IMG/VR virus record: IMGVR_UViG_3300029288_000063
Location: 32,001-96,000 of that record
From: a virus
Lineage: Duplodnaviria > Caudoviricetes
Strand: one strand, 5' to 3'
DNA length: 64,000 nucleotides
In this document: positions 1 through 64,000 of the stretch, piece by piece
Numbering within the stretch: the first letter of the stretch is position 1
How the letters are laid out: the number at the start of each line of letters is the position of its first letter
Program-made: the position numbers and the translations under genes
Notes under the pieces: model-generated
What the model was told of the DNA's origin: nothing
What the model saw: the letters and a program-made list of their open reading frames with translations, nothing else
Databases searched by the model: none

Positions 1-81
1 GTTTCGGCTGGTTAAGCACCTTCGGATTAGCTGTCATTGATTTTTTCTGGCAGGGCAATTATGCCCGTAAGGAGGTTGTTG

Positions 82-582
82 ATGAGCGGCGATGTGTCCT
101 TCTCAACGAAGGTGATTGACGGCGTACGGATTTGTGACGCGTCGGATGGCTCGTTTCACTATCGGTTTGACATCAAGAACGGCAACTTCATGCGTTGGGG
201 CAAGACTCCGGCGGAAGACCCGGTGTGGTGTCCGGCGGGACCGGAAATCCTCGACCTCGAAATCAGTGTGAACGGATGTCCGAATAACTGCCGCTTCTGT
301 TTGCCAGCGGGAGTTCCTGTGAATACTCCGTCTGGACTTGTGAATATTGAAGACCTACGAGTTGGAGACAAGGTTTTTGGATTCAACTTTGCAACAAGTT
401 CTGTTCGTGAAGAAGTGGTAGAGCAGATTCACAATCGAGAATACGAAGGTCTTATGGTTGTTGTTGAGTTAGAAGATGGTCGTATTGTTGAGATGACAGA
501 AGATCACATGGTTATGCTTGCTAGTGGCAATGAAGTTCGTGCTGGTGATTTGACTCCGGATGATGATGTTGTTCTTATGTAA
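82..582 (+). CDS. Radical SAM protein N-terminal half fused to split-intein N fragment (IntN)
   Basis: AGGAGG RBS before ATG 82. The extein ends ...EISVNGCPNNCRF (first two Cys of CxxxCxxC), then CLPAGVPVNT...IEDLRVGDKV...TEDH (intein blocks A/B), then stop at 580-582. Confidence 0.9.
   Translation: MSGDVSFSTKVIDGVRICDASDGSFHYRFDIKNGNFMRWGKTPAEDPVWCPAGPEILDLEISVNGCPNNCRFCLPAGVPVNTPSGLVNIEDLRVGDKVFGFNFATSSVREEVVEQIHNREYEGLMVVVELEDGRIVEMTEDHMVMLASGNEVRAGDLTPDDDVVLM
298..579 (+). other. Split intein N-part (94 aa)
   Basis: Starts with Cys1 (CLPAG), has block B TxxH (MTEDH) and ends at a stop with no C-terminal HN. Confidence 0.9.
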
Positions 583-621
583 ATTTTATATCCTGTTTAA
601 CATGGAGGTTGTTATAAGTCC

Positions 622-1614
622 ATGTGTAAACTAAAGGAGAATAAAATGTACATAGGTGTCGGAGAAGCTGCCAAGATATTGGGTAAATCCACCGATTTGG
701 TTCGGTGGCTTGAAAAAACGGGGAAAATCAAATCTGTTCGTGTTGGAAAAAAGAACAACAGAAGGTTTCTTCTTTCTGATATTCAATCTCTTGCTCTTGA
801 AAGAGCAAGCCCCGAATATGTAAAGCAAACGCTTCTTTGCCCCAATTGTAAAAACTTTGTTGCTGTCAAAATGGTAAAGAAGCGTCCAAATATAATGTTG
901 GAAAGGATTGGTTCTAAACGGTGCCATGACTGCATCGAGAAACAAAAAAAGAACAACTCTTTAAGAATGTCCCGGATGAACCCAATGAAGCAAGAAGGGG
1001 TTGCTGAAAAGGTTAGCTCTACTCTAAAGAAAAAATATTCGGAAGGTGTTATTGCCGTTTGTCATTCCACTGAGACAAAAGAGAAGATAAAAGATGGTAT
1101 AAATGCATTTTGGAATTCTGAAAAAGCAGAATCGGTAAAAATTAGATTTTTTGAAAGAATGTCTCAGAACAATCCTATGTCTATCCGTTCGATTGTTGAA
1201 AAGGTTCATTCTAAGTTAAAGGCAATGAGGGATAAAGGTGAATTTGTAACTCCAAAAGGAATAAATCACTGGCTATGGAAAGGAAATCGTGGATTTTATT
1301 CTTTTGTTCGTTCGCAGCTTTATCGCCCGTGGTCTCTTGAGGTGTTGAAGCGAGATGGGTTTTGTTGTTCGTCTTGTGGTAAAACACAATGCGAACTACA
1401 TGTTCATCATGTAAGGCCGTTTCGTGATATTGTTAAGAAAGTATTGTTTGAAGAAAAGATAGATGCCAAAAATCTTGAAAAATTAAAAGATATTTGGCAG
1501 GATCTCTCCGATAAGGTATTGAGAGAACATAAGCTAGAAGACGGGGTTTCTGTTTGTGTTTATTGTCATGGGAAAATAGATTCCCGATACAGGAGATATA
1601 AAGGTGAAGATTAA
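622..1614 (+). mobile_element. Free-standing HNH homing endonuclease with N-terminal MerR-like HTH, inserted between split-intein halves
   Basis: VGEAAKILG...VRWLEKTGKI HTH; CPNC/CHDC Cys pairs; C-terminal RDGFCCSSCG...LHVHHVRPF...VCVYCHGKID HNH; visibly AT-richer than its flanks. Confidence 0.85.
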
Positions 1615-1708
1615 GCATATCGTTAAGACACCATTCAAGGGGACTGTTTACGATATTGGTTGTAGTCCAGACCATGTTTTTTTTGCGAATGGTCTTCTTG
1701 TCCATAAT
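1604..1708 (+). other. Split intein C-part (35 aa)
   Basis: VYDIG (block F) and LVHN (block G) followed by Cys+1; size and pattern match DnaE-type IntC. Confidence 0.9.
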
Positions 1709-2575
1709 TGCTACAAGGGGAACACGAATGCCCCGGCTGAGAACATGACGTTTGAAACGTTCAAGGCAATCTTCGACAAGATGCCGAAGACGCTGACGCA
1801 GATTGCGTTCGGCATTACTGGCATTCAGACGAATCCGGACTTTTTCAGGATGATGGAGTATTGCCGCGAACACGACGTGGTTCCGAACTTCACCATGTCA
1901 GGTATCGACCTTACCCCGGAGATTGCAGACCGCGTGGCGTCGCTTGCCGGTGCGGTTGCGGTGTCTGTATATCAGACTGACAAGAACGTTGGCTACGACG
2001 CCATCAAAATGCTGACAGACCGTGGCATGGAACAGGTCAACATTCACCTGATGGTGAGCGAGGAGACTTTTTCTTTCGTCAAAGAGGTTGTTGTTGACCG
2101 TATGTCCGACAAGCGTCTTGAGAAGATGCGGGCGATTGTGTTCCTTGGTGTAAAGCCGAAGGGTCGTGCACGTGGCTCCTATTCGCCGCTTGGTCGTGAT
2201 AAGTTTTCGACGCTGGTTAAGTTCTGTCTTGGTGCCAATGTGCCGATTGGTTTTGATTCGTGCAGTGCACCGAAGTTTGAGAGCTTTCTTGATGGGTCGA
2301 ACATGAACCCGGCGCTTAAGGAGCAGCTCCGTATGGTTGCGGAAAGCTGCGAGTCGACTCTGTTCAGTAGCTATGTTAACCAGAAGGGTGACTTCTATCC
2401 CTGCTCGTTCTGTGAGGGTGAGGGTGAGTGGGAGAACGGTGTTTCTGTGTTGGATGCGGAAGATTTCGGTGACGTGTGGCTTCACCCGCGTGTTGTGGCG
2501 TGGCGTGAGCGGTTGGTTGATTCGTCGTGTAATGGTTGCCGCAAATGTATTGTTTTTCCAGAGATTAACGTCTGA
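1604..2575 (+). CDS. Split-intein C fragment (IntC) fused to radical SAM C-terminal half with SPASM/twitch-like Cys cluster
   Basis: MKIKHIVKTPFKGTVYDIGCSPDHVFFANGLLVHN|CYKG; downstream rSAM barrel and C-terminal SCES...PCSFC...CNGCRKC. Confidence 0.9.
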   Translation: MKIKHIVKTPFKGTVYDIGCSPDHVFFANGLLVHNCYKGNTNAPAENMTFETFKAIFDKMPKTLTQIAFGITGIQTNPDFFRMMEYCREHDVVPNFTMSGIDLTPEIADRVASLAGAVAVSVYQTDKNVGYDAIKMLTDRGMEQVNIHLMVSEETFSFVKEVVVDRMSDKRLEKMRAIVFLGVKPKGRARGSYSPLGRDKFSTLVKFCLGANVPIGFDSCSAPKFESFLDGSNMNPALKEQLRMVAESCESTLFSSYVNQKGDFYPCSFCEGEGEWENGVSVLDAEDFGDVWLHPRVVAWRERLVDSSCNGCRKCIVFPEINV

Positions 2576-2589
2576 GTGGAGATTCAAAA

Positions 2590-3582
2590 GTGTTGACGCT
2601 TCTTGACTGTTTTTGCGGTGCCGGGATTGGTGCCGTTGGTGCAAAGGCTGCTGGCTTTCAAACCGTGTTTGCCTTTGATAACGACCCTGTTTCCGTTCGT
2701 GTGTTCAATAAAAACAACAACCCAGTTGCTTCCGTTTTGGATGCGAGGAAGTTGGATATTGCAAAGGACTTGCCGTCAACGGATGGGATTATGGCAGGCT
2801 TCCCGTGTAACTCCTTCTCGACAAGCGGTAAGCGGCTCGGAGTGAACGACTCCAAGTATGGAAAGCTTGGGTATATTATGCTGGACATTATCAGCCAGAA
2901 GTCACCGAAGTTCTTCCTCCTTGAAAACGTGAAGGGGCTGGCTTCAAGCTCGCACAAGGAATTCTTCGACGAACTCAAAAAGAAGCTCGTTGGGTTCGGT
3001 TACAACGTATATGCGGGGCTTCTGAACGCGGCAGACTATGGGGTTCCGCAGAAGCGCGAGCGTGTTTTCATTGTCGGTATCAAACCTGACTTGGATAAGG
3101 GCTTTGAGTTTCCCAAGAAAGCTCCCAACAAGGTCTCAATCCGTCAAGCGTTGGCTGGGTTGCCGTGCACGCCAGATGGGGTTAATAACCATTATGGGTT
3201 CGAACTCAGAAACGACGAGAAGCCGTTCGCCCACAAGATTCCTGACGGCGGCAACTGGAAAGACCTTCCTGAAGCTGACCAAAAGGCGTTCATGAAGAAG
3301 TCGTTCTTTTCGTCTGGCGGGAAGACAACGTATTTGCGAAAGGTCGACCCCGAAGAGCCAGCGTTCACAGTGATGGCTCACGTTATGGGGAAACACAGCG
3401 TTCAGTTGTATGGAAACAGAAGGTTCACCATCCGCGAGAGTTTGCGGATTCAGACCGCGCCGGATTGGTTTTCGTTCGATGACGACATTCCGGTTCAGAA
3501 GCAGTATGCTTGCTGCGGTGGTGGGATTCCTTCGCTTTTGGCGAGGCAAATTTTTGAATGCATTCGTCTTGCGTTAAAATGA
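2590..3582 (+). CDS. dcm: C5 DNA cytosine methyltransferase
   Basis: Motif I FCGAG, motif IV GFPCNSFS, motif VI ENVKG, motif VIII QKRERVF. Confidence 0.93.
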   Translation: MLTLLDCFCGAGIGAVGAKAAGFQTVFAFDNDPVSVRVFNKNNNPVASVLDARKLDIAKDLPSTDGIMAGFPCNSFSTSGKRLGVNDSKYGKLGYIMLDIISQKSPKFFLLENVKGLASSSHKEFFDELKKKLVGFGYNVYAGLLNAADYGVPQKRERVFIVGIKPDLDKGFEFPKKAPNKVSIRQALAGLPCTPDGVNNHYGFELRNDEKPFAHKIPDGGNWKDLPEADQKAFMKKSFFSSGGKTTYLRKVDPEEPAFTVMAHVMGKHSVQLYGNRRFTIRESLRIQTAPDWFSFDDDIPVQKQYACCGGGIPSLLARQIFECIRLALK

Positions 3583-3649
3583 GGAGCGGTTTAAGTAGTA
3601 TAATTCGTCAAATGATACTTGTTTTTTATGGATGAGTGGAGGAACTTTC

Positions 3650-4039
3650 ATGAAGGTTCGTTTTGGATTTGTGAGTAACAGCTCAAGTACGAGTTTCTGC
3701 ATCGTTGGTATAGGAGACGATATCTCCGTCAAGGACATTTTCAAACATGTCGTCGAGAAGGAGAACATTCCACTCGAAGAAGCCTACGACATGTTTGGTT
3801 GTGGTACTGAGGAAATTGGTGGTTTGGTTTTCACAGGTCACCCGGCGTACGACTGCACCTCTTGGGAGGATTTTCTTGCAAACTCCGACCTCGACTATGT
3901 TGGGGTTGATGCTGAAAAAATCCTCGAATCCGCCTCCATCTCCCAAGCACGCCAGAAGGTTCGCGCCATCTTTGCGGAAATTGGTGTTGACGTGCCCGAG
4001 AAGAGCATTGGTCTCCACTACGGCGAGGCGTCAAACTAA
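3650..4039 (+). CDS. Hypothetical protein, FVSNSSS N-terminal motif family (copy 1)
   Basis: MKVRFGFVSNSSSTSF start; GGAGG RBS; TATAAT upstream. Confidence 0.8.
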   Translation: MKVRFGFVSNSSSTSFCIVGIGDDISVKDIFKHVVEKENIPLEEAYDMFGCGTEEIGGLVFTGHPAYDCTSWEDFLANSDLDYVGVDAEKILESASISQARQKVRAIFAEIGVDVPEKSIGLHYGEASN

Positions 4040-4221
4040 TGAAAAGAATTAAGTGTACTTGGTGCGGGAAAGCGGTGTCGTCACCGGTGCCTGATGATGT
4101 GGTGATTCGGGCTGTCATTGAATGCCCGGAGTGTGTCCTGAAGCGGAAAGCGAATAATCCGCCGGGCGATATCAACGAAAGGAAGGATGATGAAGGTTCG
4201 TCAGGGTTTTGTAAGCAATAG
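4039..4221 (+). CDS. Small Zn-ribbon protein
   Basis: CTWC...CPEC; TAATG overlap with the upstream gene. Confidence 0.55.
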   Translation: MKRIKCTWCGKAVSSPVPDDVVIRAVIECPECVLKRKANNPPGDINERKDDEGSSGFCKQ

Positions 4222-4570
4222 CTCGTCAACGTCGTTTCTGATTGGAACGACGGAGCCGATTTCGTTTGAGTTTCTATGTCGTGTGATGCGCGTCGAGGAG
4301 AGTCCTGCCAAAAAGATTCTGGAGTCTCTCGCCCGATATGTTTCCAAACACGTGAAGCAGCTTGACGCGAAGAAGTGGTGTGATGACCATTACTCGGAAT
4401 CGGTCCCGCCGGTGTTCACACGGATGGCTGCGGGTTTTCCGAACCTCTATTCCCTTAGCGTGTCAAATTGTGATGATGGTGAGGGCAATTTCCTGTATGA
4501 AGTTTTTCAGGAAGAGGTGGACGTTATCAAGTCGGCGGAAATCGAGATGTCGATGCCGTATGGGGATTGA
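4187..4570 (+). CDS. Hypothetical protein, FVSNSSS family (copy 2)
   Basis: MKVRQGFVSNSSSTSF start. Confidence 0.8.
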   Translation: MMKVRQGFVSNSSSTSFLIGTTEPISFEFLCRVMRVEESPAKKILESLARYVSKHVKQLDAKKWCDDHYSESVPPVFTRMAAGFPNLYSLSVSNCDDGEGNFLYEVFQEEVDVIKSAEIEMSMPYGD

Positions 4571-4573
4571 ATT

Positions 4574-4861
4574 ATGAAGGCTCGTTTTGGGTTTGTGTCC
4601 AACAGCTCGTCGTGCTCGTTCGTCTTGGATGTCTCCGGGCTTCGGAAAAGCCAGAAGAACAAGATTCTCCACCACGAGGAGTTTGCAGAAAACATAGGCT
4701 GGGATGGCGCGTGTCGTGGTTGGGGGTGGGAAATCAAAGAGGATGGCGACAAGTGGTTTTGCAATACCTCGCTTGACAATTTCGATCTTGTTCGGTGGAT
4801 TGTCGAGGTTGTTGGTTTGTCGCCTGACCGCATGTCTGACATGCAGGAAGGACATTGGTAA
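4574..4861 (+). CDS. Hypothetical protein, FVSNSSS family (copy 3)
   Basis: MKARFGFVSNSSSCSF start. Confidence 0.8.
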   Translation: MKARFGFVSNSSSCSFVLDVSGLRKSQKNKILHHEEFAENIGWDGACRGWGWEIKEDGDKWFCNTSLDNFDLVRWIVEVVGLSPDRMSDMQEGHW

Positions 4862-4987
4862 AAACACGACTCGGTTTTGTATCCAACAGATCGTCCTGAC
4901 TAGATTCGAGCGGATAATTGTTCCGAGTTTTTAGTCCTCGATGCGATAGTGTCACATTAGTATTCTTTTTGCCGAGAGGATGAAGCT

Positions 4988-5866
4988 ATGCCGATGGAAA
5001 TTCAGTCCCTGTCGATTTGTGTTCCCACCCCGCGTTGTGTAAACAACTGCAAGTTCTGCGTCTCCAAGATGGGCGATAACGCCTATCCCAACCAAATCGA
5101 AAAGAACAAACGGTTCAGCGACCTGTATCGGCGCGACTTCATCCGCCGTTTACAATTTGCACGAGACAACGGGTGTAATACGGTTATTCTGACCGGGGAC
5201 GGTGAGCCGCTGTCCAATGTCGACTTTCTCGACAAGTTTTCCGAATGGAACGAGAAGCTGACCTCGCCGTTCCAATGGGTCGAGGTCCAGACATCGGGCG
5301 TCCTGCTGGACGAAGAGATGCTTCGTCACCTTCGGAATATGGTGGGCGTGTCGACCATCGCCCTGAGCCTGTCGAACATTTTCAATTCCGAAAGCAATCA
5401 CGAAATGAACCAGACGCCCGAGAAGCTTCGGTTCGACATCGACCACCTGTGTTCGGAAATCAAGCGGTACGATTTCAACCTGCGCCTATCTCTCAACATG
5501 ACGGACGTTTATAGCAGTTTGACACTGTGGGAGATTTTCAGCCGTGCGAAGATTCTCGGAGCAGACCAAATCACCTTCCGCGTGCTTTATGAGTCTGGCA
5601 CCGGAACGGAAGAAGACAAGTGGATTAAGAAACACCGCTGCAACCCGTACAAGATTGAGCAGATTAGCAGGTTCATCAAGAAAAACGGGCGCGAGTTGGA
5701 GGTTCTTCCGTTCGGCGCGACACGGTATTCTGTGGATGGGATGTCGGTGGTGCTGGATGGCGACTGCATGTCCGGCGCGGTGAAGCCGACGATTCGGTAT
5801 CTGGTTCTTCGCCCCGACTGCAAGCTGTATACGAAGTGGGACGACAAGGGAAGCAAGGTGTTTTGA
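4988..5866 (+). CDS. Radical SAM protein
   Basis: CVNNCKFC (CxxxCxxC) and LTGDGEPL (GGE-like motif). Confidence 0.9.
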   Translation: MPMEIQSLSICVPTPRCVNNCKFCVSKMGDNAYPNQIEKNKRFSDLYRRDFIRRLQFARDNGCNTVILTGDGEPLSNVDFLDKFSEWNEKLTSPFQWVEVQTSGVLLDEEMLRHLRNMVGVSTIALSLSNIFNSESNHEMNQTPEKLRFDIDHLCSEIKRYDFNLRLSLNMTDVYSSLTLWEIFSRAKILGADQITFRVLYESGTGTEEDKWIKKHRCNPYKIEQISRFIKKNGRELEVLPFGATRYSVDGMSVVLDGDCMSGAVKPTIRYLVLRPDCKLYTKWDDKGSKVF

Positions 5867-6114
5867 TGGCGATTGCAGACCATTATCCAGTAGGGATGTC
5901 GTTTTGTGACGAAGCCGGGCTTAACGGGAATTGTGGGGTCAAGTGTTCGCGTTTTCTTGAGGGTGAGTGCCCAATCGAGACGGATGTTACAGAAGATATC
6001 ACGGACGAGGTTTATGGTGAGATTGTCTATGATATAACAGATGATTGTCTTTGTGATAGAATCGAAAAGATTATTTTAAATGGATTTGACAAGAATTCTA
6101 TCCAGAAAAAATAG
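5866..6114 (+). CDS. Cys-rich hypothetical protein
   Basis: TGATG coupling to the upstream gene; several Cys. Confidence 0.55.
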   Translation: MAIADHYPVGMSFCDEAGLNGNCGVKCSRFLEGECPIETDVTEDITDEVYGEIVYDITDDCLCDRIEKIILNGFDKNSIQKK

Positions 6115-6125
6115 TTCTCTCCGAT
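6102..6125 (+). promoter_or_regulatory. sigma28-like promoter CCAG-N15-CCGAT
   Basis: Matches the recurring motif with an exact 15-nt spacer; upstream of the 6177 gene. Confidence 0.6.
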
Positions 6126-6176
6126 GTTTTCTTGTTAGGAGGCAACTTTTGCCCCTTAAAACGAGAGGAGATAACT

Positions 6177-7883
6177 ATGAATCGCTTTGTTTTGTTCTTG
6201 CTGGTGCTGTCTGTCTCGTTCGTTGTCTATGCCGGTGAAGACGAACATGCCTACGACCATGTCTATTTGAAAAACGGCTCAACCATTGAGGCGGATGTCG
6301 TTTGGGTAAGCTTCAGCCCTAAGAAGAATACCGACGAAACGACACAGACAGAAACGACATTCGTGCATCCGCCCAAAAGAAGCATCATCTACATTGACAA
6401 GAGCGGTGTCGGACATACCGTGTCGACTGATGATGTCGATGAAATCCAGTTCGATGTCGGTCTTGCGAATAAAACATGGTCGCATGGATACTGTGTTATC
6501 AATGGTAGCGTAAAGCTCGTATTGGCTCGCGTAACACGCGTCAAAGACGAAATCGTTTATGGTGAAGACCATAAAGGCGTTAGCTTCGAAAGCAACGCTT
6601 GTCGTATGTGTCTATTCAACGCCAAGTATCGTTCCGTGAAAATCACAAAAACTCCTCCCCCCGAACTTAGGTGGATTGGTGCTGTTAGTGTTTATTGGTG
6701 GTTGTCTGAATACGCCGGTTATACGACTACACGTGAAAACCTGATTCAAGTTCTCGGAGGATATAAAAGTGCCAGTCCTGAGCTTTATACTGGACTCACG
6801 GAAGAAGCGAAGAACAAACTAGACGAACACTTCAAGACGAAGGGCATAACGTTTTCGCGTCGTCCTATCCCGAGAACTATTGAAGATGTCTTTGCCACGT
6901 ATCTGTTGATGGTTCGGAGTGTTGAGCGTGGGATGCCCTGTGAGTTTCCGGTTGTAGTTCGAACCCAAGATGGAACCCGTATTCTTATGTCCCGTGTTAT
7001 GTGGGGTTATCAAGATGGTGGGAATAGTCTATTTTCGAACATGTTAAATGTAAAAGGAGCATATGCAAAAACATCATTTCCTGTGATATTCACGACTGCT
7101 CAGCCGGGGGAATGGAAGTTTTATCCGCATGTGATTTCCAGCGTCATGAAGGACGGTGTTGAGGTTATTGGTGATGTTGTGTGTGATGACGATGAGACGC
7201 TCAGTTCGGAACCATTTCTTCCTGTAGCGGGTGACACAGGTATAACGGGCGACAGTGGTGTTACGGGTGACACAGGTGTGACGGGTGACAGTGGTGTTAC
7301 GGTGTCGCCGGTATCGCAAAAGTCTCCTGTGTCTCAGGTATCTCAAAAGTCTCAAGTTGCTGATGCTCAAAAGCCTCAAGTTACCGATGCTCAAAAGCCA
7401 AGTATTATCAAGCCGAAGATTGGTCCGTATTCCGGCAGGGATAAGGGTGTTATGGTTTCCGGGAAATACGGTGACCCAGTCACCTTTGACAAGTATGAAA
7501 AAGGGCATGCTAGAGGTGGTATTGGGAGGAGTTACAGCCTTCGTATCGTTGCCGAGGTGCCGAAGGAGGTCAAGGTTGGTGATAAGCCGAATCCGTACAA
7601 GAAGTATCACGTGACGAATTCGAAGTCGAATGACAAGGTTGACAAGATGGATGTGAAGTTCAACCGGGAGCACATCAAGTTTATTGAGGATTGGAATGCC
7701 GGTGAAGAGATGCCCAAGACTTTTGAATGGCTTGAATCCAGTTGGCGTCAGCAGCGTCAGATTGAGGAGAACGAAAGGCAGCGTGATAATGCTCGCCGGG
7801 AAGCTGAGCGTAGGGCTGCTTTAAGGAATGCGAATTCCAAGAGGGATGCGCTAAAGAACAAATATCTCGGCCAGAACAAGTGA
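6177..7883 (+). CDS. Secreted/exported hypothetical protein with Gly-X-X and SQK/AQKP low-complexity linker
   Basis: Signal peptide MNRFVLFLLVLSVSFVVYA; AGGAG RBS; charged C-terminal coiled coil. Confidence 0.75.
   Translation: MNRFVLFLLVLSVSFVVYAGEDEHAYDHVYLKNGSTIEADVVWVSFSPKKNTDETTQTETTFVHPPKRSIIYIDKSGVGHTVSTDDVDEIQFDVGLANKTWSHGYCVINGSVKLVLARVTRVKDEIVYGEDHKGVSFESNACRMCLFNAKYRSVKITKTPPPELRWIGAVSVYWWLSEYAGYTTTRENLIQVLGGYKSASPELYTGLTEEAKNKLDEHFKTKGITFSRRPIPRTIEDVFATYLLMVRSVERGMPCEFPVVVRTQDGTRILMSRVMWGYQDGGNSLFSNMLNVKGAYAKTSFPVIFTTAQPGEWKFYPHVISSVMKDGVEVIGDVVCDDDETLSSEPFLPVAGDTGITGDSGVTGDTGVTGDSGVTVSPVSQKSPVSQVSQKSQVADAQKPQVTDAQKPSIIKPKIGPYSGRDKGVMVSGKYGDPVTFDKYEKGHARGGIGRSYSLRIVAEVPKEVKVGDKPNPYKKYHVTNSKSNDKVDKMDVKFNREHIKFIEDWNAGEEMPKTFEWLESSWRQQRQIEENERQRDNARREAERRAALRNANSKRDALKNKYLGQNK
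7230..7301 (+). repeat. 4 x 18-bp in-frame tandem repeat (GD[TS]G[IV]T, collagen-like)
   Basis: GDTGITGDSGVTGDTGVTGDSGVT. Confidence 0.85.
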
Positions 7884-7894
7884 AAAAAATCAGT

Positions 7895-7930
7895 AAAACC
7901 GCCCACTTTATCCCAGTGGGCGGTTTTTTT
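7895..7930 (+). terminator. Intrinsic terminator
   Basis: AAAACCGCCCACT-loop-AGTGGGCGGTTTT plus T-run after the 7883 stop. Confidence 0.85.
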
Positions 7931-8011
7931 GTTTCCATTGTCTCTATGTTGTCCTTCTGTTATAATTCCCCAAAATTTTATTATTTGCGTGTTTATAGAA
8001 GGAGGTTCCCT

Positions 8012-8278
8012 ATGTGGAATGACTCTGGATGGGGTGTTTATATTGTCAGGTGTTGTGATGGCACCCTATATTGTGGCGCGACGAACAATGTGGAAAAGAG
8101 AGTCAAGGTGCATAATAGTGGTCGGGGGGCGAAATACACCTCGAAACGTTGCCCTGTTGTTTTGGTTGCTTGGACTGGTGGTATATTACTGAAGGGTGAG
8201 GCGTTACGTTTTGAGCGGCATGTGAAGCGGATGAGGCGAGAAGAAAAGATTAGGGCTGTTCTTTTGAAAAGGGGGTGA
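8012..8278 (+). CDS. GIY-YIG nuclease (small, UPF0213-like)
   Basis: GVYIVRCCDGTLYCGATNN..KRVKVHNSGRGAKYT; GGAGG RBS. Confidence 0.85.
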   Translation: MWNDSGWGVYIVRCCDGTLYCGATNNVEKRVKVHNSGRGAKYTSKRCPVVLVAWTGGILLKGEALRFERHVKRMRREEKIRAVLLKRG

Positions 8279-8282
8279 GTTG

Positions 8283-8699
8283 ATGCCTGTTGTCCATCTG
8301 AATACCAAGGCGGTTGAGTCGGCATTTGCCCTGAAAGCCCGTGAGTTTGCCAAAGATGCGGTAAATATTTTTTGGATGAGAGATTTAAAGTTCCCTGATG
8401 TTGATGGCACGAATAAAGGGTTGCCATTTGTTCCTGACGAGTTTGAGATTTCACAGTTTTGTGAGGGTCTCGGCGTGACCCTTTGTCGGAATTTCGAACT
8501 TTCCTTTGAGACGGAATCAAATATGCTTTATGCTGCGTTGTCATCGGGGTGTGTAACTGCCTATATACGAGTTGCGCCTTTGAATGCAGATGAGAAAGAT
8601 TCGCCGGTGGTTGTTGATATGGGTTTTCTGGTTTCGGTTTCCCCTCCGACCCTGATGCCGGTTGAGGCGTTTTCCCCTATGCCCTCGAATGAGTCCTAA
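8283..8699 (+). CDS. Hypothetical protein
   Basis: Tightly packed + strand ORF. Confidence 0.6.
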   Translation: MPVVHLNTKAVESAFALKAREFAKDAVNIFWMRDLKFPDVDGTNKGLPFVPDEFEISQFCEGLGVTLCRNFELSFETESNMLYAALSSGCVTAYIRVAPLNADEKDSPVVVDMGFLVSVSPPTLMPVEAFSPMPSNES

Positions 8700-8731
8700 G
8701 CTTGTATAATACTGAGGGGGCGTTTGTTCGA

Positions 8732-9316
8732 ATGCAAGTTGAAGGGTTTCAGATGGAAGAGCAAGTCGAGTCATCCGTTGATAAAGTCCGCAGGGCGGAA
8801 CACAAGCGCATGGTGGACATCCTATGGAGGGATAAGTCCATCTTTGCGTCCGCGTTGAACCTAGACGCCGAGAAACTGTGGTTTCGTGGTAAGGAGTTTA
8901 TGTTCAACAAGGAGACGGGCGAAAAAGCGGATATGGTTTTTCAAGACCATTGGGACGCCTATCGAGGCGATGATAACGCGACGTGTTTTGTTGTGGAGTT
9001 GAAGTCCGAACAAGTTGACCATGAGGTTCTTGGGCAGCTAAAGAAAGCCGTTGACGCGATGGATCGTTTGGGTAAGTCGACAAAGCATTGGGGTAGGACT
9101 GTTGGTGTCGCCGTTGGAAAAAAGTTTACTGCGTCAGGTCTTGAGTTGCTGGCGTCGGGTCCGTATTTTTGTTTTGAGTGGGTTGAGGTTGAAACGAGGG
9201 TGTCTCTGGTTCCGACAGGACCGTTGTTTGCCCCGTTGTGTGGGGTTGTTAAAAAGGAAGAGATTGTAAGAAAAGCGAGGAGAAAAGGCGGTCCGGTACG
9301 ATGGTCTGATGCGTAG
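8732..9316 (+). CDS. PD-(D/E)XK endonuclease (NucS C-terminal-like)
   Basis: ADMVF...FVVELK...LGQL pattern. Confidence 0.65.
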   Translation: MQVEGFQMEEQVESSVDKVRRAEHKRMVDILWRDKSIFASALNLDAEKLWFRGKEFMFNKETGEKADMVFQDHWDAYRGDDNATCFVVELKSEQVDHEVLGQLKKAVDAMDRLGKSTKHWGRTVGVAVGKKFTASGLELLASGPYFCFEWVEVETRVSLVPTGPLFAPLCGVVKKEEIVRKARRKGGPVRWSDA

Positions 9317-9353
9317 TTGGATGGCTTGGCCGTTTGTGGCTGAAAGGAAAAGT

Positions 9354-9491
9354 ATGTCAAACCAAAAGGTCTGCCCGTATTGCGGGAAACAGATGTCTAG
9401 TTACGTTCGAGTGTGCCCTGATTGCAAAAAGATTGTTATAGGCGGAGATTCGTCTTTTGTCGGTTTTGACAGGAAGAAAGATGGCAAATAA
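9354..9491 (+). CDS. Small Zn-ribbon protein
   Basis: CPYC...CPDC; AGGA RBS. Confidence 0.5.
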   Translation: MSNQKVCPYCGKQMSSYVRVCPDCKKIVIGGDSSFVGFDRKKDGK

Positions 9492-10101
9492 CTATCTCAG
9501 TTACTCTGCGATGTTGTTTGATTCGGACGACGAGGTTTTGTCGCCAGAAGAAGTTGCGTTTTTTGAGGCTGTTTTGGATAACCAGAAGTCCGAAGACTTC
9601 GATGGAGAGCCGATTTGTTTGGAGATTAAAAAAGACAGATCAGGGAACCAGTGCAACGTTTGGTTCAATGGTGAAGAGAGCGGAAATATCGAAGGTGTTG
9701 CCAATTTGGTAGAGGAGTTTATCGGAAGGTTTCCGGCGCGTTCCGGGCTTATTTTTCACTTGGCGTGGGCGACGTGGTGCGACAAACCACGCGTTGATGA
9801 GTTTGCGGGCGGTGCTGTCGTCGTGTCGTCGTCCGGTCAGCGGTGGATGAGTTCGGATGAGTTTTTGCATAAGGTTCGTGAGGAAATCGAAAGTGGAAGA
9901 CTGTTGGATAAGGCGGAGCGTGAGAGGGAGATTCCACCGTTATCTGTTTCGAAAGAAGCCCATATTGTTTGGCGAGAGAGGGATGGAGAATGGCGTTCAA
10001 AAGTTTTGGTACATCCGCCGTGCGCGGAGGGGAAGTTGGATGCGGAGTCGGTGGGGGCGGTGGGGGCAGCTATCGTATTCGGAGGGAGTTCCGGGGGGTA
10101 G
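9481..10101 (+). CDS. Hypothetical phage protein
   Basis: AGGA RBS; contains a WATWCDKPRVDEFAGGAVVV block. Confidence 0.65.
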   Translation: MANNYLSYSAMLFDSDDEVLSPEEVAFFEAVLDNQKSEDFDGEPICLEIKKDRSGNQCNVWFNGEESGNIEGVANLVEEFIGRFPARSGLIFHLAWATWCDKPRVDEFAGGAVVVSSSGQRWMSSDEFLHKVREEIESGRLLDKAEREREIPPLSVSKEAHIVWRERDGEWRSKVLVHPPCAEGKLDAESVGAVGAAIVFGGSSGG

Positions 10102-10112
10102 CGTCTGACGCC

Positions 10113-10676
10113 ATGCGTTATGGCTGGGTTTTTGTTGTCGTCCTTGTGTTTTGCCTGTGTCTCGTTTCTGCCGGTGAGGCGTGGCAGCCACCGATGATGT
10201 CTGTGACGGTGCCGACCTGTTCGTCTGTTTCCGTCGCACCTGTGGCATTGTCCGAAACGGAAGTCGTGATGCCTGAAGAGGTTTGTCTGCCAGAACCGCA
10301 GGTTTTGGTTAAGCCTGAACCTGTTGCTGTTGCCCGCCCGGCGAGTCCTGTTGTGGAACGCCCGTATCGTATCGTCCGGGCAAAGGTGACGGCGTATTGT
10401 CCGTGTGCCCGTTGTTGTGGACGTAATTCGCCGGGCATTACGTCGACGAATACTTCGGCGTGGAGGCGTGGTCTGGCGGTTGACCCGAGGGCTATTTCGT
10501 ATGGCACAAAAATCGAAATCGCCGGTTACGGCATTGCGTCGGCGGATGACACTGGCGGTGCGATGCGTCGCAGTTATCGTCGTGGGATTGTGCAGATTGA
10601 CGTGCGGATGAAGAATCACAGTGCGGCGCAGGAGTGGGGTGTTCGTTGGATGAATGTCAAGGTGTTTTCAAAGTAA
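10113..10676 (+). CDS. Exported 3D (Asp-Asp-Asp) domain protein, putative lytic transglycosylase
   Basis: Signal peptide; VTAYCPC...LAVDP...YGT...DTGGA...IDV motifs. Confidence 0.85.
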   Translation: MRYGWVFVVVLVFCLCLVSAGEAWQPPMMSVTVPTCSSVSVAPVALSETEVVMPEEVCLPEPQVLVKPEPVAVARPASPVVERPYRIVRAKVTAYCPCARCCGRNSPGITSTNTSAWRRGLAVDPRAISYGTKIEIAGYGIASADDTGGAMRRSYRRGIVQIDVRMKNHSAAQEWGVRWMNVKVFSK

Positions 10677-10688
10677 AGGAGTTCTTCT

Positions 10689-11297
10689 GTGGGAACGCGA
10701 AACCTAACAGCAGTATTTGTTGGTGGAAAATACACGATTGCGAAATACTGTCAATGGGATGGCTATCCGAACGGTCAGGGTGTTGATTTGCTTCGGTTCC
10801 TTCGTGACGAGGCGGAGCCAACCTTCGCGTCAAAGTGTGCGGATGCCCGTATTGCCACGAAGGAGGAAATCGTAGCCGCGTATACGTCGTGTGGAGCGGC
10901 TCCGAACTCTGACCTTGTCTCTTTTGAAGTCTCCGATAAGGTTTTTGATTTGTTCCCGAACCTTCATCGCGATATGGGTGGTGCCGATGCTCTTCGGTTT
11001 GTGCAGGAAAACGCGCCCGGCGTTGCGTTTCCGTTTTCCCTTGGGTTCGCGGCGGATTCGCTGTTTTGCGAGTGGGCGTATGTTGTTGATTTCGACAAGG
11101 GAACGTTTGAGGTGTACGAGGGGTTCAACAAAGAACCGCTTGACGAGAGCGAACGTTTCGCCAATGTCGATGGTGCGGAGAAGTCGAATAAGGAATACTA
11201 CCCAGTTCGTTTGTCCGCGACGTTTTCGCTCTCCGACCTGCCGTCCGACGAGGTTTTTTTGAAGACGTTTGCAAAGGAAGATGAATGCGATGAATGA
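10689..11297 (+). CDS. Hypothetical protein with M[GS]TR...YCx[WF]DGYP motif (paralogue of 24222)
   Basis: MGTRNL...YCQWDGYP...EWAY. Confidence 0.75.
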   Translation: MGTRNLTAVFVGGKYTIAKYCQWDGYPNGQGVDLLRFLRDEAEPTFASKCADARIATKEEIVAAYTSCGAAPNSDLVSFEVSDKVFDLFPNLHRDMGGADALRFVQENAPGVAFPFSLGFAADSLFCEWAYVVDFDKGTFEVYEGFNKEPLDESERFANVDGAEKSNKEYYPVRLSATFSLSDLPSDEVFLKTFAKEDECDE

Positions 11298-11559
11298 CCG
11301 CTTGGTGTTTCTCGTTATGGAGCCGCTGGATGGTGGTCAGAAGACCGTCACAAGCGTGCAAGGACCGAACGAGGAAGAAGTGTTCGAGAACCTCCGTATG
11401 TCGCCGTCAGGGCGTCCATATCGCGCCACAATGGTCGTTCTGACGTATTCTGACGCCGGGGTGTCGTCGAAGGCAATGGTGAAGGTGTTGCCGGAGAAGC
11501 CGGTTGGCGATTCCGCTGTTCGGCTTGGTTCGGGTTCTTTGCCAGATTTGCCAGTATGA
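11290..11559 (+). CDS. Hypothetical protein
   Basis: Overlapping start with the upstream gene. Confidence 0.55.
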   Translation: MNDRLVFLVMEPLDGGQKTVTSVQGPNEEEVFENLRMSPSGRPYRATMVVLTYSDAGVSSKAMVKVLPEKPVGDSAVRLGSGSLPDLPV

Positions 11560-11568
11560 CCCGATAGT
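11542..11568 (+). promoter_or_regulatory. sigma28-like promoter CCAG-N15-CCGATAGT
   Basis: Recurring motif, exact spacer. Confidence 0.6.
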
Positions 11569-11661
11569 ATGCCAGCGGGGTGGCTACTGTCGGGCAGTCC
11601 ACGGTCCAGAGGTACGCCGAATTCTCATTGTTTTCGGTGTGTGGATTTTTTTGTTTTTCTG

Positions 11662-11688
11662 CCATTTTTTTCAATCCTGCACGATAGT
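11662..11688 (+). promoter_or_regulatory. sigma28-like promoter variant CCAT-N15-ACGATAGT
   Basis: Same geometry, directly upstream of the cobT-like gene. Confidence 0.5.
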
Positions 11689-11717
11689 CCTTTGTAAGCC
11701 CAAAGGAGAGAGAAAAA

Positions 11718-13703
11718 ATGGCATTCAGCGTAAACGCACAAGAAGTTGGTTACACGTCAGCCGCCCGGTTCATCGCATCTGACCGCGACACGCGGGTCAT
11801 GTTTGACGCGGTTGGCTGTGCACCGCACGCCGAAGGCTTGCTGGAAGGCGACACGGTTCACACTCTTCACCTTGGCGTTTGCCCCGTCCTCCCATCGGAC
11901 ACCGATAATCTGCTTCTGACCACGGCTTGCTGGCACGAAGCCCTTCACATTCGCCATTCGTGCGGGCTTCGCAAGGAAGAGTTCCCGCAGGGTTCCCTGC
12001 ACACGATTATGAACAGCCTCGAAGACAACCGCATCGAACGCTACGGCGCGGAAGAGTATGCCGGTGTTGGACCGATGATGCTTGAGTCGTCGATTTACTA
12101 CAACAAGAAGATTGGCGCACAGATTAGCACCGGCGAGGTTGACGCCCCATTGTGGGAAGCGGTTTGCGCGATGGATATGATGGAGCGTGGTTTGGTTCCG
12201 TCGTGGGTGCTGACCCCGAAGGCTCAGAAATACGTCGATGCGGCGTATGAGCTGTATGTCCAGATTCGCAAGATTTCTAAGGCTGACGGGATTCGTGCGG
12301 TTTTGGCGCTTGCGAAGGAAATCCACAAGAAGCTGGTTGAGGTCAACAAGGACATCGAAAAGGAATCCAAGCCCGAGCCGAAGAAGGAAAAGTCAGATAA
12401 GAAGGAAGGCGAAGACGAAGGTGAAGGTGAAGGCGAAGGCGAAGGCGAAGGCGAGGAAAGCGGGAAGCCCAGCGCCGCCGGTGATATTGAATCCGAGGAG
12501 GAAGAATCCAAGGGTGCCGGTTCGTCCGATGATTCTGAGGAGTCGGAAGAAGACGAAGAAAAGTCATCCGGCTTAGAAGCCGAAAATACCGAAGACGGCG
12601 AAGACGAGTCTGATGGTTCCGACAAGACGTCCGAGGAAGCCGAAGACAAAGCCGCCGAGGAAGCCGAAGACAAAGCTGCCGAGGAAGCCGAAGACAAAGC
12701 TGCCGAGGAAGCTGCCAAGGCGAAGATGGACGAAGAGGTGAAGGGTGGCAAGGACAAGAAAGATACAATCTGCGAAGATGTCCAGAAGAAGGTTGATGCC
12801 CTGCCAGCCGCCGAACGCCAGTATATTCCCGACCGTTGCAACGACCGCATCGAAATCATCGAAAAGCGTTCCGGTGACGACGAGCTGTATCGTGAGGGCT
12901 TGAAGCAGGTGTCCGGCAAGGTTGCCGTGATGGGTTCTGTCATCGAACAGGCGCTTCGGGCTATGGCGAAGAAGAAGATTCGCCCGAACCGCGAAGCTGG
13001 GATGCTGGACGAAAACAACCTCGTTGCCGCCGCCCGTGGGCTGACCAAGGCTGTGTTCAAAGACGAGGTTGACGGTTCCAAACTGAACACGGTTGTGTCG
13101 TTCGTGATTGATGAGTCTGGTTCGATGTGCTATGAAGACCGCGTTAACCAGACCCGCCTGATGGTTATGGCTCTCGGTGAGGTTCTGTCGCGGTTCGGCA
13201 TTCCGTTTGAGGTTCTCGGCTCGACGACCACGGAAGAATACAATAAAGCCCTTTATAACGCGAGTGGCTTTACTCGGACGAACCCGCTGTGGATGCGTGT
13301 TTACAAGGGGTTCAGTGAGTCGTGGGTTGCCGCCCGTGGCAAGGTTATGCAGACGGCTGCCCGGAACAACAACATTGACGGCGAGTGGGTTGAGTTTGCC
13401 GGTCGTCGGATTGCGAAGCGCAAGGAGCGTCGGAAGATTGTGTTCAGCCTGTCGGATGGTTGTCCTGTCTCCGGTCACGGCGCAGACATCGACCGTGGAG
13501 CGATGCGGAAGAACATCATCCGCACCTGCGAGCGCCTCCGTAAGTCCGGCATCGAGGTTTACGGCTTCGGTATCAGAACCGATGAACCCAAAGCCCTGTA
13601 TGGCGAAAAGTTCTTTGTCGGTCTTGATAGTGTCGAGAAGATGGGCGAGAAGTTTTTCCGCGAGTTTGCCGCCATTCTGACCAACGGAGCGATTCGGGTT
13701 TGA
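11718..13703 (+). CDS. CobT-like protein: N-terminal HExxH-like domain, long acidic linker, C-terminal vWA
   Basis: WHEALH...NSLEDNRIE; E/D-rich linker; MIDAS DESGSM and LSDG. Confidence 0.85.
   Translation: MAFSVNAQEVGYTSAARFIASDRDTRVMFDAVGCAPHAEGLLEGDTVHTLHLGVCPVLPSDTDNLLLTTACWHEALHIRHSCGLRKEEFPQGSLHTIMNSLEDNRIERYGAEEYAGVGPMMLESSIYYNKKIGAQISTGEVDAPLWEAVCAMDMMERGLVPSWVLTPKAQKYVDAAYELYVQIRKISKADGIRAVLALAKEIHKKLVEVNKDIEKESKPEPKKEKSDKKEGEDEGEGEGEGEGEGEESGKPSAAGDIESEEEESKGAGSSDDSEESEEDEEKSSGLEAENTEDGEDESDGSDKTSEEAEDKAAEEAEDKAAEEAEDKAAEEAAKAKMDEEVKGGKDKKDTICEDVQKKVDALPAAERQYIPDRCNDRIEIIEKRSGDDELYREGLKQVSGKVAVMGSVIEQALRAMAKKKIRPNREAGMLDENNLVAAARGLTKAVFKDEVDGSKLNTVVSFVIDESGSMCYEDRVNQTRLMVMALGEVLSRFGIPFEVLGSTTTEEYNKALYNASGFTRTNPLWMRVYKGFSESWVAARGKVMQTAARNNNIDGEWVEFAGRRIAKRKERRKIVFSLSDGCPVSGHGADIDRGAMRKNIIRTCERLRKSGIEVYGFGIRTDEPKALYGEKFFVGLDSVEKMGEKFFREFAAILTNGAIRV
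12633..12716 (+). repeat. 3.5 x 24-bp in-frame tandem repeat (EEAEDKAA)
   Basis: gaggaagccgaagacaaagc(c/t)gcc at 12633, 12657 and 12681, plus a partial copy. Confidence 0.9.
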
Positions 13704-13706
13704 GTG

Positions 13707-13733
13707 TCAGAATTTCCCGTGTTGCCCGATAGT
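13707..13733 (+). promoter_or_regulatory. sigma28-like promoter TCAG-N15-CCGATAGT
   Basis: Recurring motif, exact spacer, intergenic. Confidence 0.65.
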
Positions 13734-13765
13734 TGTGTGTAGGATTTCAAAGGAGGAGCCGTTCG

Positions 13766-14398
13766 ATGAGTGTGTTAATGGCTGCACACAATTACCGAGT
13801 TGGTCACGACAAGGTTTACATTGTCGGTGTTGTTCCGTTGCCGGGAGGCAAATTTGGTGTTGTTGCACGGTGGGGGAAGAACGCGGGGTCGTTGCCGTCG
13901 TCAAACGAGAAACAATACCACGAGTGCAATACCCTCGCGGAAGCTGGAAGCCGGGTTGTTTCGATTATCAACAAGAAAATCGGATCGGGTTATGTTAACA
14001 TCGAATCGGCGGAGTATGCGCCAAGGGGTACGCGCTTTACAATGGTGGAAGCCCGCCGCCAGTTCGGAAAGAAGCTTGCCGACGAGTTTGTTGCGCAGCC
14101 GGATGACACTGTTCCCACGACAAAAGCGGCAAAGCCTGTTGCCGCCCAAAAAGATGTTCCGTCGCAGTCCAAGAGTGGTTTTCATATCCCGAACGATATT
14201 GAGGTTCTTGTTGTTTGTGTTGACCCCGTTGGCTCGTGTCGTGACGGGATGGATGTCCGCGATGGTTTCGACAAAGACGACGAGTATGTTGCCAAGGCGT
14301 CACCACTGGGCGATAAGTTCGTGCAGGTGTTTGACCGTTTTGGAAAGCCTCGTTCGGTTCCGCAGGAGCAGTTCAAGTTTGTTGCGGCTGTCGAGTGA
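13766..14398 (+). CDS. WGR-domain protein
   Basis: DKVY...VVARWGK...KKIGSGY; AGGAGG RBS. Confidence 0.7.
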   Translation: MSVLMAAHNYRVGHDKVYIVGVVPLPGGKFGVVARWGKNAGSLPSSNEKQYHECNTLAEAGSRVVSIINKKIGSGYVNIESAEYAPRGTRFTMVEARRQFGKKLADEFVAQPDDTVPTTKAAKPVAAQKDVPSQSKSGFHIPNDIEVLVVCVDPVGSCRDGMDVRDGFDKDDEYVAKASPLGDKFVQVFDRFGKPRSVPQEQFKFVAAVE

Positions 14399-14419
14399 AA
14401 ATGGGGAAAGGTTTCCTCG

Positions 14420-15100
14420 ATGAACTTTGCTAGGTTTACGGCACCAGAGCCAGATTCGGAACACCTGTTCTTGCCGGGGAAAACATACATTCTCGACAAT
14501 GTTGTTCGTGGTGTGGAGATTGGCGATAATGCTGCCATCCTTGTCGGAGGTCGTCGCGTCGAGGTTGGTTTTTCCGACAAGCGGTTTCGGTTTTCTGCCG
14601 AGTCGTATGCCGTTTGGCTTGGCTCCGGACCGCGTCTTGGCGATACGCCGGGCACGGTCGTCCTCGTGGACGGTGTTGATGAGGATGGGTTGTATGTTGC
14701 CGGGAAGGGTTTTGTTCAGGCGAAGAACCTTCTTCTTGTTGACCGTTTGATTTTGTTGCCCGGTGTGTGGGTGATGGATAGGTATAATGAGAAGTGGTCA
14801 CGGATTGTCGTCGTGGATAGTTCCGACGCCATATCGGTGACAATCAATACGGCGAAAAGGCGTCCATTGTCTGAATTTGTGTTCCCCGTTTGTGGGGGTA
14901 GAATTCTTGATGTTCCCCGAGTTGTATGCCAAGATGCGTTCCTTGCGGAAGAAGGTCTTGAGGAGGGCAAGTTGTATCCTCTTGAGCAGGGTTGGCCGGG
15001 CGGCGCGGGGACGGTTGTTGTAACGGTGGAAGATTCACATGAAAAAGCTCTCGCGAACAGATTTTTGTGGGAAAATTGCAAAAAATCACACGAAGCATAG
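14420..15100 (+). CDS. Hypothetical protein
   Basis: 226-aa packed ORF. Confidence 0.65.
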   Translation: MNFARFTAPEPDSEHLFLPGKTYILDNVVRGVEIGDNAAILVGGRRVEVGFSDKRFRFSAESYAVWLGSGPRLGDTPGTVVLVDGVDEDGLYVAGKGFVQAKNLLLVDRLILLPGVWVMDRYNEKWSRIVVVDSSDAISVTINTAKRRPLSEFVFPVCGGRILDVPRVVCQDAFLAEEGLEEGKLYPLEQGWPGGAGTVVVTVEDSHEKALANRFLWENCKKSHEA

Positions 15101-15127
15101 CCAGAAAATCTCAGGCTCCCCGATAGT
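15101..15127 (+). promoter_or_regulatory. sigma28-like promoter CCAG-N15-CCGATAGT
   Basis: Recurring motif upstream of the cobS-like gene. Confidence 0.65.
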
Positions 15128-15162
15128 CCTCTGTTGCGATAAAACCCCCAAGGAGGATTGAG

Positions 15163-16350
15163 ATGCCTATTAGCGACGCGGAAGTCAACGAACTCTACGA
15201 AAAAATCAACACGCTTCTCGGAGATTCCGATGAGGTAGAAATCAGCGACGCCGGTGTTATCGAGAAGCTTGGCGGACTGATGAAGCGTCGTCTTGCCGAG
15301 AAGGGCATCGTGGTAAAGGGTCTGGACAAGGACAAGGGTGTTGTGCGGTTTTCCCGCACGTCGATGACGACCAAGTCCCACGCGAGTCCCGTGTCGAAGA
15401 TGTCTGTTGCCGAAACGACTGTTCCGGCGGACGCCGCCGATATGACGAAGCACAGTCTGTATCTTCCGCCCAACTACAAGCGCATCAAGTCCCTGTTGGA
15501 AGACAATGTTCCGGCTGTGCCGTTCTTTATTGGCCCGGCTGGTTGTGCCAAGACGACAATCGCCGAGCACCTGTCGAAGGAACTTGGTCTGAAATACTTC
15601 GGGTTCTCGTGCACCCCGCAGACCCAAATCGTCCACATGATGGGTAAGACCGAGTTGGTAACGGATAAGGCGTCCGGTCAGTCGGTCACCAAGTTCGTGA
15701 TGGGCTCCGTCCTTCAGGCGGCGACGTGCGGGTTGGACGAGGAAGGCAATGAGGTTGGTTCCGCAGGTCTCCTGTGTCTCGACGAGTTCGGTTCGCTGGA
15801 TGAAGGCACTGCCCTGTTGTTCAATGGGTTCTGGACGGAAGAAGCACGCCGGAAGATTACGTACGAGGGAAAGACATACCACTGCCACTCGAAGTTCCGC
15901 GTGGTTCTGACCGGCAACAACGCTGGGCGCGGCAACAACTCCATGACCCAGTCGGTCTATACCGCCCAGTCGACCATGAAGGACGCGTCGACCCTCGACC
16001 GTATCTATCCGTTCCGCTTCGGGTATATGGTTGACGCGGAGCAGAAGATTATGCTTCAGCGTACCCACGATGACGACTTTGTTGCCAAGATGACCCAGTT
16101 CGCGGCGAACATCCGCAGCGCAATCAAATCGGGCGAGTGCCAGACGCCGTTCACGACCCGTACGTTGGTCAAGGTTGCGAATGCGTACCGCGTGTGGGGT
16201 GATATCGGTTACGCTATCCGCAACGCGGTTTACGACGGTCTGGCGTCTGAACAGGAACGCGCCGTGTATGCGACAGCTTCACAGACCTGCCTCGGCATCG
16301 ACCTTGCCAAGAAGGCGAACGATGGTGGGAAAATCGAGTACATGGACTAA
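15163..16350 (+). CDS. CobS-like AAA+ ATPase
   Basis: Walker A GPAGCAKT, Walker B LCLDE, TGN sensor, STLDR arginine finger, TTR sensor 2. Confidence 0.85.
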   Translation: MPISDAEVNELYEKINTLLGDSDEVEISDAGVIEKLGGLMKRRLAEKGIVVKGLDKDKGVVRFSRTSMTTKSHASPVSKMSVAETTVPADAADMTKHSLYLPPNYKRIKSLLEDNVPAVPFFIGPAGCAKTTIAEHLSKELGLKYFGFSCTPQTQIVHMMGKTELVTDKASGQSVTKFVMGSVLQAATCGLDEEGNEVGSAGLLCLDEFGSLDEGTALLFNGFWTEEARRKITYEGKTYHCHSKFRVVLTGNNAGRGNNSMTQSVYTAQSTMKDASTLDRIYPFRFGYMVDAEQKIMLQRTHDDDFVAKMTQFAANIRSAIKSGECQTPFTTRTLVKVANAYRVWGDIGYAIRNAVYDGLASEQERAVYATASQTCLGIDLAKKANDGGKIEYMD

Positions 16351-16362
16351 GGAGGGGAACCA

Positions 16363-16629
16363 GTGGATGATAAATTTTTGAAAGGCGTTGTCAAGTTTCG
16401 AGAAGACGTGAAGCGGCTTTTCAACATGACGCGTCGAGATATCCTTGAGTATGTTCTTGTTCCATATGGTCTCATTTCTGTTGATGTTATTGCGTTTGAT
16501 TATGAGCTGCATAAGCGGCATGGCGACTACGAAAAAGACGGCATGTCCATGATGGCTGTTGTCCGTAAGGAATACGGCGAGGAGGCTGCAAAATGGCTGA
16601 AGGATAACGTGGAGACAAACCAGTCGTGA
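16363..16629 (+). CDS. Hypothetical protein
   Basis: AGGAGG RBS. Confidence 0.65.
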   Translation: MDDKFLKGVVKFREDVKRLFNMTRRDILEYVLVPYGLISVDVIAFDYELHKRHGDYEKDGMSMMAVVRKEYGEEAAKWLKDNVETNQS

Positions 16630-16743
16630 ATTGTTGCCCAGCATGATTGCCTATTGTTACCAGTGTGGCGATAAGGTTGGTCGTATCTGTGATGGTGTGT
16701 TTGTTCCGAAAAAAACCAAAAACTCTTGACTGGAGGCATCAAC

Positions 16744-17220
16744 ATGCGATATGCTGTGAAGTGGCAAGATGGCGACGTTGTCCGTTATGGCGTTGTATAT
16801 GACAAGGCTGTCAATGGAGTTGTTACTGTGTATGATGCCGTATTGCCCGTTTCCTATGAGGTCCGTGAATCCATCCTTGTGGATATCGAGATGAAGATGG
16901 GTCGGTACGATTTCAAGACTGGTGAGTGGAGTGGGCAGGACGAGTTCCACGCCTTTATTACCAGTGAACACAAAAAGGCTGTCGAGTTGTCTGATTCGCT
17001 TCCCGAAGGGGTGTTTGTTGGGAAGGCGTTCTCGGTTGGTGTTGGTGACGGCTCGGCGTGGTATGTTGTCACCAAGGTTGGCAAGCGGAAGTGTTCGGTG
17101 GAATGGCGTGGGTTTTGCCCCGACCGTTACTTCGCGCCTGTTTTGGGGAGTGGCGGCTCGTTTGCGATTTCTTCAATCCGTCCGATGATTCGGAGCTTTT
17201 CGTTGACCCCTTTCCGTTGA
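16744..17220 (+). CDS. Hypothetical protein
   Basis: GGAGG RBS. Confidence 0.7.
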   Translation: MRYAVKWQDGDVVRYGVVYDKAVNGVVTVYDAVLPVSYEVRESILVDIEMKMGRYDFKTGEWSGQDEFHAFITSEHKKAVELSDSLPEGVFVGKAFSVGVGDGSAWYVVTKVGKRKCSVEWRGFCPDRYFAPVLGSGGSFAISSIRPMIRSFSLTPFR

Positions 17221-17227
17221 GGTGACT

Positions 17228-17539
17228 ATGTTTGTAAACCGCTATCAGATTTACGAAATGAAAGGTCGTCGTGTTCGTGCGATGATTCCACCGCGTTTCG
17301 GCGGAGGCGATGTCACCGGAGACGTTGTCAATGTTTACCGGGATGTTGCCAAGAAAACCATTTCCATCAAGTTCTCCGAACAAGAGTTGGTTTTCCGTGA
17401 ACCGACCGATGTCGTGTGTGATGGTAACATGGTCTCATTCGTTTACAAAGAGAGTGTCGAAAGCGTTGAGCAGGATGGAGAACTCGTAGAAGCAGAGCCA
17501 GTTGTCGTGGCTGTTGTTTCTTTTGAAATTTTGACATGA
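17228..17539 (+). CDS. Hypothetical protein
   Basis: GAGGT RBS. Confidence 0.65.
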   Translation: MFVNRYQIYEMKGRRVRAMIPPRFGGGDVTGDVVNVYRDVAKKTISIKFSEQELVFREPTDVVCDGNMVSFVYKESVESVEQDGELVEAEPVVVAVVSFEILT

Positions 17540-17618
17540 ATTCTTCAGGATTTTTTCTTTCGGCGGACGATGGTGTATTGTGCGGGAAATAGTTCCCGCC
17601 GCCAAAGGAGAAAAGACC

Positions 17619-18539
17619 ATGATTGCCGACCTGATGAATGCCGTCGAAAAGTTCCGCGCCACCCCCGCCCCCGTGTTCGGTGGTCTCGTCGCTTGGGACC
17701 TCCCCGTTGCCGGTGAAAAGACCCTGATTGATATTCGTGAAGCCCTTGTGCGTGTCGGTCTGTCGTCCGAAATGATGCCGGAACGAAGCCACCGCGAGAC
17801 GATGTCACTCGCCATCGAACTCTTCGAAGCCAAGCATGACAATTCCATGCTCGTCCGCAAAATCCGCGATGACGCCTCCAGCATCGTCTACGGTGTGGTC
17901 GACGAGAAGAAGGACAAGGCGAACGACAAGCTGCGTTACAGCCAGAAGACCACCATCAACATGAATAAGGACACCGGTCACCTGATTGGAGAAGGACCGC
18001 ACTTCGACGAGTTCGTCGACCAGTTCCGCTGGGTTCAGACCCATGCCCTACCCGTCGACCTCCAGAAGATTATGCGTCAGGTCGTCTACATGGTTCGTGG
18101 TATCGCCTATCGTCACGGCGGCGGCACCTACTTCTATGCCGCGAGCGACAAGAATGTCGCGCTGGTATCGGCGGCGGTGGAGTTTGTTCGGTTGCTCGGG
18201 CTGACCCCGTCCCACGTCAGCAACGTCCCACTGAGCGGTGGACCGATTCAGAAGGCGGAAATCTTCCACGTTGCCAAGGAAGAAATCAAGAAGCAAATCG
18301 AAGGCATCCGCAAGGCGGCGGATAACGTCACGAAGCGGGCTTCGAGCCTGTCGAACCACGAGGGGCAGCTCAAGGATGTTGAAGAGCTGATGGAATACTA
18401 CATGACGCTGACCTCGATGGAAGAGACCGAGGAAAATCGCGAAGCGGAAGCCAAGGCACTCCGCGAGATGATTTCCGAGACCGAACTCTTCATCTCCAAG
18501 AAGATGGCTGAGGTCGAAAGCCTTCGCAAGACCGCGTAA
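17619..18539 (+). CDS. Hypothetical phage protein with C-terminal coiled coil
   Basis: AAGGAG RBS; strong codon bias; followed by a terminator. Confidence 0.75.
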   Translation: MIADLMNAVEKFRATPAPVFGGLVAWDLPVAGEKTLIDIREALVRVGLSSEMMPERSHRETMSLAIELFEAKHDNSMLVRKIRDDASSIVYGVVDEKKDKANDKLRYSQKTTINMNKDTGHLIGEGPHFDEFVDQFRWVQTHALPVDLQKIMRQVVYMVRGIAYRHGGGTYFYAASDKNVALVSAAVEFVRLLGLTPSHVSNVPLSGGPIQKAEIFHVAKEEIKKQIEGIRKAADNVTKRASSLSNHEGQLKDVEELMEYYMTLTSMEETEENREAEAKALREMISETELFISKKMAEVESLRKTA

Positions 18540-18564
18540 TTCAGGCGATTCTGAATACGGTGGC

Positions 18565-18596
18565 AAACAGGGACGAAAACTCGTCCCTGTTTTTTT
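18565..18596 (+). terminator. Intrinsic terminator
   Basis: AAACAGGGACGA-AAAC-TCGTCCCTGTTT plus T-run. Confidence 0.85.
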
Positions 18597-18673
18597 GTAA
18601 ATATATATTGACAAAGGATGCTGCGTTGATATATTGTAAAATTGAGCGTATCCTTTTATAAGGGGTTATTGTT

Positions 18674-18868
18674 GTGTCTGATAGGTTGTTGTCGGAAGTG
18701 AAAAAAAGACTGTTGCAGGACGACGTCATAGTTGTTGTGGTGTCGCCCTCCGGTCGTATTGTGGATGTGAAAGCTGACCAACCACTACCGCGCATACCGC
18801 GTGGTGGTCGTTTGTTTTCGTTGTTGCTTGGTTCCGGCAAAGTTGTCGAGGCTGACTTGTCCCTTTAG
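18674..18868 (+). CDS. Hypothetical protein
   Basis: Short ORF in a gap. Confidence 0.4.
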   Translation: MSDRLLSEVKKRLLQDDVIVVVVSPSGRIVDVKADQPLPRIPRGGRLFSLLLGSGKVVEADLSL

Positions 18869-18969
18869 TCGCCTGTTTGTTGTCGTGTATGAATCGCCCT
18901 CGGAATTTTCCCGAGGGTTTTTCGTTTGTGTGTATAATCCTATGATTGGCTTTTTTGGGAGTTTGATTG

Positions 18970-19602
18970 ATGGAAGACATCGTTGCGGTGATAAGTGCCC
19001 GGCGCAAAGAGCTGGAGCGAAAGAAAAATGAGAACAACCTGATTCAGCGTCAGGTTGACGACAGGCATGTGAAAATGAAGGCGTCCGCCGCAGACCTCCT
19101 CTTGGGTCAGGAAGCCCTACAATTCCTTGAGGACGTCGCAAACAGTCGCAGGGGTGCAATGCGCGGGCGTATTGAGCAAATCGTATCAGAAGCCCTGAGG
19201 TTGGTTTACAGCCCGAATTTTGGCGTTGAACTGACCTATGACGTCAAGAACAATCGAAGCTTCATGGATGTCCGTGTTGTTATCCAAACCGATATTGGTG
19301 AGGTGAAGCGTACTATGGAGGGGTTCGGTGGTGGGGTGTCTGACACTATTTCCATTCCGCTGCGGTTGCTCGTTTTGCTTGGAAGCCGGAAAACGGACTT
19401 GATTTGTGTGTTGGATGAGGCGTATAAACATGCAGGTCTTGACCAGATTGAAAACATTGCCCAGTTTCTTTCTGAAGTCTCTCGTATGCTTGGGGTTCAA
19501 ATAGTCCTTTGCAGTCATCATGAAGCTATGTATGGGTACGCGGACAAGACGTTTGATGTGAAGTTTGATGGTTCGAAATCTGTTGTTTCTCCAATGGAGT
19601 AG
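18970..19602 (+). CDS. Stand-alone C-terminal half of an SbcC/Rad50-like ABC ATPase
   Basis: Short coiled coil, signature-like FGGG, Walker B VLDE, H-loop SHH; no Walker A. Confidence 0.75.
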   Translation: MEDIVAVISARRKELERKKNENNLIQRQVDDRHVKMKASAADLLLGQEALQFLEDVANSRRGAMRGRIEQIVSEALRLVYSPNFGVELTYDVKNNRSFMDVRVVIQTDIGEVKRTMEGFGGGVSDTISIPLRLLVLLGSRKTDLICVLDEAYKHAGLDQIENIAQFLSEVSRMLGVQIVLCSHHEAMYGYADKTFDVKFDGSKSVVSPME

Positions 19603-19626
19603 TCAGTTTTTTCGTTTTCCCCCGAT
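19603..19626 (+). promoter_or_regulatory. sigma28-like promoter TCAG-N15-CCGAT
   Basis: Recurring motif, exact spacer. Confidence 0.6.
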
Positions 19627-19647
19627 GTTGTGTTAGGAGGAAAACCC

Positions 19648-19800
19648 ATGACGACCTGTGTTCAAACGAAAAAAAAGGCAAAAAAGGCTCCGACAATAAG
19701 TCTGCACGTGAAATCCGTTCGTCGCGTCCGTCCGACCTTCTCCATTCCGAACAAATGGGGTTCTATGACCTCCTTGATTCATTGGGGCGAGAAGGAATGA
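19648..19800 (+). CDS. Small basic hypothetical protein (50 aa; below the ORF-track cutoff)
   Basis: AGGAGG RBS; MTTCVQTKKKAKK...; directly after the promoter motif. Confidence 0.5.
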   Translation: MTTCVQTKKKAKKAPTISLHVKSVRRVRPTFSIPNKWGSMTSLIHWGEKE

Positions 19801-19920
19801 TAAATCAGGGATGCAAGGATGTCGTCTGACGTTGTTGTGTGTCTGGATGTGTCACGCGTGGAATGGATGTTTTTCGACGAGTTGTCTGTTTGATTGTGAG
19901 CGTGTTGTATTGGAGAAAAA

Positions 19921-20193
19921 ATGAATCGTGACTTTTCCGACCTTGACCCAAGGTTCACGCCGTTTTTTGAATCGGGAGAACGTGTCGAGGTAACGTGGAA
20001 GCCGGGGTTTGAGGATTACACCGGGTACGGGCTTCGTACCGACGGGAGAAAGTCTCGGTTTTGGGTTGGTCGGTCGACCGGACGGAAGCCGGTGTACCTG
20101 ATGGTTCTGACCAAGAGGAGCCTTGGTGGCGGGGCGATTTGTTCGAGTGCCGTCGAGTCTGTTTGTGGTACTGGCGTTTTCAGGAGGGTATGA
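19921..20193 (+). CDS. Hypothetical protein
   Basis: GGAG RBS. Confidence 0.7.
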   Translation: MNRDFSDLDPRFTPFFESGERVEVTWKPGFEDYTGYGLRTDGRKSRFWVGRSTGRKPVYLMVLTKRSLGGGAICSSAVESVCGTGVFRRV

Positions 20194-20357
20194 ATATGGA
20201 TTTGGACGAATTTGTCGCCGAGCAAAAACGGCGCATTGAAGAGTTCGAAAAGTTTTGGCGTGAAAACAACAAAAGAGACCCCAAAGCGTTTCCTATTAAA
20301 CTCAGTAAGGAGAATACGGGGTTGTGGTACGAACAGTTTCAGTTGTTTGACGAATAG
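20190..20357 (+). CDS. Hypothetical protein
   Basis: AGGAGG RBS, ATGA overlap. Confidence 0.6.
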   Translation: MNMDLDEFVAEQKRRIEEFEKFWRENNKRDPKAFPIKLSKENTGLWYEQFQLFDE

Positions 20358-20365
20358 GGGGAATC

Positions 20366-20551
20366 TTGAAAAGGTTGCCGTGTACTGTGAAGCAGATGTG
20401 TAAGATGCTTCGTTCCGGTATGTCGCCGGATGACGTCGTTGCGTGTTTCGACCATGAGGACGCGGATGTTGTTAGCGACATTTTTTCCAAAGCGCACAAA
20501 ATGGCATCGCACAAAGAAAGACGGGATAAAACCCAGCGAGAAGACGTATAG
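20366..20551 (+). CDS. Hypothetical protein
   Basis: Short packed ORF. Confidence 0.45.
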   Translation: MKRLPCTVKQMCKMLRSGMSPDDVVACFDHEDADVVSDIFSKAHKMASHKERRDKTQREDV

Positions 20552-20588
20552 TTCTTTACTTCTGTATTTGTTTTCAAAAGGAATTGCT

Positions 20589-23189
20589 ATGTCTAAAAGC
20601 AAAGAGGTGAATCAGCGAGACCTGTCTTATAGTGGTTGTTACGGGTCTGTCGTGTCGTATGCCGAGGTTGGTGAGTTTCTGCAAACCAGTTTCCATATGA
20701 ACCGGCTCGCCGAAGAGCACGGTGACTCGCGTTATGCCGCCTGTATTTGGGGACACCCCGGTATTGGGAAATGTGTGTCTGGAGACACACTGGTTAAAAC
20801 ACAACATGGGGTTGTTGAGATTGCATCGTTATTCGATGGCATAGAGAAAGAGGGGTTCTACCCTGTCTCTGATTTGTTTTTGGCAACGAGGAAAGGGGCG
20901 GAACCTGTAAAGTCACTGTATTTTTCCGGCCGGAAAAAAGCTATCCGTATTAAAACAGACTTCGGTCGAGAACTTGTCGGGAGTGAAATTCACCCAGTTC
21001 TCTGTGCTTCTGATAATTTCCGTTGGAAGACCTTGAGTGAAATCTGTATTGGTGATTTTGTTGTAGTTCGTGGATTTCCTCTTGATTCACAGAACTGTTC
21101 TCTTCCTGCGTTTCCGTCTCCTCGTCCGAGACAGAAATCTGATTTTTCAATTCCGAAGAAAATGAATCCGGACCTCGCGTTCATCCTTGGGTGTCTTGTT
21201 GGTGAAGGGAGTGTCTCTGGAGACATCATCGCCTTTACTCAAGCCAAAGATAAGTTGTTGGCCTCTGCTTTTGTTAAGAAGTTCAAGAGTTTGTTTGGTG
21301 TTGGTGTTTCCGAGGAACATGATAGGCGTACAGAAAACACCTACAACTTTCGTTGTTTTCGCTCCTTGCTTCGTCATTGGCTTGAATTGATTGGATTGGG
21401 TCGTGTTTGTTCGTCGAACAAAGAAATACCTTGGAGTGTTCTGTGTTCCTCCGCTACATCGCAAAAGTCGTTTCTAAAGGCACTTTACGAAGGGGAAGGG
21501 ACGAACGAGGTGTGTGGTATTTCGTTGTCGTCTGCCTCGAAGCGTTTGCTTGAACAAGTCTCGACCATCCTTCTTGGGTTCGGAATTCAAGCTTCGTTAT
21601 CGTTTCGGGTGGTTGATGGAACTACCTATTGGAATCTTCTTTGCAGTGGGGAAAATGGACGCCTGTTGAATGAATTGATTGGATTTAGCAGGGCTTCCGG
21701 TAAGTGGACGAAGGTAGTTGGTTCGAATCCCAATAAGGGAGGGGTTCCGGCAAAGATAGCTTGTGAAATGTTGTTGTCCATGAAGGATAGTCATTTGAAT
21801 AATGGCGGGAAATTGTCGAAGAAGATGATTCACTCGTCTCCTCTCAACAAGATTTACAACCAGAAACATCTGCCGCAGATTCTTTCTGTCACGCTGGTCG
21901 AAAAGATTATGAAAATCTTCAATAAAGCAAGTAACGAGACACGCTCTGTTGTTGAAGATTTGCTTCGGTCAAAGTACGAGCGTGTTGTGTCTGTTGAAGT
22001 TGTTGATGATTTGCCTCTTTACGATGTGACAATGGACACAGAAGAGCATGAGTTTTTGTCGAACGGATTCGTTTCCCACAATACCGCAATCGTGAAACAG
22101 CTCGCCAAATGTCCGGTCGAATGGAATGGGAAAATGTATCCCGGATATCACGTGTCCGACGTTCCCGTTGCACAGTTCGAGGAAATGGGCGACCTGCACG
22201 GTATCCCGATGGACTGTGTGCTGATGCGCCAGCCGTCGAAGAAGGATGCCGGTGAGTTCATCACCCAGTGGGTTGCGCAGAAAGACCAGATTATCCACAC
22301 CTACCTTGCCAATGGCTGGGAGATTGATACATCGGTGCAGCCGACCACAAGGTATGCCCCGCCGGATTGGGTTCCGACCACACCCGGACCATCCATCGTT
22401 CTGTTTGACGATTGGAATCGTCCGTCTCTTCGTGTTATCAAGGGTATGATGCAGCTCCTGCAAAACTTCGGCATGGTGTCGTGGAAGCTGCCTCTCGGCT
22501 GCAATATCGTTCTGACAGGTAACCCCGATGAACAGGACTATCTCGTCACATCAATCGACACGGCGATTGTGACCCGTATTCGCCATATTACCCTGAAGGA
22601 AGACATGGCGGAGTGGGCTGTGTGGGCTGAGGCGTCCGGACTGGATGCCCGTGGGATTTCCTATGCCCTGCGTTATCCGGAAATGATTACCGGTATCGGT
22701 CGTGAGCGCACCAACCCGCGTACATTTTCGGAGTTTTGCCGGTTCATGCGGCATATTGGCACCGAAGACAAGGAACGCCTGATTCGGCATGGCATGTCGT
22801 TGTTGGACGAACAAACCGTGTCGAACATCATCGTGTTCTTCGAACGTGAGCTTGAACTTGTTATCGAGCCGGATGAAATTCTTGCAGGTGACGATTCCGC
22901 GTTCAAGGCGATTGAGAACCTGATGTCGCGCAAGGAACCCCGTGTGGATATTCTTGGGGTTATCTGTGAACGCCTGTTTGCCCGTATTGTCCAGCCGGGA
23001 TTTACCATCGAGAAGCCGAAGGTGGCGAACTTCCACAGGTTCCTCGAAATGGATTGTGTTCCCGAGGACGTGCGTTATGGGTTGTGTCACCGCATCACCA
23101 AGCGTGGCAGTCCAGAGTTGAACAGGTGGCTTGTTGGCTCGAAAAAGCTCCAGAAAATTATCGCCTCCACGCTTCGCCTTCCTGCTTGA
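20589..23189 (+). CDS. MoxR-like AAA+ ATPase with a LAGLIDADG intein in Walker A
   Basis: WGHPGIGK|intein|TAIV reconstitutes GxxGxGKT; Walker B LFDDWNR; TGNP; NPRT. Confidence 0.88.
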   Translation: MSKSKEVNQRDLSYSGCYGSVVSYAEVGEFLQTSFHMNRLAEEHGDSRYAACIWGHPGIGKCVSGDTLVKTQHGVVEIASLFDGIEKEGFYPVSDLFLATRKGAEPVKSLYFSGRKKAIRIKTDFGRELVGSEIHPVLCASDNFRWKTLSEICIGDFVVVRGFPLDSQNCSLPAFPSPRPRQKSDFSIPKKMNPDLAFILGCLVGEGSVSGDIIAFTQAKDKLLASAFVKKFKSLFGVGVSEEHDRRTENTYNFRCFRSLLRHWLELIGLGRVCSSNKEIPWSVLCSSATSQKSFLKALYEGEGTNEVCGISLSSASKRLLEQVSTILLGFGIQASLSFRVVDGTTYWNLLCSGENGRLLNELIGFSRASGKWTKVVGSNPNKGGVPAKIACEMLLSMKDSHLNNGGKLSKKMIHSSPLNKIYNQKHLPQILSVTLVEKIMKIFNKASNETRSVVEDLLRSKYERVVSVEVVDDLPLYDVTMDTEEHEFLSNGFVSHNTAIVKQLAKCPVEWNGKMYPGYHVSDVPVAQFEEMGDLHGIPMDCVLMRQPSKKDAGEFITQWVAQKDQIIHTYLANGWEIDTSVQPTTRYAPPDWVPTTPGPSIVLFDDWNRPSLRVIKGMMQLLQNFGMVSWKLPLGCNIVLTGNPDEQDYLVTSIDTAIVTRIRHITLKEDMAEWAVWAEASGLDARGISYALRYPEMITGIGRERTNPRTFSEFCRFMRHIGTEDKERLIRHGMSLLDEQTVSNIIVFFERELELVIEPDEILAGDDSAFKAIENLMSRKEPRVDILGVICERLFARIVQPGFTIEKPKVANFHRFLEMDCVPEDVRYGLCHRITKRGSPELNRWLVGSKKLQKIIASTLRLPA
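20772..22082 (+). mobile_element. Cis-splicing intein with LAGLIDADG homing endonuclease (437 aa)
   Basis: CVSGDT...IHPV...LGCLVGEGS...LKALYEGEG...LYDV...VSHN|T. Confidence 0.92.
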
Positions 23190-23197
23190 TTTTTTTG

Positions 23198-23221
23198 CCA
23201 GTTTTTCTGTTGTCTCCCGAT
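23198..23221 (+). promoter_or_regulatory. sigma28-like promoter CCAG-N15-CCGAT
   Basis: Recurring motif, exact spacer. Confidence 0.6.
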
Positions 23222-23270
23222 GGTCTTGTATACGGCGATGGTGTCGTACACAAGACTGTTGGAGGCAATT

Positions 23271-23693
23271 ATGGATATCAGCTTTCACGGAGTTGAAGAC
23301 GTTTGCTTGCGTCTTTGTTCGTACGGGTCGTCACATTTTGTCGAGATGTCTATTGTGTGTGGCGATAGTACTCCGTACCCCGGTGGACATTTTGTTCTGT
23401 TCTGTGGAGCTGAAGCACCTGTTGTAGAAAAGACGGCGAACTTCCGTCTTAATTCCCTTCCCCTGCTTATTCGTGCGCACGGACTATCTCGTCTTGTCGT
23501 ATCCACTGTTGATTTTTACGAAAAGACCGAGGAGCGCGGCGCGTTTTTCTTGACGACTATTCGTATTTCCCACAGTGACGGTGATGTCCTTGTTATGTTG
23601 TTTTCCGATTCGAAGATTGGCTTCGAAGAGGGCGACGTATTGGCTTTTGTGGAGCAAAAAAATGAGTGCGACATTCATTCCGAAGAAAAATGA
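23271..23693 (+). CDS. Hypothetical protein
   Basis: GGAGG RBS. Confidence 0.6.
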   Translation: MDISFHGVEDVCLRLCSYGSSHFVEMSIVCGDSTPYPGGHFVLFCGAEAPVVEKTANFRLNSLPLLIRAHGLSRLVVSTVDFYEKTEERGAFFLTTIRISHSDGDVLVMLFSDSKIGFEEGDVLAFVEQKNECDIHSEEK

Positions 23694-24225
23694 CCGCGTT
23701 GAGTGGAGCGATGAAGATGGAAGCGTAAAAACCGGAACTGTGTCGGTTGTTCGTGCTGTTCCCGGGCGTCTTGATATCGTGAAGGTGTTTGTTATTGTTG
23801 ACGGTGGCAAGTTCAAGGTGTCGGGTTCTTCGATGCTGTTTCGTCCGTCGTCGGTTGCCCTTCCCGTTGACCAGCCATCTGCGATGGATAAGTGGGGTGT
23901 TAAGAGCTATCGGTGTATCGGTGTCGACGACACCCCTATTTTCACCTGCAAAATCACCTTGAACGGCAAAAATGTCGGAAGTGCGAAAAACGGCGGATAC
24001 GGTGGACCGAATGAGCATTGGTTTGACACCGTTCAAATCCGCGACTCCTTTTTTTCCGACCTCAAGTTGTGGTGGGAACAGTTCGGTGGGCGGAGCGTGT
24101 ATTCCGTCGACGACCTCTGGCTCGACTGGTTTGTCAATCACAAGAAGTTTGGTCAGACGGCGCAGGAGTACATTTCCGAGTTCAACAACTCGATGGCGCA
24201 GTTCGACAAGGAGAACGCAAAATGA
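23662..24225 (+). CDS. Hypothetical protein
   Basis: GGAG RBS; NGGYGGPN motif. Confidence 0.7.
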   Translation: MSATFIPKKNDRVEWSDEDGSVKTGTVSVVRAVPGRLDIVKVFVIVDGGKFKVSGSSMLFRPSSVALPVDQPSAMDKWGVKSYRCIGVDDTPIFTCKITLNGKNVGSAKNGGYGGPNEHWFDTVQIRDSFFSDLKLWWEQFGGRSVYSVDDLWLDWFVNHKKFGQTAQEYISEFNNSMAQFDKENAK

Positions 24226-24638
24226 GTACACGTTCGCTTATCGGTGTTCAGGACGACAAAGGCACGGTGACCTACATCTATTGCCACTTCGATGGATATC
24301 CGAGCTGTGTCGGGCATATTCTGCTCAACCACTACCAAGACCCTGTCAAGGTGGAGCAACTGATGGAACTTGGTGACCTGTCGATTCTCGGTGATGATAT
24401 CGGTGAAAAACACAACTTCGATGAATCCCACGATGTTCACCCGACATGGTGTAAGGCGTATGGTCGCGACCGTGGAGAAAAGGATGTCGACGCGAAAAAT
24501 GCCGGAAATAAATCAACTTTTCGCGACAAAGACCAGTGGGCGGAATTCTGGTACCTCTTTATGGATGGCGTGTGGCACTACAGCTATCAAGGTCTGACGT
24601 CGTTTGTTCCATTAACCCCCCAAGACTGTAAGTGTTAG
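24222..24638 (+). CDS. Hypothetical protein with MSTR...YCHFDGYP motif (paralogue of 10689)
   Basis: MSTRSLIG...IYCHFDGYP...EFWYLF. Confidence 0.78.
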   Translation: MSTRSLIGVQDDKGTVTYIYCHFDGYPSCVGHILLNHYQDPVKVEQLMELGDLSILGDDIGEKHNFDESHDVHPTWCKAYGRDRGEKDVDAKNAGNKSTFRDKDQWAEFWYLFMDGVWHYSYQGLTSFVPLTPQDCKC

Positions 24639-24665
24639 CGTTTGTGAAAGTCCATGTGTTTCCGC

Positions 24666-24700
24666 AAAACGACCCTCCCAATGACAAAGAGGGTCGTTTT
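24666..24700 (+). terminator. Probable (bidirectional) terminator hairpin
   Basis: AAAACGACCCTC...GAGGGTCGTTTT. Confidence 0.7.
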
Positions 24701-24848
24701 GTGTTCTTGTATTTTTTGTGGATAATTTGTTGAGTTTTCTTTATAAAGTGTTGAAAAAAGTTTGTGAAAAGGTTGTTGCTGGGTTATGTTGCTATTGAAG
24801 GCGGGAAGGAGGGCATGGCCAAATATGGCTTTGAAGTAGGAGAACGCC

Positions 24849-25214
24849 ATGTGCACCTCATCCGTAAAGACGTCCATTCTCCATCGTTTGTTTGATGGGA
24901 AGGTAGACGTTAAAATCGCATGTTCGAGATGGCGTGGCTGCCTGAATGTGCTCTATGGTTTTTTCACAGATGGACATTCGGGTTCGCGCATAAAAATAGA
25001 CGATGTTCGATTAGAGTCGAAAAGCATCCTGAATGAAATTAAGACAGAACGGAAACAATACGACCATGTTCGTGCGTGTGTGATGCGCGACATTGAGAAG
25101 CGGGTTGAAACAATGTTCCTTCATAAATTGGAAGCAAAAAGGAATGAAGACTCTCGTGCAGGTTCGATTATCAGGGCGTCGTTTTCTTCCAAGCGTCCGG
25201 TCAAAAAGAACTAG
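24849..25214 (+). CDS. Hypothetical protein
   Basis: AGGAG RBS. Confidence 0.55.
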   Translation: MCTSSVKTSILHRLFDGKVDVKIACSRWRGCLNVLYGFFTDGHSGSRIKIDDVRLESKSILNEIKTERKQYDHVRACVMRDIEKRVETMFLHKLEAKRNEDSRAGSIIRASFSSKRPVKKN

Positions 25215-25239
25215 ATGTACGGAGTTTGAGATTGTATCG

Positions 25240-25270
25240 AAGGCAGCCTGAATGGCTGCCTTTTGTTTTT
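25240..25270 (+). terminator. Intrinsic terminator
   Basis: AAGGCAGCC-TGAAT-GGCTGCCTT plus T-run. Confidence 0.7.
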
Positions 25271-25306
25271 CCAGTTCCGTTCCGAATCGTGTATAATGAA
25301 TCATGA

Positions 25307-25558
25307 ATGGAGAACGGAATGGATAGGTTTGAATGTGTTCACTGTGGCAACAAAACGAACTTTCATTGTTCGTCCATCGAACGTCATGATTGGCTTGTTG
25401 ATTGCTTTGGTGAATTTGTTTCTGACCTTGGTTGTTACGATTCGAGTCGTTCGTCCGATATAATGTGTGCCGAGTGTGGCAAAAAGGCTGAAAAGGTTAA
25501 AGTGGCTGATGAAGGCAAAGGAGTGTATCATGGGTATGTCGAGGTCAGAAGTTCGTAA
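25307..25558 (+). CDS. Small Zn-finger protein
   Basis: CVHC...CAEC. Confidence 0.5.
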   Translation: MENGMDRFECVHCGNKTNFHCSSIERHDWLVDCFGEFVSDLGCYDSSRSSDIMCAECGKKAEKVKVADEGKGVYHGYVEVRSS

Positions 25559-25856
25559 GGCTTTGGCGTCCGCTGTTCAGGCGTCGTCTCCAAAAGCACT
25601 AGATGGGGACTTTGTTCACATCTGGTATCGCTCGTTTCGTAAACCTTCGCCGAGGTCCGTTTCCGAAGCCTGTCGAGCCGAAGAAATGGGACTGCCGAAG
25701 GATCACTACACGGGTCGCCTGATTCGTGTTTGGGAAGACGGGAAGGGCGATCTTCTCATTCGTATGTTTGTCGAGTTGGAGCGTCCGGGCGCAATTTTCT
25801 TTATAGTTGGCGAGCCTATAGGAAGAAGCAGGAACACTTCTTCTTGGTTTGCTTAG
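25530..25856 (+). CDS. Hypothetical protein
   Basis: AAGGAG RBS. Confidence 0.55.
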   Translation: MGMSRSEVRKALASAVQASSPKALDGDFVHIWYRSFRKPSPRSVSEACRAEEMGLPKDHYTGRLIRVWEDGKGDLLIRMFVELERPGAIFFIVGEPIGRSRNTSSWFA

Positions 25857-25868
25857 GGAGTCCCTTGG

Positions 25869-27011
25869 ATGAATAGTGTTTATTTTGACAACTCCGCCAC
25901 AACGTCGCTTTCCCCGACTGTGTTTGCCGAAATGTCTCCGTTCTTCTTGGAAGAATACGGCAATCCAAACTCTGCCCACTTTATGGGTTCACAGGCGGCC
26001 GAGGCTGTTTATGAGTCCCGTTCCATGATTGCGCAGTGGTTGCACGGACGTGAATACGGTGTATTTTACACATCGGGTGGCACCGAGTCTGACAACTGGG
26101 CCATTCGGAGTGCGGTACGGCAGAGCGGAAAAAATCGTGTCATCGCCTCAGCCGTTGAACACAAAGCTGTTCTTGCGACCCTTCACGACATGGAGCAAAA
26201 TCTTGGCGTTGAGTTTGTCTTGTTGCCAGTGGATTCGTGTGGACGGGTAGACCCGGATTCACTCCGGCGTGCCATCAATAACGACACGGCGTTGGTGTCC
26301 GTTATGATGGCGAATAACGAAACCGGGACGATTCAGTTTCACGAGGAACTGTACGATATCTGCCGAGACCACGGTATTCTGTTCCATTGTGACGCTGTTC
26401 AGGCTATGGGCAAGATTCCTGTGTCGTCCAGTGTGGCTGACATGATTTCCCTGTCGGGTCACAAGTTCCACGGTCCGAAGGGTGTTGGCGTGCTATATGT
26501 TGGCGAGAATGTCTCCCTTGAGCCGTTTATCTGTGGCGGTTCGCAAGAAGGCGGTTTACGCGGCGGCACGACCCCTGTGCCCCTTGTAGTGGGCATGGGT
26601 TATGCACTGCGCACAGCGGCGTCTACAGTTGCGTCATTCGCCGAAGACGTGGGTGCCCTCGGGAAACGTTTAGAGTCCGGTATTCTGGATTCTATTCCAA
26701 ACGTGTCGATAAATGGATACCCGGCGCGTCGTATTCCGGGTTTGGTCAACGTGTGTTTCCGTGGTATCGAATCCAATTCCTTGGTGGCGGCACTATCACG
26801 CCGGTACGGGATTTGTTGTTCCTCCGGCTCCGCGTGTTCGGAAAAAAACACCAAGCCTTCTTATGTTTTGCGTGCTTGTGGTCTGTCGGTTGCAGATGCT
26901 CATGCGTCGGTTCGGTTTTCCCTTGGGAACCTGAATACCGTACAGGAGGTTGATTATGTTTTGAGTGTCCTTCCCCCGTTGGTTGCCGAACTTCGTAAAA
27001 CGGGATTTTGA
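25869..27011 (+). CDS. iscS: Cysteine desulfurase (IscS/NifS group I)
   Basis: YFDNSATT, YGNPNS, TSGGTESDN, HCDAVQ, SGHK (PLP Lys), SSGSACS (catalytic Cys). Confidence 0.95.
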   Translation: MNSVYFDNSATTSLSPTVFAEMSPFFLEEYGNPNSAHFMGSQAAEAVYESRSMIAQWLHGREYGVFYTSGGTESDNWAIRSAVRQSGKNRVIASAVEHKAVLATLHDMEQNLGVEFVLLPVDSCGRVDPDSLRRAINNDTALVSVMMANNETGTIQFHEELYDICRDHGILFHCDAVQAMGKIPVSSSVADMISLSGHKFHGPKGVGVLYVGENVSLEPFICGGSQEGGLRGGTTPVPLVVGMGYALRTAASTVASFAEDVGALGKRLESGILDSIPNVSINGYPARRIPGLVNVCFRGIESNSLVAALSRRYGICCSSGSACSEKNTKPSYVLRACGLSVADAHASVRFSLGNLNTVQEVDYVLSVLPPLVAELRKTGF

Positions 27012-27038
27012 TTACCCATAGTGTTTCCCCTCCCCACT

Positions 27039-27074
27039 GGCGGCGTGGTCTTTAAGACACGCCGTCTTTTTTTT
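27039..27074 (+). terminator. Intrinsic terminator
   Basis: GGCGGCGTG...CACGCCGTC plus T-run. Confidence 0.8.
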
Positions 27075-27128
27075 GACTTTCCCTTCAGTTAGCCTCCTTG
27101 ATTTGTCGATGTAACAATCACGGCAATA

Positions 27129-27368
27129 ATGCCGCAAGGAGAAAATCAAATGATTGTTCGCAGGTTGATGGCACGACTCGTGGTTCTTGTCGCTGTTGGT
27201 TTGCTTCGTCTGGCTGTCGCCCTAGGTGGCGTTGGTCGTTACGATATTGAAATTGGTGTGTGTCCGATGGACCCCGAGCCTGTTTGGTGTATTGTGGCTT
27301 CGATTGTTGGGCTGCCAATTTTCTGGTTCGTTATCGTTGTGTTCTTCGCGGCTACCGGTGACATGTGA
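27129..27368 (+). CDS. Small membrane protein
   Basis: Two hydrophobic segments. Confidence 0.55.
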   Translation: MPQGENQMIVRRLMARLVVLVAVGLLRLAVALGGVGRYDIEIGVCPMDPEPVWCIVASIVGLPIFWFVIVVFFAATGDM

Positions 27369-27637
27369 AAAGGGAGGGGCACAAAATGGAATCGTATAAC
27401 TGGATTGACAGTGTGATGCGGCGCTCGTTGCGCGAAAAACTTGCCTCATACGACGAATCGAAAGCGCGGTGGGATGCGCTGGTGAAAAAAGGTGAAAGCT
27501 CTATGTCGAAAAACGGGGAACAAGCTGAGGCGTATTTTTTCGCGGCATTGGATATGGAAGATGAACTGACTTGCAAAATAACTGAACTGTATAGGCTGAG
27601 AGATGCCATTTTACGCAAGGAAAAGGGAATCAAATAA
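27365..27637 (+). CDS. Hypothetical helical protein
   Basis: Packed ORF; GGAGG before an internal ATG. Confidence 0.55.
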   Translation: MKREGHKMESYNWIDSVMRRSLREKLASYDESKARWDALVKKGESSMSKNGEQAEAYFFAALDMEDELTCKITELYRLRDAILRKEKGIK

Positions 27638-27707
27638 GATTCCCTTTTTTTTTATATCTTGTCTTTATGCGACATCATGTTTTTGGTTTTCACCGAAAGG
27701 GAAACTC

Positions 27708-28097
27708 ATGAGCGGCGTAAAGACATCGAGCGATGCGCGGAGTTCCGGCCCGTGGGACAACCTCCCGCGTGGGTGGGACAAGTCCAGCCTCGAAAGCTAC
27801 TGGAAGACCATGACTGGCGAAGTAAAGCACAAAGTCACGAAGTGCATAAAGGACATGGAGGGGAAGATTGATGACCCCGGAGCCTTTTGTGCGTCGTTGG
27901 CTGATAAGGTCGAGGGGAAAGAATGGCGTTCCCGTCGCTCGTTTGTTGCGTCTGATGTAGCCCGAGAAATCGTTTTGATTGCACGTGAACTCTCCGAAGA
28001 ATCCCCAAAAGAAAATAGCCGTGTATCTGCGATTTCCGACCGCGTGGCGAAGAGTCTCGTGTCGGAATTTGAATTAAAAACCCGGAGATGTAGGTAG
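27708..28097 (+). CDS. Hypothetical protein carrying the amphipathic tag (VAREIVLIARELS)
   Basis: AAAGGG RBS; DDPGAFCA motif; tag at 27957-27995. Confidence 0.7.
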   Translation: MSGVKTSSDARSSGPWDNLPRGWDKSSLESYWKTMTGEVKHKVTKCIKDMEGKIDDPGAFCASLADKVEGKEWRSRRSFVASDVAREIVLIARELSEESPKENSRVSAISDRVAKSLVSEFELKTRRCR

Positions 28098-28244
28098 ATT
28101 TGCCCGGAGGCGTAGGTATACGCCTAAAACGGGTCGTTTTGTATTTACCTTTTGTGGTAAGGGTTTATGCGTTTGCTTTGTGGTTCCGCTGTGACGCAAT
28201 AACTATAATAATAGTATGATAGTATCTCTTTATGGGGTTTTAAG

Positions 28245-28538
28245 ATGCCAGTAGACCGTCGTGATGTAGACAAGCATCATCCTTTGAAGGGTGTTCAACG
28301 CCGGAAGGAATTGAAGCGGAAGCGTGTTTACAATCGCAAGCACAAGACGGAATTGAATCACAAGATGGATCGCATAGAGAAAAAAGATTGTTATGGGAAG
28401 CCGAAGGGTTGCAGTCGTGAGAAGCGTCGTTGGCGTTTTCCTAGGACGGGTGGGTTTTCACAAAAACTGGTTAATGACATTATTGCATCGGAGCTTTTGG
28501 TTATTGCGCGTTTGCTTGTTTCGTCGTCGTCCCTTTAG
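28245..28538 (+). CDS. Highly basic protein with C-terminal tag (IASELLVIARLLVS)
   Basis: Arg/Lys-rich; tag at 28482-28523. Confidence 0.65.
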   Translation: MPVDRRDVDKHHPLKGVQRRKELKRKRVYNRKHKTELNHKMDRIEKKDCYGKPKGCSREKRRWRFPRTGGFSQKLVNDIIASELLVIARLLVSSSSL

Positions 28539-28552
28539 GGGAGGGTTTAATT

Positions 28553-28858
28553 ATGCGCCGGTATGAGATGTTAGTTGCGGGTTCCAAGAGTATTCGAGGT
28601 ATTCGTTCTCGTGATTTTTTCAATGGTGATATGTCCTCTGTGTTGGACGAATTATTTCGGACTATTGTGACTGTTCTTGTGTGTGTGTTGGTATTTGGTG
28701 TTGTTGCGTTTGTTGGTATTGATGTAGCGGCTATTTGCGCGATGGTTGGTTTTTGGGGTGTATGGGCGTTGTGGGTGAAGGTTTTGTCTGTGTTTGGGTT
28801 TGTTTTGGCGAACGGATTTGTTTTAGGTTTTATTTTATGGTTGCGTCAGGGGGTCTAA
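28553..28858 (+). CDS. Membrane protein (2 TM)
   Basis: Long hydrophobic stretches; GAGG RBS. Confidence 0.6.
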   Translation: MRRYEMLVAGSKSIRGIRSRDFFNGDMSSVLDELFRTIVTVLVCVLVFGVVAFVGIDVAAICAMVGFWGVWALWVKVLSVFGFVLANGFVLGFILWLRQGV

Positions 28859-28861
28859 AAA

Positions 28862-29176
28862 ATGAGCGAGAACGGTCAGAGTCGTGATAGTGGTTTTGTT
28901 GATTCGTTGCTTTCGACATGGCGGAAGGACGCGTTGGTTTTATCGGGTCATTTTGCGAAGTTATGGGCGGCGAAGTTTATGGATGGTTTACGTGCTCGTG
29001 GGAAAGATTTTGGTGAGGAGTACGGTGAGGGTGCTGAGTGTGTGTATGTGAGTTCGGGGATATCCGCAATGCAGGCGGAGATGTTGAAGGCTGAGAAATC
29101 AGTGGAGCGGAGTTGCAAGGTTCGTTCGGCTGTTGCGGCCGAGATGTTGAAGGTTGCCCGCGAGCTGTTGTCGTAA
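28862..29176 (+). CDS. Hypothetical protein with C-terminal tag (VAAEMLKVARELLS)
   Basis: The tag forms the exact C-terminus. Confidence 0.65.
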   Translation: MSENGQSRDSGFVDSLLSTWRKDALVLSGHFAKLWAAKFMDGLRARGKDFGEEYGEGAECVYVSSGISAMQAEMLKAEKSVERSCKVRSAVAAEMLKVARELLS

Positions 29177-29214
29177 CGACGCAATAATCGAAAATAGGAT
29201 AGATTGGAGTTTCG

Positions 29215-29616
29215 ATGGACACTAAGACAGCGATGAATCTTGTAAAGAAGTATGGGACGTCGAAGGCGGCGGCGGAGGCAGCCGGTGTATCGCGTCATGT
29301 TATTTTCCGTGCGTTGAAGAAGGGTCGTATTTCGGCGGAGTGTGGTAGTGCCGAAAAGCGGAAGACGTTGACATCGTTTCGGGAGTTATATGACCGGAGT
29401 TTTATTGTTCCGAAGCGGATTAAGGCGGCGTTGAAGATGTTGGGGAATGGTTGGGAGTATGAGGTTGACTTTGCGAAGTTGGCCGGTGTTTCTCTTTCTG
29501 AGTTGTCGACCCACAGAGATGATTTTCCAGACAACGTGGTTCAGATAGGTCGTGATGGTCGTCGTGCGTGGGCTGGTACGAAATCTTTGGCGGCCCAGAT
29601 GCGGAATATGATTTAA
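29215..29616 (+). CDS. HTH-containing protein
   Basis: KYGTSKAAAEAAGVSRHVIFRAL. Confidence 0.7.
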   Translation: MDTKTAMNLVKKYGTSKAAAEAAGVSRHVIFRALKKGRISAECGSAEKRKTLTSFRELYDRSFIVPKRIKAALKMLGNGWEYEVDFAKLAGVSLSELSTHRDDFPDNVVQIGRDGRRAWAGTKSLAAQMRNMI

Positions 29617-29633
29617 TCAGAAGGAGAAGAACC

Positions 29634-30473
29634 GTGGCGAAGAACTTATCTGATTTTGAGAAGGCACATGGCACTCCGAAGATCAAGTCGTTGGAGCGTC
29701 GTTTAGCGGCGGAGCGTGAGAAGGTAGCGGCGTTGAGTGGTATTCAGCATCGTGTTGCCGTGGAGCGTCGTAAGTCGTGCAATCTTCGTTTTGCTTTGAT
29801 TGGTGATTTGCATATTGGCAGTTTGTATGCCCATGAGGGTGCGTTGGAGGGTTTTTTCCGGCACTTGGAGTCGGAGGGCATCAAGGACTGTTATGTGACG
29901 GGTGACGTGTTGGATGGTCATCGGATTTACAAGGGTCAGGAGTTTGAGGTTCGTGATGTTGGTTTGGATGCGCAGTTGGCGCGTTTGGAAAGTTTGGACC
30001 TTTCCGACAAGGTGAATGTGAGTTTTATTACGGGGAACCATGATGCCTCGTTCAAGCATTTGTGTGGTGTTTCGGTTGGGAAGGCGATATCGGATATTCG
30101 TCCGGGCTGGAAGTTTTTGGGTGAAGACCAAGCGCGGGTGAAGTTTGAAACGCCGTCGGGTCCGTATGAAATCATGTTGTTGCATCCGGGCGGTGGTTCT
30201 GCGTACGCTGTTTCGTACAAGCCGCAGAAAATTGCGGAGCAGCTTGAGGGCGGCAACAAGCCGAACATGCTGTGCATTGGTCATTTTCACAAGGCGGAGA
30301 TGGTTCCGATGTATAGGAACATTTGCCTTGTTCAGACGGGGACCTTTTGTCGGCAAACTCCGTTTATGGCGCGGCAGGGTTTGGCGGCGCATGTTGGTGG
30401 GTGGGTTTTTGAGGTTTTTGTTGGCGAAGACCACAATTCGATTCGTGGTGAGTTTGTTGCTGTTTACATCTGA
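29634..30473 (+). CDS. Calcineurin-like metallophosphoesterase
   Basis: GDLHIG, GDVLDG, GNHD, HP, GHFH motifs. Confidence 0.9.
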   Translation: MAKNLSDFEKAHGTPKIKSLERRLAAEREKVAALSGIQHRVAVERRKSCNLRFALIGDLHIGSLYAHEGALEGFFRHLESEGIKDCYVTGDVLDGHRIYKGQEFEVRDVGLDAQLARLESLDLSDKVNVSFITGNHDASFKHLCGVSVGKAISDIRPGWKFLGEDQARVKFETPSGPYEIMLLHPGGGSAYAVSYKPQKIAEQLEGGNKPNMLCIGHFHKAEMVPMYRNICLVQTGTFCRQTPFMARQGLAAHVGGWVFEVFVGEDHNSIRGEFVAVYI

Positions 30474-30482
30474 AGGGGGTTT

Positions 30483-30887
30483 GTGATGGGTGCCGAGAGA
30501 ATAGCCGGTGAGTTGATGGTGTTGGCGCGTGAGCTTATTGGTGGTGTTGTGAGTGCCGAGGAGTATAACGCGCTGGACATTGACGGGCTGTCGAAAGCCG
30601 CATCGTCTGTGTTTGGTTTTCCTGTAAAGCTTGACGGTGCGAGCGCCAAGAAGTACGGGCGTGGCGGGTATGAGTTTCGGATGGAACTGAGTCCTCGTGA
30701 TGCAGGTAAGCTTTCCCGGATGTTCAAGGCGATATGGGTTGTTGCGACTATTCACGCGGATGTTCCGGAAAAGGTTTGGTGTTCGCTTGGGTTCCGTTAT
30801 GACCATCCGGCGGGTGGTTCGAATGGTTATTCTATTGGTGGTGGTCGTTTTAACGGGTCGTCGTGGTCTGTAAACTATTCTGGATAA
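30483..30887 (+). CDS. Hypothetical protein with N-terminal tag (IAGELMVLARELIG)
   Basis: Tag at 30501-30542. Confidence 0.7.
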   Translation: MMGAERIAGELMVLARELIGGVVSAEEYNALDIDGLSKAASSVFGFPVKLDGASAKKYGRGGYEFRMELSPRDAGKLSRMFKAIWVVATIHADVPEKVWCSLGFRYDHPAGGSNGYSIGGGRFNGSSWSVNYSG

Positions 30888-30895
30888 GGTTTCGT

Positions 30896-31267
30896 ATGCA
30901 TACTCCAAGGATTCGGAACATTGTGACGTCATCCGGGTATATCGAGTTTGAGGCGATACCGTCGTGGTATCAAATTGAGGTGTATTCATATACCCGGCAC
31001 AAAGTGGGTTCCCATGTGAAGAATAGTGGCTTTGTTTATACTGACCATATTGGGAAGCGTTATCACCTTCGTTGTCGTTTGAAGCGTGGTGTGAACTCGT
31101 GGACTGTGCCGGAGTCGTTTTTCCGTCATAACAAGCACAACTACTTCAAATTCTCCTTGCGGGATTCTATTTCTGGCGAGTTGTCGGAGTTGGGTGGGGT
31201 GACGGTGAAGACGGTGAAGATGGTTGAGTGGGAACAAGTTGGTTCCCGTGTGTATATGGTTCATTGA
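30896..31267 (+). CDS. Hypothetical protein
   Basis: Packed ORF. Confidence 0.6.
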   Translation: MHTPRIRNIVTSSGYIEFEAIPSWYQIEVYSYTRHKVGSHVKNSGFVYTDHIGKRYHLRCRLKRGVNSWTVPESFFRHNKHNYFKFSLRDSISGELSELGGVTVKTVKMVEWEQVGSRVYMVH

Positions 31268-31385
31268 AAAATAGAGCAAGGGGACAACACGTAGACTACC
31301 CAGTTCCGAGAATGTCCACGTGACTATCCACCGGGACAAGGGAGTCTCTAATGTTCCCTAAACCTCGTTTATTTAGGAGCAAGAA

Positions 31386-31685
31386 ATGAAAAAGACATTA
31401 GTTGCGAAGGAAATGCTTGTTCTTGCGCGTGCTTTGGTGGCTGCGCCGTCTGAGGGTGAGCGTGTTGTGGTTGTGGATGCGATAGCGAAGACGCGTGAGC
31501 TTCTTTCGTCTTTAGATATGCTGGTAGACAAGATGTCGTACTCGAAGGAGAAAGATATCTCGTTGCAGGCGAAGCGTGTGCGTAGCATCAATACGGTGAA
31601 GCAGGCTATGTCGTCTCTTTCCAATGCGCACAAGGCGTTGGCGGGTGCGTTTCATTTGGGCTATTTTTCGACGTCGAACAGGTGA
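31386..31685 (+). CDS. Hypothetical protein with N-terminal tag (VAKEMLVLARALVA)
   Basis: AGGAG RBS; tag at 31401-31442. Confidence 0.7.
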   Translation: MKKTLVAKEMLVLARALVAAPSEGERVVVVDAIAKTRELLSSLDMLVDKMSYSKEKDISLQAKRVRSINTVKQAMSSLSNAHKALAGAFHLGYFSTSNR

Positions 31686-31688
31686 GTC

Positions 31689-32921
31689 ATGGCCAAGCTT
31701 GATAAAAACTTTTTTGACTATTCCGACCTTGCAAAGCAAGAGTGGCGGTCGTTGGTGGTTAAGGCGAAAGATGCGTCCAGTATCGTTTTCGATTTAGAGA
31801 ACGATGAGTCCGTGGAGCAGCGTCGTGTTGCCGTGGATACGCCCGAGGACGCGTTTGAGTCTGCCCGAGGTGGGATGGTAGATGAAAAGGCTCGGTTCAA
31901 GTGTGAGCTTTGTAAGGCGGGTGGTGATTGGCAGCAGTCGACGTATTACTTCCGTTGCCAGAAATATGAGGGTTCGGCAGGGATAATTGGCGATGGCAGG
32001 TTTTGTTTGGTGCCGTCGAAAGAGCGTGGGAATGTTACACTTGTGAAGAGTGAAAAGGGTAAGTGGGTTCCGCAGGATGCCAATAAGGAATTGGGGCGGG
32101 ACTTTGACGCTGAGGCGAAGTTGTGTTGGGATTCCCTTCCTGATATGTTGGGGGAGTATATTGTGATGAAACGTAAAGACTTTGAGAAGATGGCGAGCCG
32201 GGTGGCGTCGGATCCTTCCGTGTTGTATATGAGTGTTCCGATGGTTGGTCGTCTGAATCTGAATCAAGAGGGCGGCTCGTATGGCATTTTGGAAATTTCG
32301 GAAGACTTCAAGCGGTCTGTGTTTGAAGCCATTCGTGAGCCGGGTATGGAGTACGATGGTGAGTATAAAGCCCACATCTCTGTGTTCACAGAAGACGAGA
32401 TGGGTCAGCTTGTTCATCCGATTGAGGAGAGCGGGAAGGCGTTCAGATTCTCGTTGCGCTCGATTGAGACGGTCGAGCCGGAAGGTTGGGACGAGATGGA
32501 GCGGGTTTGGTTTGTCACGGTTGAATCACCTGAGTTGGAGGCGTTGCGTTTGAAGTATGGTTTTCCGGCGAAGCTGAATGGTGGGCACGAATTCCACATT
32601 ACGGTTGCCGTGAAGCCGAATGTGCGTCCATGTCTTGAAAACAGAATAAGTGCGATGGTATTGCGTGTCGCGTCGTGGTCGGTAGCATCGTGCGATTTGA
32701 TTCGTACTGCAAAACCTTTGATTTCCGATATTCGCGTGGACACCAAGAAATGGCAGTTCTCATCGGGGCGTAAAATCCCTAGCGGGCGTGGGGCGTGGGC
32801 GTTCGAGATAGGTGGGGAAGAGGTTATGATTCCCGGCACCCTCCAATATGCTGATGCGAAAAAGAAGGCCGTTGAGATGGCGAAGGCGAAGGGTGTCAGG
32901 TCTATCGTGTTATTGCCGTGA
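31689..32921 (+). CDS. Multidomain protein with a central 2H phosphoesterase domain
   Basis: Two Hx[ST] motifs (AHISV, FHITV); domains separated by RVAS-containing linkers. Confidence 0.75.
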   Translation: MAKLDKNFFDYSDLAKQEWRSLVVKAKDASSIVFDLENDESVEQRRVAVDTPEDAFESARGGMVDEKARFKCELCKAGGDWQQSTYYFRCQKYEGSAGIIGDGRFCLVPSKERGNVTLVKSEKGKWVPQDANKELGRDFDAEAKLCWDSLPDMLGEYIVMKRKDFEKMASRVASDPSVLYMSVPMVGRLNLNQEGGSYGILEISEDFKRSVFEAIREPGMEYDGEYKAHISVFTEDEMGQLVHPIEESGKAFRFSLRSIETVEPEGWDEMERVWFVTVESPELEALRLKYGFPAKLNGGHEFHITVAVKPNVRPCLENRISAMVLRVASWSVASCDLIRTAKPLISDIRVDTKKWQFSSGRKIPSGRGAWAFEIGGEEVMIPGTLQYADAKKKAVEMAKAKGVRSIVLLP

Positions 32922-32932
32922 GGTGAGGTGAT

Positions 32933-34615
32933 ATGGGTGATGCGCCGAGAGTTGTGATTTTGTCGTTTATTCCCCAGTATGGGGAGTTGACGTTTTTCAT
33001 TGGTGACAAGAAGTATGTTGCCAGTGGTGTTTCACCGTTTCACAAGAAACAGGTTGAATATATGTTGAAGCACGGTGCGAATGGACGTGCCATTAACTAC
33101 CTGAAGAAATTCAACCCGGAAAGGCTTGGTCAGAAGTTGGCGAAAGAATTGGTTGGTGTTGCAAGGTTGTTGTTGGCGTCCAGTTCGGAGAAAGAGGTGG
33201 AGCGGTTGCTTCGTGTTGTTTTACGGGGCACACAATGGGCAGGAAAGGCGCACGCCGTTGGTGGCTATGTCCGGGACGAGTTCATGGGTTTGGACGCGAA
33301 AGACTTGGATATCGTCGTTTCTGTGCCGGGCGGGTCTGAGAAGTTGACGAGGTATTTGTTCGGGTTGTTTCCCGGCTCCATAACCAATCCGCACCAAATG
33401 GGCGCGTCATATCCAATTTGGCAGATAACGTTCAGGGATGATATTGTCTTGGACGGTGAGGTCTATAAGACAAAGGGTGCGGTGATTGAGTTTGCTGATA
33501 CCATGAAGGAGCAATTCCCTGATGATACGTCGCGTCAGCGGAGTGTGCAGCCGGGGACGCTTGAGGAAGATATCGAGCGTCGTGATTTCACGACGAATAT
33601 GCTTTTGAAGGACCTTTCGACCGGTGAGATTGTTGATCTTACCGGTGTGAGTAAGAACGACATCGAGAAGGGTATCCTGCGCGGGCACCCCCGTGTTTCG
33701 CTGGATAAGATTTTCAGTGACGACCCATTGCGGATGATTCGACTTGTTCGGTTTCAGTGCAAGTATGGGTGGTCTATTCCGAAATCGGTTTTGCGGACAG
33801 TTCAGCGTAATGCGAGGCGGATTGAGATTGTTTCGGCCGAGCGCATTATGGGTGAGCTGACAAAGGTTATGAAGATTGGTAAATTGTCACAAGCCATCCG
33901 CCTGATGAAAATCACCGGGCTGTTGCAGTACGTGTTGCCGGAGGTTCAGGCGATGGTCGGGGTCAAGCAGCAGAAGGAGTTTCACGCCGAGGGTGATGTG
34001 TTCCGTCACACGTTGGCTGTTTTGCGTAATGCCCCGGCGACGGTTGAAGGGCAGTTGGCGGCGTTGCTTCATGATGTTGGGAAACCGGCGTCGCAGGAGA
34101 TGGTTGGGGAGGCGATTCACTTCTATGGTCACGAAGAGGTTGGGGCTGAGATGGCCTCGGCAATCCTGTATCGCCTGAAGTTTGACGCGGCGACTATCAA
34201 GAAGGTTGTTTCTGTTGTTCGGAGCCACATGCGTCCGTATCACCTTGTGAAGTCGGATGGAAAGGCAATTCGGAAGTTCATTCGAGACCTTGGTGACGAG
34301 GTTGTTGATGCGGTTTTGGATCAAGCCGAGGCGGACGAAAAGGGCAGTTTGCCTGTTGGGGACGACGTGTCGGTTGTGCGGGAAAAGATTCGCAAGGTGC
34401 GTGAATCGCCTGTGCAGGTGAAGAAGTTGCCGGTTTTGAATGGTCGTGAGATTATGTCCATTCTTGGTATTGGTCAGAACGAAAGGGATAGGCTGCCCGA
34501 GATTGGTGAGGCGGGAAAGTTCCTTTTGGATTTGGCGGATGAATATGCGTCTCACGGTGAAGAGTTGAGTAAGGGAGATGCGGCGAAGGCTTTGAGGAAA
34601 AGGATGTCGTTATGA
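32933..34615 (+). CDS. cca: CCA-adding tRNA nucleotidyltransferase with HD domain and N-terminal extension/tag
   Basis: VGGYVRD...KDLD, EEDIERRDFT, DDPLRMIR, HAEGDVFRHT, LLHDVGK, GHE. Confidence 0.93.
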   Translation: MGDAPRVVILSFIPQYGELTFFIGDKKYVASGVSPFHKKQVEYMLKHGANGRAINYLKKFNPERLGQKLAKELVGVARLLLASSSEKEVERLLRVVLRGTQWAGKAHAVGGYVRDEFMGLDAKDLDIVVSVPGGSEKLTRYLFGLFPGSITNPHQMGASYPIWQITFRDDIVLDGEVYKTKGAVIEFADTMKEQFPDDTSRQRSVQPGTLEEDIERRDFTTNMLLKDLSTGEIVDLTGVSKNDIEKGILRGHPRVSLDKIFSDDPLRMIRLVRFQCKYGWSIPKSVLRTVQRNARRIEIVSAERIMGELTKVMKIGKLSQAIRLMKITGLLQYVLPEVQAMVGVKQQKEFHAEGDVFRHTLAVLRNAPATVEGQLAALLHDVGKPASQEMVGEAIHFYGHEEVGAEMASAILYRLKFDAATIKKVVSVVRSHMRPYHLVKSDGKAIRKFIRDLGDEVVDAVLDQAEADEKGSLPVGDDVSVVREKIRKVRESPVQVKKLPVLNGREIMSILGIGQNERDRLPEIGEAGKFLLDLADEYASHGEELSKGDAAKALRKRMSL

Positions 34616-35007
34616 GACCAGCTATAGCAATGCGTTTGTTGCGGTTGGCGAAGGAACTTGTTTCTGCCGACGTGTCGGAACAGGATGTTGCGAAGTTCCT
34701 TTTTGAAAATCCGAACCCGTCCGACAAGGCTGTTCATGATTGGGCGGAAGGTCAGGGTTTGAATGTCCACAAGGTGGAGGAGCATATCTACCGTTTGGCG
34801 ACGAAGTTTGCCCATATTCTGAATGGCGGGTTGGCTGCGAAGAAGGGTTTCAAGAAAGAGGATGCCGACCCGAAGGAATTGGCGATGGGTGTAAAGGTGG
34901 AAATGGAGCACACATCTGATAAAGATGTGGCTGAGGTTATTGCGTTGTCACATTTGGCGGAGTTGAAGAACTACTATTCGCGTCTGAAAAAGATGGAGGG
35001 TGAGTGA
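34612..35007 (+). CDS. DUF5661-like protein with N-terminal tag
   Basis: MGVKVEMEHT...IALSHLAE..YYSRL; tag IAMRLLRLAKELVS. Confidence 0.75.
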   Translation: MRPAIAMRLLRLAKELVSADVSEQDVAKFLFENPNPSDKAVHDWAEGQGLNVHKVEEHIYRLATKFAHILNGGLAAKKGFKKEDADPKELAMGVKVEMEHTSDKDVAEVIALSHLAELKNYYSRLKKMEGE

Positions 35008-35216
35008 TGGACAGGATGATGGTTGCAGAGAAGTTGGTTCGTATGGCGAAGTCCCTTATGGGTCGTGAGTTGAGTGAGAAGCAGAAGGAGTATCAGGAAT
35101 ATTTCCTCGACATGCTCGACAAGTACGGTGTTGAGACACCCGCAGATATGGACGAAGAGACAAAGAAGAAGTTTTTCAGCGAAATCAGCAGTGGTTGGAA
35201 GGGTGGAAAATCATGA
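35004..35216 (+). CDS. Small protein with N-terminal tag (VAEKLVRMAKSLMG)
   Basis: Tag followed by a compact YQEYF...KYGV..PAD...KKKFF...W domain. Confidence 0.7.
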   Translation: MMDRMMVAEKLVRMAKSLMGRELSEKQKEYQEYFLDMLDKYGVETPADMDEETKKKFFSEISSGWKGGKS

Positions 35217-35602
35217 AGAGGACTGCCGTGGTGAGGGAGATTATTGCCCTTGCGAAATCGTTGGTTGCCGCCCCGGTGGCTGCGAAGTTTTCTGCCCGTT
35301 ACAATCAGTGGTCCGGCGGGCGTCAGGCGAACATTTCCGTGGACGTTGAGTTGCGCTTTACCGATGCAGATGCGCGTGATTTGTCGAGTGCCATACTGAG
35401 TGCCGAGGCAAAGGTTGGGAAGATTGCAGAGGCTATTGGTGCGAAAAACAACGAGTGGTATCAGGACGAAGGTTGGTCGTCCGATAACGGGAGGCTGTTT
35501 TCGACGTATCAGATTGAGCCGCGTGACATAAAGGTCGAGTTGCTTCCCGACGTGTTCAAAAAGTTCAATGTTCCGTTGTTTGGGGATTTCATGGACGACT
35601 GA
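35213..35602 (+). CDS. Hypothetical protein with N-terminal tag (VVREIIALAKSLVA)
   Basis: ATGA coupling; tag at 35228-35269. Confidence 0.7.
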   Translation: MKRTAVVREIIALAKSLVAAPVAAKFSARYNQWSGGRQANISVDVELRFTDADARDLSSAILSAEAKVGKIAEAIGAKNNEWYQDEGWSSDNGRLFSTYQIEPRDIKVELLPDVFKKFNVPLFGDFMDD

Positions 35603-35737
35603 AAGTTTTTATTTTTTTTCGTTTTTTATTTGCCTGTGTTCGATGTTTGTGTATAGTCAGTTGATGCGGCGCGGTACGGTTTGATAGCAAACACTTCGAT
35701 TGGCAGTATGTCGACGCGCTTGTTCTTTGACAAATGA

Positions 35738-36010
35738 ACCCAACACGCTTACTGTCGGGGATACTTCATGACTCAGACAGAACAAGGGGGGCTTCGGTTC
35801 AAGTAGCCGAACGCTTTCGTTGAAATTCTTTACTTGTGACGGCGTGGAAAGCACACGCTAGTGAGCGGGGAAAGCCGCTCTGACTATCGGAAAATAAGAC
35901 CGATTGACCGTGGGGAAAGTCCCAATGACGGAGGTGAAAGGACCTCGACTGCCGTCCTTATATGAGGACATTGTGTGGCAGCTTGCCTCGGCAAACCATT
36001 GGTGTTGGGT
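35738..36010 (+). ncRNA. Candidate ~270-nt structured ncRNA
   Basis: 9-bp closing helix ACCCAACAC/GTGTTGGGT enclosing a series of hairpins with GAAA(G)-containing loops; no credible ORF; upstream of the tRNA and Ro60. Confidence 0.55.
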
Positions 36011-36020
36011 GAAGTTATTT

Positions 36021-36089
36021 TGTCCGCTCTTCAGTCAAGGGTTACTTCTGGATGAAAAGTCTCTTGGCGATTTTTGGCGGACATTTTTT
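36021..36089 (+). ncRNA. Candidate Y-RNA-like stem-loop
   Basis: TGTCCGC/GCGGACA terminal stem, inner GTCAAGGG/CTCTTGGC helix, U-tract end; close to the TROVE gene. Confidence 0.4.
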
Positions 36090-36124
36090 ACGGCATTCTT
36101 CAGAAGATGGTGATTGGAGTAGTC

Positions 36125-36226
36125 ATGGCGAAGAAGGTTGTTGGTGCGGTTTCCAAGGTCAAGCCGAAGGTCAAGCGTGTTGTTGCCTCGAATGAGGCGA
36201 AGGTGACCAAGGGTCGCAAGAAATAA
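36125..36226 (+). CDS. 33-aa Lys-rich basic peptide (not in the ORF track)
   Basis: GGAG RBS; MAKKVVGAVSKVKPKVKRVVASNEAKVTKGRKK*. Confidence 0.55.
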   Translation: MAKKVVGAVSKVKPKVKRVVASNEAKVTKGRKK

Positions 36227-36229
36227 CAT

Positions 36230-36321
36230 TGCGGGGTCGAGTAGTCTGGATATGCTCATCGGTCTCATAAGCCGGTAGGGGATGAAACCCCTCGAAGGTT
36301 CAAATCCTTCCCCCGCGTCCA
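36230..36321 (+). tRNA. tRNA with CAU anticodon (fMet/Met-like body), long variable arm, encoded CCA
   Basis: Acceptor TGCGGGG/CCCCGCG, D arm GAGT/GCTC, anticodon loop CTCATAA (CAT at 36266-68), T arm GAAGG-TTCAAAT-CCTTC, 3' T-CCA. Confidence 0.9.
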
Positions 36322-36358
36322 CTATAAAATGTTCCGCGCCATGCGCCGAGCATTATGG

Positions 36359-36380
36359 GGCTGCCTTCGGGCAGCCTTTT
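36359..36380 (+). terminator. Terminator-like hairpin after the tRNA
   Basis: GGCTGCC-TTCG-GGCAGCC-TTTT. Confidence 0.7.
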
Positions 36381-36507
36381 AAAACAATAAAAGCATTTTT
36401 TCGGTATCAAGCGATAACGAATAGAAACGTGCACTTGTGTCATTTGGCGGGACAACAATCCCGCCCTTCCGCGCCCCGATAAGGCGCGATAGAATGGAGG
36501 TAGTATT

Positions 36508-38235
36508 ATGGGTACGATGAAGGGTATTGTTAAGAAGGCTGTTGCGAAGGCGAAGCTCCCCTCGGAGTGTCCGGATGCGATGGTGAACCGTGCAGGCGGT
36601 GTTGCGTTTGACATTTCCGACCCCGCCACGAAGCTTCTGACTATGACCGGTGGCAGCTTTTTCGCGGAACCGCGTTACTACAGTGACTCGGCGTGCCGCC
36701 CGAAGCGTCTGGCGTCCGGCAAGTTCGGCAAGCTGGAAGAGCGTCTGCGTCTGGCGTCCGACAAGGCCGCGAAGTTCGTCAACTGTGAAGAGCTGGATGA
36801 TGTTGCGAAGGAAATCATCGCGACGGCTGTCGATGTGGCGAATGGTTCCAGTCCGCGTGACTTGCTTGCGCTGGCGAACTGGCTGCGCAACGAGGGCAAT
36901 ATCCGTCTGACGCCGCAGGTGTTCCTTGTGCTGGCGTCACGTATGGAAGGTTCGAAGCCGTACGTGAAGAAGTACGTCGAGAAGATTGTGAAGCGTCCGG
37001 ACGAAATCAAGACCGTTCTGATGCTGTACCGTTACTTCTTCGGCATGAAGTGTCTGCCGAACGCGCTGGCGACCGGTCTGTCCGACCGTCTGTCCAAGAT
37101 TGGCGAGTCCGCCTTGATGAAGTACGATGGGAAGGACTTCCCGACGTGGAAGGACGTTTTGTGCTGGCTGCCCCGTGAAAAGGGTTGGCCGCTGTCCGAT
37201 GACCTTTCTGTTTATTTCAAGAAGGGTGTCGTGACGGACAAGACCCCGATTGCTCGTGACCGTTCGCTTCTGGCGAAGTGTGGTGAGTTCGACGCCAAGG
37301 CGCGTGCTCTTGCGAAGTCGTCCAATGTTAACTGGGAGGTTCTGCTCTCGCAGTTCGGCACGAGCGACTCCGGCAAGAAGGCTGTGTGGGAGTTCCTGAT
37401 TGCGGAAGACCTCGTCGGTTACATGGCGATGCTCCGTAACCTGCGGAACCTCGTTCAGGCGGGTGTTGGCAAGGACACGCTGAAGAATGTGTACGACAAG
37501 CTGTCCAATGCCGAAGAGGTCAAGCGGTCGAAGCAGCTTCCGTTCCGGTTCCTCGCCGCGTACAACGAGTTGGAGCATGTCGGTGCGTCCGGAAACATCT
37601 CCAAGATTCTGGAGGCTATCGAGAACGCGACTGAGGTTGCCATCGAGAATTGCCCGAAGTTCCCCGGCAGCACCATCGTCGCCGTGGATGACTCCGGCTC
37701 TATGGGAGCCGGAATCTCGCGGATGTCCTCGATGACCGCCTTCGACGCGGCGTGTTCGCTCGGTGCCATCTGTGCGCGTCGTGGTGAGGATGTCAACCTG
37801 TGGGCGTTTTCGGATGGTGTCCGTGAGGTCAATATCACGAAGCACACGACCATGATGGGCATCGCCAAGAAGGTCGGTAATCACAGTGGTGGCACCAACA
37901 CGTACCTCGTGATTCAGAAGATGATTGACGAGAAGCTGTTCCCAGACCGTCTGTTCATTTTCAGCGACATGCAGGCTTGGAACTCGGGTTGGGGTTCCGC
38001 GAACTGTGCCGACCTGTGGGCGAAGTATCGGCGTATGGGCGCGGCGGCTGGCAAGACGTGGCTGCACAGCGTCAACATCATGGGCTACGGCGACACGCCG
38101 TTCTGTGAGGCTGACAAGCGTTTGAACCTCATCGGTGGCTTTAACGAGGCGGTTCTGTCGATGGCGCTCAAGGCTGAGGGTGTGAATGGGGAGGACAACA
38201 TTCCGCCCATGTCCTACATCCGCGATAATTTCTAG
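36508..38235 (+). CDS. Ro60/TROVE-domain RNA-binding protein with C-terminal vWA
   Basis: NRAGGVAF, RPDE, YMAMLRNLRN, LPFRF, DDSGSM, GGT, FSDMQ; GGAGG RBS. Confidence 0.92.
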   Translation: MGTMKGIVKKAVAKAKLPSECPDAMVNRAGGVAFDISDPATKLLTMTGGSFFAEPRYYSDSACRPKRLASGKFGKLEERLRLASDKAAKFVNCEELDDVAKEIIATAVDVANGSSPRDLLALANWLRNEGNIRLTPQVFLVLASRMEGSKPYVKKYVEKIVKRPDEIKTVLMLYRYFFGMKCLPNALATGLSDRLSKIGESALMKYDGKDFPTWKDVLCWLPREKGWPLSDDLSVYFKKGVVTDKTPIARDRSLLAKCGEFDAKARALAKSSNVNWEVLLSQFGTSDSGKKAVWEFLIAEDLVGYMAMLRNLRNLVQAGVGKDTLKNVYDKLSNAEEVKRSKQLPFRFLAAYNELEHVGASGNISKILEAIENATEVAIENCPKFPGSTIVAVDDSGSMGAGISRMSSMTAFDAACSLGAICARRGEDVNLWAFSDGVREVNITKHTTMMGIAKKVGNHSGGTNTYLVIQKMIDEKLFPDRLFIFSDMQAWNSGWGSANCADLWAKYRRMGAAAGKTWLHSVNIMGYGDTPFCEADKRLNLIGGFNEAVLSMALKAEGVNGEDNIPPMSYIRDNF

Positions 38236-38259
38236 ACGCGGTGAAACAACGTAAAGCCA

Positions 38260-38298
38260 ATGGGCGGATGTCTTTATGGCATCCGCCTATTTTATTTT
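38260..38298 (+). terminator. Intrinsic terminator
   Basis: GGGCGGATGTC...GGCATCCGCCT plus T-rich tail. Confidence 0.7.
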
Positions 38299-38339
38299 AT
38301 AATCTCCGGACGTTAGATGACTATATTCAGGAGGCTGCT

Positions 38340-38990
38340 ATGGGTATATTGTCGGAGAATTCCCTTCAAGATATTCATGAGTATTGGGTGGATATTGACC
38401 GTCGTGAGATTTGGATTCACGGATTCGACACGAACATTCAGAGTGACTATGAGGGGAACGAACCCGGTGTAGACTACATGATGGCCAACAGGGTTATTAA
38501 GAACCTTCACATGTTGCGCTATGCGTCTGCCAAAAAGCCTGTTGTTGTTCACCTGCATACCTGTGGTGGTATATGGGAAGAGGGTATGGCTCTCTATGAC
38601 ACGATTCGTATGATGCCATACCCTGTTACGATGGTTTCCTACACCCATGCCCGGAGTATGTCGAGTATAATCTTGCAGGCGGCGGATACACGTCTGATGC
38701 TTCCGAATTCGTGTTTCATGTTTCATTATGGAACCCTCGCCGTTGGTGGACATGCCCCGACGGTTCACTCGAATGTCGATTTTGCCAGACAGAACGACCA
38801 GACTATGTTGTCGATTTATGTCGAGAGGTGTTTTGGTTCGAAGCACTTCAAAAAGAAATCGAGGGAAGAGGTGCGGGCCGAGTTGGCGATGATGATGGAC
38901 AAGAAGGGTGATGTTTTTTTGACTGCACAACAAGCTGTCGATTGGGGTTTTGCAGATGGTATTCTTGAAAACTGGTCGGACCTGAAATAG
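38340..38990 (+). CDS. clpP: ClpP-family serine protease
   Basis: TCGG, YDTI, ARSMS (Ser), FMFH (His), DVFLTAQQAVDWGFAD (Asp). Confidence 0.88.
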   Translation: MGILSENSLQDIHEYWVDIDRREIWIHGFDTNIQSDYEGNEPGVDYMMANRVIKNLHMLRYASAKKPVVVHLHTCGGIWEEGMALYDTIRMMPYPVTMVSYTHARSMSSIILQAADTRLMLPNSCFMFHYGTLAVGGHAPTVHSNVDFARQNDQTMLSIYVERCFGSKHFKKKSREEVRAELAMMMDKKGDVFLTAQQAVDWGFADGILENWSDLK

Positions 38991-39000
38991 TGGAGGTTTA

Positions 39001-39252
39001 ATGGATGTGTTAATGGAGTTGGCGTTTTCGTGGAAGTGTCCGTTGTGCGGGAAAAGGAATTTTGTTCGTAGTGTTCCCGTCGAGTGGTCTGAGTCTGATT
39101 TGCGTTTGCAGTTGGGCTTGGAACCGTGGGAGGCGATTCCTGAAGATGCGATTGAAAACACGGAGTGTGTTGCCGCCCCGGTAAAGGTGTCGTGTGAGTG
39201 TGGTGGAAAGTTCGGCACGATTCACGCGGGCGACCAGTTGCCGGGTGAATGA
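39001..39252 (+). CDS. Zn-ribbon protein
   Basis: CPLC...CECG; GGAGG RBS. Confidence 0.65.
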   Translation: MDVLMELAFSWKCPLCGKRNFVRSVPVEWSESDLRLQLGLEPWEAIPEDAIENTECVAAPVKVSCECGGKFGTIHAGDQLPGE

Positions 39253-39545
39253 TTTTTCATCTTTTTTTAAGAATTCTTGTTGTCGATTCTGTTTGTTGTG
39301 ATATAGTGCTGGTGACTTGGTAGTGAGTCTTTTGAAAGACTTTGTTTGTGTGTAAGGAGAAAATCATGTAGATTCGATGAAGCCGGTCGCAGGCAGGATT
39401 GCGATATGAAAGGCGTGGCCACAGCCTAGAGTGGCATTTTCGGCAGTGTAAGCAGTGCGGGTGTTCCGCGTGTGTAAACTGCCCAAAGAACAGGGTAAAC
39501 TGCGTTGTCAGTGTAGCCTGTTCACAAGAGAGAGAGGAAAATACC

Positions 39546-40571
39546 ATGAATACCAATCCCACCAGTGTTTCTTTGTCTGCCAATGTTTCTGAAGCTGCCC
39601 GCCTGCTTATTTGTATCCCCGGCTTTGTTGATAGTGTTCCGTCCGTTGGCAGTACGTTGCCCGGCGCGATGGAAGAGTCTGACCAGCAGATTGCCGAGCG
39701 TTACATTTGGGATCGCCTTTCCAAGCTTGGTATCTACAACGATGATGTTTCGGCTGAATTGATTGCCTCCCCGGAATGCACCGAGGGTGATGCCCGCCAT
39801 GTGTTTTGTGAGAATGGTGAGCCGAACCTCCCCGTTGTTCGCTTCAAGAAGCTTTGGTCTATCATGAAGACAGGCGCAATGTTCTCGCCTGTCCCCGTTG
39901 AGCGTGAGGAAACGGATGTCGATCTTTCATCCTTGGCTGCCGACCTGAAGTCCGGTTTTGGTGCTATGAAGCCGATTGGTCAGTGGACGGATGCCGAGTT
40001 GATGGAGAAGTATGGTCCGGAGTGCGCCGACGACATTATCGACGAGTTGAGCAAACGGGCCAAGGGTCGCTCGTTTGTTGTGTTTGTTGACGAGGCTTCG
40101 TGCAAGGTTGATGTCGAGGCGTCGTTGCGCCTCCTTAAAGAAGCACGCAAGCGCGAGACTCCGGTGCATTACAAGACGAGTGATGTGCTGAAACGCCTCT
40201 TTCGTGCTGGTGACTTTCCCACTCAGGTCTACTTCGAGTGTCCCATCCATAAGGGCGTCCTCCTGTTGGACGGATACTGTGATGAGTGCGGGCACACTTG
40301 GGAAGGCATCCCCTACTCTGTTCGGCAGTTCGTGCGTGTCATCGCAAACGAGGGAGAGGCTCCTGATTCAGGCCCGTCAATCCGTCAGCTTATCGCGACT
40401 GCTCGGACATGCTCTGAGTCCGATGTCGACCCGCTTGCGGCAGATTACCCGAAGGTGCTCGGGGTGTTCCGTGAGTTGGCGGCTGAAGACAAGCTCCCGT
40501 CCCTGAAGTCGAGGACAGCGTCCTCCGACACAAAACGTGCCGACCCGTTCAATACGTCGCGCCGTTATTGA
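39546..40571 (+). CDS. Hypothetical protein with CPxH...CxxC Zn motif
   Basis: GAGG RBS; ECPIH...YCDECG. Confidence 0.75.
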   Translation: MNTNPTSVSLSANVSEAARLLICIPGFVDSVPSVGSTLPGAMEESDQQIAERYIWDRLSKLGIYNDDVSAELIASPECTEGDARHVFCENGEPNLPVVRFKKLWSIMKTGAMFSPVPVEREETDVDLSSLAADLKSGFGAMKPIGQWTDAELMEKYGPECADDIIDELSKRAKGRSFVVFVDEASCKVDVEASLRLLKEARKRETPVHYKTSDVLKRLFRAGDFPTQVYFECPIHKGVLLLDGYCDECGHTWEGIPYSVRQFVRVIANEGEAPDSGPSIRQLIATARTCSESDVDPLAADYPKVLGVFRELAAEDKLPSLKSRTASSDTKRADPFNTSRRY

Positions 40572-40640
40572 TTTTCCGCGTGGGGCACTCCACTTGTATA
40601 ATGGTGGAGTGCCCCGCATTTCAGTCTGGAGGATGATAGA

Positions 40641-41681
40641 ATGAAGTTTTTCGCAAAAGAGATTGCAAAGAGTGGGTATGTTTTCCGCATGGAACATGCC
40701 GGTTTTATGGCGTCGTTGATGTGTGCCCCTCGACTTGAAGATACGGGTCGTGCGTGCGATCTGCCGCCGGGTGAGCCTATCCCGGTTTTCCCATTGGCGG
40801 CGCTTCCCGGTGCCCCGGAGGGATGGGTGCGTGAGGTTGGTTCGTATGTTTGCCCTGTTGATGCGGATTGGGGGCTGTGGTTCGATTGGACGATGAATGA
40901 CAAGATGAACACTGCCGTTGTTCCGTCTGTAAAGGGTATGAATCCCATTACCGGTCAGAAGCTCGAAGGCTTGTCGCTCTCGGAGTATTCCGATAAGTGC
41001 CCGGTTCATGGTGAGCCGTTTACCCACGGGAACTTCTGCGAGAAGTGCGGGTATGATTGGCCACCTCAGAACTATATTTGTGCGCCGAACACTCTGTGGT
41101 GGGATGGGTTCCGTCAGCCTGATGGCAAGGTGCGTCAGTTCTTTTTCACAGCCGACGAATCGCGTGATGTTGCGTCCTTGGTGATTGGAAAAGAAAACAC
41201 CGTTCCTGCATTCGGGTTTGGTTTCTTCCGTCCGAAGAATCCGCGCACTGCACCAAAAACGACGTATCGTTCGTCTGTGATGGATTTCGGTGAGTCGTCA
41301 TTTGGAAGTTTCTGTAATGCCGGTGACGTTGTGTATGGGTGCTCCAACTCCACTCTCGATTATTCTGAGCCGGACGGTTTGTGCATGTCGTGTTTGGATG
41401 GTGCCGAGGTCGCATCGAAAGGAATCACCCGTGGATTTGTGAATTCCCAGTCTGTTCGCAAGCAGCCGGTTGCATCTGTGTCTGTTGGTGCCGGTGCTGA
41501 AATCAGTCAGGAACTCAATCGGGACTCTCTTGGCGTTGATGGTTGGCAGCCCGAAGCGGCAGCGACGATTCGTCTGTATTTCTGCTTCAGGGAACAGTTT
41601 ATGAGTATTGTGAACAACGGCGGAGTGAAGACGTTTTCATCTGACCCGGCAGGGTTTATGAAAAATGTGCCGGTTGGTTAG
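40641..41681 (+). CDS. Hypothetical protein with CPxH...CxxC Zn motif
   Basis: GGAGG RBS; CPVH...CEKC; QNY...WWDGF...VRQF block. Confidence 0.75.
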   Translation: MKFFAKEIAKSGYVFRMEHAGFMASLMCAPRLEDTGRACDLPPGEPIPVFPLAALPGAPEGWVREVGSYVCPVDADWGLWFDWTMNDKMNTAVVPSVKGMNPITGQKLEGLSLSEYSDKCPVHGEPFTHGNFCEKCGYDWPPQNYICAPNTLWWDGFRQPDGKVRQFFFTADESRDVASLVIGKENTVPAFGFGFFRPKNPRTAPKTTYRSSVMDFGESSFGSFCNAGDVVYGCSNSTLDYSEPDGLCMSCLDGAEVASKGITRGFVNSQSVRKQPVASVSVGAGAEISQELNRDSLGVDGWQPEAAATIRLYFCFREQFMSIVNNGGVKTFSSDPAGFMKNVPVG

Positions 41682-41707
41682 ACGGGTTGGTTTCCATGAA
41701 GTCTATG

Positions 41708-41738
41708 GGTCAAGGGTTTAACCCTTGACCTTTTTTTT
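41708..41738 (+). terminator. Intrinsic terminator
   Basis: GGTCAAGGGTT/AACCCTTGACC plus T8. Confidence 0.8.
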
Positions 41739-41760
41739 ATATTCTTCCGTTATAGACAAC

Positions 41761-43302
41761 ATGGAGACTATTATGGAATCGGAAGAGAAAACTAGGTATA
41801 AGGCGATTTTTGATAGCCTGATGATGGGTGTTGTAATTATTGGTCAGGACTTTCGTATCGCCGCCTACAATGAACAAATGCGTGCTTGGTTTCCCGAAGT
41901 TCGTGTGGGGATGTTTTGCCACGATATTCTTGGTTGTGGCTCCGAGTGCAACGGCGTTGGTTGCTTGGTGCATCAAACCTTTATTGATGGGTGTCGTCAC
42001 GAAAAAAAGTTCCGGGTTGTCAAGGACGACGAAGAAATTAAGGTTTACAGGATGGTTGTGTATCCGATGCGTCAACCGAGTGGTGAACAAACTATTGCGG
42101 CTGCAATTAGGGTTGTTGAGGACGTCACGGAGTGTGCCAATCGTGAGGCGACGGATATTCAGACGCTTCAGTTGGCCGCCGTTGGTCAGTTAGCTGCCGG
42201 TATTGCGCATGAGTTCAACAATATAAACTCTGTAGTAAAGGGTCATCTTGAGTTGTTATACCAAGATGACTCGTTATCACAGAAGAATCGTGATCAGATA
42301 AAGGTTATGTTGGAGGTTGTTCGTCAGGGGATAGATATTACCAAGAACATGTTGATGTTTGCCCGTGACAGGAAGGGTCGTGCAACTGGTACGTTTATTG
42401 CTGATATTGTTCGTGACGTGCTCTCTATTATTAGTAACGACCTAAGGTCGGAGGGCGTTGAGGTTATTGTTGACCATCAACCGAACGTGCGCGTGTTGGT
42501 GAACGTGTCTCAGATGGGTCAGGTGATCATCAACTTGCTGCTTAACGCCCGGCACGCGCTTACAGGTAGGAACATAAAGCGATTGACGATTCGTTCGTGG
42601 TGCGACTCAAAATCGGCGTACATCTCTGTTGAAGATACAGGGTGCGGTATTGCTGAGAAGAATATCAAGAAACTGTTTAGCCCGTTTTTTACAACCAAGG
42701 GTGAACACGCCGAATCCGGTTCGCAGATGTCATATGTAAAGGGTACGGGGCTTGGGTTGTCGATTTGTCATACTATTGTCGAGAAACACCACTCCGGCAA
42801 GATTCTTGTGGAAAGCAAAGAGGGTGTTGGGTCAAAGTTTACGGTTGTTTTGCCGTTGTTTGAAGGTCCGGTTGAGATTAAAAAGAGCAGCACTGTAATG
42901 ATGAAAGCTCTTACTCCGGGTAATGGTGAAAGGGTCTTGGTTGTAGATGATGAGCCAAAGATTTCAAGTGTTATAAAAATGGTGTTGACGAATCAGGGAT
43001 ATTCCGTTGTATGTTGCTCTGATAGTTTAAAGGCTTTGAAGCTTTATAATGAGAAACCGTTTGACGTAGTTATTTCGGATATTAAGATGCCGGGTATTAG
43101 TGGTCTTGAGATGGCTGAATACCTGTATGAGATGAAACCGCGCCCGGTGACGATTCTTATGACTGGTGCCTTGCAGGATGAGGCGTCGGTGAAGCCTCCT
43201 AAAGCAGATGCCATGCTGACTAAACCATTTGCGTTTGAGGATATGCTGGCAATTATTAGTTTAGGTCTTTTTGGTCGTAAATCAGCAAAAGATATTGCCT
43301 AA
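41761..43302 (+). CDS. Cytoplasmic hybrid sensor histidine kinase (PAS-HisKA-HATPase-REC)
   Basis: AAGIAHEFNN (H box), NLLLNA (N box), EDTGCGI, FFTTK, GTGLGL; receiver VVDDE...SDIKMP...MTG...KPF. Confidence 0.93.
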   Translation: METIMESEEKTRYKAIFDSLMMGVVIIGQDFRIAAYNEQMRAWFPEVRVGMFCHDILGCGSECNGVGCLVHQTFIDGCRHEKKFRVVKDDEEIKVYRMVVYPMRQPSGEQTIAAAIRVVEDVTECANREATDIQTLQLAAVGQLAAGIAHEFNNINSVVKGHLELLYQDDSLSQKNRDQIKVMLEVVRQGIDITKNMLMFARDRKGRATGTFIADIVRDVLSIISNDLRSEGVEVIVDHQPNVRVLVNVSQMGQVIINLLLNARHALTGRNIKRLTIRSWCDSKSAYISVEDTGCGIAEKNIKKLFSPFFTTKGEHAESGSQMSYVKGTGLGLSICHTIVEKHHSGKILVESKEGVGSKFTVVLPLFEGPVEIKKSSTVMMKALTPGNGERVLVVDDEPKISSVIKMVLTNQGYSVVCCSDSLKALKLYNEKPFDVVISDIKMPGISGLEMAEYLYEMKPRPVTILMTGALQDEASVKPPKADAMLTKPFAFEDMLAIISLGLFGRKSAKDIA

Positions 43303-43328
43303 GTCCTTTTGTTTTAGGAGTATTGATT

Positions 43329-43910
43329 ATGGATGTTTTAAATAGCTCAAAGATGGCTGCCGCAGAACTGCGAGATAACGCTGCAAAAATGTTGGCAGAG
43401 GCCAATCGTGAAATGAGAAAGTTGTTTCGGTCATCAAGGAAAATCCAACTTACCAGTCGTTCCGGCGTTATTTTGTTAGTTGATGATATGCCTCAGCAAA
43501 AAACCGTTCTCGAAAACATGGTAACGCGTTATGCGTTACATATGGAAGTTAAAAATGTTGCAACGGCACGTGAGGCTCGTGCTTATATTGATTCCGAACA
43601 TAACAACATCCGATTGGTTGTTATAGATATCATGTTAGTTGGTTCTGCGGCGCATCCGGATGGGTCGCTGACAGAAGATGGTCTTTCTCTTGTGGATTGG
43701 TTGAAATTAAGATGTCCAGACCTTCCGTTTATTATTACAACGGGTCATGCGGAGCGTGCAGAAGAAGCGACTATAAGGTTTCCGGGTGTTGATGTTTTGC
43801 TAAAGGGTCAGACTGACATTGAGGAATACGCTGATGCTATTGGCTTGGCAGATTTGCCAAACTGTTGTTCCGGTATTGTTATTCCGCCGGATGATTCTGA
43901 AAATAGTTAG
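43329..43910 (+). CDS. Response-regulator receiver protein
   Basis: LLVDD...IDIML...DGL...ITTG...LLK. Confidence 0.85.
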   Translation: MDVLNSSKMAAAELRDNAAKMLAEANREMRKLFRSSRKIQLTSRSGVILLVDDMPQQKTVLENMVTRYALHMEVKNVATAREARAYIDSEHNNIRLVVIDIMLVGSAAHPDGSLTEDGLSLVDWLKLRCPDLPFIITTGHAERAEEATIRFPGVDVLLKGQTDIEEYADAIGLADLPNCCSGIVIPPDDSENS

Positions 43911-43954
43911 TTTTTTGTCGTCCTCGTCGGTATATTATCACAGAGGACGAATTT

Positions 43955-44266
43955 ATGACTGAACGAAACTGTTCGCAAGATTGGGTAAATGTTCGTGGTT
44001 TTGAGTTCACGCACGAAGAGGCGCGTGACGCGGCCGACTTTAATGACGTGGTTTCATTCTTCTGTGTCCAACCGGAAATGTTGATTGATTTTGTAAATGA
44101 CCAAAAACTTTTGGTCGGTCACCGATTATATTTAGTAGAGAATCTCCCTGTTGATGACCTTGGTCCGGTCTTGATGGGTGAGGGTGATGACCGTGTTTGT
44201 GCTATAGCCAAAATTCGTTGTGATGAGGCGAATCGTGGTGATGGTGTGCTGTGGTTGCCGGAATGA
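43955..44266 (+). CDS. Hypothetical protein
   Basis: GAGG RBS. Confidence 0.6.
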   Translation: MTERNCSQDWVNVRGFEFTHEEARDAADFNDVVSFFCVQPEMLIDFVNDQKLLVGHRLYLVENLPVDDLGPVLMGEGDDRVCAIAKIRCDEANRGDGVLWLPE

Positions 44267-44279
44267 CATTTCCGAAAAG

Positions 44280-45518
44280 ATGAATGGGGTTGTGATGGCG
44301 ATGAATGTGTCGGTAGAAAAAGCGATAATGATGTCGTCCGTCGAGTTGATTCGCAACAAGATGTTTTATGGACACATCGTTCAACAGTTGAGTAAGACCT
44401 ATATTGACGAAAGTGGACCTGTCCCAACCATCGGTGTTGGTAAGCGTAAAGGGGACCTGCTGGTTCGCCTTTTTGTGAACCCGAAGTTCATAGAGGGTCT
44501 TTTTGAAGACTCTGAAAAAAACCACAAGGGTTCCGCGAAGGCTTGGTGTTGGCTTGCTTCGTTGATGGAGCACGAGATTCTTCACATCGTGTTTGAGCAT
44601 TTGTCTATGGTTTTTGCCGACAAGATGCGTGGTGCCGTCGCAGTTGATCTTGCTGTTAATTCGTGTATTCCGAGGGAAAATCTTCCGCCGCATGGGTGTT
44701 TTGCCGAGGACTATGGGTTTGAACCCCACAAGTCTGCGTTGTGGTACTACCAGAACCTTCGGGATAACGAGAGGTTTCAATCGCAATGTAAGAACGGTGA
44801 CTTCGGTGCCGATGGTGCCCTCGGGGATTCTATTAAGTCTCACGAAGCGTGGGAAGCCGCGAAGTCTGATCCGGTATTTCAGGAGTTTGTAAAAGATATC
44901 GTCAGGAAAGCGAAAGACCTGTGTCAAGGTAAAGATTATGGTCGTATTCCCCAAGAGGTTATTGACCAGATTGACAGCATGCTTGAAAAGAAGCCTCAGA
45001 TTGTCCCGTGGCAGCGCATCCTTCGAAACTTCGTGTCGTCTGCTACCGAGTCTAACCTCGACTATACGATGAAACGCATCAGTAAACGTTTTGGCACGCG
45101 TCCCGGCATTCGCAAAGAGGACGTGTTGTCGATTGCTGTTGCGGTTGACACGAGCGGTTCAATATCGCAAGAACAGTTGGAGGTTTTCTTCAACGAGATT
45201 CGGTGGGTGTGGAAGAACGGTGCCATTATTACGATATACGAGGCGGATGCCGATATTGCGGCTGTGTATCCCTACAAGGGGAAATTCAGTGGTCAGGTGC
45301 ATGGTCGTGGTGGTACAGATTTGAATCCAGTTTTGCGTGAGGTTGAGGGGAAGTATGACGCGTTGATATACTTCACCGATTTCTATGCGCCGCAACTTGA
45401 GCGGCGTTTTAGAATTCCGACGTTGTGGGTGCTGCATTCTGAGATAGACCCGTCGGATTACCCGGCGGATTGGGGTCGCTATGTTCGTATAGAATCCGGT
45501 GTTGCAGAATCCGGTTGA
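44280..45518 (+). CDS. Putative metallopeptidase (HExxH)-vWA protein, DUF2201-like MoxR partner
   Basis: HEILH, AVDLAVN, VDTSGS, GRGGTD, YFTD; start uncertain. Confidence 0.85.
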   Translation: MNGVVMAMNVSVEKAIMMSSVELIRNKMFYGHIVQQLSKTYIDESGPVPTIGVGKRKGDLLVRLFVNPKFIEGLFEDSEKNHKGSAKAWCWLASLMEHEILHIVFEHLSMVFADKMRGAVAVDLAVNSCIPRENLPPHGCFAEDYGFEPHKSALWYYQNLRDNERFQSQCKNGDFGADGALGDSIKSHEAWEAAKSDPVFQEFVKDIVRKAKDLCQGKDYGRIPQEVIDQIDSMLEKKPQIVPWQRILRNFVSSATESNLDYTMKRISKRFGTRPGIRKEDVLSIAVAVDTSGSISQEQLEVFFNEIRWVWKNGAIITIYEADADIAAVYPYKGKFSGQVHGRGGTDLNPVLREVEGKYDALIYFTDFYAPQLERRFRIPTLWVLHSEIDPSDYPADWGRYVRIESGVAESG

Positions 45519-45547
45519 CGCGTATAATAGTTGGTCTGGAGGAAAAC

Positions 45548-45832
45548 ATGAAGTCGATTTTGATTACGGATGCTGTCGGTCGTGAACGTCATGTTGGTGA
45601 AGAGTTCGATGATTTTTTGCAGATTGATGGAGTGCCTGACGCGGAGTCTATCGACCTGTGGGCGGACAGGATTCGCCAGCACATACGGAAGCTGTGGAAT
45701 GAGGATGCCTCTACAAACAAGGAGGTAACTGTTGTTTTGGATGCTCCTATCCACTATCGTATTGTGGTTGACCACCTGCAAACCACGATGTTACGTGAAG
45801 AGAAGATCAAGTTTCTGTTGACTGGTATGTAA
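45548..45832 (+). CDS. Hypothetical protein
   Basis: GGAGG RBS; TATAAT upstream. Confidence 0.65.
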   Translation: MKSILITDAVGRERHVGEEFDDFLQIDGVPDAESIDLWADRIRQHIRKLWNEDASTNKEVTVVLDAPIHYRIVVDHLQTTMLREEKIKFLLTGM

Positions 45833-45855
45833 TTTTTTTGTTTGGAGGGAAAATA

Positions 45856-46449
45856 ATGCCGAAGTTTACTGATTGCCACACCTCGACTGACGTATCTGAC
45901 ATCATGGAGGATATTATTGACAAGTTCCCAAGGGTGTTTCCGGGGTTCGATTTGAACCAGATTGGAATTATCCATTCCAACGGTAAGAAGTCGAAGAAAA
46001 ACCCCCTGAAGATTCGTTCTGTCCGTTATCCGTACGATGTGTGGATGAGTAAGGTTTACATTATCGAAGTTGCGGATGAAACGTGGTCTGAAATGTGTGA
46101 CAAAAAGAAGCACTTGTCGGTTTTTCACACCATGTGTGCTATGCCCGAGGGTGCGTTTGATGCTCAATCGGATAATTACGCCAAGATTCGGAAGCCGGAT
46201 TATGAGATGTATGCCGAGGAATTTGCGGTGACTGGTGGCATTCCAAACTGGATGGACAATGACGAAGCTCGCGACCCGATGGAGGTCAATGGTTCGGTTG
46301 TTGGAGGTGAGGAAAAAGACGAAAAGAAGGGCTTGAAGAAAGCGACAAAGCGTGTTCCCGTCACTGCGGAATCTCTTGTTTCTTCGGAAGAGGAAGAGGC
46401 TGAAGCTGAGGATGGAGATAAGGCTGTAGACAATTCAGATGAGGACTAA
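45856..46449 (+). CDS. Phage metallopeptidase-like protein (degenerate) with acidic tail
   Basis: YIIEV...W......FHTMC...KPDYEMY pattern; the HExxH is not intact. Confidence 0.55.
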   Translation: MPKFTDCHTSTDVSDIMEDIIDKFPRVFPGFDLNQIGIIHSNGKKSKKNPLKIRSVRYPYDVWMSKVYIIEVADETWSEMCDKKKHLSVFHTMCAMPEGAFDAQSDNYAKIRKPDYEMYAEEFAVTGGIPNWMDNDEARDPMEVNGSVVGGEEKDEKKGLKKATKRVPVTAESLVSSEEEEAEAEDGDKAVDNSDED

Positions 46450-46452
46450 CTG

Positions 46453-47100
46453 TTGAGTGGGTTCCCTCCTTATATTCAGAAAATCATCGGTCTGGACAAG
46501 AAGAAACGGCGGGCGAGTAATCTTTTCGCCCGCCGTGTTCGTGGCTCTTATGAGCGTCACGATAGGTTTACCAGAAAAGATTTAGTTGATTTTTTACGTG
46601 ACAACGGCATCTTTTCGACGTATAAATTAAAACAGGTATGGAAGCCCGGCAATCCTAAAGTATATAACTATTACAAGGAGTTCGGGTCGTGGGATAATGT
46701 TCGACTCGAAGTATGGGGTGATCTTGATGTTATTGGTGCTGGTCATTTGGATGACCCTGAATACCATATACGTGTTGTTAGGGATTGGGGACTATACTCT
46801 GCACGGGCATATAGGGCTGCCCGTGCCAAGTCTCCCGCTGTTATACCGTCCATGCGAAAGATATTGACTCATTGGGGTTATTTTTCCAACCTTATAGACG
46901 CATCTATAAGGACATCAACAAAAGGACAAGTTACTGCCCTGATAATGCTCTCTAACAAGATTGGTTGTATTCCAAGCGCAAAAGATTGTCGGGATGCGTT
47001 TATTGATTTGGATTTGATTTTGGAACAGTTTGGCTCTCGGGCTGCTCTTAAAAATTTCCTCGCTTTTGTTAGCTTAAACAAGCAGAGGGGCAAAAAATGA
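46453..47100 (+). CDS. Putative DNA-binding protein with homing-endonuclease-associated FGSW-type repeats
   Basis: P...YYKEFGSW, HWGYF and QFGS repeats. Confidence 0.55.
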   Translation: MSGFPPYIQKIIGLDKKKRRASNLFARRVRGSYERHDRFTRKDLVDFLRDNGIFSTYKLKQVWKPGNPKVYNYYKEFGSWDNVRLEVWGDLDVIGAGHLDDPEYHIRVVRDWGLYSARAYRAARAKSPAVIPSMRKILTHWGYFSNLIDASIRTSTKGQVTALIMLSNKIGCIPSAKDCRDAFIDLDLILEQFGSRAALKNFLAFVSLNKQRGKK

Positions 47101-47546
47101 GAACGGAAGAAGACGTTCTTCAGCGTTTTCGTGACGCGTATGACAAGGTGCTCCGCGAGAGACGCGAGAAGTTCTTATCGACAAGTTTTATGAACTGTCG
47201 ATTTAACGTGCGGCATCGTCTGAAGAAGCATGGCATGGTTGGTTTTTGTCAGAACTCTATTGTAACCGCGAAAGCCCGACACGGTGCCGCCATTTGCAAC
47301 GATGACTGTGTTGCGGCGGAATGCAGCATGTTTGAGTGTCGGCATTCGGAGGAATCTGTGCGGGAAGACCTGAATAACGTAATGAAGAATCCGAATCAAT
47401 GTGGGCAGGAATACCCGAAACTTGCGGTACTTTTGTGGTTTTTGCAGAAGGACAATCCCGGCTCGTCGCGAATGTCCCGTGCCTTTGGTTGTTTGGCGGA
47501 TGCTGTGAACTCATTTTGGGCTTTTGTTACATTGAGGTGGTGGTGA
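47097..47546 (+). CDS. Cys-rich hypothetical protein
   Basis: ATGA coupling. Confidence 0.65.
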   Translation: MRTEEDVLQRFRDAYDKVLRERREKFLSTSFMNCRFNVRHRLKKHGMVGFCQNSIVTAKARHGAAICNDDCVAAECSMFECRHSEESVREDLNNVMKNPNQCGQEYPKLAVLLWFLQKDNPGSSRMSRAFGCLADAVNSFWAFVTLRWW

Positions 47547-48223
47547 TGGGTAGGTGGATTTGTGCCCATGTTGATTCGAAACTCATGAAGCGCGGGAACG
47601 CCCCGAAGCTTATTCGTGCTGATTTGGAAAAAATTTTTGGTCAAGACCTTCACGGGATTGTTGTTGTTGGCGGCAACCTAACACCCGATTATTTTGAGTC
47701 CGGCATAGAAGATTATGTTTTTGTAAAATGTTCTAATTATTTTGATCATATTGCGGGTTTAAGGCGAAGCAAAACGATTACGGGTGTTCTTGAAGACTTT
47801 GATCATCCAAATTTTTGTGACGAGGCGGAAATAGAAAAGTTTGCCCGATCTGTCGGGCCAATCGAGAGAGATTTCCAGTACGGAGATGTTGTTCTTGTCC
47901 GTGAGGGATATCTCAAGGGTTTGCGTGGTGTGGTTGTTCGGTTGGCTCGTCGGGGATTTTTCCAAGTCTTTTTCCGCTTGTATACCCGTTCGTTCATGGA
48001 AGTCCTGAACGCATCAAACCTTGTGTTTGAGTTGAACATCGTTGATAAGTTCAGGTTTCCGGTTACGGTAAAGGCGAAGAAAGTCTTGTCAACTGGGGAG
48101 ATCATCTTTCCAGAGGGTTCTATCAGTCCTGATGTAGCCAATCTTCTTTCTCGCGAAGCGGGGGTTTCTTATGAAGATTCGCTATGTCGGAGACGGAATA
48201 GAAAACGTCGCGTCAGAGAGTGA
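47546..48223 (+). CDS. NusG-like transcription factor (NGN + KOW)
   Basis: N-terminal W, DYVFV, KOW FQYGDVVLVREGYLKGLRGVV. Confidence 0.75.
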   Translation: MGRWICAHVDSKLMKRGNAPKLIRADLEKIFGQDLHGIVVVGGNLTPDYFESGIEDYVFVKCSNYFDHIAGLRRSKTITGVLEDFDHPNFCDEAEIEKFARSVGPIERDFQYGDVVLVREGYLKGLRGVVVRLARRGFFQVFFRLYTRSFMEVLNASNLVFELNIVDKFRFPVTVKAKKVLSTGEIIFPEGSISPDVANLLSREAGVSYEDSLCRRRNRKRRVRE

Positions 48224-48734
48224 TCGCGACGTTCGATTCGTACTGTCCCAAGAAGACATCAAAACGTTTGGCTCCGTTTTCGATTTTTTGAACGAAAAGG
48301 ACAGAGACATTTTGTATCTTATTTTCCTGTCCGGAAAATCGCAAAGTGCTGTCCAGAGGATACTTAACAGAAGCCAACCATCGTTGTGTTATGATATTCG
48401 TCGCATCAAAGAACGCTTGCGTTTTATTTGCTATCTGCATTCCGTATTCGATCTATTCGTAGAATTCCTCGAAAAACAATCCTCTCAGTATGAGATAGAA
48501 CTCATCGAAGTGTTGGTTTTGATGTTCTATACGACCTCCTATACTCATGCCGCTCGTGTTACAGGGCAAGAATACCTCAAGATTCGTTATCGCTTTGATA
48601 AAGCTATTCGTGAGTTGGAGCTTCAAAAGCAATGGGAAATATATGAGATTTTTGCGGCTATTCGTGAAAACTTGAACATTGTTAGGCGTTTTTGTCGGAC
48701 TCCGAAGGCCGTTCGTGAAGGTGCATGTTTGTGA
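48171..48734 (+). CDS. Sigma70 region-4-like HTH protein (two HTH-like repeats)
   Basis: LNEKDRDILYLIFLSGKSQSAVQRILNRSQPSL...RRIKERL. Confidence 0.65.
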   Translation: MKIRYVGDGIENVASESDRDVRFVLSQEDIKTFGSVFDFLNEKDRDILYLIFLSGKSQSAVQRILNRSQPSLCYDIRRIKERLRFICYLHSVFDLFVEFLEKQSSQYEIELIEVLVLMFYTTSYTHAARVTGQEYLKIRYRFDKAIRELELQKQWEIYEIFAAIRENLNIVRRFCRTPKAVREGACL

Positions 48735-48801
48735 TTTGTATATATTTTTTTTATTTACAATATCTCAATAGGACTTATAGTTTTTTCAAAAGGAGGAGTT
48801 T

Positions 48802-49056
48802 ATGGACATCTTTGACAAGTTTGAGTGGCATAGCTCGTGTCCTGTAGATAGTATCTTGGGTGTTTCACGTAAGGTTATACGTCGAATGGCGAACAACTCT
48901 GTCAATCGTTTGGCGTTTTATTCCGCCGGTGAACAATTTCTGATTCACAAGTCAAAACGAGCGCTTTGGAAAGTTTCAGAAGATGGTGTGTCAATTGAGC
49001 CAGTTTTTGCGTCTGATGTGTTGGATGAGTCCGACCTTGAAGGGGGCAAGTCATGA
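48802..49056 (+). CDS. Hypothetical protein (start of putative late operon)
   Basis: AGGAGG RBS. Confidence 0.7.
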   Translation: MDIFDKFEWHSSCPVDSILGVSRKVIRRMANNSVNRLAFYSAGEQFLIHKSKRALWKVSEDGVSIEPVFASDVLDESDLEGGKS

Positions 49057-50366
49057 ATTTGGACAAGATGTTAACGTCTGCCGTTCAAGACCTCTCTTGG
49101 CTGGAAGAGCCGGAAACTTATGATGTTTCCAAGCATCACAAAAAGAACGATATGCTTCGTGAGTTGGATCTTCAGTGGGGTAATGGTGCGACGAACCTTG
49201 CTGACGAACCGATTGATGTCGTGTCGCCGCGAGTTGTTGAGGATGAGTCACAGTTTGTTGTGTCGTCTGCCCGCAAGCTGATTGCGTCCGGTCGTTCGGG
49301 TTCTGATGTTGTTGCGTGCTTGCAGAAGAAATATGGTTCGAAGACTATCGAAGGGATGATTCCGAGTCTACGGGAAGCATTTGAACTTGACGGTGTCGCT
49401 GGTTGCTTCGCTGTGGATTGCGAAGGATTCGCGAATTGTCGTGAAGCTTTGCGTCACGCAAAGAAATCTCCGTTCGCTAGATTTATAGCCTTTGTTGTCA
49501 ATCATGACGAAGAGAAGGTGTGTCATCGTATTGGAAGGAAGACGACTGCTTCCGGTGGTGGCTCTGTTGATGGGTTGTTGTCTGATGAACGTCTGGTTGT
49601 TGGTTCCGACCGTGCGTATTGTCGCGAGCTTGGTTTGCCTGTACTGTCGTATGACGGTGTTGCCCCTGAGTTTGTCGACAAGACGGTTATAGACCTGTTG
49701 ACTCTTGGTCAGATTTCGGAAGATGACGCGGAATCTATTCGTTCGATGGAAGCATCATCGTTTGTGAAGCTTCGTGAGGCGTTCCGTGTTGCATCTCGCA
49801 ACATGAAGAAGTCGGGAAAGAAGTATTCTGGAAAAGTTGATGTGTCTGAATACAAGGTCAGTTCTGATTTGTCGTTTGACCTTAACGCCACCACAGATAT
49901 GAAGGCGCTTGAGGTTGATGATAGTGGTGGGGCGTTTGGGTTGTCTGTAGATGTTAACGACGAAGTTGGATTTGTTGCACAGGATGTTGATCGTGGTGTC
50001 AAGAAGGTATCAGATTTCGATGTTGACAAAGAGGTGTTCGACATTCCTATGGAGGATATGCATGGTATCCGTCCTCGTGTCGAATCTATAGATGTTGATT
50101 CTGTTGACTCTGTTGATGTTGATGCTGAAATTCCGTTGCTGTTTGATGTGCCTGTTAACAATGAGAGCGTTTTCACGAATCTGGATGTTGACGAGCGTGG
50201 AGTATCGCCAGAGGTTGATGTTGACGATGAGTTTGTTGGAATAGAAATAGACCCGTCAACGTTTGTTGAAGACGAGTTTGTTGGTTCTGATGAATTCGAG
50301 TTGATGCCGATTGCTCGTCGTGCTCGTAGGCTTGATGTTGATGGTCGTTCTGATTTCTCGTTCTGA
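49053..50366 (+). CDS. Hypothetical protein with acidic D/V-rich C-terminal region
   Basis: 437-aa ORF with repeated DVD. Confidence 0.75.
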   Translation: MNLDKMLTSAVQDLSWLEEPETYDVSKHHKKNDMLRELDLQWGNGATNLADEPIDVVSPRVVEDESQFVVSSARKLIASGRSGSDVVACLQKKYGSKTIEGMIPSLREAFELDGVAGCFAVDCEGFANCREALRHAKKSPFARFIAFVVNHDEEKVCHRIGRKTTASGGGSVDGLLSDERLVVGSDRAYCRELGLPVLSYDGVAPEFVDKTVIDLLTLGQISEDDAESIRSMEASSFVKLREAFRVASRNMKKSGKKYSGKVDVSEYKVSSDLSFDLNATTDMKALEVDDSGGAFGLSVDVNDEVGFVAQDVDRGVKKVSDFDVDKEVFDIPMEDMHGIRPRVESIDVDSVDSVDVDAEIPLLFDVPVNNESVFTNLDVDERGVSPEVDVDDEFVGIEIDPSTFVEDEFVGSDEFELMPIARRARRLDVDGRSDFSF

Positions 50367-50378
50367 AACGAGGGTAAT

Positions 50379-50975
50379 ATGAGTGGTGAATTTTCAGTAG
50401 CAGATAAAGATGGAGATGTGAGTCTGCCGACCGTTGTCTCACAGTCTTCTGATTTGTCTCAGGTAGACAATGTTGAAGGTGTCATGAAGTTTCGTTCCGA
50501 ATTGGTGAAGAGTTACCATCAAGGCGCGGTTTCTCTTTTGGATCGAATGGAGCGGAACGGGTGCAATAGTACCGAGCAGTTGGTTATGGAGATGATTCGC
50601 GAGGTTATCCGTGAGACTGATAACCTTTTAGGCAACCAACTTATTGCAACTCAAAATGGCAACCTTCGTGATGCATCTATTATATCCAGTAAGCGTGCTG
50701 AGGTTTTTCAGTCTGCTATTAAAGCGATGCAAACGAAACAGGCGATGGAGAAGGACGGAAGTATAGGCCTAGATGTAAATTCTCCTTCCATGACTGTTGT
50801 TTTTCGATTTTTCATGTCGAAAGTCCGTTCTATACTTATGAGCATGAATTTTGATTCGGAACTTTCTGATACCTTTTTTCGCATGTTCAAAGACGTGATG
50901 AAAGATTGGCGAAAAGAGCTGACTGCCGAAATTGCGGCTAATTCTGGCGGTGTAAATATTCAAGGGGAATTATAA
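50379..50975 (+). CDS. Probable terminase small subunit
   Basis: Helical protein coupled (TAATG) to terL; position only. Confidence 0.5.
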   Translation: MSGEFSVADKDGDVSLPTVVSQSSDLSQVDNVEGVMKFRSELVKSYHQGAVSLLDRMERNGCNSTEQLVMEMIREVIRETDNLLGNQLIATQNGNLRDASIISSKRAEVFQSAIKAMQTKQAMEKDGSIGLDVNSPSMTVVFRFFMSKVRSILMSMNFDSELSDTFFRMFKDVMKDWRKELTAEIAANSGGVNIQGEL

Positions 50976-52807
50976 TGGGTCGTAAGCCAAAGCTTCCTGT
51001 CCGAGATTTTATGGAAGACCTTGCCAATTCATTTATCTCAGGGAATAATGGGGATGCTGTTGATATTATCACCTTTGTTCAAGCTCCTTGGGGTTTGAAT
51101 TTTGTTTTGCGTCCGGTTCAGATTTTCATTCTGAAGGCGTTGTATGGTCTGAAACTCAATGATACCGACAGGACGATTGAGGTTCCAGACGTTACAAACG
51201 ACAAGGTTCTCTATACGCTTTCGGAGACAGAGTTTCATCGCTGGCTGTTGGACGAAAAACGTTGCAACACGGCGGAGATTGGTGAGGGAAAATCGTTCCG
51301 AGAGTTGGTCTTAGTGATTGGAAGAAGAGGTGGCAAGTCGACCATTGCTTCGATTATTTCTGCATATGAGATGTATCGCCTTATCAAGCTTGGCGATCCG
51401 GCGAAGTATTATGGCCAGTTGCCGGACACTGTCATTTCGATTTGTAATGTTGCGCCGACAGACGATCAAGCGGATATCGTTTTCACGTCTATATTGAATA
51501 TGGCGTCCAAGTCTCTATGCATGCGAGATAGAGTTCTTAATCAGACCCAAACATATTTCAACTTAATGACTGATAAAGACGTGGCATCGTTTGGGAAAAA
51601 GAACGCCTCCATTGTTGTTGTCGCTGGTGGTTGTTCGTCTGGTGCGTTGCGTGGTCGAAGCAACATTGGTGTTATTATGGATGAGATGGCGTTCTTTCTC
51701 GACAACGGCGGACGTTTTGCCGGTGATGCTGTTTATAAGGCGTTAACGCCGTCTGTTGGCACATTTGGCAAAGACGGGAAAATCATTTGCATCTCGTCGC
51801 CGTATGCGAAATACGGTGCGTTCTACAATCGGTATGTGCAAAGCTTTGAGGAACAAGAAACAACGTTGATGCTTAAAATGTATACGTCGTTGGCCAACCC
51901 ATCCATTGACCCGGTGATTCTCAAGACAGAGCGTCGTCGTGATAAAATCAATTTTTTGTGTGAATTTGGCGGGGAGTTCTCCGACTCGGTCGTTGCGTGG
52001 ATTGACGATGAGACCACTTTCAAAAAGTGTGTTGTGCAGCGTCCGGCACCGACAAAGGGTGTTACAAACGAGCAATATTTTATGGGTGTAGACCTTTCGG
52101 CGAAGAACGACGGAACGGCAGTTGCCATTGTGCATCGGGACACCAAAACCAAGAAAATCATCCTCGATTACGCTGATGTTTGGTTTCCGGGCGAGTCCGA
52201 CGTGTGGGAGTCGAACGATTCCATATACAGAGAATGTACGCGTTATCAGAATTTGGAGTTTCTTCGTGTTGCTGATATAGCGCGTGATATTCAGGAGTTG
52301 AGTAAATGGTTCCCAATCAGGGATGGGTGGTTTGACTTGTGGTCTGGACATGCGTTGTTGGAACAACTGCATAACATCGGGATGAAACAGTTGCGCGTTG
52401 AGCAGGTAACGGACACATTGAACAGCAGTATTTATACGCTCCTGAAGTCTCTTTATATGGAGGGTATGGTTGAGCTGTTTGACCATCCTGTTTTGGTTCC
52501 TGAACTTCTGAGTTTGGAGGCGGAACACAAAGCGAAAAACAAGGTTAAGGTTCGTGCGCCGAACAAGCGTGGGGCGCATGATGATATCTCTGATGCGTAT
52601 GCCCGTGCAGTCTGGGCGTGCTTCAATTGGGACCAAGACCGCCAAGTAAACCGCACTGTTGTTGCTGGTGGTTTGTCGCCGGTTGATGTCAGTGGACAAT
52701 CGTTCAACATGCACCGTATTAGTAAGTTACGGAGTCATGGAATGGGTTCGCGAGATATGGCGTCAATGTCTATGAGTGGAAGAGCGTCCTTGAAGAGGGG
52801 TAGGTAA
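50975..52807 (+). CDS. terL: Terminase large subunit
   Basis: Walker A GRRGGKS, Walker B IMDE, ISSP, nuclease GVDLS..NDGT...HDDISDA. Confidence 0.92.
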   Translation: MGRKPKLPVRDFMEDLANSFISGNNGDAVDIITFVQAPWGLNFVLRPVQIFILKALYGLKLNDTDRTIEVPDVTNDKVLYTLSETEFHRWLLDEKRCNTAEIGEGKSFRELVLVIGRRGGKSTIASIISAYEMYRLIKLGDPAKYYGQLPDTVISICNVAPTDDQADIVFTSILNMASKSLCMRDRVLNQTQTYFNLMTDKDVASFGKKNASIVVVAGGCSSGALRGRSNIGVIMDEMAFFLDNGGRFAGDAVYKALTPSVGTFGKDGKIICISSPYAKYGAFYNRYVQSFEEQETTLMLKMYTSLANPSIDPVILKTERRRDKINFLCEFGGEFSDSVVAWIDDETTFKKCVVQRPAPTKGVTNEQYFMGVDLSAKNDGTAVAIVHRDTKTKKIILDYADVWFPGESDVWESNDSIYRECTRYQNLEFLRVADIARDIQELSKWFPIRDGWFDLWSGHALLEQLHNIGMKQLRVEQVTDTLNSSIYTLLKSLYMEGMVELFDHPVLVPELLSLEAEHKAKNKVKVRAPNKRGAHDDISDAYARAVWACFNWDQDRQVNRTVVAGGLSPVDVSGQSFNMHRISKLRSHGMGSRDMASMSMSGRASLKRGR

Positions 52808-53785
52808 ATGTTGCGTCGCGGACAGTTGTTGACGAACCCAATTCATGAAGTCAATCACGGAACGACGGCAATAGAACGTATCGTGTCGGGTGCGTTGTTT
52901 GATTTCATCGGTATGCTAACCACACTGGAAGAACCAATTGTTTTGAGTGAACGTCACAACCCGACCCGTTTGGTTGATATGTTGGTGGATTGGGCATATA
53001 ACAAACGTGGTCTGAACACCTTTGACGCGGACGTTTATGGGTGGCAGGACAAAATTCACGTCGCACATGAATTGGTACGTGTTGCGCGTATTTTGTCAGG
53101 TGAAGAGGAAGATGTCAAAGCCGAAAAAAAACGTGCGGAAAAGAAGGTCAGGGCTGTGAAGACTCTGGCTGAAAACATTACCCGTCTTCGTCACAACGTA
53201 ACCCGTGACTTACAGAGTGATGACGAACGTACCCGGATGACTGCCCTTGCTATCGCCCTGATGGATAAGACTGCGGAACGTGTTGGGAATGACGAGTCTG
53301 CACAGAACGGTCATGTGGGTGTGACTGGCTTCAAGAAGAAGCATATTTCTACAGATGGCAACCGGGTGCTTTTGAAGTATATTGGGAAGTCCGGTGTGGA
53401 ACATGAGAAGTCTTTTTCTGATAAGCGTATCTCGGACATAATTCGTGGTCGTCTTGAGCGTTGCACCCCGAATGACTTTTTGTTGTCGTGTTCTGATGGG
53501 TACAAGGTTCGTGCCGACCGAGTCAACCGGTACTTGGAAGACTTCGGAATTACAGCCAAGGACATTCGTGGGTATTCTGCCAATCGTCTGATGATTGAGG
53601 CTTTGCAGCGTCAGAGTGGCTCTCAAGAAGAGGATGAGCGAAAGAAGGTTTTTCTTTCCGTTCTGAAGCGTGTTGCCGAAGCGGTCGGACATGGTCCGCA
53701 GATGCTTCGTAATAGCTATTTGATTCCGTCTTTAGAGACGTCGTGGGTTAAGCAGGGGAAAATTATCAAGCTGACCGAAGAATAG
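52808..53785 (+). CDS. DNA topoisomerase IB catalytic domain with N-terminal extension and tag
   Basis: ERVGND, IGKSG, TAKDIR, AVGH, RNSY (catalytic R-K-R-H-Y pentad). Confidence 0.88.
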   Translation: MLRRGQLLTNPIHEVNHGTTAIERIVSGALFDFIGMLTTLEEPIVLSERHNPTRLVDMLVDWAYNKRGLNTFDADVYGWQDKIHVAHELVRVARILSGEEEDVKAEKKRAEKKVRAVKTLAENITRLRHNVTRDLQSDDERTRMTALAIALMDKTAERVGNDESAQNGHVGVTGFKKKHISTDGNRVLLKYIGKSGVEHEKSFSDKRISDIIRGRLERCTPNDFLLSCSDGYKVRADRVNRYLEDFGITAKDIRGYSANRLMIEALQRQSGSQEEDERKKVFLSVLKRVAEAVGHGPQMLRNSYLIPSLETSWVKQGKIIKLTEE

Positions 53786-53796
53786 CGGGGTGATAT

Positions 53797-54417
53797 ATGG
53801 GTGATTCTGTTTATGTGATGGGTGGTCAGTTGAAGGTTCCTGTTGAACCTGTTGGTAGTTTAGCCGTTGAAGGTTGGCTGCCGGGAACATTTGTGAAACT
53901 GATTTCTTCGTCGGCGTCTGTCTACAGTGGTGCCATTGCGTGTGTTGACCGTTCTGACGGAACGGGAACCATAGCTGGATTGTTGATTACAGGTCCGCAG
54001 CACAATCAGCCTGTTGAAAAACTGAGCGACATGTGGACGACTGACACAAGGATGCGTCCCGGAGGAGAAACACGTTCTGACTGGACGGCTATTGATGCTT
54101 CCGCATCAATTCAAATTGACTCAGATAAAATGGTTGGGAGGATTGGCTCAGCCATTGTTACTATGGCTGGTGGTTCGGATGGTCTTTTCAAGACGTATGT
54201 GTATGAAAAGAAAGACCTTGCCGAGAGAACCACACCCGGAACTGGGTCTGTGTTGACGTATAATGCCGGTGACAACTTGTATGTGAGCAATCGTGGACTT
54301 TTGACGAAAGAGATTGAGTCACCAGACCATGTGTTTTTGGGGTATGCGGTTTACCGTGCCGGGCGTGACCAAGAAGGTGATTTTGTTATTTTCGGTACGG
54401 TTATGGCTTTTGGTTAA
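53797..54417 (+). CDS. Putative virion/head structural protein
   Basis: Beta-rich; located between terL and portal. Confidence 0.5.
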   Translation: MGDSVYVMGGQLKVPVEPVGSLAVEGWLPGTFVKLISSSASVYSGAIACVDRSDGTGTIAGLLITGPQHNQPVEKLSDMWTTDTRMRPGGETRSDWTAIDASASIQIDSDKMVGRIGSAIVTMAGGSDGLFKTYVYEKKDLAERTTPGTGSVLTYNAGDNLYVSNRGLLTKEIESPDHVFLGYAVYRAGRDQEGDFVIFGTVMAFG

Positions 54418-54437
54418 CTTCCGGAAAGGGAGACAAT

Positions 54438-54953
54438 ATGGATGGTGATGTTAAAAGGTCCAAAAGGGTTGATATTCCTGCCTCGGCAATAGAGGCTATG
54501 AAAATGGCCTCGCGTCATATGGACGAGCAGGACAGGGAAAAAGAAGGTCTGCCGCCCGACCTTCCGAAAGGTCACCCGGCGATTCGTGCCATGATGTCAC
54601 AGCGTCATCGTGAGTCGATGGGTGCGTCTAAAGAAAAGCCACAAAAGAAACAACAGAAAAAGCAGGCATCTGTTGATGCCGGTCAAAAGGAAAAGGTCAA
54701 GAGGTGTGTTGACCTGATTGGTTCAATCTCTGAACGGTCTGTCGCTGTAGACAAGTCACTGCGTGAACTATATGAAGCCTCTGTTGAGGCTTCAGAGTTG
54801 ATGAGTGATAATCCATCCATGCGCGTGCGTCTTGGACGTCTTGGTCGGATGATATTTTCTTTTCACGCCGTTCTGCGGGATTGTTGTGGGCCGCTTCAGC
54901 ATGTTGCCCAGCAGATGCAACAGAATCCTGACAGTATGAAGTCGGAGGAATAA
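54438..54953 (+). CDS. Hypothetical protein
   Basis: GGAG RBS. Confidence 0.65.
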   Translation: MDGDVKRSKRVDIPASAIEAMKMASRHMDEQDREKEGLPPDLPKGHPAIRAMMSQRHRESMGASKEKPQKKQQKKQASVDAGQKEKVKRCVDLIGSISERSVAVDKSLRELYEASVEASELMSDNPSMRVRLGRLGRMIFSFHAVLRDCCGPLQHVAQQMQQNPDSMKSEE

Positions 54954-54956
54954 CAC

Positions 54957-57900
54957 ATGGCCAAGCGGAAAGTAAGCGCGAAATCCGAACCGGTTGTTGC
55001 CGCCTCGAAAGACGGCATTATACGTGTGCCAGTAACGAGTGCGTCGGCACGGACAGGTAAGGTTGACCCGGTGAAAACGAAGATTGCCGCGAAGCAGGAG
55101 CGGTTCCAGCGTATCGCGTCCGGCGTTGCAAATGGGATGTATCGTGAGGCAGGCATGATGATGTCCACCTCGCCGAATGCAACCGGCACGTGGGGTTCAG
55201 GTAGCCTTCCTGCGTTCCGAACGTCCTATGCGTCGGGAAACACGATGGTCGGAGGTGGAACGACAGATATTCCGCCGTACTTCCAAATCATGAACGACAA
55301 AAACGGCGGGTTGATTTACTGGCCGGTATCGTTGCGTGAGAAGTATGAGTGGTATCGATATTGGGCGAGGTGCTTCACAAACCCCAACGTCATGATTACA
55401 CGAGAAGATGGAACAGAAGCACCGCTGTGCTCTTTCAAAAAGGGTGATCGGGTTATCAACGGAATCGGCGGGGTTACTGAGGTTTCAGAGGTAACGACTC
55501 AAAAATATGAGGGTGCTGTTGTTCGCCTTGATGTCGAGGCTAATCGGTGGAACGATATTGAGACGACACCAGAACATCCATTTTTTGTTCTTCGTTCTGA
55601 GAATGTTTGTCGGCACCACAACCGGATTACAGACGAGGACGGTGTGGAGCATCGCAAGACGAGCGTTGAGATTAACTTTTTGCCGGAGTGGGTTGAGGCG
55701 AAGGATATTCGTGTTGGGGATATGTTGATTGTTCCTTCAACGAGTAAATCCTTCGAGTCAGTTATGTCTGTTGAGCGTGCGAGGCTTGTTGGTTATTATG
55801 CGGCAGAGGGCAATGTAAACTTTGATCGAAACGGAGAACCAGAAGCTGTCACGTGGAGCCTTGGGACTCACGAGGACGATTTGATCGAAGAGATAAAGAG
55901 CCTGTGCGTTACAGAGCTTGGTTGTGTTCCTTCCACTTACAATTACCCAGAACGTGAGTCTTGTACCTCTCTGAGGGTGTGGGATAGGGAATTTGCAAAA
56001 TGGGTCGTTGAAAACTGCGGGGTTGGTTCTCATTCCAAGAAGTTTTCTCGGCTCATTTTTGAGGCGGACGATGAGACTGTTCGCCATATTGTTGGCTGCT
56101 GGTTGAACGGTGATGGAAATCGGGACGATGCGGAGGCTGAAGGTCAGGTTGATGGGACAACCTGTTCGTTTGATATGGCAAACCAATTGTTCCTGATGAT
56201 GGTGCGAGTTGGACTTGCGCCAGCTAAAAGGGTGAAAGATGTGACGGTTTTTGGTTGCGGAGAGAAGTCTGGAAACAAGGCTTGTCGAATCTTTTTGCCT
56301 CCGATGTTTGCCAACAAGATCGTTGAGTACTTCAAGTGGGATGGGTGTGTGAAGTCTCATCGTCATCGAAAGTACAACCACGATGGGAACATGTTGTTGC
56401 CAGTTCGAGGGATAAAGCTTCGTGAGTTTTCTGGTGTTATTTGGAACCTCTCAACGAGTGGCTCTTCGTACGAAGAACGCACTTTCTTGGTTCACGGGAT
56501 GGTCACCCACAACACTGACGCCTTTATTGGGCGCGGGTTGGAGCTTCTGGCCGACCTTCCAATGTCACGCATCTCTTTAAACATGCCGAAGATGGAGAAG
56601 AAGCCCAAAAAGCTCCGCGATGAGATTTACGCCTTCTTCACGGGGATGTGCGAGAACATCGGGCTGTTTCGCAGGTTGCAGGAAAACCTGTGGGAGTACA
56701 ACCTGATTGGGAACGTGTACATCTATCACGAATGGAACAGCAAGCGCAAGATGTGGGAGCGCATCGTGACGTTGCCGCCTGAAGAGGTGAGTGTTTTTCA
56801 GTATCCTTTCCAAGACAACGCTCGCGTTGAATACCGTCCGGAGGCACTCATGCGGGTTGTTCAAGCCGCAGATGCTGGCAATATGGATGGTGATGATATC
56901 TCTCAAAGAATATTTGCCGGTATTCCGAAGGATGTCGCAGAGATGATTCGTGGGCAGGGATGCGTGATCTTTGATAGCTCACCTATTATTGATAGCAAGG
57001 TTGGGTCGTTTGTTTACCATATGGCAAGGCGTCGGTCGCCATATCTTGACCTCGGGGCTTCTGTGTTGGAGCGTGTTCTTGTTCCAATGCTGATGAAGGA
57101 GCACTTCCGCTATACCCAGCTTGGTTTGGCGTCGCGTAATATGACTCCGAAAAATAAGGTTTCCGCTCCGGGGTTGACACAGCCTGAGCTTGACGACCTT
57201 CGGATGCAGATGGATTTGTCCTATATGGACCCCGATTATTCCATCGTGACCAACTACGATTGGGACTGGGAACAGATTGGTGCCGACGGACGTTTGCTTG
57301 ATTTGCAGGGCGAATATGAAGCTATTGAAAATCAGGTGTTTTCGGCTATGGGTGTGACACGTGAATTGATGACGGGTGAAGGCTCGTGGTCAGGCAACCG
57401 CGTCACCATCGAGATTATCAACACAATGTTCCTCCTGACCCGTGAGATGCTTCGTGAGTATGTAGAGAACTTTTTGTTTCGCCCTGTAGCCATTGCACAT
57501 GGATGGTATGAAGAGGACAAGAATGGTGTCAGGGAATACTGGTATCCGAAGCTTGGGTTCAATCGCCTGTCAATTCGTGATAATTCGGAAGTTTTTGACA
57601 GTCTCTTCCAGCTCTACATGAAGGGTTCTGTCCCGGTCGATGTTATGTACGAGCTGTTCAACCTCGACCCGGAAGCCATGCATGAAAAAATGCACTCTGA
57701 TGTGTTTACGTTGAAAGATTCAACATTCAACCGGCTTCTGGAAGAGGTCAACTTTTCTGTTGGTCAAAAAATTGTTGAATCGACTGACGTTATGCAGAGG
57801 GTTGCTGATTACCTTGGTTTGAAGGTTTCGGACAATCCTCCTGCCAGTGATGAAGATGGTGGATTCGGCGGTGGTGGGTTTGATGGTGGCTTTGAATCCG

Positions 57901-58037
57901 GTGGGGGTGAAGAACAGCCGGAGACCCAAGAAGAATCCGCCCCCGAGGAAAGTGCGAGTGAGCCGGATGAGGAGTCTGTCGGTCTTGATGACTTGTCGAG
58001 CTTGTCGGATGTTTTGCTTGATAATAACGAGGAGTGA
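54957..58037 (+). CDS. Probable portal protein with LAGLIDADG intein
   Basis: Downstream of terL; ~645-aa extein with WEYNLIGNVYIY, GASVLER and IENQVFSAMGV portal-like blocks; acidic tail. Confidence 0.72.
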   Translation: MAKRKVSAKSEPVVAASKDGIIRVPVTSASARTGKVDPVKTKIAAKQERFQRIASGVANGMYREAGMMMSTSPNATGTWGSGSLPAFRTSYASGNTMVGGGTTDIPPYFQIMNDKNGGLIYWPVSLREKYEWYRYWARCFTNPNVMITREDGTEAPLCSFKKGDRVINGIGGVTEVSEVTTQKYEGAVVRLDVEANRWNDIETTPEHPFFVLRSENVCRHHNRITDEDGVEHRKTSVEINFLPEWVEAKDIRVGDMLIVPSTSKSFESVMSVERARLVGYYAAEGNVNFDRNGEPEAVTWSLGTHEDDLIEEIKSLCVTELGCVPSTYNYPERESCTSLRVWDREFAKWVVENCGVGSHSKKFSRLIFEADDETVRHIVGCWLNGDGNRDDAEAEGQVDGTTCSFDMANQLFLMMVRVGLAPAKRVKDVTVFGCGEKSGNKACRIFLPPMFANKIVEYFKWDGCVKSHRHRKYNHDGNMLLPVRGIKLREFSGVIWNLSTSGSSYEERTFLVHGMVTHNTDAFIGRGLELLADLPMSRISLNMPKMEKKPKKLRDEIYAFFTGMCENIGLFRRLQENLWEYNLIGNVYIYHEWNSKRKMWERIVTLPPEEVSVFQYPFQDNARVEYRPEALMRVVQAADAGNMDGDDISQRIFAGIPKDVAEMIRGQGCVIFDSSPIIDSKVGSFVYHMARRRSPYLDLGASVLERVLVPMLMKEHFRYTQLGLASRNMTPKNKVSAPGLTQPELDDLRMQMDLSYMDPDYSIVTNYDWDWEQIGADGRLLDLQGEYEAIENQVFSAMGVTRELMTGEGSWSGNRVTIEIINTMFLLTREMLREYVENFLFRPVAIAHGWYEEDKNGVREYWYPKLGFNRLSIRDNSEVFDSLFQLYMKGSVPVDVMYELFNLDPEAMHEKMHSDVFTLKDSTFNRLLEEVNFSVGQKIVESTDVMQRVADYLGLKVSDNPPASDEDGGFGGGGFDGGFESGGGEEQPETQEESAPEESASEPDEESVGLDDLSSLSDVLLDNNEE
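55371..56513 (+). mobile_element. Cis-splicing intein with LAGLIDADG endonuclease (381 aa)
   Basis: CFTNP...TPEHPF...GYYAAEG...GCWLNGDG...IWNL...VTHN|T. Confidence 0.92.
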
Positions 58038-60004
58038 CAATGTTTAGCTCTGTGTCGGTTGACAGCATGATTCGTGCCGAGATTGAAGCGGTGCGAATTG
58101 CCCAAAACCCTTTCGCGGAAGGCGTCTTGATTGAGGCGCGTTCGGTTGTTGCGCAGGGTGGTGTTGACCTTGATACGGAAATCACTGAGGAAAACCTTGA
58201 CGACGTTATCAAGAAGATGACGGAGTTTGCCGGTAACGTGGACGTCGAGCTTTCAGAAGACGACGTATCAGACGAATCTGAGAAGCCAGAAAAACCCGCA
58301 AAGACCGAGAAATCCGAACCATCTCCAGAAGTAGAGAGTTCAGCCATTGACCCGCTGGATGTTGCAAGTCGAGCTGTGGATATGGTTTTGGAGATTCTGA
58401 AAACACCTTCCACCCGAGTGGCGTCTGCCGTTGCAGATGTTGTGTTGGCGACTGAGCTTATTGAGTCGAAATCGTCGGAGAAGTCAAAACAATGGTTCCG
58501 TAGTCTTTCGGATGAGGCACAGAAGAGTTTCTGTGAACGTTCCCCGGACTCTGAGTTGTGTGGAGGCAACGGAGCCGGGAAGAAGCAGAAGTCAGAAAAG
58601 CCATCAAAACAACAAAAAACTCCCGAGGAGCAACCTCAACAAGCTCCGGAACCCGTTTCACAAGACGGTATTCATCCAAGTCAGTTGGGTGATGGTCCGT
58701 TTGATTTTGAGTCCCGGAAGGAAAAGCCGCTCTCTGAAAAACAGCACAAGAAGATCATGGATGGTGGCGGCGTTGCTCTGATTCTGTCACAAATGAGAAA
58801 CGAATTCCAAAGGGCAGGTCAGGGTGCGATTTTTGACAAACGAATCGGACAGGGTGTTTTGTCGCAGGGTGACGTGACGTCCATTCAGAAGGCAGTCATG
58901 GATTCGTCGGAAGGTAATAAGTACGACCCTGAAAAGGCTTTGAAGGCTGTTACAGCCTATCTGTTTAAGCCCGCCGGTGATGCTCAAAAACCGACAAAGA
59001 AAAAACCTGTAAAGGAAGCTCCGGTCGAAAAGACGGAGACTCCGATTAAGGAATCACCGTCAGAGAAAACAGAAACCCCGACCGAGAAGGCTCCTGAAAA
59101 GAAAGAGGAGCCGAAAAAGACTGAGTCGCCATATGGTGACGCGAAGTCACAGGGACAACATGAACTTGTGTCCAAGGACAACCCCCTGAACTTTTCGGAT
59201 AAGGATGGGATGAAGTCTCGTGGTTTTCGTGAGCCGAAGCCGGGTAGTCCAAATTTATCGGACGAATCGGTACTCATCAATCCGAATTCCGGAGAAAAGT
59301 TCCGATTCGGTGACTTGCCGAAGCAGACTCAAGAAAAAATCCGGCAGATAGTCGAGAAAAAGGGCGCATGGCTTGCCCCCAAAAAGCAGTCTGAACCGAA
59401 GAAGGAAGAAAAGCCCGAGGAACCCAAAAGCGAGAAGCCGGAAGAAAAACCGGAATCTTCTGCCGGTGATGTTTTGTCAGAGACGAAGTCTAAGTCTGTC
59501 GGGAAGTCATTGGCCAAGTCTGTTGCGAAGTCGATTGGGAAGAACGTTGGTGGTTTTGCGAAGGCCGTCAAGAAGTTCATCAAAAAGACGGACGCCGCGT
59601 TTATCAAGAAATATGTCGGGACGAAGAAAACAGTGCGTGAACTTTTGCGGGATGTGATTGATAGTGCGAAAGAGTCATATGCCGATTCAGAGGCAAAGAC
59701 GTCGTCTGTTAAGACAGCCTCGGTTGTTGATGAGTTGGTTGTTGCAATGATTGCCGATAGGATTGTTTTGGCTGCCCGTGGGCTTCAGGTAAGGCGTAAG
59801 GACAAAGACCTGATGCGTGATACCGGCGGAACATCGAAGAACAGACCGAGACAGCCGTTGGACAAACCTCCGCGTGATGACCTCCGTAACCGTTTGTCGC
59901 CCAAACGGAAGCCGTCGTCCGACAAGGACAAAGATACAGATTTGAATCCGGATAAAAAGGCCGGAGAGGAAGATGACAACGAAGAAGCCATGATTTTGAT
60001 GTAG
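58034..60004 (+). CDS. Large, largely disordered K/E/P-rich protein (putative head/scaffold-associated)
   Basis: Coupled to portal; low-complexity tracts; degenerate tag IADRIVLAARGL. Confidence 0.7.
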   Translation: MTMFSSVSVDSMIRAEIEAVRIAQNPFAEGVLIEARSVVAQGGVDLDTEITEENLDDVIKKMTEFAGNVDVELSEDDVSDESEKPEKPAKTEKSEPSPEVESSAIDPLDVASRAVDMVLEILKTPSTRVASAVADVVLATELIESKSSEKSKQWFRSLSDEAQKSFCERSPDSELCGGNGAGKKQKSEKPSKQQKTPEEQPQQAPEPVSQDGIHPSQLGDGPFDFESRKEKPLSEKQHKKIMDGGGVALILSQMRNEFQRAGQGAIFDKRIGQGVLSQGDVTSIQKAVMDSSEGNKYDPEKALKAVTAYLFKPAGDAQKPTKKKPVKEAPVEKTETPIKESPSEKTETPTEKAPEKKEEPKKTESPYGDAKSQGQHELVSKDNPLNFSDKDGMKSRGFREPKPGSPNLSDESVLINPNSGEKFRFGDLPKQTQEKIRQIVEKKGAWLAPKKQSEPKKEEKPEEPKSEKPEEKPESSAGDVLSETKSKSVGKSLAKSVAKSIGKNVGGFAKAVKKFIKKTDAAFIKKYVGTKKTVRELLRDVIDSAKESYADSEAKTSSVKTASVVDELVVAMIADRIVLAARGLQVRRKDKDLMRDTGGTSKNRPRQPLDKPPRDDLRNRLSPKRKPSSDKDKDTDLNPDKKAGEEDDNEEAMILM

Positions 60005-60012
60005 GAGATTTT

Positions 60013-60291
60013 ATGAACTCAGAAAGGCTCGCTCACATGGTAGACAGGGTTGCGGGTTTGGAAGATGCCCCCGGTGGTACGAAAGATCCCGTGGAGGTTG
60101 TTGACGAATCTGTGGACAACATTATTGCCGCCATAGAGGCAATCGGCGAAGCCTTGCCTCAGGTTGACGTGTCATCTGCCGAGGAATCTGCGGCTGTTGA
60201 GAAAATAAAAGACCTGATGGAAACGGCAATCGCCCCGTATATGGTTGATGTTGCGAAGGCTATGGATGTGTTTGTTGGTAGCGAAGAGTAG
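60013..60291 (+). CDS. Small acidic helical protein
   Basis: AGGAG RBS; N-terminal MVDRVAG. Confidence 0.7.
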   Translation: MNSERLAHMVDRVAGLEDAPGGTKDPVEVVDESVDNIIAAIEAIGEALPQVDVSSAEESAAVEKIKDLMETAIAPYMVDVAKAMDVFVGSEE

Positions 60292-60364
60292 CGGGTTTAA
60301 AATATTTTATATCTGCTAATAGTTATGTGGAGAATGTATCACCAACTACAAAAGGAGAGACAAG

Positions 60365-60586
60365 ATGGGTACTTATAGGAAAAATCCCGATTTGAAGTCT
60401 GACGAAGAACTCTTGGCATCACAAACTGCTGGTGGAATCCGTGTTTATGAAGGTCCAAGAGTCGTCGATATTCGCCGTGCGAATGGTGGTGGAGCGTATA
60501 AGGTTATTGGTCGTGCGTCTGCTAATACTGGTGTTGCCATGTCGCATCAGGATTCTGCGTTGATTCGGCGTAAGCCCGGAGAGTGA
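60365..60586 (+). CDS. Hypothetical protein
   Basis: AGGAG RBS; hairpin overlapping its stop. Confidence 0.65.
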   Translation: MGTYRKNPDLKSDEELLASQTAGGIRVYEGPRVVDIRRANGGGAYKVIGRASANTGVAMSHQDSALIRRKPGE

Positions 60587-60656
60587 CTCCGGGCTACGGT
60601 ATGTTGTTGTTTTGTATCAAGATACAGTGTCCGCACAGATTATAAGGTAGAAAACC

Positions 60657-61451
60657 ATGAAACGTCGTGTTGCTAAAGAAATCCTTCGCATAGCGAAGTC
60701 CATCGTGTCTGGTGCATCTGAGTTTTCCGTGCTTATTCACGAGTCTGATGCCAAGAAGGCATTTGATAAGGCGGTTTCATATGCGCAGTACGATGCAGGT
60801 CATGGTGGGTATACCGGAACGATTGCAGAGAAGGCCGGGTATGGTTTCAAAATCGTATCTGAACCTGTGCCGCCCTCCGTTGCTAAATCAATAGCGCGTG
60901 AAAAGATGGACGACAACGACAAGTGGGGTCCTGCGTTTGCCATTCCGGTTACAGATGATTATGAGGTCAAGATTGTTCCTGTGAAGTTGAAAGTCGAGGC
61001 GGATTCATCTGAGGACGCCGTGAAGTTGGTCTTTCAGAAGATTCAAGAGAAGTATCGTAAGTTTGAAGTGTCGTGGAAAGAAAAACCACAAACCACTGTG
61101 TTGAAACCGACTCGTTGGGACATAAAGGTGACGAAGAAAACAGCACCCAAGTTGGTGCCAGAGTTTGGATTCACACTGGACCGGCCGTTTCGTGGTTCCA
61201 AAAACATGAGGACACCCAAGGAAGCAATTGATGGGGCGAAGCGCCTCATTGAAGAGTTGGTGAAGGGTGGTGGTGAGCTTCCGGAATCTGTGAAGTTTTT
61301 TGTGTCGGCTCGTCCTGTTGAGTTTATGCTTGGAGAGGTTTCCAACAAGGGCGGAAAGAAGTCAACCTTTGAGGTGGTGGGTAATGTTTCTGTCTTGTTG
61401 AAGTCGAATCTCGTGAAGAGCTATTTGTTCTTTGGTTTGGCCGCTGACTGA
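60657..61451 (+). CDS. Hypothetical protein with N-terminal tag (VAKEILRIAKSIVS)
   Basis: GHGGYTGTIAEK...DKWGPA...FFGLA block. Confidence 0.75.
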   Translation: MKRRVAKEILRIAKSIVSGASEFSVLIHESDAKKAFDKAVSYAQYDAGHGGYTGTIAEKAGYGFKIVSEPVPPSVAKSIAREKMDDNDKWGPAFAIPVTDDYEVKIVPVKLKVEADSSEDAVKLVFQKIQEKYRKFEVSWKEKPQTTVLKPTRWDIKVTKKTAPKLVPEFGFTLDRPFRGSKNMRTPKEAIDGAKRLIEELVKGGGELPESVKFFVSARPVEFMLGEVSNKGGKKSTFEVVGNVSVLLKSNLVKSYLFFGLAAD

Positions 61452-61458
61452 GGTTTGT

Positions 61459-61782
61459 ATGGCACTATCATTTCCATACCCTGTGTCCGGTGGTGAGGTG
61501 CGCGATGCCGGAAATGGCTGCATCGCGTCGTGTGTCCATCGTATGTATTGTCCGGCTTTTTATTGGTTGGCGCGTTATCAAAACCGGCAAGACATTCGGT
61601 CGTCATCGTTGGGAACGAATTGTGCGGCGTGGTCCGACAACCCGGCTGACCGCATAATTGGAAACACCCCGGATGATATTGCCCAAAACGAGCGTCTGAA
61701 TGACGATGGTATTTTGACAGAGACAGATACCGGTGGAATAATAGAGCCAGTAACCGGCGGGCGTTGGCGGGACGAATCGTGA
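61459..61782 (+). CDS. Cys-containing hypothetical protein
   Basis: GAGG RBS. Confidence 0.6.
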   Translation: MALSFPYPVSGGEVRDAGNGCIASCVHRMYCPAFYWLARYQNRQDIRSSSLGTNCAAWSDNPADRIIGNTPDDIAQNERLNDDGILTETDTGGIIEPVTGGRWRDES

Positions 61783-61988
61783 AGATTGCCTGTTCGTGCG
61801 GTATTGACGACGAGTTTCTCGAAAAACACACCCTGAGAAACGAGTCGCATGCTGGTGTCGAGTCGTTGGCGGACGCCGCGAAGGAGCTTTTGTCTGTAGC
61901 GGAGCTTCTGGTTGGTGAGCCTGTGATCGATTACTCCAAGTATTTGAATCATACACCGTCTATGGGTGGTGAGTATTATGCCTCGTGA
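61779..61988 (+). CDS. Small protein with internal tag (AAKELLSVAELLVG)
   Basis: GTGA coupling. Confidence 0.5.
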   Translation: MKIACSCGIDDEFLEKHTLRNESHAGVESLADAAKELLSVAELLVGEPVIDYSKYLNHTPSMGGEYYAS

Positions 61989-62427
61989 TGTGAAGTTTGA
62001 TAGGGCAGCATGGGTTGCGGCAATGGAGAAAAAGGCTCCAAAGCGTCGTGCTGTGAGAACTCGGGTCAAACCCGGTGAATTGCGTGGGACGCTTGGTGCG
62101 TCGCGGAATTTCCGCTTGGTTATTCGCGAATCAGCGTTGCGTCAGGTATTGGTTATGATTACCTACAAAAAAACTTCGACAGATGTGACTAATAAATACT
62201 TAGTTGAACCATATAGTTACCGTTCTAGGAAGTTAAAGGTCGGGCGCAGGAAAATGTTGTTTGCGTACGATACGCACAAATTGCCGAACCCGGACAGCAA
62301 CCGCTCAAAAGCGGAAGCGTTACGATCCAAAAAACCGTCTATCAAGGGTTTTGCAATGAGCAATATCAAAAAAGCCGTTATTACGGACACCAAGTTCCGC
62401 CCCCGGTGGCCGGTCGAGATTCGCTAA
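61978..62427 (+). CDS. WYL-domain-like protein
   Basis: ITYKK...VEPYS...LFAYD...KGFAMSNI. Confidence 0.65.
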   Translation: MPRDVKFDRAAWVAAMEKKAPKRRAVRTRVKPGELRGTLGASRNFRLVIRESALRQVLVMITYKKTSTDVTNKYLVEPYSYRSRKLKVGRRKMLFAYDTHKLPNPDSNRSKAEALRSKKPSIKGFAMSNIKKAVITDTKFRPRWPVEIR

Positions 62428-62513
62428 TTCAACTCTTGTATATTTTTTTTATACTGAACTTTTGTCTGAGGGACACCTTAAACAAATGTCCTTGATGTTT
62501 CGTTTTTTTTTGG

Positions 62514-63191
62514 ATGGATGGGTCGACCATGATGAGACGAGGGACGCTTGAAAGCTTGCTGTCTAATCCTTCAGTTTTAACTGACCGATTTTTGGAAATG
62601 ACCCGGATTTTTCGTCCGGGTGATGTCGTTGAAAGTGCCTTAACACCGGGATTGAATTATGGTGTGGTCGAGGATGTAAACGACAAAACTCGCAAAGTCA
62701 TGGTGGTGTGGAATAGCGGGATTCAAGACCAAGTTGACCAAAATGACATTCAGCTTGTTCCAAATATTCGTCCAGAGATTGAAGACCGCATTCGTGCCGC
62801 TCTCCTTCCGCTGAATGGACGTCGTATGGCGGGTGATCAAGAAGACGCAATTATTCCACCTAACTACATATCAGATCCAGACTTACACGGCATAACAGAA
62901 AGTCGTGGTGGTGGGTTCTCTATTATGCAAAACCTGCAAGAAGACCTCCACAAAGAGAGCATTGAAGACGCGAAGACGGGCAGCGTTGATGGGATGCGTT
63001 CCCGGCGTGCTGTTTACCACAAGCAACGTGGCAGGGTGTACCAGCGTTCCCGAGTTGAGGTTGAAAACGAAACCCTGAGGTGTCCTCGCTGCGGCGAGGA
63101 TGGTATGGAGAAAGAATCGTACACGAAGGGTATTTATATGTTTCGTTGTCCGTCTTGTGGTTGGAAAATCACTACAGACAAATTGTTGTAG
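62514..63191 (+). CDS. Hypothetical protein with C-terminal Zn ribbon
   Basis: CPRC...CPSC. Confidence 0.7.
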   Translation: MDGSTMMRRGTLESLLSNPSVLTDRFLEMTRIFRPGDVVESALTPGLNYGVVEDVNDKTRKVMVVWNSGIQDQVDQNDIQLVPNIRPEIEDRIRAALLPLNGRRMAGDQEDAIIPPNYISDPDLHGITESRGGGFSIMQNLQEDLHKESIEDAKTGSVDGMRSRRAVYHKQRGRVYQRSRVEVENETLRCPRCGEDGMEKESYTKGIYMFRCPSCGWKITTDKLL

Positions 63192-63203
63192 GAGGGTGAA
63201 ACC

Positions 63204-63464
63204 ATGTGTGACAAGAGTGAATATGACCGGGATGTTTCAAGTGTCACATCCGGCGTGAAGGAAATCGTTGGAATCCTGAAGCCGTTTTTGGTCGCCGCTC
63301 TGATTATCGTTGCTGGTGTTTTGCAGTATAAGGGGTTAATCGACTCGGCGACGTTCAATTTGATTATCTCTGTTCTTGGTGGAGGTGTTGTGGCGTCTGT
63401 TCAGACTGCCCAGCGTCGTCTTGAACGGAAAACGGACAGGGCTATTCGGTCGCTTGGGAAGTGA
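63204..63464 (+). CDS. Small 2-TM membrane protein (holin-like)
   Basis: Two hydrophobic helices and a basic C-terminal tail. Confidence 0.5.
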   Translation: MCDKSEYDRDVSSVTSGVKEIVGILKPFLVAALIIVAGVLQYKGLIDSATFNLIISVLGGGVVASVQTAQRRLERKTDRAIRSLGK

Positions 63465-63511
63465 ATCTGTTTGTGTTGGTTTTCGTTTAACGAAAAGAAG
63501 AGGGTAGGAAT

Positions 63512-64000
63512 ATGAATCGAGAGATGATTGCCAAGCAACTGGTTGTTCTTGCGAAAGAGTTGATGGGTTCAGGAGCCGATGCCGGTCGTGATATGATTCG
63601 TTCGGCGAAGAAGGTGTTGGAGCTGCGTGCACGTCGCGCCCAGATGGTTGTTGCGTCTGAAAAGGCGAGCTACAATCGCTATGCCGCCCGTCAGGTTCTT
63701 GCTTTCAACGTTCCACAGAAAGCCGAAACCCTCGCCAAGATGATGAAGGTTCACGGGTTCACCATCAACGACGATGGGAAGATTGCCTATTGGCCGTTTG
63801 GTGCCGGTGGGATGATTGATTACTCCAAGCAGCCGACCACTGTCGGTGGCGGCGTGTCATACAACGACTTTCCGACTGCGATTCGTCAGATGCAGCACAT
63901 GGTGACGGGTGCTGACGAAGAGATTGCCAAGATGCGCGAGCTATTGGATGCGACCGCACGTTTCCGGAAAGACATTCGCGAATCTGCCGGTACTCCGGAC
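63512..64000 (+). CDS. Hypothetical protein with N-terminal tag (IAKQLVVLAKELMG); runs off the window end
   Basis: AGGA RBS; open from ATG 63512 to 64000 without a stop; absent from the ORF track. Confidence 0.7.
   Translation, partial: MNREMIAKQLVVLAKELMGSGADAGRDMIRSAKKVLELRARRAQMVVASEKASYNRYAARQVLAFNVPQKAETLAKMMKVHGFTINDDGKIAYWPFGAGGMIDYSKQPTTVGGGVSYNDFPTAIRQMQHMVTGADEEIAKMRELLDATARFRKDIRESAGTPD

Follow-up and report, generated by a model that had tools for sequence, protein, structure and literature searches.

A fractured radical SAM gene of a giant phage with a predicted split intein at the third cluster cysteine and an intervening putative HTH-HNH endonuclease gene

The fractured locus and its host enzyme

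How a radical SAM enzyme can be produced from a gene whose CxxxCxxC cluster motif is divided between two open reading frames, with an endonuclease gene lying between them, is the question raised by positions 82-2575 of the phage DNA analyzed here (64,000 nucleotides, referred to as the window). The source record is an IMG/VR metagenomic assembly of 253 kb from a giant phage, estimated to be 75% complete, and a megablast search of positions 1-6000 against cultured phages yielded no match. The locus comprises the following features:

69..75, + strand: SD AAGGAGG of the N-fragment, 6 nt upstream of ATG 82 (read from the sequence)
82..297, + strand: N-extein, 72 aa, ending ..NGCPNNCRF (phrog_7293 match, alignment with RB16p156 and a homologue HMM)
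298..582, + strand: IntN, 94 aa plus stop codon TAA 580-582 (Pfam Hint, Intein_splicing and PDB matches)
575..655, + strand: predicted RNA hairpin pairing the IntN stop region with the SD and AUG of the HNH gene (MFE folding)
579..1590, + strand: HNH cassette, 1012 bp (DNA alignment with L066)
646..1614 (alternative ATG 622), + strand: HTH/HNH endonuclease gene, 322 aa (HTH_17, PHROG HNH profiles)
1591..1708, + strand: SD AGGAGA (1591-1596), GTG 1604 and IntC, 35 aa (Intein_splicing and PDB matches)
1709..2575, + strand: C-extein, 288 aa plus stop codon (phrog_7293, NCBIfam, fold of a homologue)

The N-fragment ORF extends from 82 to 582, and the gene-caller product (P0001, 166 aa) likewise starts at 82. 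IntN begins with CLPAG, Cys1 being encoded at 298-300, follows the N-part in frame and is terminated at 580-582. The C-fragment ORF (1604-2575) consists of IntC (1604-1708, ending ..NGLLVHN) in frame with the C-part, which starts with Cys+1 (1709-1711) and YKGN.. and is terminated at 2573-2575. N-part and C-part are both encoded on the + strand, 1.4 kb apart, and a free-standing endonuclease gene (646-1614) separates the intein halves, its end overlapping the IntC start by 11 nt. These are the order, orientation and reading frames by which fractured genes were defined (Dassa 2009). The original prediction had proposed this layout for 82-2575, with a 94-aa IntN after ..CPNNCRF, a 35-aa IntC before CYKG and an endonuclease gene overlapping the IntC start; its coordinates and all its sequence claims hold.

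Both exteins match a single phage family, phrog_7293 (C-part, E 5e-75; N-extein at phrog positions 30-86). The N-extein represents the N-terminal beta-rich part of a radical SAM/SPASM enzyme including the first two cysteines of CxxxCxxC, and the Cys+1 residue is the predicted third [4Fe-4S] ligand, followed by the radical SAM barrel and a Cys-rich SPASM/twitch C-terminus. Homologues without interruption occur in about 100 metagenomic loci and in 172 records of cultured T4-like phages. One of them, RB16p156 ('putative radical SAM protein', phrog_7293), is 45% identical to the exteins over 283 aa and shares with the other phrog_7293 proteins and the gene studied here the cluster motif and the C-terminal SPASM/twitch cysteines; unlike the latter gene, the phrog_7293 homologues are single ORFs. 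The C-extein also matches TIGR04085 and MftC/DynA (NCBIfam rSAM/SPASM maturase models), and Pfam SPASM was detected on the homologues L002 and RB16p156 with 21.9-26.0 bits (cut-off 21.5). As single-sequence AF2 modelling of L002 was poor (pLDDT 48.7), an alignment-based model of the homologue L135 was used instead (pLDDT 95.5), for which the best PDB matches were SuiB, anSMEcpe, CteB and SkfB (E about 1e-8, TM about 0.58). By its motif and Cys-rich C-terminal domain, the host enzyme is a member of the SPASM/twitch subgroup of the radical SAM superfamily.

The splice junction lies exactly before the third cysteine of CxxxCxxC, and joining the exteins in silico gives C-P-N-N-C-R-F/C. The resulting 360-aa product was compared with an HMM of 74 uninterrupted homologues, yielding one match of 519.7 bits over the entire length, free of indels and with an uninterrupted alignment at the junction, with the N-part (82-297) at HMM positions 20-71 and the C-part (1709-2572) at positions 69-352. 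Residues C75, C79, C82, Y83 and K84 are invariant in all 74 homologues, which bears out the proposed restoration of CPNNCRF-CY. The enzyme would presumably be inactive unless the two fragments splice.

The intein halves and the endonuclease cassette

The residue set of a class 1 intein is complete. IntN contains Cys1 (CLPAG), block B (TEDH) and an acidic tail (DLTPDDDVVLM), and IntC consists of a basic head (MKIKHIVKTPFKG), block F (VYDI) and block G (LLVHN), followed by Cys+1. Net charges are −13 for IntN and +4 for the IntC head. Pfam Hint was detected on ORF1 with 32.6 bits (cut-off 29.7). Both split halves match Intein_splicing, but below its cut-off of 35.8 bits (ORF1, 25.8 bits; ORF3, 18.2 bits, IntC covering model positions 122-155); the closest relative, L066, which carries the intein in contiguous form, passes with 45.0 bits. 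PDB sequence matches were obtained to BIL, gp41-1 and NrdJ-1 inteins for IntN and to the C-terminal blocks of Spl DnaX, gp41-1 and NrdJ-1 for IntC, the similarity to gp41-1 and NrdJ-1 being remote (E 0.05-0.3).

The middle ORF and IntN share a reading frame, with stop codons between them; IntC is read in a different frame. ATG 646, preceded by the SD AAGGAGA (634-640), is a better start than ATG 622. The encoded protein comprises an N-terminal HTH (HTH_17, E 4.7e-5), a CxxC..CxxC ribbon, NPM/NUMOD-like repeats and a C-terminal HNH core (CxxC..HVHH..CxxCH). Assignment as HNH is tentative, being based on PHROG profiles (E 2.6e-9, 1.3e-4 and 4e-4) and on the motif, Pfam HNH giving no match at E < 0.01; the core CxxC..[LV]HHV..CxxCH is conserved across 13 homologues. 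A PDB sequence search gave no meaningful relative, and no match was detected by tblastn in 50,697 cultured phage records. The gene is present in a single copy in the genome.

Since L066 has an unbroken intein, the boundaries of the inserted cassette could be mapped to 579-1590. This segment (GC 0.37) is absent from the L066 intein, which is otherwise 89-90% identical, and it contributes the IntN stop codon together with the 5′ UTR and the greater part of the HNH ORF. Folding of 575-655 predicted a hairpin in which the IntN stop region is paired with the SD (634-640) and AUG (646) of the HNH gene (MFE −24.7 kcal/mol, z −4.28; none of 200 shuffled sequences folded equally well). Hairpins with z ≤ −2.3 occur at the corresponding position in six out of eight related loci, and the structure may control translation of the HNH gene. 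Around the IntC start, RNA folding was not significant (z −1.25).

Related loci, divergence and alternative explanations

The order N-extein/IntN, HNH, IntC/C-extein is repeated in at least 11 other, independent metagenomic contigs (nine complete, two partial), with HNH homologues in the matching position in 11 loci. Three more related loci are split without a homologous HNH gene, and three possess contiguous inteins (L066, L010 and P0013). Altogether, the intein is present in at least 14 lineages of the radical SAM gene family. A radical SAM host had been expected to be unusual; it is indeed new compared with the list of Dassa 2009, but with this many lineages the layout is not rare. In 17 relatives with IntN identities of 28-88%, C1, TxxH, HN and C+1 are invariant, and the MKIK start position of IntC is kept in all relatives. 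Degenerate HNH genes were detected as well, with an in-frame stop codon (L075), a frameshift (L068) or a truncated ORF (L011). In the loop of the contiguous mini-inteins L066 and P0013 the start codon of IntC is retained, and both possibly represent split inteins re-fused after loss of the HNH cassette. P0002, which derives from another sample, has the identical ..DDVVLM end followed by the stop codon and, judging by this end, may carry the HNH cassette. A second split site, after ..FDKM, was also observed in related loci, where the short tails contain no splicing residues.

Intein and host gene differ clearly in composition and divergence. GC3 amounts to 0.28-0.34 for the intein halves and the HNH gene (IntN 0.28) and to 0.63-0.71 for the exteins (N-extein 0.71). 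Compared with L066, nucleotide identity is about 0.89 across the intein and drops to 0.57-0.63 within the distal N-extein; dS is 0.39-0.60 in the intein and saturated in the extein (2.3 or not computable), with an extein dN of 0.22-0.25. The dN/dS ratio is 0.02-0.14 for the intein (IntC 0.02) and about 0.11 for the extein. Judged by these rates, divergence from L066 is far smaller for the intein than for its host gene, and purifying selection acts on the intein. At the sequence level, the element is shown to be foreign in composition and to have arrived recently by horizontal transfer. We consider it probable (about 0.85) that 298-1708 constitutes a 1.41-kb selfish element in a giant-phage radical SAM/SPASM gene, namely a class 1 mini-intein with its loop broken by an HTH-HNH cassette.

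Alternatively, the locus might be a decaying remnant: the gene was broken when the element invaded, the intein halves have lost the ability to splice, and what is left of the radical SAM gene is a dispensable pseudogene about to be lost. Parts of such elements do decay, since HNH genes are degenerate in some relatives (L075, L068 and L011), and the phage possesses four other radical SAM genes. Nevertheless, this is unlikely, as the splicing residues are all intact here and in the 17 divergent relatives, the omega values of intein (0.02-0.14) and extein (about 0.11) are low, both fragments have kept SDs and start codons, with the IntC start position conserved, and an intact second copy of the family is absent from the 253-kb record. 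An artefact, with the ORFs in reality forming a single contiguous HNH-containing intein or with reads of several phages joined into a chimera, is extremely improbable. It might be suspected in a metagenomic assembly where the composition of the element is sharply unlike that of its flanks, but at least 11 independent contigs, obtained from different samples, show the three ORFs ending and restarting at matching positions of the intein, the HNH ORF is kept from IntN by stop codons and lies in another frame than IntC, and the identical ..DDVVLM stop in P0002 comes from a separate sample.

The intein halves might also act as docking domains only, resulting in a two-chain enzyme without ligation. 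Precedents are cited in Dassa 2009 (PMC2677866) and PMC3045599: nrdA of phage Aeh1 is split by a mobE-like HNH gene, and its halves assemble non-covalently (Friedrich et al. 2007; Crona et al. 2011, PMC3045599). There, too, a free-standing HNH gene lies on the same strand between the halves of a phage enzyme gene; unlike Aeh1 nrdA, which has no intein, the locus in the window has complete splicing motifs. The unspliced N-fragment by itself displays a full C-x3-C-x2-C, with intein Cys1 as the third cysteine, and docking-only splits may exist in the gene family because the tails at the ..FDKM split site lack splicing residues. However, if binding alone mattered, Cys1, TxxH, HN and Cys+1 would not be expected to be strictly conserved in all lineages. 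A two-chain enzyme would also have its third ligand on one chain and its SAM-binding barrel on the other, with an intein of ~130 aa wedged at the cluster, and assembly without ligation is very unlikely. On the evidence against each, the artefact, pseudogene and docking-only readings were all rejected.

Comparison with known systems and proposed assembly of the enzyme

The loci described from GOS metagenomes by Dassa 2009 affect gp41, NrdA, NrdJ, IMPDH, DnaE, ligase and terminase (PMC2677866). The window locus resembles them in its phage context, in order and strand (N-part/IntN, short spacer, endonuclease ORF, IntC/C-part), and in the position of the break within the loop usually occupied by nested endonuclease domains. 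Opposite charges in split-intein pairs and hairpins in fractured genes were reported in that study (PMC2677866), and the opposite-charge halves, the hairpin in the endonuclease 5′ UTR and the overlap of the endonuclease ORF with the IntC start are likewise shared. As anticipated in the original prediction, only DNA-metabolism genes were found as hosts there, and the endonucleases were exclusively of the GIY-YIG and Vsr-like types, the occurrence of HNH endonucleases in fractured genes being merely predicted (PMC2677866). Unlike those loci, the present one has a radical SAM/SPASM host instead of a DNA synthesis or repair enzyme and an HTH-HNH instead of a GIY-YIG/Vsr-like endonuclease; since the paper lists other types only, both are new relative to it. 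By layout and motifs, the locus is a genuine fractured gene in the sense of Dassa 2009 with an apparently new host family and a new nuclease type. Literature searches combining split inteins with radical SAM, inteins with SPASM, and naturally split inteins with HNH yielded no description of this type of locus; papers on Campylobacter and Thermus phages mention both terms without linking them. The fractured-gene layout has been known since 2009, and the radical SAM host and HNH nuclease type are new with respect to the literature searched.

The three ORFs, located on one strand, would most likely be co-transcribed; this is assumed because a scan of 1-2700 detected no sigma-70-like promoter or terminator above shuffled background. 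The N-fragment (extein plus acidic IntN) and the C-fragment (basic IntC plus extein) would each be translated as a separate product from a ribosome site of its own. The intein halves would then dock and trans-splice with Cys1 and Cys+1 as nucleophiles and cyclization of IntC Asn35, releasing a 360-aa enzyme with CxxxCxxC completed by the +1 cysteine. The HNH protein would serve the element only, by cutting element-free alleles, repair of which copies the element in. Trans-splicing itself, HNH cleavage with its target, and translational control by the hairpin are predictions.

The radical SAM enzyme MoaA has an N-terminal CxxxCxxC. In Pyrococcus abyssi it contains a contiguous intein in which, according to the passages on it in PMC3922620 and PMC10663303, a Cys-3/Cys1 disulfide acts as a trap, preventing splicing until the conditions are reducing again (Callahan et al. 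2011, as cited there). As far as these passages describe it, the MoaA intein shares with the present one an oxygen-labile Fe-S host, a cysteine at extein position −3 and a catalytic Cys1; unlike the latter, it is contiguous, archaeal and located in a different radical SAM family. The Cys-3/Cys1 statement in those passages, taken together with the MoaA motif, suggests that this intein also sits before the third cluster cysteine. In the phage protein, the spacing C-R-F-C1 has the same C-x-x-C geometry as the MoaA trap. By analogy, it is conceivable, though doubtful, that the redox state or the loading of the Fe-S cluster gates trans-splicing; a Cys-3/Cys1 disulfide, or cluster ligation by Cys1, would then block the first splicing step.

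The locus provides a new naturally split intein pair (94 + 35 aa, Cys1/Cys+1), remote from gp41-1, NrdJ-1 and DnaE, and about 15 natural variants of it form a panel. Published fractured-gene loci were the original source of gp41-1 and NrdJ-1, two inteins that have since entered the PDB and the protein-engineering literature, and the pair described here may prove of biotechnological use as well. The fractured-gene layout is extended beyond DNA-metabolism genes and GIY-YIG/Vsr nucleases, and the third cysteine of the radical SAM cluster motif emerges as a recurrent intein insertion site. The allele series is unusually complete, comprising uninterrupted, contiguous and split forms with HNH and split forms with decayed or lost HNH, and offers material on the origin and possible reversion of split inteins. 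Finally, the Cys-3/Cys1 arrangement allows a direct test of whether assembly of an oxygen-sensitive enzyme is gated by redox or by the cluster. If such gating holds true, the oxygen-labile enzyme would be assembled only in the reducing, iron-replete infected cell.

Structure of the interrupted gene and its host enzyme

Three ORFs, all on the plus strand, were read from the sequence within the first 2.6 kb of the window:

82-582, + strand: ORF A (ATG 82, stop 580-582, SD AAGGAGG at 69-75), a 72-aa N-extein ending ..EISVNGCPNNCRF and a 94-aa IntN
646-1614, + strand: ORF B (best start ATG 646, stop 1612-1614, SD AAGGAGA at 634-640), a 322-aa protein; the frame is also open from an upstream ATG at 622
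1604-2575, + strand: ORF C (GTG 1604, stop 2573-2575, SD AGGAGA at 1591-1596), a 35-aa IntC, MKIKHIVKTPFKGTVYDIGCSPDHVFFANGLLVHN, followed by CYKGN.. and a C-extein of 288 aa in all

IntN begins with CLPAGVPVNTP, contains TEDH and has an acidic tail (..DLTPDDDVVLM). Its net charge is -13 and that of the first 13 IntC residues +4; complementary charge of split-intein halves has been described by Dassa et al. 2009 (PMC2677866). Pfam analysis detected Hint (32.6 bits, above the cut-off) and Intein_splicing in ORF A residues 86-180, and Intein_splicing positions 122-155 match the N-terminal 35 residues of ORF C. Both exteins belong to phrog_7293 (ORF A, profile positions 30-86, E 3.5e-8; ORF C, 75-360, E 5e-75). 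The original prediction had placed an HTH-HNH gene in the gap, overlapping the IntC start; this is supported by the PHROGs assignment of ORF B as an HNH endonuclease (E 2.6e-9), a weak HTH_17 match at its N-terminus (Pfam) and an 11-nt overlap of its end with the start of ORF C. All sequence features described in the original prediction proved correct.

A search for uninterrupted homologues, proposed at the same time, was successful, yielding 172 cultured T4-like phage records and about 100 metagenomic loci. The phage protein RB16p156 ('putative radical SAM protein') shows 45% identity over 283 aa. Uninterrupted genes read ..LCGF-CYKSN.. (RB16) or ..CLW-CYKSN.. (IMG/VR locus L002) across the junction, and C75, C79, C82, Y83, K84 and N86 are invariant when 74 uninterrupted homologues from metagenomes are aligned. 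The window exteins were joined in silico by script, and the resulting 360-aa protein was compared with an HMM of this alignment. It matched as one gap-free domain (519.7 bits), with the junction ..GCPNNCRF/CYKGN.. falling on the invariant motif. The intein's +1 Cys thus provides the third [4Fe-4S] ligand, C82, as had been proposed. Since full-length homologues match Pfam Radical_SAM and SPASM and the NCBIfam rSAM/SPASM maturase models, and the AF2 model of one of them (L135, pLDDT 95.5) is nearest to SuiB, anSMEcpe, CteB and SkfB (E ~1e-8, TM ~0.58), the host enzyme is a SPASM/twitch-type radical SAM protein. No second copy of its gene was found in the 253-kb phage record, which carries four other radical SAM genes, all uninterrupted.

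Recurrence, origin and allele series of the intein

Contigs of IMG/VR and JGI metagenomes were scanned with an N-fragment alignment, followed by tblastn with the five parts of the locus, and non-redundant loci were classified. About 100 loci were uninterrupted at the intein site; the interrupted ones are listed below.

Interrupted loci besides the window
Split with HNH homologue, complete (9): L011, L013, L070, L072, L075, L076, L078, L080, L081
Split with HNH homologue, partial (2): L067, L068
Split without homologous HNH (3): L071 (80-nt gap between the halves), L012 (AP2-like remnant between the halves), L073 (706-nt gap, no gene assigned)
Contiguous: L066, L010 (scan), P0013 (protein database)

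An assembly artefact is ruled out because the layout recurs independently, and the fractured-gene arrangement of the original prediction stands. The IntN sequences are 28-88% identical to that of the window, but Cys1, TxxH, the position of the MKIK-type IntC start, the terminal HN and Cys+1-Tyr-Lys are kept in every interrupted locus. Compared with L066, the closest relative, dN/dS is 0.14 for IntN and 0.02 for IntC. This low ratio, together with independent recurrence, argues that the window intein is maintained in a working state. A genuine fractured gene is thus present here, with a class-1 intein that is naturally split and an HNH cassette standing free between its halves; it is probably functional.

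The exteins have GC3 values of 0.71 and 0.63, versus 0.28, 0.33 and 0.34 in IntN, HNH and IntC. The other carriers are mostly low-GC phages in which the element is composed like the host gene. In the comparison with L066, dS is 0.39-0.60 for the intein, which is ~89% identical at the nucleotide level, whereas in the exteins dS is saturated and dN is 0.22-0.25. Identity is 0.9 at the junctions; upstream it has dropped to 0.57-0.63 within ~100 nt, and downstream to ~0.7 within ~150 nt. This decay matches the signature expected for homing with short co-conversion tracts; the conserved motif also accounts for part of the flank conservation. The element in the window (298-1708) is thus foreign and was recently acquired by horizontal transfer.

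The L066 intein is a single open frame with 88% and 94% amino acid identity to that of the window. Alignment of both window junctions to L066 defined the cassette as 579-1590 (1012 bp). Its first bases make the ATG-TAA that ends IntN, and the final eight codons of the HNH gene lie, with the SD and GTG start of IntC, in intein DNA that is also present in L066 (..AGGAGACACAAAGGTGAAG..). The contiguous intein of P0013 reads ..DDVVVLK-MKIENIIK.. at the corresponding place; P0002, 87% identical to L066 across N-extein and IntN, stops with the same ..DDVVLM end as the window IntN. In an IntN tree, L066 and L010 are nested within split, HNH-bearing forms (supports 87-100%). We lean towards these contiguous mini-inteins having been re-fused after cassette loss rather than representing the ancestral state, tentatively, as the tree comprises 94 columns and a midpoint root.

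The nuclease, further interruptions and neighbouring genes

A C-terminal core is common to the HNH homologues (..NPM.., ..HxLWKGN.., CxxC, [LV]HHV, a ~50-aa spacer, GI[TS]VCxxCHxxID, RYRRYKG), and they differ in their N-termini, with HTH in the window and L067 and zinc ribbons in the others. Degenerate copies carry an in-frame stop (L075) or a frameshift (L068). Searches of 50,697 cultured phage records and of the PDB found no relatives, and the gene is single-copy in the window's phage genome. A hairpin at 575-655 (-24.7 kcal/mol, z -4.28) pairs the HNH SD and AUG; significant hairpins of different sequence occur at the corresponding place in six of eight relatives, and Dassa et al. 2009 (PMC2677866) drew hairpins in fractured genes. 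Translation of the nuclease is therefore likely to be restrained by the hairpin.

The radical SAM family is interrupted a third time near C-extein residue 92 (L125:6496-7284, L133:1395-2102) by an HNH gene of the window's nuclease family, with no intein halves detected there; this nuclease family would thus target several sites of one gene. In L012 (5472-5763) the HNH gene is replaced by a ~290-nt remnant with an AP2-like motif (..GVWQTNKNGGFQASIKYENEVFYLGTY..), probably left by the decay of a different type of endonuclease. A second split site, after ..FKAIFDKM, was observed in L010:4833-7917 (=L069), L125, P0008 and P0012; L010 combines it with the contiguous intein at the first site. Its N-fragment ends in a tail of 47 aa (RIKVVRV..LREGDDVVNIE) that lacks Cys1 and TxxH, the middle ORF (392 aa) carries two SLDRID..GNIQWVHK repeats, and the C-fragment, starting MIVKKVERHSFYQ/LTQIAFG, has neither HN nor a +1 nucleophile. 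Because the tails are too short for splicing and splicing residues are absent, this may be a Hint-derived docking pair.

The window's phage is intein-rich, and its three further inteins are contiguous and contain LAGLIDADG domains, the split form being confined to the radical SAM intein. They interrupt an ATPase (20430-23189, phrog_1297), a portal-like protein (54957-58037, phrog_16240) and a uracil-DNA-glycosylase-like protein (G000:C1:147151-148806, L003:328-1983; ..NVVKC/LRYNT....VVVHN/CFTNQ). A C-5 cytosine DNA methyltransferase gene (2590-3582, Pfam E 3.6e-62) starts 15 nt past the radical SAM stop. At 3632-4861 and 4988-5866, three small ORFs (135, 127 and 95 aa) with a common N-terminal K/RxRFGFVSNSSSxSF motif and no PHROG match are followed by a second, uninterrupted radical SAM gene (CVNNCKFC). 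Unusual in a phage are genes for a CobT-like protein (11718-13703), a CCA-adding/poly(A) polymerase with HD domain (32933-34615), a Ro60 homologue (TROVE + vWA, 36508-38235) and a hybrid PAS histidine kinase/response regulator (41725-43302).

Relation to known fractured genes

The locus shares its layout with the fractured genes reported by Dassa et al. 2009 (PMC2677866), whose eight hosts act in DNA synthesis and repair and whose nucleases are only GIY-YIG and Vsr-like; LAGLIDADG and HNH enzymes, they noted, 'could' fracture genes. Here, in contrast, the host is a radical SAM/SPASM enzyme and the nuclease is HNH. The host had been predicted to be unusual, in agreement with that list, and no paper that connects split inteins with radical SAM or SPASM enzymes came up in full-text literature searches. 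The nearest insertion-site precedent is the P. abyssi MoaA intein, contiguous there but split in the window. As described in two reviews (PMC3922620, PMC10663303), a disulfide between Cys-3 and Cys1 keeps this intein from splicing when conditions are oxidising. Both inteins have the C-x-x-C1 spacing (C-R-F-C1 in the window), and the unspliced N-fragment holds a complete CxxxCxxC, its third Cys supplied by Cys1. Redox or cluster gating of splicing would be an attractive hypothesis. The allele series at this radical SAM site is well resolved, and with the window locus the known fractured-gene layout gains a new family of split inteins as well as a new host and nuclease type.

What the first reader, a model, noticed from the sequence alone, without database searches (positions are those of the whole stretch)
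27957..63568. Portable 14-aa amphipathic tag on >=13 unrelated proteins: candidate capsid-targeting/cargo-delivery system
Seen: the same helix occurs at 27957 VAREIVLIARELSE, 28482 IASELLVIARLLVS, 29132 VAAEMLKVARELLS*, 30501 IAGELMVLARELIG, 31401 VAKEMLVLARALVA, 33137 LAKELVGVARLLLA (CCA enzyme), 34624 IAMRLLRLAKELVS, 35022 VAEKLVRMAKSLMG, 35228 VVREIIALAKSLVA, 53060 VAHELVRVARILSG (topo IB), 60669 VAKEILRIAKSIVS, 61875 AAKELLSVAELLVG and 63527 IAKQLVVLAKELMG, with a degenerate copy at 59750 IADRIVLAARGLQV. Consensus: [VIL]-A-x-E-[LIM]-[LVIM]-x-[LVIM]-A-[RK]-x-L-[VLIM]-[SAG]. It sits at N-termini, C-termini or domain junctions of proteins that share nothing else. The codons differ between copies, so it is conserved as peptide and not as a DNA repeat. 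I found no full copy in the 1-27 kb genes. Established: T4 internal proteins use a short N-terminal capsid-targeting sequence that the prohead protease removes. Inference: this is a modular address label that docks cargo onto the scaffold/prohead, possibly cleaved after the final small residue, so that enzymes are packaged and ejected into the host. An alternative is a docking motif for another phage hub protein.
Basis: partly seen in the sequence, partly recalled or inferred. Interest (0 to 1): 0.92.

Follow-up and report, generated by a model that had tools for sequence, protein, structure and literature searches.

The report
Scaffold-derived helix tag on phage proteins
A clade of uncultured giant phages puts one 14-residue helix on dozens of unrelated, fast-changing proteins and two enzymes, and the same helix ends the small scaffold-like protein of the head, so it is most likely an address label that loads cargo into the assembling capsid, though no packaging has been shown.

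Summary
All 13 full copies translate as written. A profile built from them finds 30 copies in the 253-kb phage genome, all in the coding frame. Shuffled proteomes give none and the other five frames give one weak hit.

The tag is portable:
- It sits on a CCA-adding enzyme, a topoisomerase IB, a DUF5661 protein and many orphan proteins.
- Orthologous topo IBs occur with and without it (13 of the 120 best homologues carry it).

It defines a clade. Sixty-five related loci (capsid protein ≥86% identical) hold 132 tags. Fifteen sister-clade loci and a 485-kb sister phage hold none on cargo.

New here: the one universally tagged protein is the small acidic, all-helical protein encoded right after the prohead protease. 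The tag is its extreme C-terminus and its most conserved part.

Tagged genes are variable inserts around head genes. They follow the same promoter-like motif as the terminase, portal, protease and capsid genes.

Best reading (about 0.5): cargo copies the scaffold's docking helix to enter the procapsid. This is analogous to the T4 capsid-targeting sequence and to 80alpha scaffold/CpmB mimicry. The binding partner, any cleavage and actual packaging are all untested.

This scan has found similar helix tags before, on other giant-phage DNA.

The parts
27957..27998 (+). tag copy, internal (residue 119 of a 164-aa ORF, 27603-28097)
   Evidence: 27.1 bits
28482..28523 (+). tag copy, C-terminal (4 residues before the stop of ORF 28245-28538)
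   Evidence: 32.6 bits
29132..29173 (+). tag copy, exact C-terminus of ORF 28862-29176
   Evidence: 27.5 bits
30501..30542 (+). tag copy, N-terminal, on ORF 30483-30887 (orphan)
31401..31442 (+). tag copy, N-terminal (Met five residues before), on ORF 31386-31685
33137..33178 (+). tag copy at residue 69 of the CCA-adding enzyme (ORF 32933-34615; PolyA_pol head starts at residue 108). Orthologues in relatives start with the tag.
34624..34665 (+). tag copy, N-terminal, on the DUF5661 protein (ORF 34612-35007)
35022..35063 (+). tag copy, N-terminal, on a 70-aa ORF (35004-35216; phrog_28651)
35228..35269 (+). tag copy, N-terminal (Met five residues before), on ORF 35195-35602
50975..52807 (+). large terminase (context: start of the head module)
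   Evidence: phrog_9, phrog_2
53060..53101 (+). tag copy at residue 85 of topoisomerase IB (ORF 52808-53785). It lies between an 84-aa helical extension and the catalytic core. Predicted helix 79-96.
54957..58037 (+). portal protein (context)
   Evidence: phrog_16240
60669..60710 (+). tag copy, N-terminal, on a 264-aa orphan (60657-61451) between the portal and the protease
61875..61916 (+). tag copy, internal (residue 38 of a 74-aa ORF, 61764-61988)
63527..63568 (+). tag copy, N-terminal, on a 268-aa orphan that starts at 63512 and runs past the window end. The prohead protease follows it.
It scores below threshold and is not kept as a tag in most relatives, so I do not count it.
27189..27230 (+). 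hydrophobic look-alike lacking the E4 and K/R10 positions, probably a membrane segment. Not counted.

Best explanation
The tag is a portable two-heptad amphipathic docking helix. Its consensus is [VI]-A-x-E-L-[VL]-[RK]-[LIV]-A-[KR]-x-L-[LV]-[AGS], and it usually follows a five-residue start of the form M-[DN]-[RK]-x-[KR].

It is the same helix that forms the extreme C-terminus of the small acidic, all-helical protein encoded directly after the prohead protease. That is the scaffold position. A degenerate copy is conserved in a second acidic head protein.

Proposed mechanism (inferred, not shown): cargo proteins bearing the helix occupy the site that the scaffold helix uses during prohead assembly. 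That site is either the inner face or N-arm of the capsid protein, or the scaffold core itself. Unrelated proteins are thereby built into the procapsid, including a CCA-adding enzyme, a topoisomerase IB and many fast-turning-over orphans. They are then available for delivery with the DNA.

Shown here:
- the tag is statistically real;
- it is portable;
- it is restricted to one clade;
- it is identical with the scaffold-position C-terminal helix;
- it is predicted to be helical;
- tagged genes lie among head genes and in their promoter-motif territory.

Not shown: the binding partner, packaging, cleavage and ejection.
For: (1) Reality. There are 30 in-frame copies, against 0 in shuffles and 1 weak hit in the other five frames.

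(2) Portability.
- The bodies belong to unrelated families.
- Topo IB orthologues are tagged in G000 and G004 but not in G001, L009 or LR745208.
- Only 13 of the 120 best topo IB homologues carry the tag.
- CCA-enzyme orthologues start with it.

(3) Scaffold link.
- Gene order is protease, then a 212-aa acidic protein with two tags, then a 185-aa acidic protein, then a 381-aa acidic repeat protein with a conserved degenerate tag, then a decoration-like protein, then the capsid protein.
- In relatives the ~77-131-aa orthologue ends with the tag 0-2 residues before the stop.
- Three of its four invariant columns are tag positions A2, L5 and A9.
- AlphaFold2 predicts an all-helical protein with no compact fold (pTM 0.25). 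The C-terminal helix is its best-defined part (pLDDT 87).

(4) Clade test. There are 132 tags in 65 loci with capsid protein >=86% identical. There are 0 in 15 loci at 68-77% identity. LR745208 (485 kb) has none on cargo.

(5) Accessory nature. In the 59-106 kb region, 3 of 18 tagged genes have a homologue in relatives, against 29 of 45 untagged genes (p=0.0008).

(6) Expression class. For 24 of 28 tagged genes the nearest upstream promoter-like motif is the T-run+ATA type, as for terminase, portal, protease and capsid. This holds for 108 of 319 untagged genes (p~9e-8). The sigma28-like motif class avoids the tagged regions.

(7) Shape. In topo IB the tag is a helix (79-96) between a linker with pLDDT below 50 and the catalytic domain. 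Tags are amphipathic (mean hydrophobic moment 0.51, against 0.27 for random 14-mers) and are followed by acidic linkers.

(8) Precedents.
- T-even internal proteins share only an N-terminal leader that directs packaging (PMC12373910, PMC3012670).
- The first 30 residues of P1 DarB direct a reporter into the capsid (PMC9024508).
- The 80alpha scaffold binds the capsid N-arm through a C-terminal amphipathic helix with an Ala that cannot be enlarged, and SaPI1 CpmB copies that helix (PMC5644958).
Against: - There are no virion proteomics, no structure of a complex and no multimer model, so the partner is unidentified.
- A CCA-adding enzyme and a topoisomerase have obvious jobs in the cytoplasm. 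Some topo IB orthologues lack the tag, so packaging is not needed for their core function.
- The capsid N-arm is conserved in both the tagged and the untagged sister clade. Only 4 positions discriminate the clades and none is in the N-arm. The capsid protein therefore shows no change tied to the appearance of cargo tags.
- The scaffold copies often lack the E4 and K/R10 residues that cargo copies keep. The two may not bind in exactly the same way.
- No sharp protease-type motif follows the tag.
- The promoter classes are sequence motifs, not mapped promoters. Tagged genes are clustered, so the Fisher tests overstate independence.
- 'Scaffold' is assigned from position, composition and predicted shape. 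No family match supports it.
Confidence: 0.5

Rival explanations
1. The helix docks its carriers onto a hub that is not the capsid. The hub would be a phage or host protein, or a cytoplasmic assembly or condensate. The head protein that carries the helix would be just one more client.
For: The tagged enzymes (CCA-adding enzyme, topo IB) act on cytoplasmic substrates. No partner was identified. The capsid protein shows no clade-specific change. Tags occur at N-terminal, C-terminal and internal positions, as in general short docking motifs.
Against: The only universally tagged protein lies between the protease and the capsid gene, and the tag is its most conserved part. Tagged genes crowd around head genes and share their promoter-like motif. 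No candidate hub gene emerged: the clade-specific conserved genes near the head module have no family match.
Confidence: 0.2
2. The helices bind each other. The multi-copy acidic head proteins and the cargo would co-assemble into a helical-bundle core. The tag would then be a self-association module rather than a ligand of the capsid shell. Cargo would still end up in the head.
For: The tag is an exact two-heptad repeat (h-A-p-p-L-h-p, twice) with Ala at heptad spacing. An acidic and a basic residue flank the hydrophobic face. Scaffold-position proteins carry 1-3 copies separated by acidic linkers.
Against: Fourteen residues is short for a stable coiled coil. In most relatives the scaffold-position protein has a single copy, at its extreme C-terminus, which is the arrangement of coat-binding helices (PMC5644958). 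AlphaFold2 and the Atlas model give no bundle for these proteins.
Confidence: 0.15
3. The tag is a recognition handle for an enzyme or chaperone, for example an exosite for the prohead protease or a degradation/handling signal. It would mark proteins for processing rather than for location.
For: The tagged scaffold-position gene lies directly after the protease. In the sister phage LR745208 a tag-like helix is at the protease's own C-terminus. Scaffold proteins are normal protease substrates (established knowledge).
Against: No conserved cleavage-type motif lies at a fixed distance from the tag. C-terminal tags that end the protein leave nothing to release. The protease has no recognisable peptide-binding domain.
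Confidence: 0.08
4. The tag is a membrane-binding amphipathic helix that takes the proteins to the cell membrane.
For: The hydrophobic moment is high (0.51 against 0.27). Net charge is slightly positive. The tag sits at protein termini.
Against: Two near-invariant Ala at heptad spacing (141/154 and 152/154) and a conserved Glu argue for tight helix-helix packing rather than lipid insertion. The tag is followed by strongly acidic linkers. It is shared with an acidic head protein.
Confidence: 0.04
5. There is no tag function. The proteins would be diverged paralogues that kept an ancestral helix, or the helix would be a compositional accident.
For: Same-codon use among copies is slightly above expectation (1014 against 809). 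In G004 several neighbouring genes have very similar leaders, so some copies do arise by duplication or recombination.
Against: The bodies belong to different Pfam families. Orthologues occur with and without the tag. Shuffles and other frames give none. A 485-kb related phage has none.
Confidence: 0.03

Closest known systems
Capsid targeting sequence (CTS) of T-even internal proteins (Ip1-3, Alt) and the N-terminal packaging signal of P1 DarB (PMC3012670, PMC12373910, PMC9024508)
   Same: A short leader is the only thing shared by otherwise unrelated proteins. The carriers are encoded in variable loci and differ between related phages. Most copies are N-terminal, and the genes lie among head genes.
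   Different: I saw no sequence resemblance (the T4 leader is recalled from memory and was not aligned). Here the tag is a 14-residue two-heptad helix that also works at C-termini (15%) and inside proteins (17%). It is shared with the scaffold-position protein. It sits on housekeeping-type enzymes. Packaging and cleavage are unproven here.
C-terminal 'helix-and-hook' of the 80alpha scaffolding protein, copied by SaPI1 CpmB (PMC5644958); P22 scaffold C-terminal helix-turn-helix
   Same: A small helical protein of the head module ends in an amphipathic helix that is its key conserved element. A small residue (Ala) in that helix is conserved. An unrelated protein carries the same helix to use the same site.
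   Different: There is no RIIK-type hook after the helix. The mimicry is on the order of 30 proteins per genome instead of one, and it appears to be cargo rather than a size-determining competitor. Contact with the capsid N-arm is not shown.
Encapsulation peptides of bacterial microcompartments (PMC4594438, PMC11157265, PMC12339742) and encapsulin cargo-loading peptides
   Same: A short amphipathic helix at either end of cargo enzymes is joined by a flexible linker, and it is portable between unrelated enzymes.
   Different: There is no microcompartment shell gene in the genome. The presumed container is a virus procapsid. There is no homology.

Membership tests
T4-type capsid targeting sequence (CTS) | One short leader shared by otherwise unrelated proteins | tested here: met
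   The bodies are unrelated Pfam families or orphans. Orthologues occur with and without the tag.
T4-type capsid targeting sequence (CTS) | Strictly N-terminal leader | tested here: not met
   Of 154 distinct tags, 105 are N-terminal, 23 C-terminal and 26 internal.
T4-type capsid targeting sequence (CTS) | Carriers encoded in variable (hyperplastic) loci | tested here: met
   3 of 18 tagged genes have homologues in relatives, against 29 of 45 untagged genes in the head region. Tag content differs between loci.
T4-type capsid targeting sequence (CTS) | Leader removed by the prohead protease at a defined site | tested here: inconclusive
   No sharp motif follows the tag, only enrichment of E/D. 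No proteomics are available.
T4-type capsid targeting sequence (CTS) | Carriers present in proheads/virions and ejected | not testable with these tools
   The phage is uncultured and no virion data exist.
T4-type capsid targeting sequence (CTS) | Sequence homology to the T4 leader | not tested
   No T4 sequence was fetched. From memory the leaders are unlike each other.
Scaffolding protein with C-terminal coat-binding helix (80alpha gp46 / CpmB type) | Encoded between the prohead protease (or portal) and the major capsid protein | tested here: met
Scaffolding protein with C-terminal coat-binding helix (80alpha gp46 / CpmB type) | Small, acidic, helical, without a compact fold | tested here: met
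   Sequences. AlphaFold2 predicts all helix with pTM 0.25. The Atlas model has pLDDT 0.46.
Scaffolding protein with C-terminal coat-binding helix (80alpha gp46 / CpmB type) | Amphipathic helix at the extreme C-terminus as the most conserved element, with a conserved small residue | tested here: met
   The tag ends 0-2 residues before the stop. Invariant columns are A87, L90 and A94. Ala is found at tag positions 2 and 9 in 141 and 152 of 154 tags.
Scaffolding protein with C-terminal coat-binding helix (80alpha gp46 / CpmB type) | RIIK-type hook after the helix | tested here: not met
   The proteins end with the helix.
Scaffolding protein with C-terminal coat-binding helix (80alpha gp46 / CpmB type) | Helix contacts the capsid protein N-arm; protein is required for assembly | not testable with these tools
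   No multimer prediction or experiment was available. The N-arm is conserved in both clades, which neither supports nor excludes contact.
Scaffolding protein with C-terminal coat-binding helix (80alpha gp46 / CpmB type) | Match to a known scaffold family | tested here: not met
   No Pfam or PHROG scaffold family matches.
Microcompartment encapsulation peptide | Terminal amphipathic helix plus a flexible linker on cargo enzymes | tested here: met
Microcompartment encapsulation peptide | BMC shell proteins encoded alongside | tested here: not met
   PF00936 is absent from the genome, and the control genomes do match.

The most novel reading that the evidence does not exclude
A whole clade of giant phages runs a scaffold-mimicry cargo system. 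Any protein given the 14-residue C-terminal helix of the head scaffold, at either end or between domains, is built into the procapsid. The phage would thereby deliver a changing set of about 30 proteins, including a tRNA CCA-adding enzyme and a topoisomerase IB, into the host with its DNA.
Probability: 0.4. Interest if true: 0.78.

Novelty: new variant of a known kind. Interest (0 to 1): 0.62.

Why it matters
If the helix is a capsid address label, it offers three things:
- A sequence-readable list of likely injected proteins for an uncultured giant-phage clade. About 30 per genome, mostly orphans that are good candidates for first-minute counter-defence factors.
- Two unexpected candidate virion enzymes: tRNA 3'-end repair and DNA relaxation.
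- A very small tag (14 residues, usable at N- or C-terminus or internally) for loading foreign proteins into HK97-fold shells of the phage-G type.

It would also suggest how such systems may arise. The docking helix of the scaffold would be copied onto other genes. Here that origin can be placed between two sister clades whose capsid proteins are 70% identical.

Tried and rejected
- **Family searches on carriers and conserved head-module neighbours.** Most returned nothing, so no receptor candidate emerged.
- **ESM Atlas on the 212-aa protein.** Only low-score hits and a disordered model.
- **PDB sequence search with the protease.** Nothing.
- **PHROGs on the scaffold-position family.** No scaffold family matched.
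- **Cleavage motif after the tag.** None found, only an acidic bias.
- **Capsid-protein change linked to the tag clade.** Only 4 discriminating positions, none in the N-arm.
- **De novo search for a different terminal tag in LR745208.** None found, while the same method recovers the tag in this genome.
- **Profile search of Tunturi_5 and LR745208 through the genome search.** Nothing found. I trusted this only after my own scan of all of LR745208. Only two stretches of Tunturi_5 were scanned directly.
- **DNA-repeat explanation.** Rejected.
- **The copies at 59750 and 27189.** Rejected as tags.
- **Phage-nucleus import signal.** Considered but not tested. The capsid is of the phage-G type, but chimallin was not searched for.
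- One search was a mistaken call and carries no information.

Full report
**Setting**

The window is bases 32001-96000 of a 253,102-bp linear IMG/VR virus record, about 75% complete. Almost all genes are on the + strand. The capsid protein is of the phage-G type: phrog_2522 at E 4e-53, and PDB 6WKK gp27 at E 2e-60.

The nearest named phages are:
- the uncultured 485-kb LR745208 (capsid protein 70% identical, terminase 33%);
- the cultured Tunturiibacter phage Tunturi_5 (48% and 28%).

- A position-specific matrix built from the 13 full copies and iterated to convergence gives 28 hits in my gene set. Residue-shuffled proteomes give 0 at 15 bits or more.
- A six-frame scan gives 30 copies. All are on the + strand and in the coding frame. 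The other five frames together give a single 15-bit hit.
- The copies cluster at genome 59-67 kb (9), 85 kb (topo IB), 92-98 kb (5), 103-106 kb (4), 156 kb (1), 188-195 kb (5) and 210-214 kb (4).
- There are none at 0-59, 106-156 or 214-253 kb.
- Identical residues share a codon 1014 times, against 809 expected. The signal is at peptide level, with at most a little shared DNA ancestry.
- The 'degenerate' copy at 59750 fails the threshold and is not a tag in most relatives.
- A hit at 27189 lacks both charged positions and looks like a membrane segment.

**Anatomy**

Across the clade I collected 154 distinct occurrences. The consensus is [VI]-A-[SRK]-E-L-[VL]-[RK]-[LIV]-A-[KR]-[ES]-L-[LV]-[AGS].

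- Ala is found at position 2 in 141 of 154 and at position 9 in 152 of 154. Leu is found at position 5 in 133 and at position 12 in 119.
- This is an exact two-heptad repeat (h-A-p-p-L-h-p, twice).
- The mean hydrophobic moment is 0.51, against 0.27 +/- 0.14 for random 14-mers.
- 105 copies are N-terminal, most often with the start Met exactly five residues before the tag (53 cases; typical start M-[DN]-[RK]-x-[KR]).
- 23 copies end the protein and 26 are internal.
- The ten residues after the tag are enriched in E and D. There is no sharp motif.
- In the AlphaFold2 model of the topo IB (79-sequence alignment, mean pLDDT 84.5), the tag lies in helix 79-96 (pLDDT about 72). A linker with pLDDT below 50 precedes it, and a two-residue break separates it from the high-confidence catalytic domain.

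**Portability**

The carriers include:
- a CCA-adding enzyme (PolyA_pol, PolyA_pol_RNAbd, HD);
- a topoisomerase IB;
- a DUF5661 protein;
- a protein with a weak ChaB match;
- many proteins with no family.

Topo IB orthologues next to the terminase gene are tagged in this phage and in G004. Those in G001, L009 and LR745208 start just after the place where the tag would be. Among the 120 best topo IB homologues in the 5.8-billion-protein set, 13 carry the tag and 107 do not. Most of the 13 are among the closest relatives. CCA-enzyme orthologues in three relatives start with the tag.

The 68-aa and 84-aa stretches in front of the tag on this phage's CCA enzyme and topo IB have no counterpart in the IMG/VR relatives. 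The topo IB extension is kept in four close metagenomic homologues (61-69% identical, full coverage). It is therefore probably real coding sequence fused upstream of a formerly N-terminal tag.

**Clade distribution**

Twelve terminase-anchored and 80 capsid-anchored IMG/VR loci were fetched.

| Set | Sequence scanned | Tags, coding strand | Tags, other strand |
|---|---|---|---|
| 65 loci, capsid protein 86-93% identical | 711 kb | 132 | 1 |
| 15 loci, capsid protein 68-77% identical | 132 kb | 0 | 0 |

The whole of LR745208 (485 kb) gives three weak hits at 12 bits or more. Only one of them lies in the head module. A de novo search for any shared terminal 12-mer recovers the tag as the top seed in this genome and finds nothing comparable in LR745208. 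Cargo tagging is therefore a derived character of one clade.

**The link to the head**

The gene order is:
1. terminase
2. tagged topo IB
3. two conserved unknowns
4. portal
5. a 656-aa protein
6. a variable stretch with three tagged orphans
7. prohead protease (phrog_18299)
8. a 212-aa acidic protein with two tags
9. a 185-aa acidic protein
10. a 381-aa acidic repeat protein with a degenerate tag that is conserved in relatives
11. a decoration-like protein
12. the capsid protein
13. a LAGLIDADG/methylase insert
14. four tagged orphans

In the relatives, the gene right after the protease encodes a 77-131-aa acidic protein whose last residues are the tag, 0-2 residues before the stop. I found at least 17 distinct orthologues. 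Longer versions carry up to three copies.

In their alignment the invariant columns are one Asn of a DQN motif plus tag positions A2, L5 and A9. The first 100 residues of this phage's 212-aa protein align with them, and its first tag aligns with their C-terminal tag.

AlphaFold2 predicts four helices and no compact fold (pTM 0.25). The C-terminal helix is the best-defined part (pLDDT 87). This matches a scaffolding protein in position, composition and shape, although no scaffold family matches it.

In the sister clade this small protein is mostly missing. A tag-like helix lies at the C-terminus of the LR745208 protease, and the degenerate helix of the 381-aa family is kept. The hydrophobic face therefore looks older than its spread onto cargo.

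**Accessory nature and expression class**

In the region well covered by relatives (59-106 kb), 3 of 18 tagged genes have a homologue, against 29 of 45 untagged genes (p = 0.0008). Tagged genes are variable inserts between conserved core genes, and different relatives hold different sets at the same places.

Earlier scan notes on this genome pointed to two promoter-like motifs, and both are strand-biased:
- T-run+ATA: 28 on the + strand against 4 on the - strand.
- A sigma28-like CGAT box: 38 against 6.

The CGAT class fills 3-56, 108-124 and 170-186 kb and avoids the tagged regions. The T-run class lies before head genes and before the tagged clusters. The nearest upstream motif is the T-run type for 24 of 28 tagged genes, and for terminase, portal, protease and capsid. 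It is so for 108 of 319 untagged genes (p about 9e-8). These are motifs, not mapped promoters, and clustering inflates the test.

**Mechanism**

The most economical reading is that cargo proteins carry a copy of the scaffold's docking helix and so enter the assembling procapsid.

Precedent exists for each element:
- T-even internal proteins share only a leader that directs packaging, and they differ widely between phages (PMC12373910, PMC3012670).
- The first 30 residues of P1 DarB take a reporter into the capsid (PMC9024508).
- The 80alpha scaffold grips the capsid N-arm with a C-terminal amphipathic helix in which an Ala cannot be enlarged. SaPI1 CpmB copies this helix to use the same site (PMC5644958).

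I could not establish which partner reads the tag. The capsid N-arm is conserved in both clades and shows no clade-specific change. I could not establish whether the helices bind each other, whether the tag is cut off, or whether anything is packaged. I put this reading at about 0.5. The rivals are a non-capsid hub (0.2), helix-helix co-assembly within the scaffold core (0.15, which would still put cargo in the head), a processing handle (0.08), membrane binding (0.04) and no function (0.03).

**Novelty**

The kind of system (an address peptide for capsid cargo, and scaffold-helix mimicry) is known. I found the following in no paper:
- a two-heptad helix usable at either end or between domains;
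- its identity with the scaffold-position C-terminus;
- its presence on a CCA-adding enzyme and a topo IB;
- its appearance between two sister clades whose capsid proteins are 70% identical.

Earlier notes of this scan describe similar shared helix tags in other giant phages, and one of them also places the helix on a scaffold-position protein. The phenomenon is therefore recurrent in the scan, though on other DNA and with other sequences. Other first-stage notes on this same genome had listed the copies outside my window. My profile found them independently.

Noticed in passing
window 58034-60004 (656-aa protein after the portal), residues ~575-640: Only the C-terminal ~70 residues are conserved across all relatives. 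They form a basic motif of the form RGLQV-RRKDKDLM-x-DTGG-x-SK ... KPPRDD, while the rest of the protein diverges. Function unknown.
   Followed up: partly
genome 97349-99822 (L002:1349-3822) and relatives: The small acidic scaffold-position protein and the 381-aa acidic repeat protein both begin with M-S/K-R-x-R-[ILM]-T. The 381-aa family ends with L-W-x(3)-PDVS-x(2)-F in both clades. The 381-aa protein also holds about seven AKKGA-D/E repeat units. These could be further assembly or protease signals.
   Followed up: no
L038 (LR745208), protein ending about 2.7 kb upstream of the capsid gene: In the sister clade a tag-like helix sits at the C-terminus of the long prohead protease. Two other sister loci have a different amphipathic helix at the same protease end. 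This may be the protease's own capsid-entry signal.
   Followed up: partly
whole genome; e.g. window 27635, 31019, 48732, 62432 (T-run+ATA) and window 4950, 11688, 13733, 17574, 19629, 23224, 35647 (CGAT box): Two strand-biased promoter-like motif classes divide the genome into territories. The CGAT class covers the tRNA and accessory regions. The T-run+ATA class covers head, tail-like and tagged genes.
   Followed up: partly
window 52808-53059 and 32933-33136: The topo IB and the CCA enzyme of this phage carry 84-aa and 68-aa extensions in front of the tag that relatives lack. The topo IB extension is predicted helical at low confidence and is kept in four close metagenomic homologues, one on a 344,634-bp contig (P0002).
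   Followed up: partly
L009:18688-18840: A relative has a 51-codon ORF consisting of a tag plus the first conserved residues of the CCA enzyme, about 1 kb upstream of the full tagged CCA gene. It is apparently a duplicated 5' piece.
   Followed up: no
genome 101524-103512 (L002:5524-7512), just after the capsid gene: A 662-aa ORF combines a LAGLIDADG endonuclease domain with weak DNA-methylase matches. A homologue lies at the same place in LR745208.
   Followed up: no
topo IB homologues P0012, P0015, P0018 and others: Many metagenomic relatives of this topo IB are fused to an SprT-like domain (PF10263), and a few to a phage integrase domain (PF00589).
   Followed up: no
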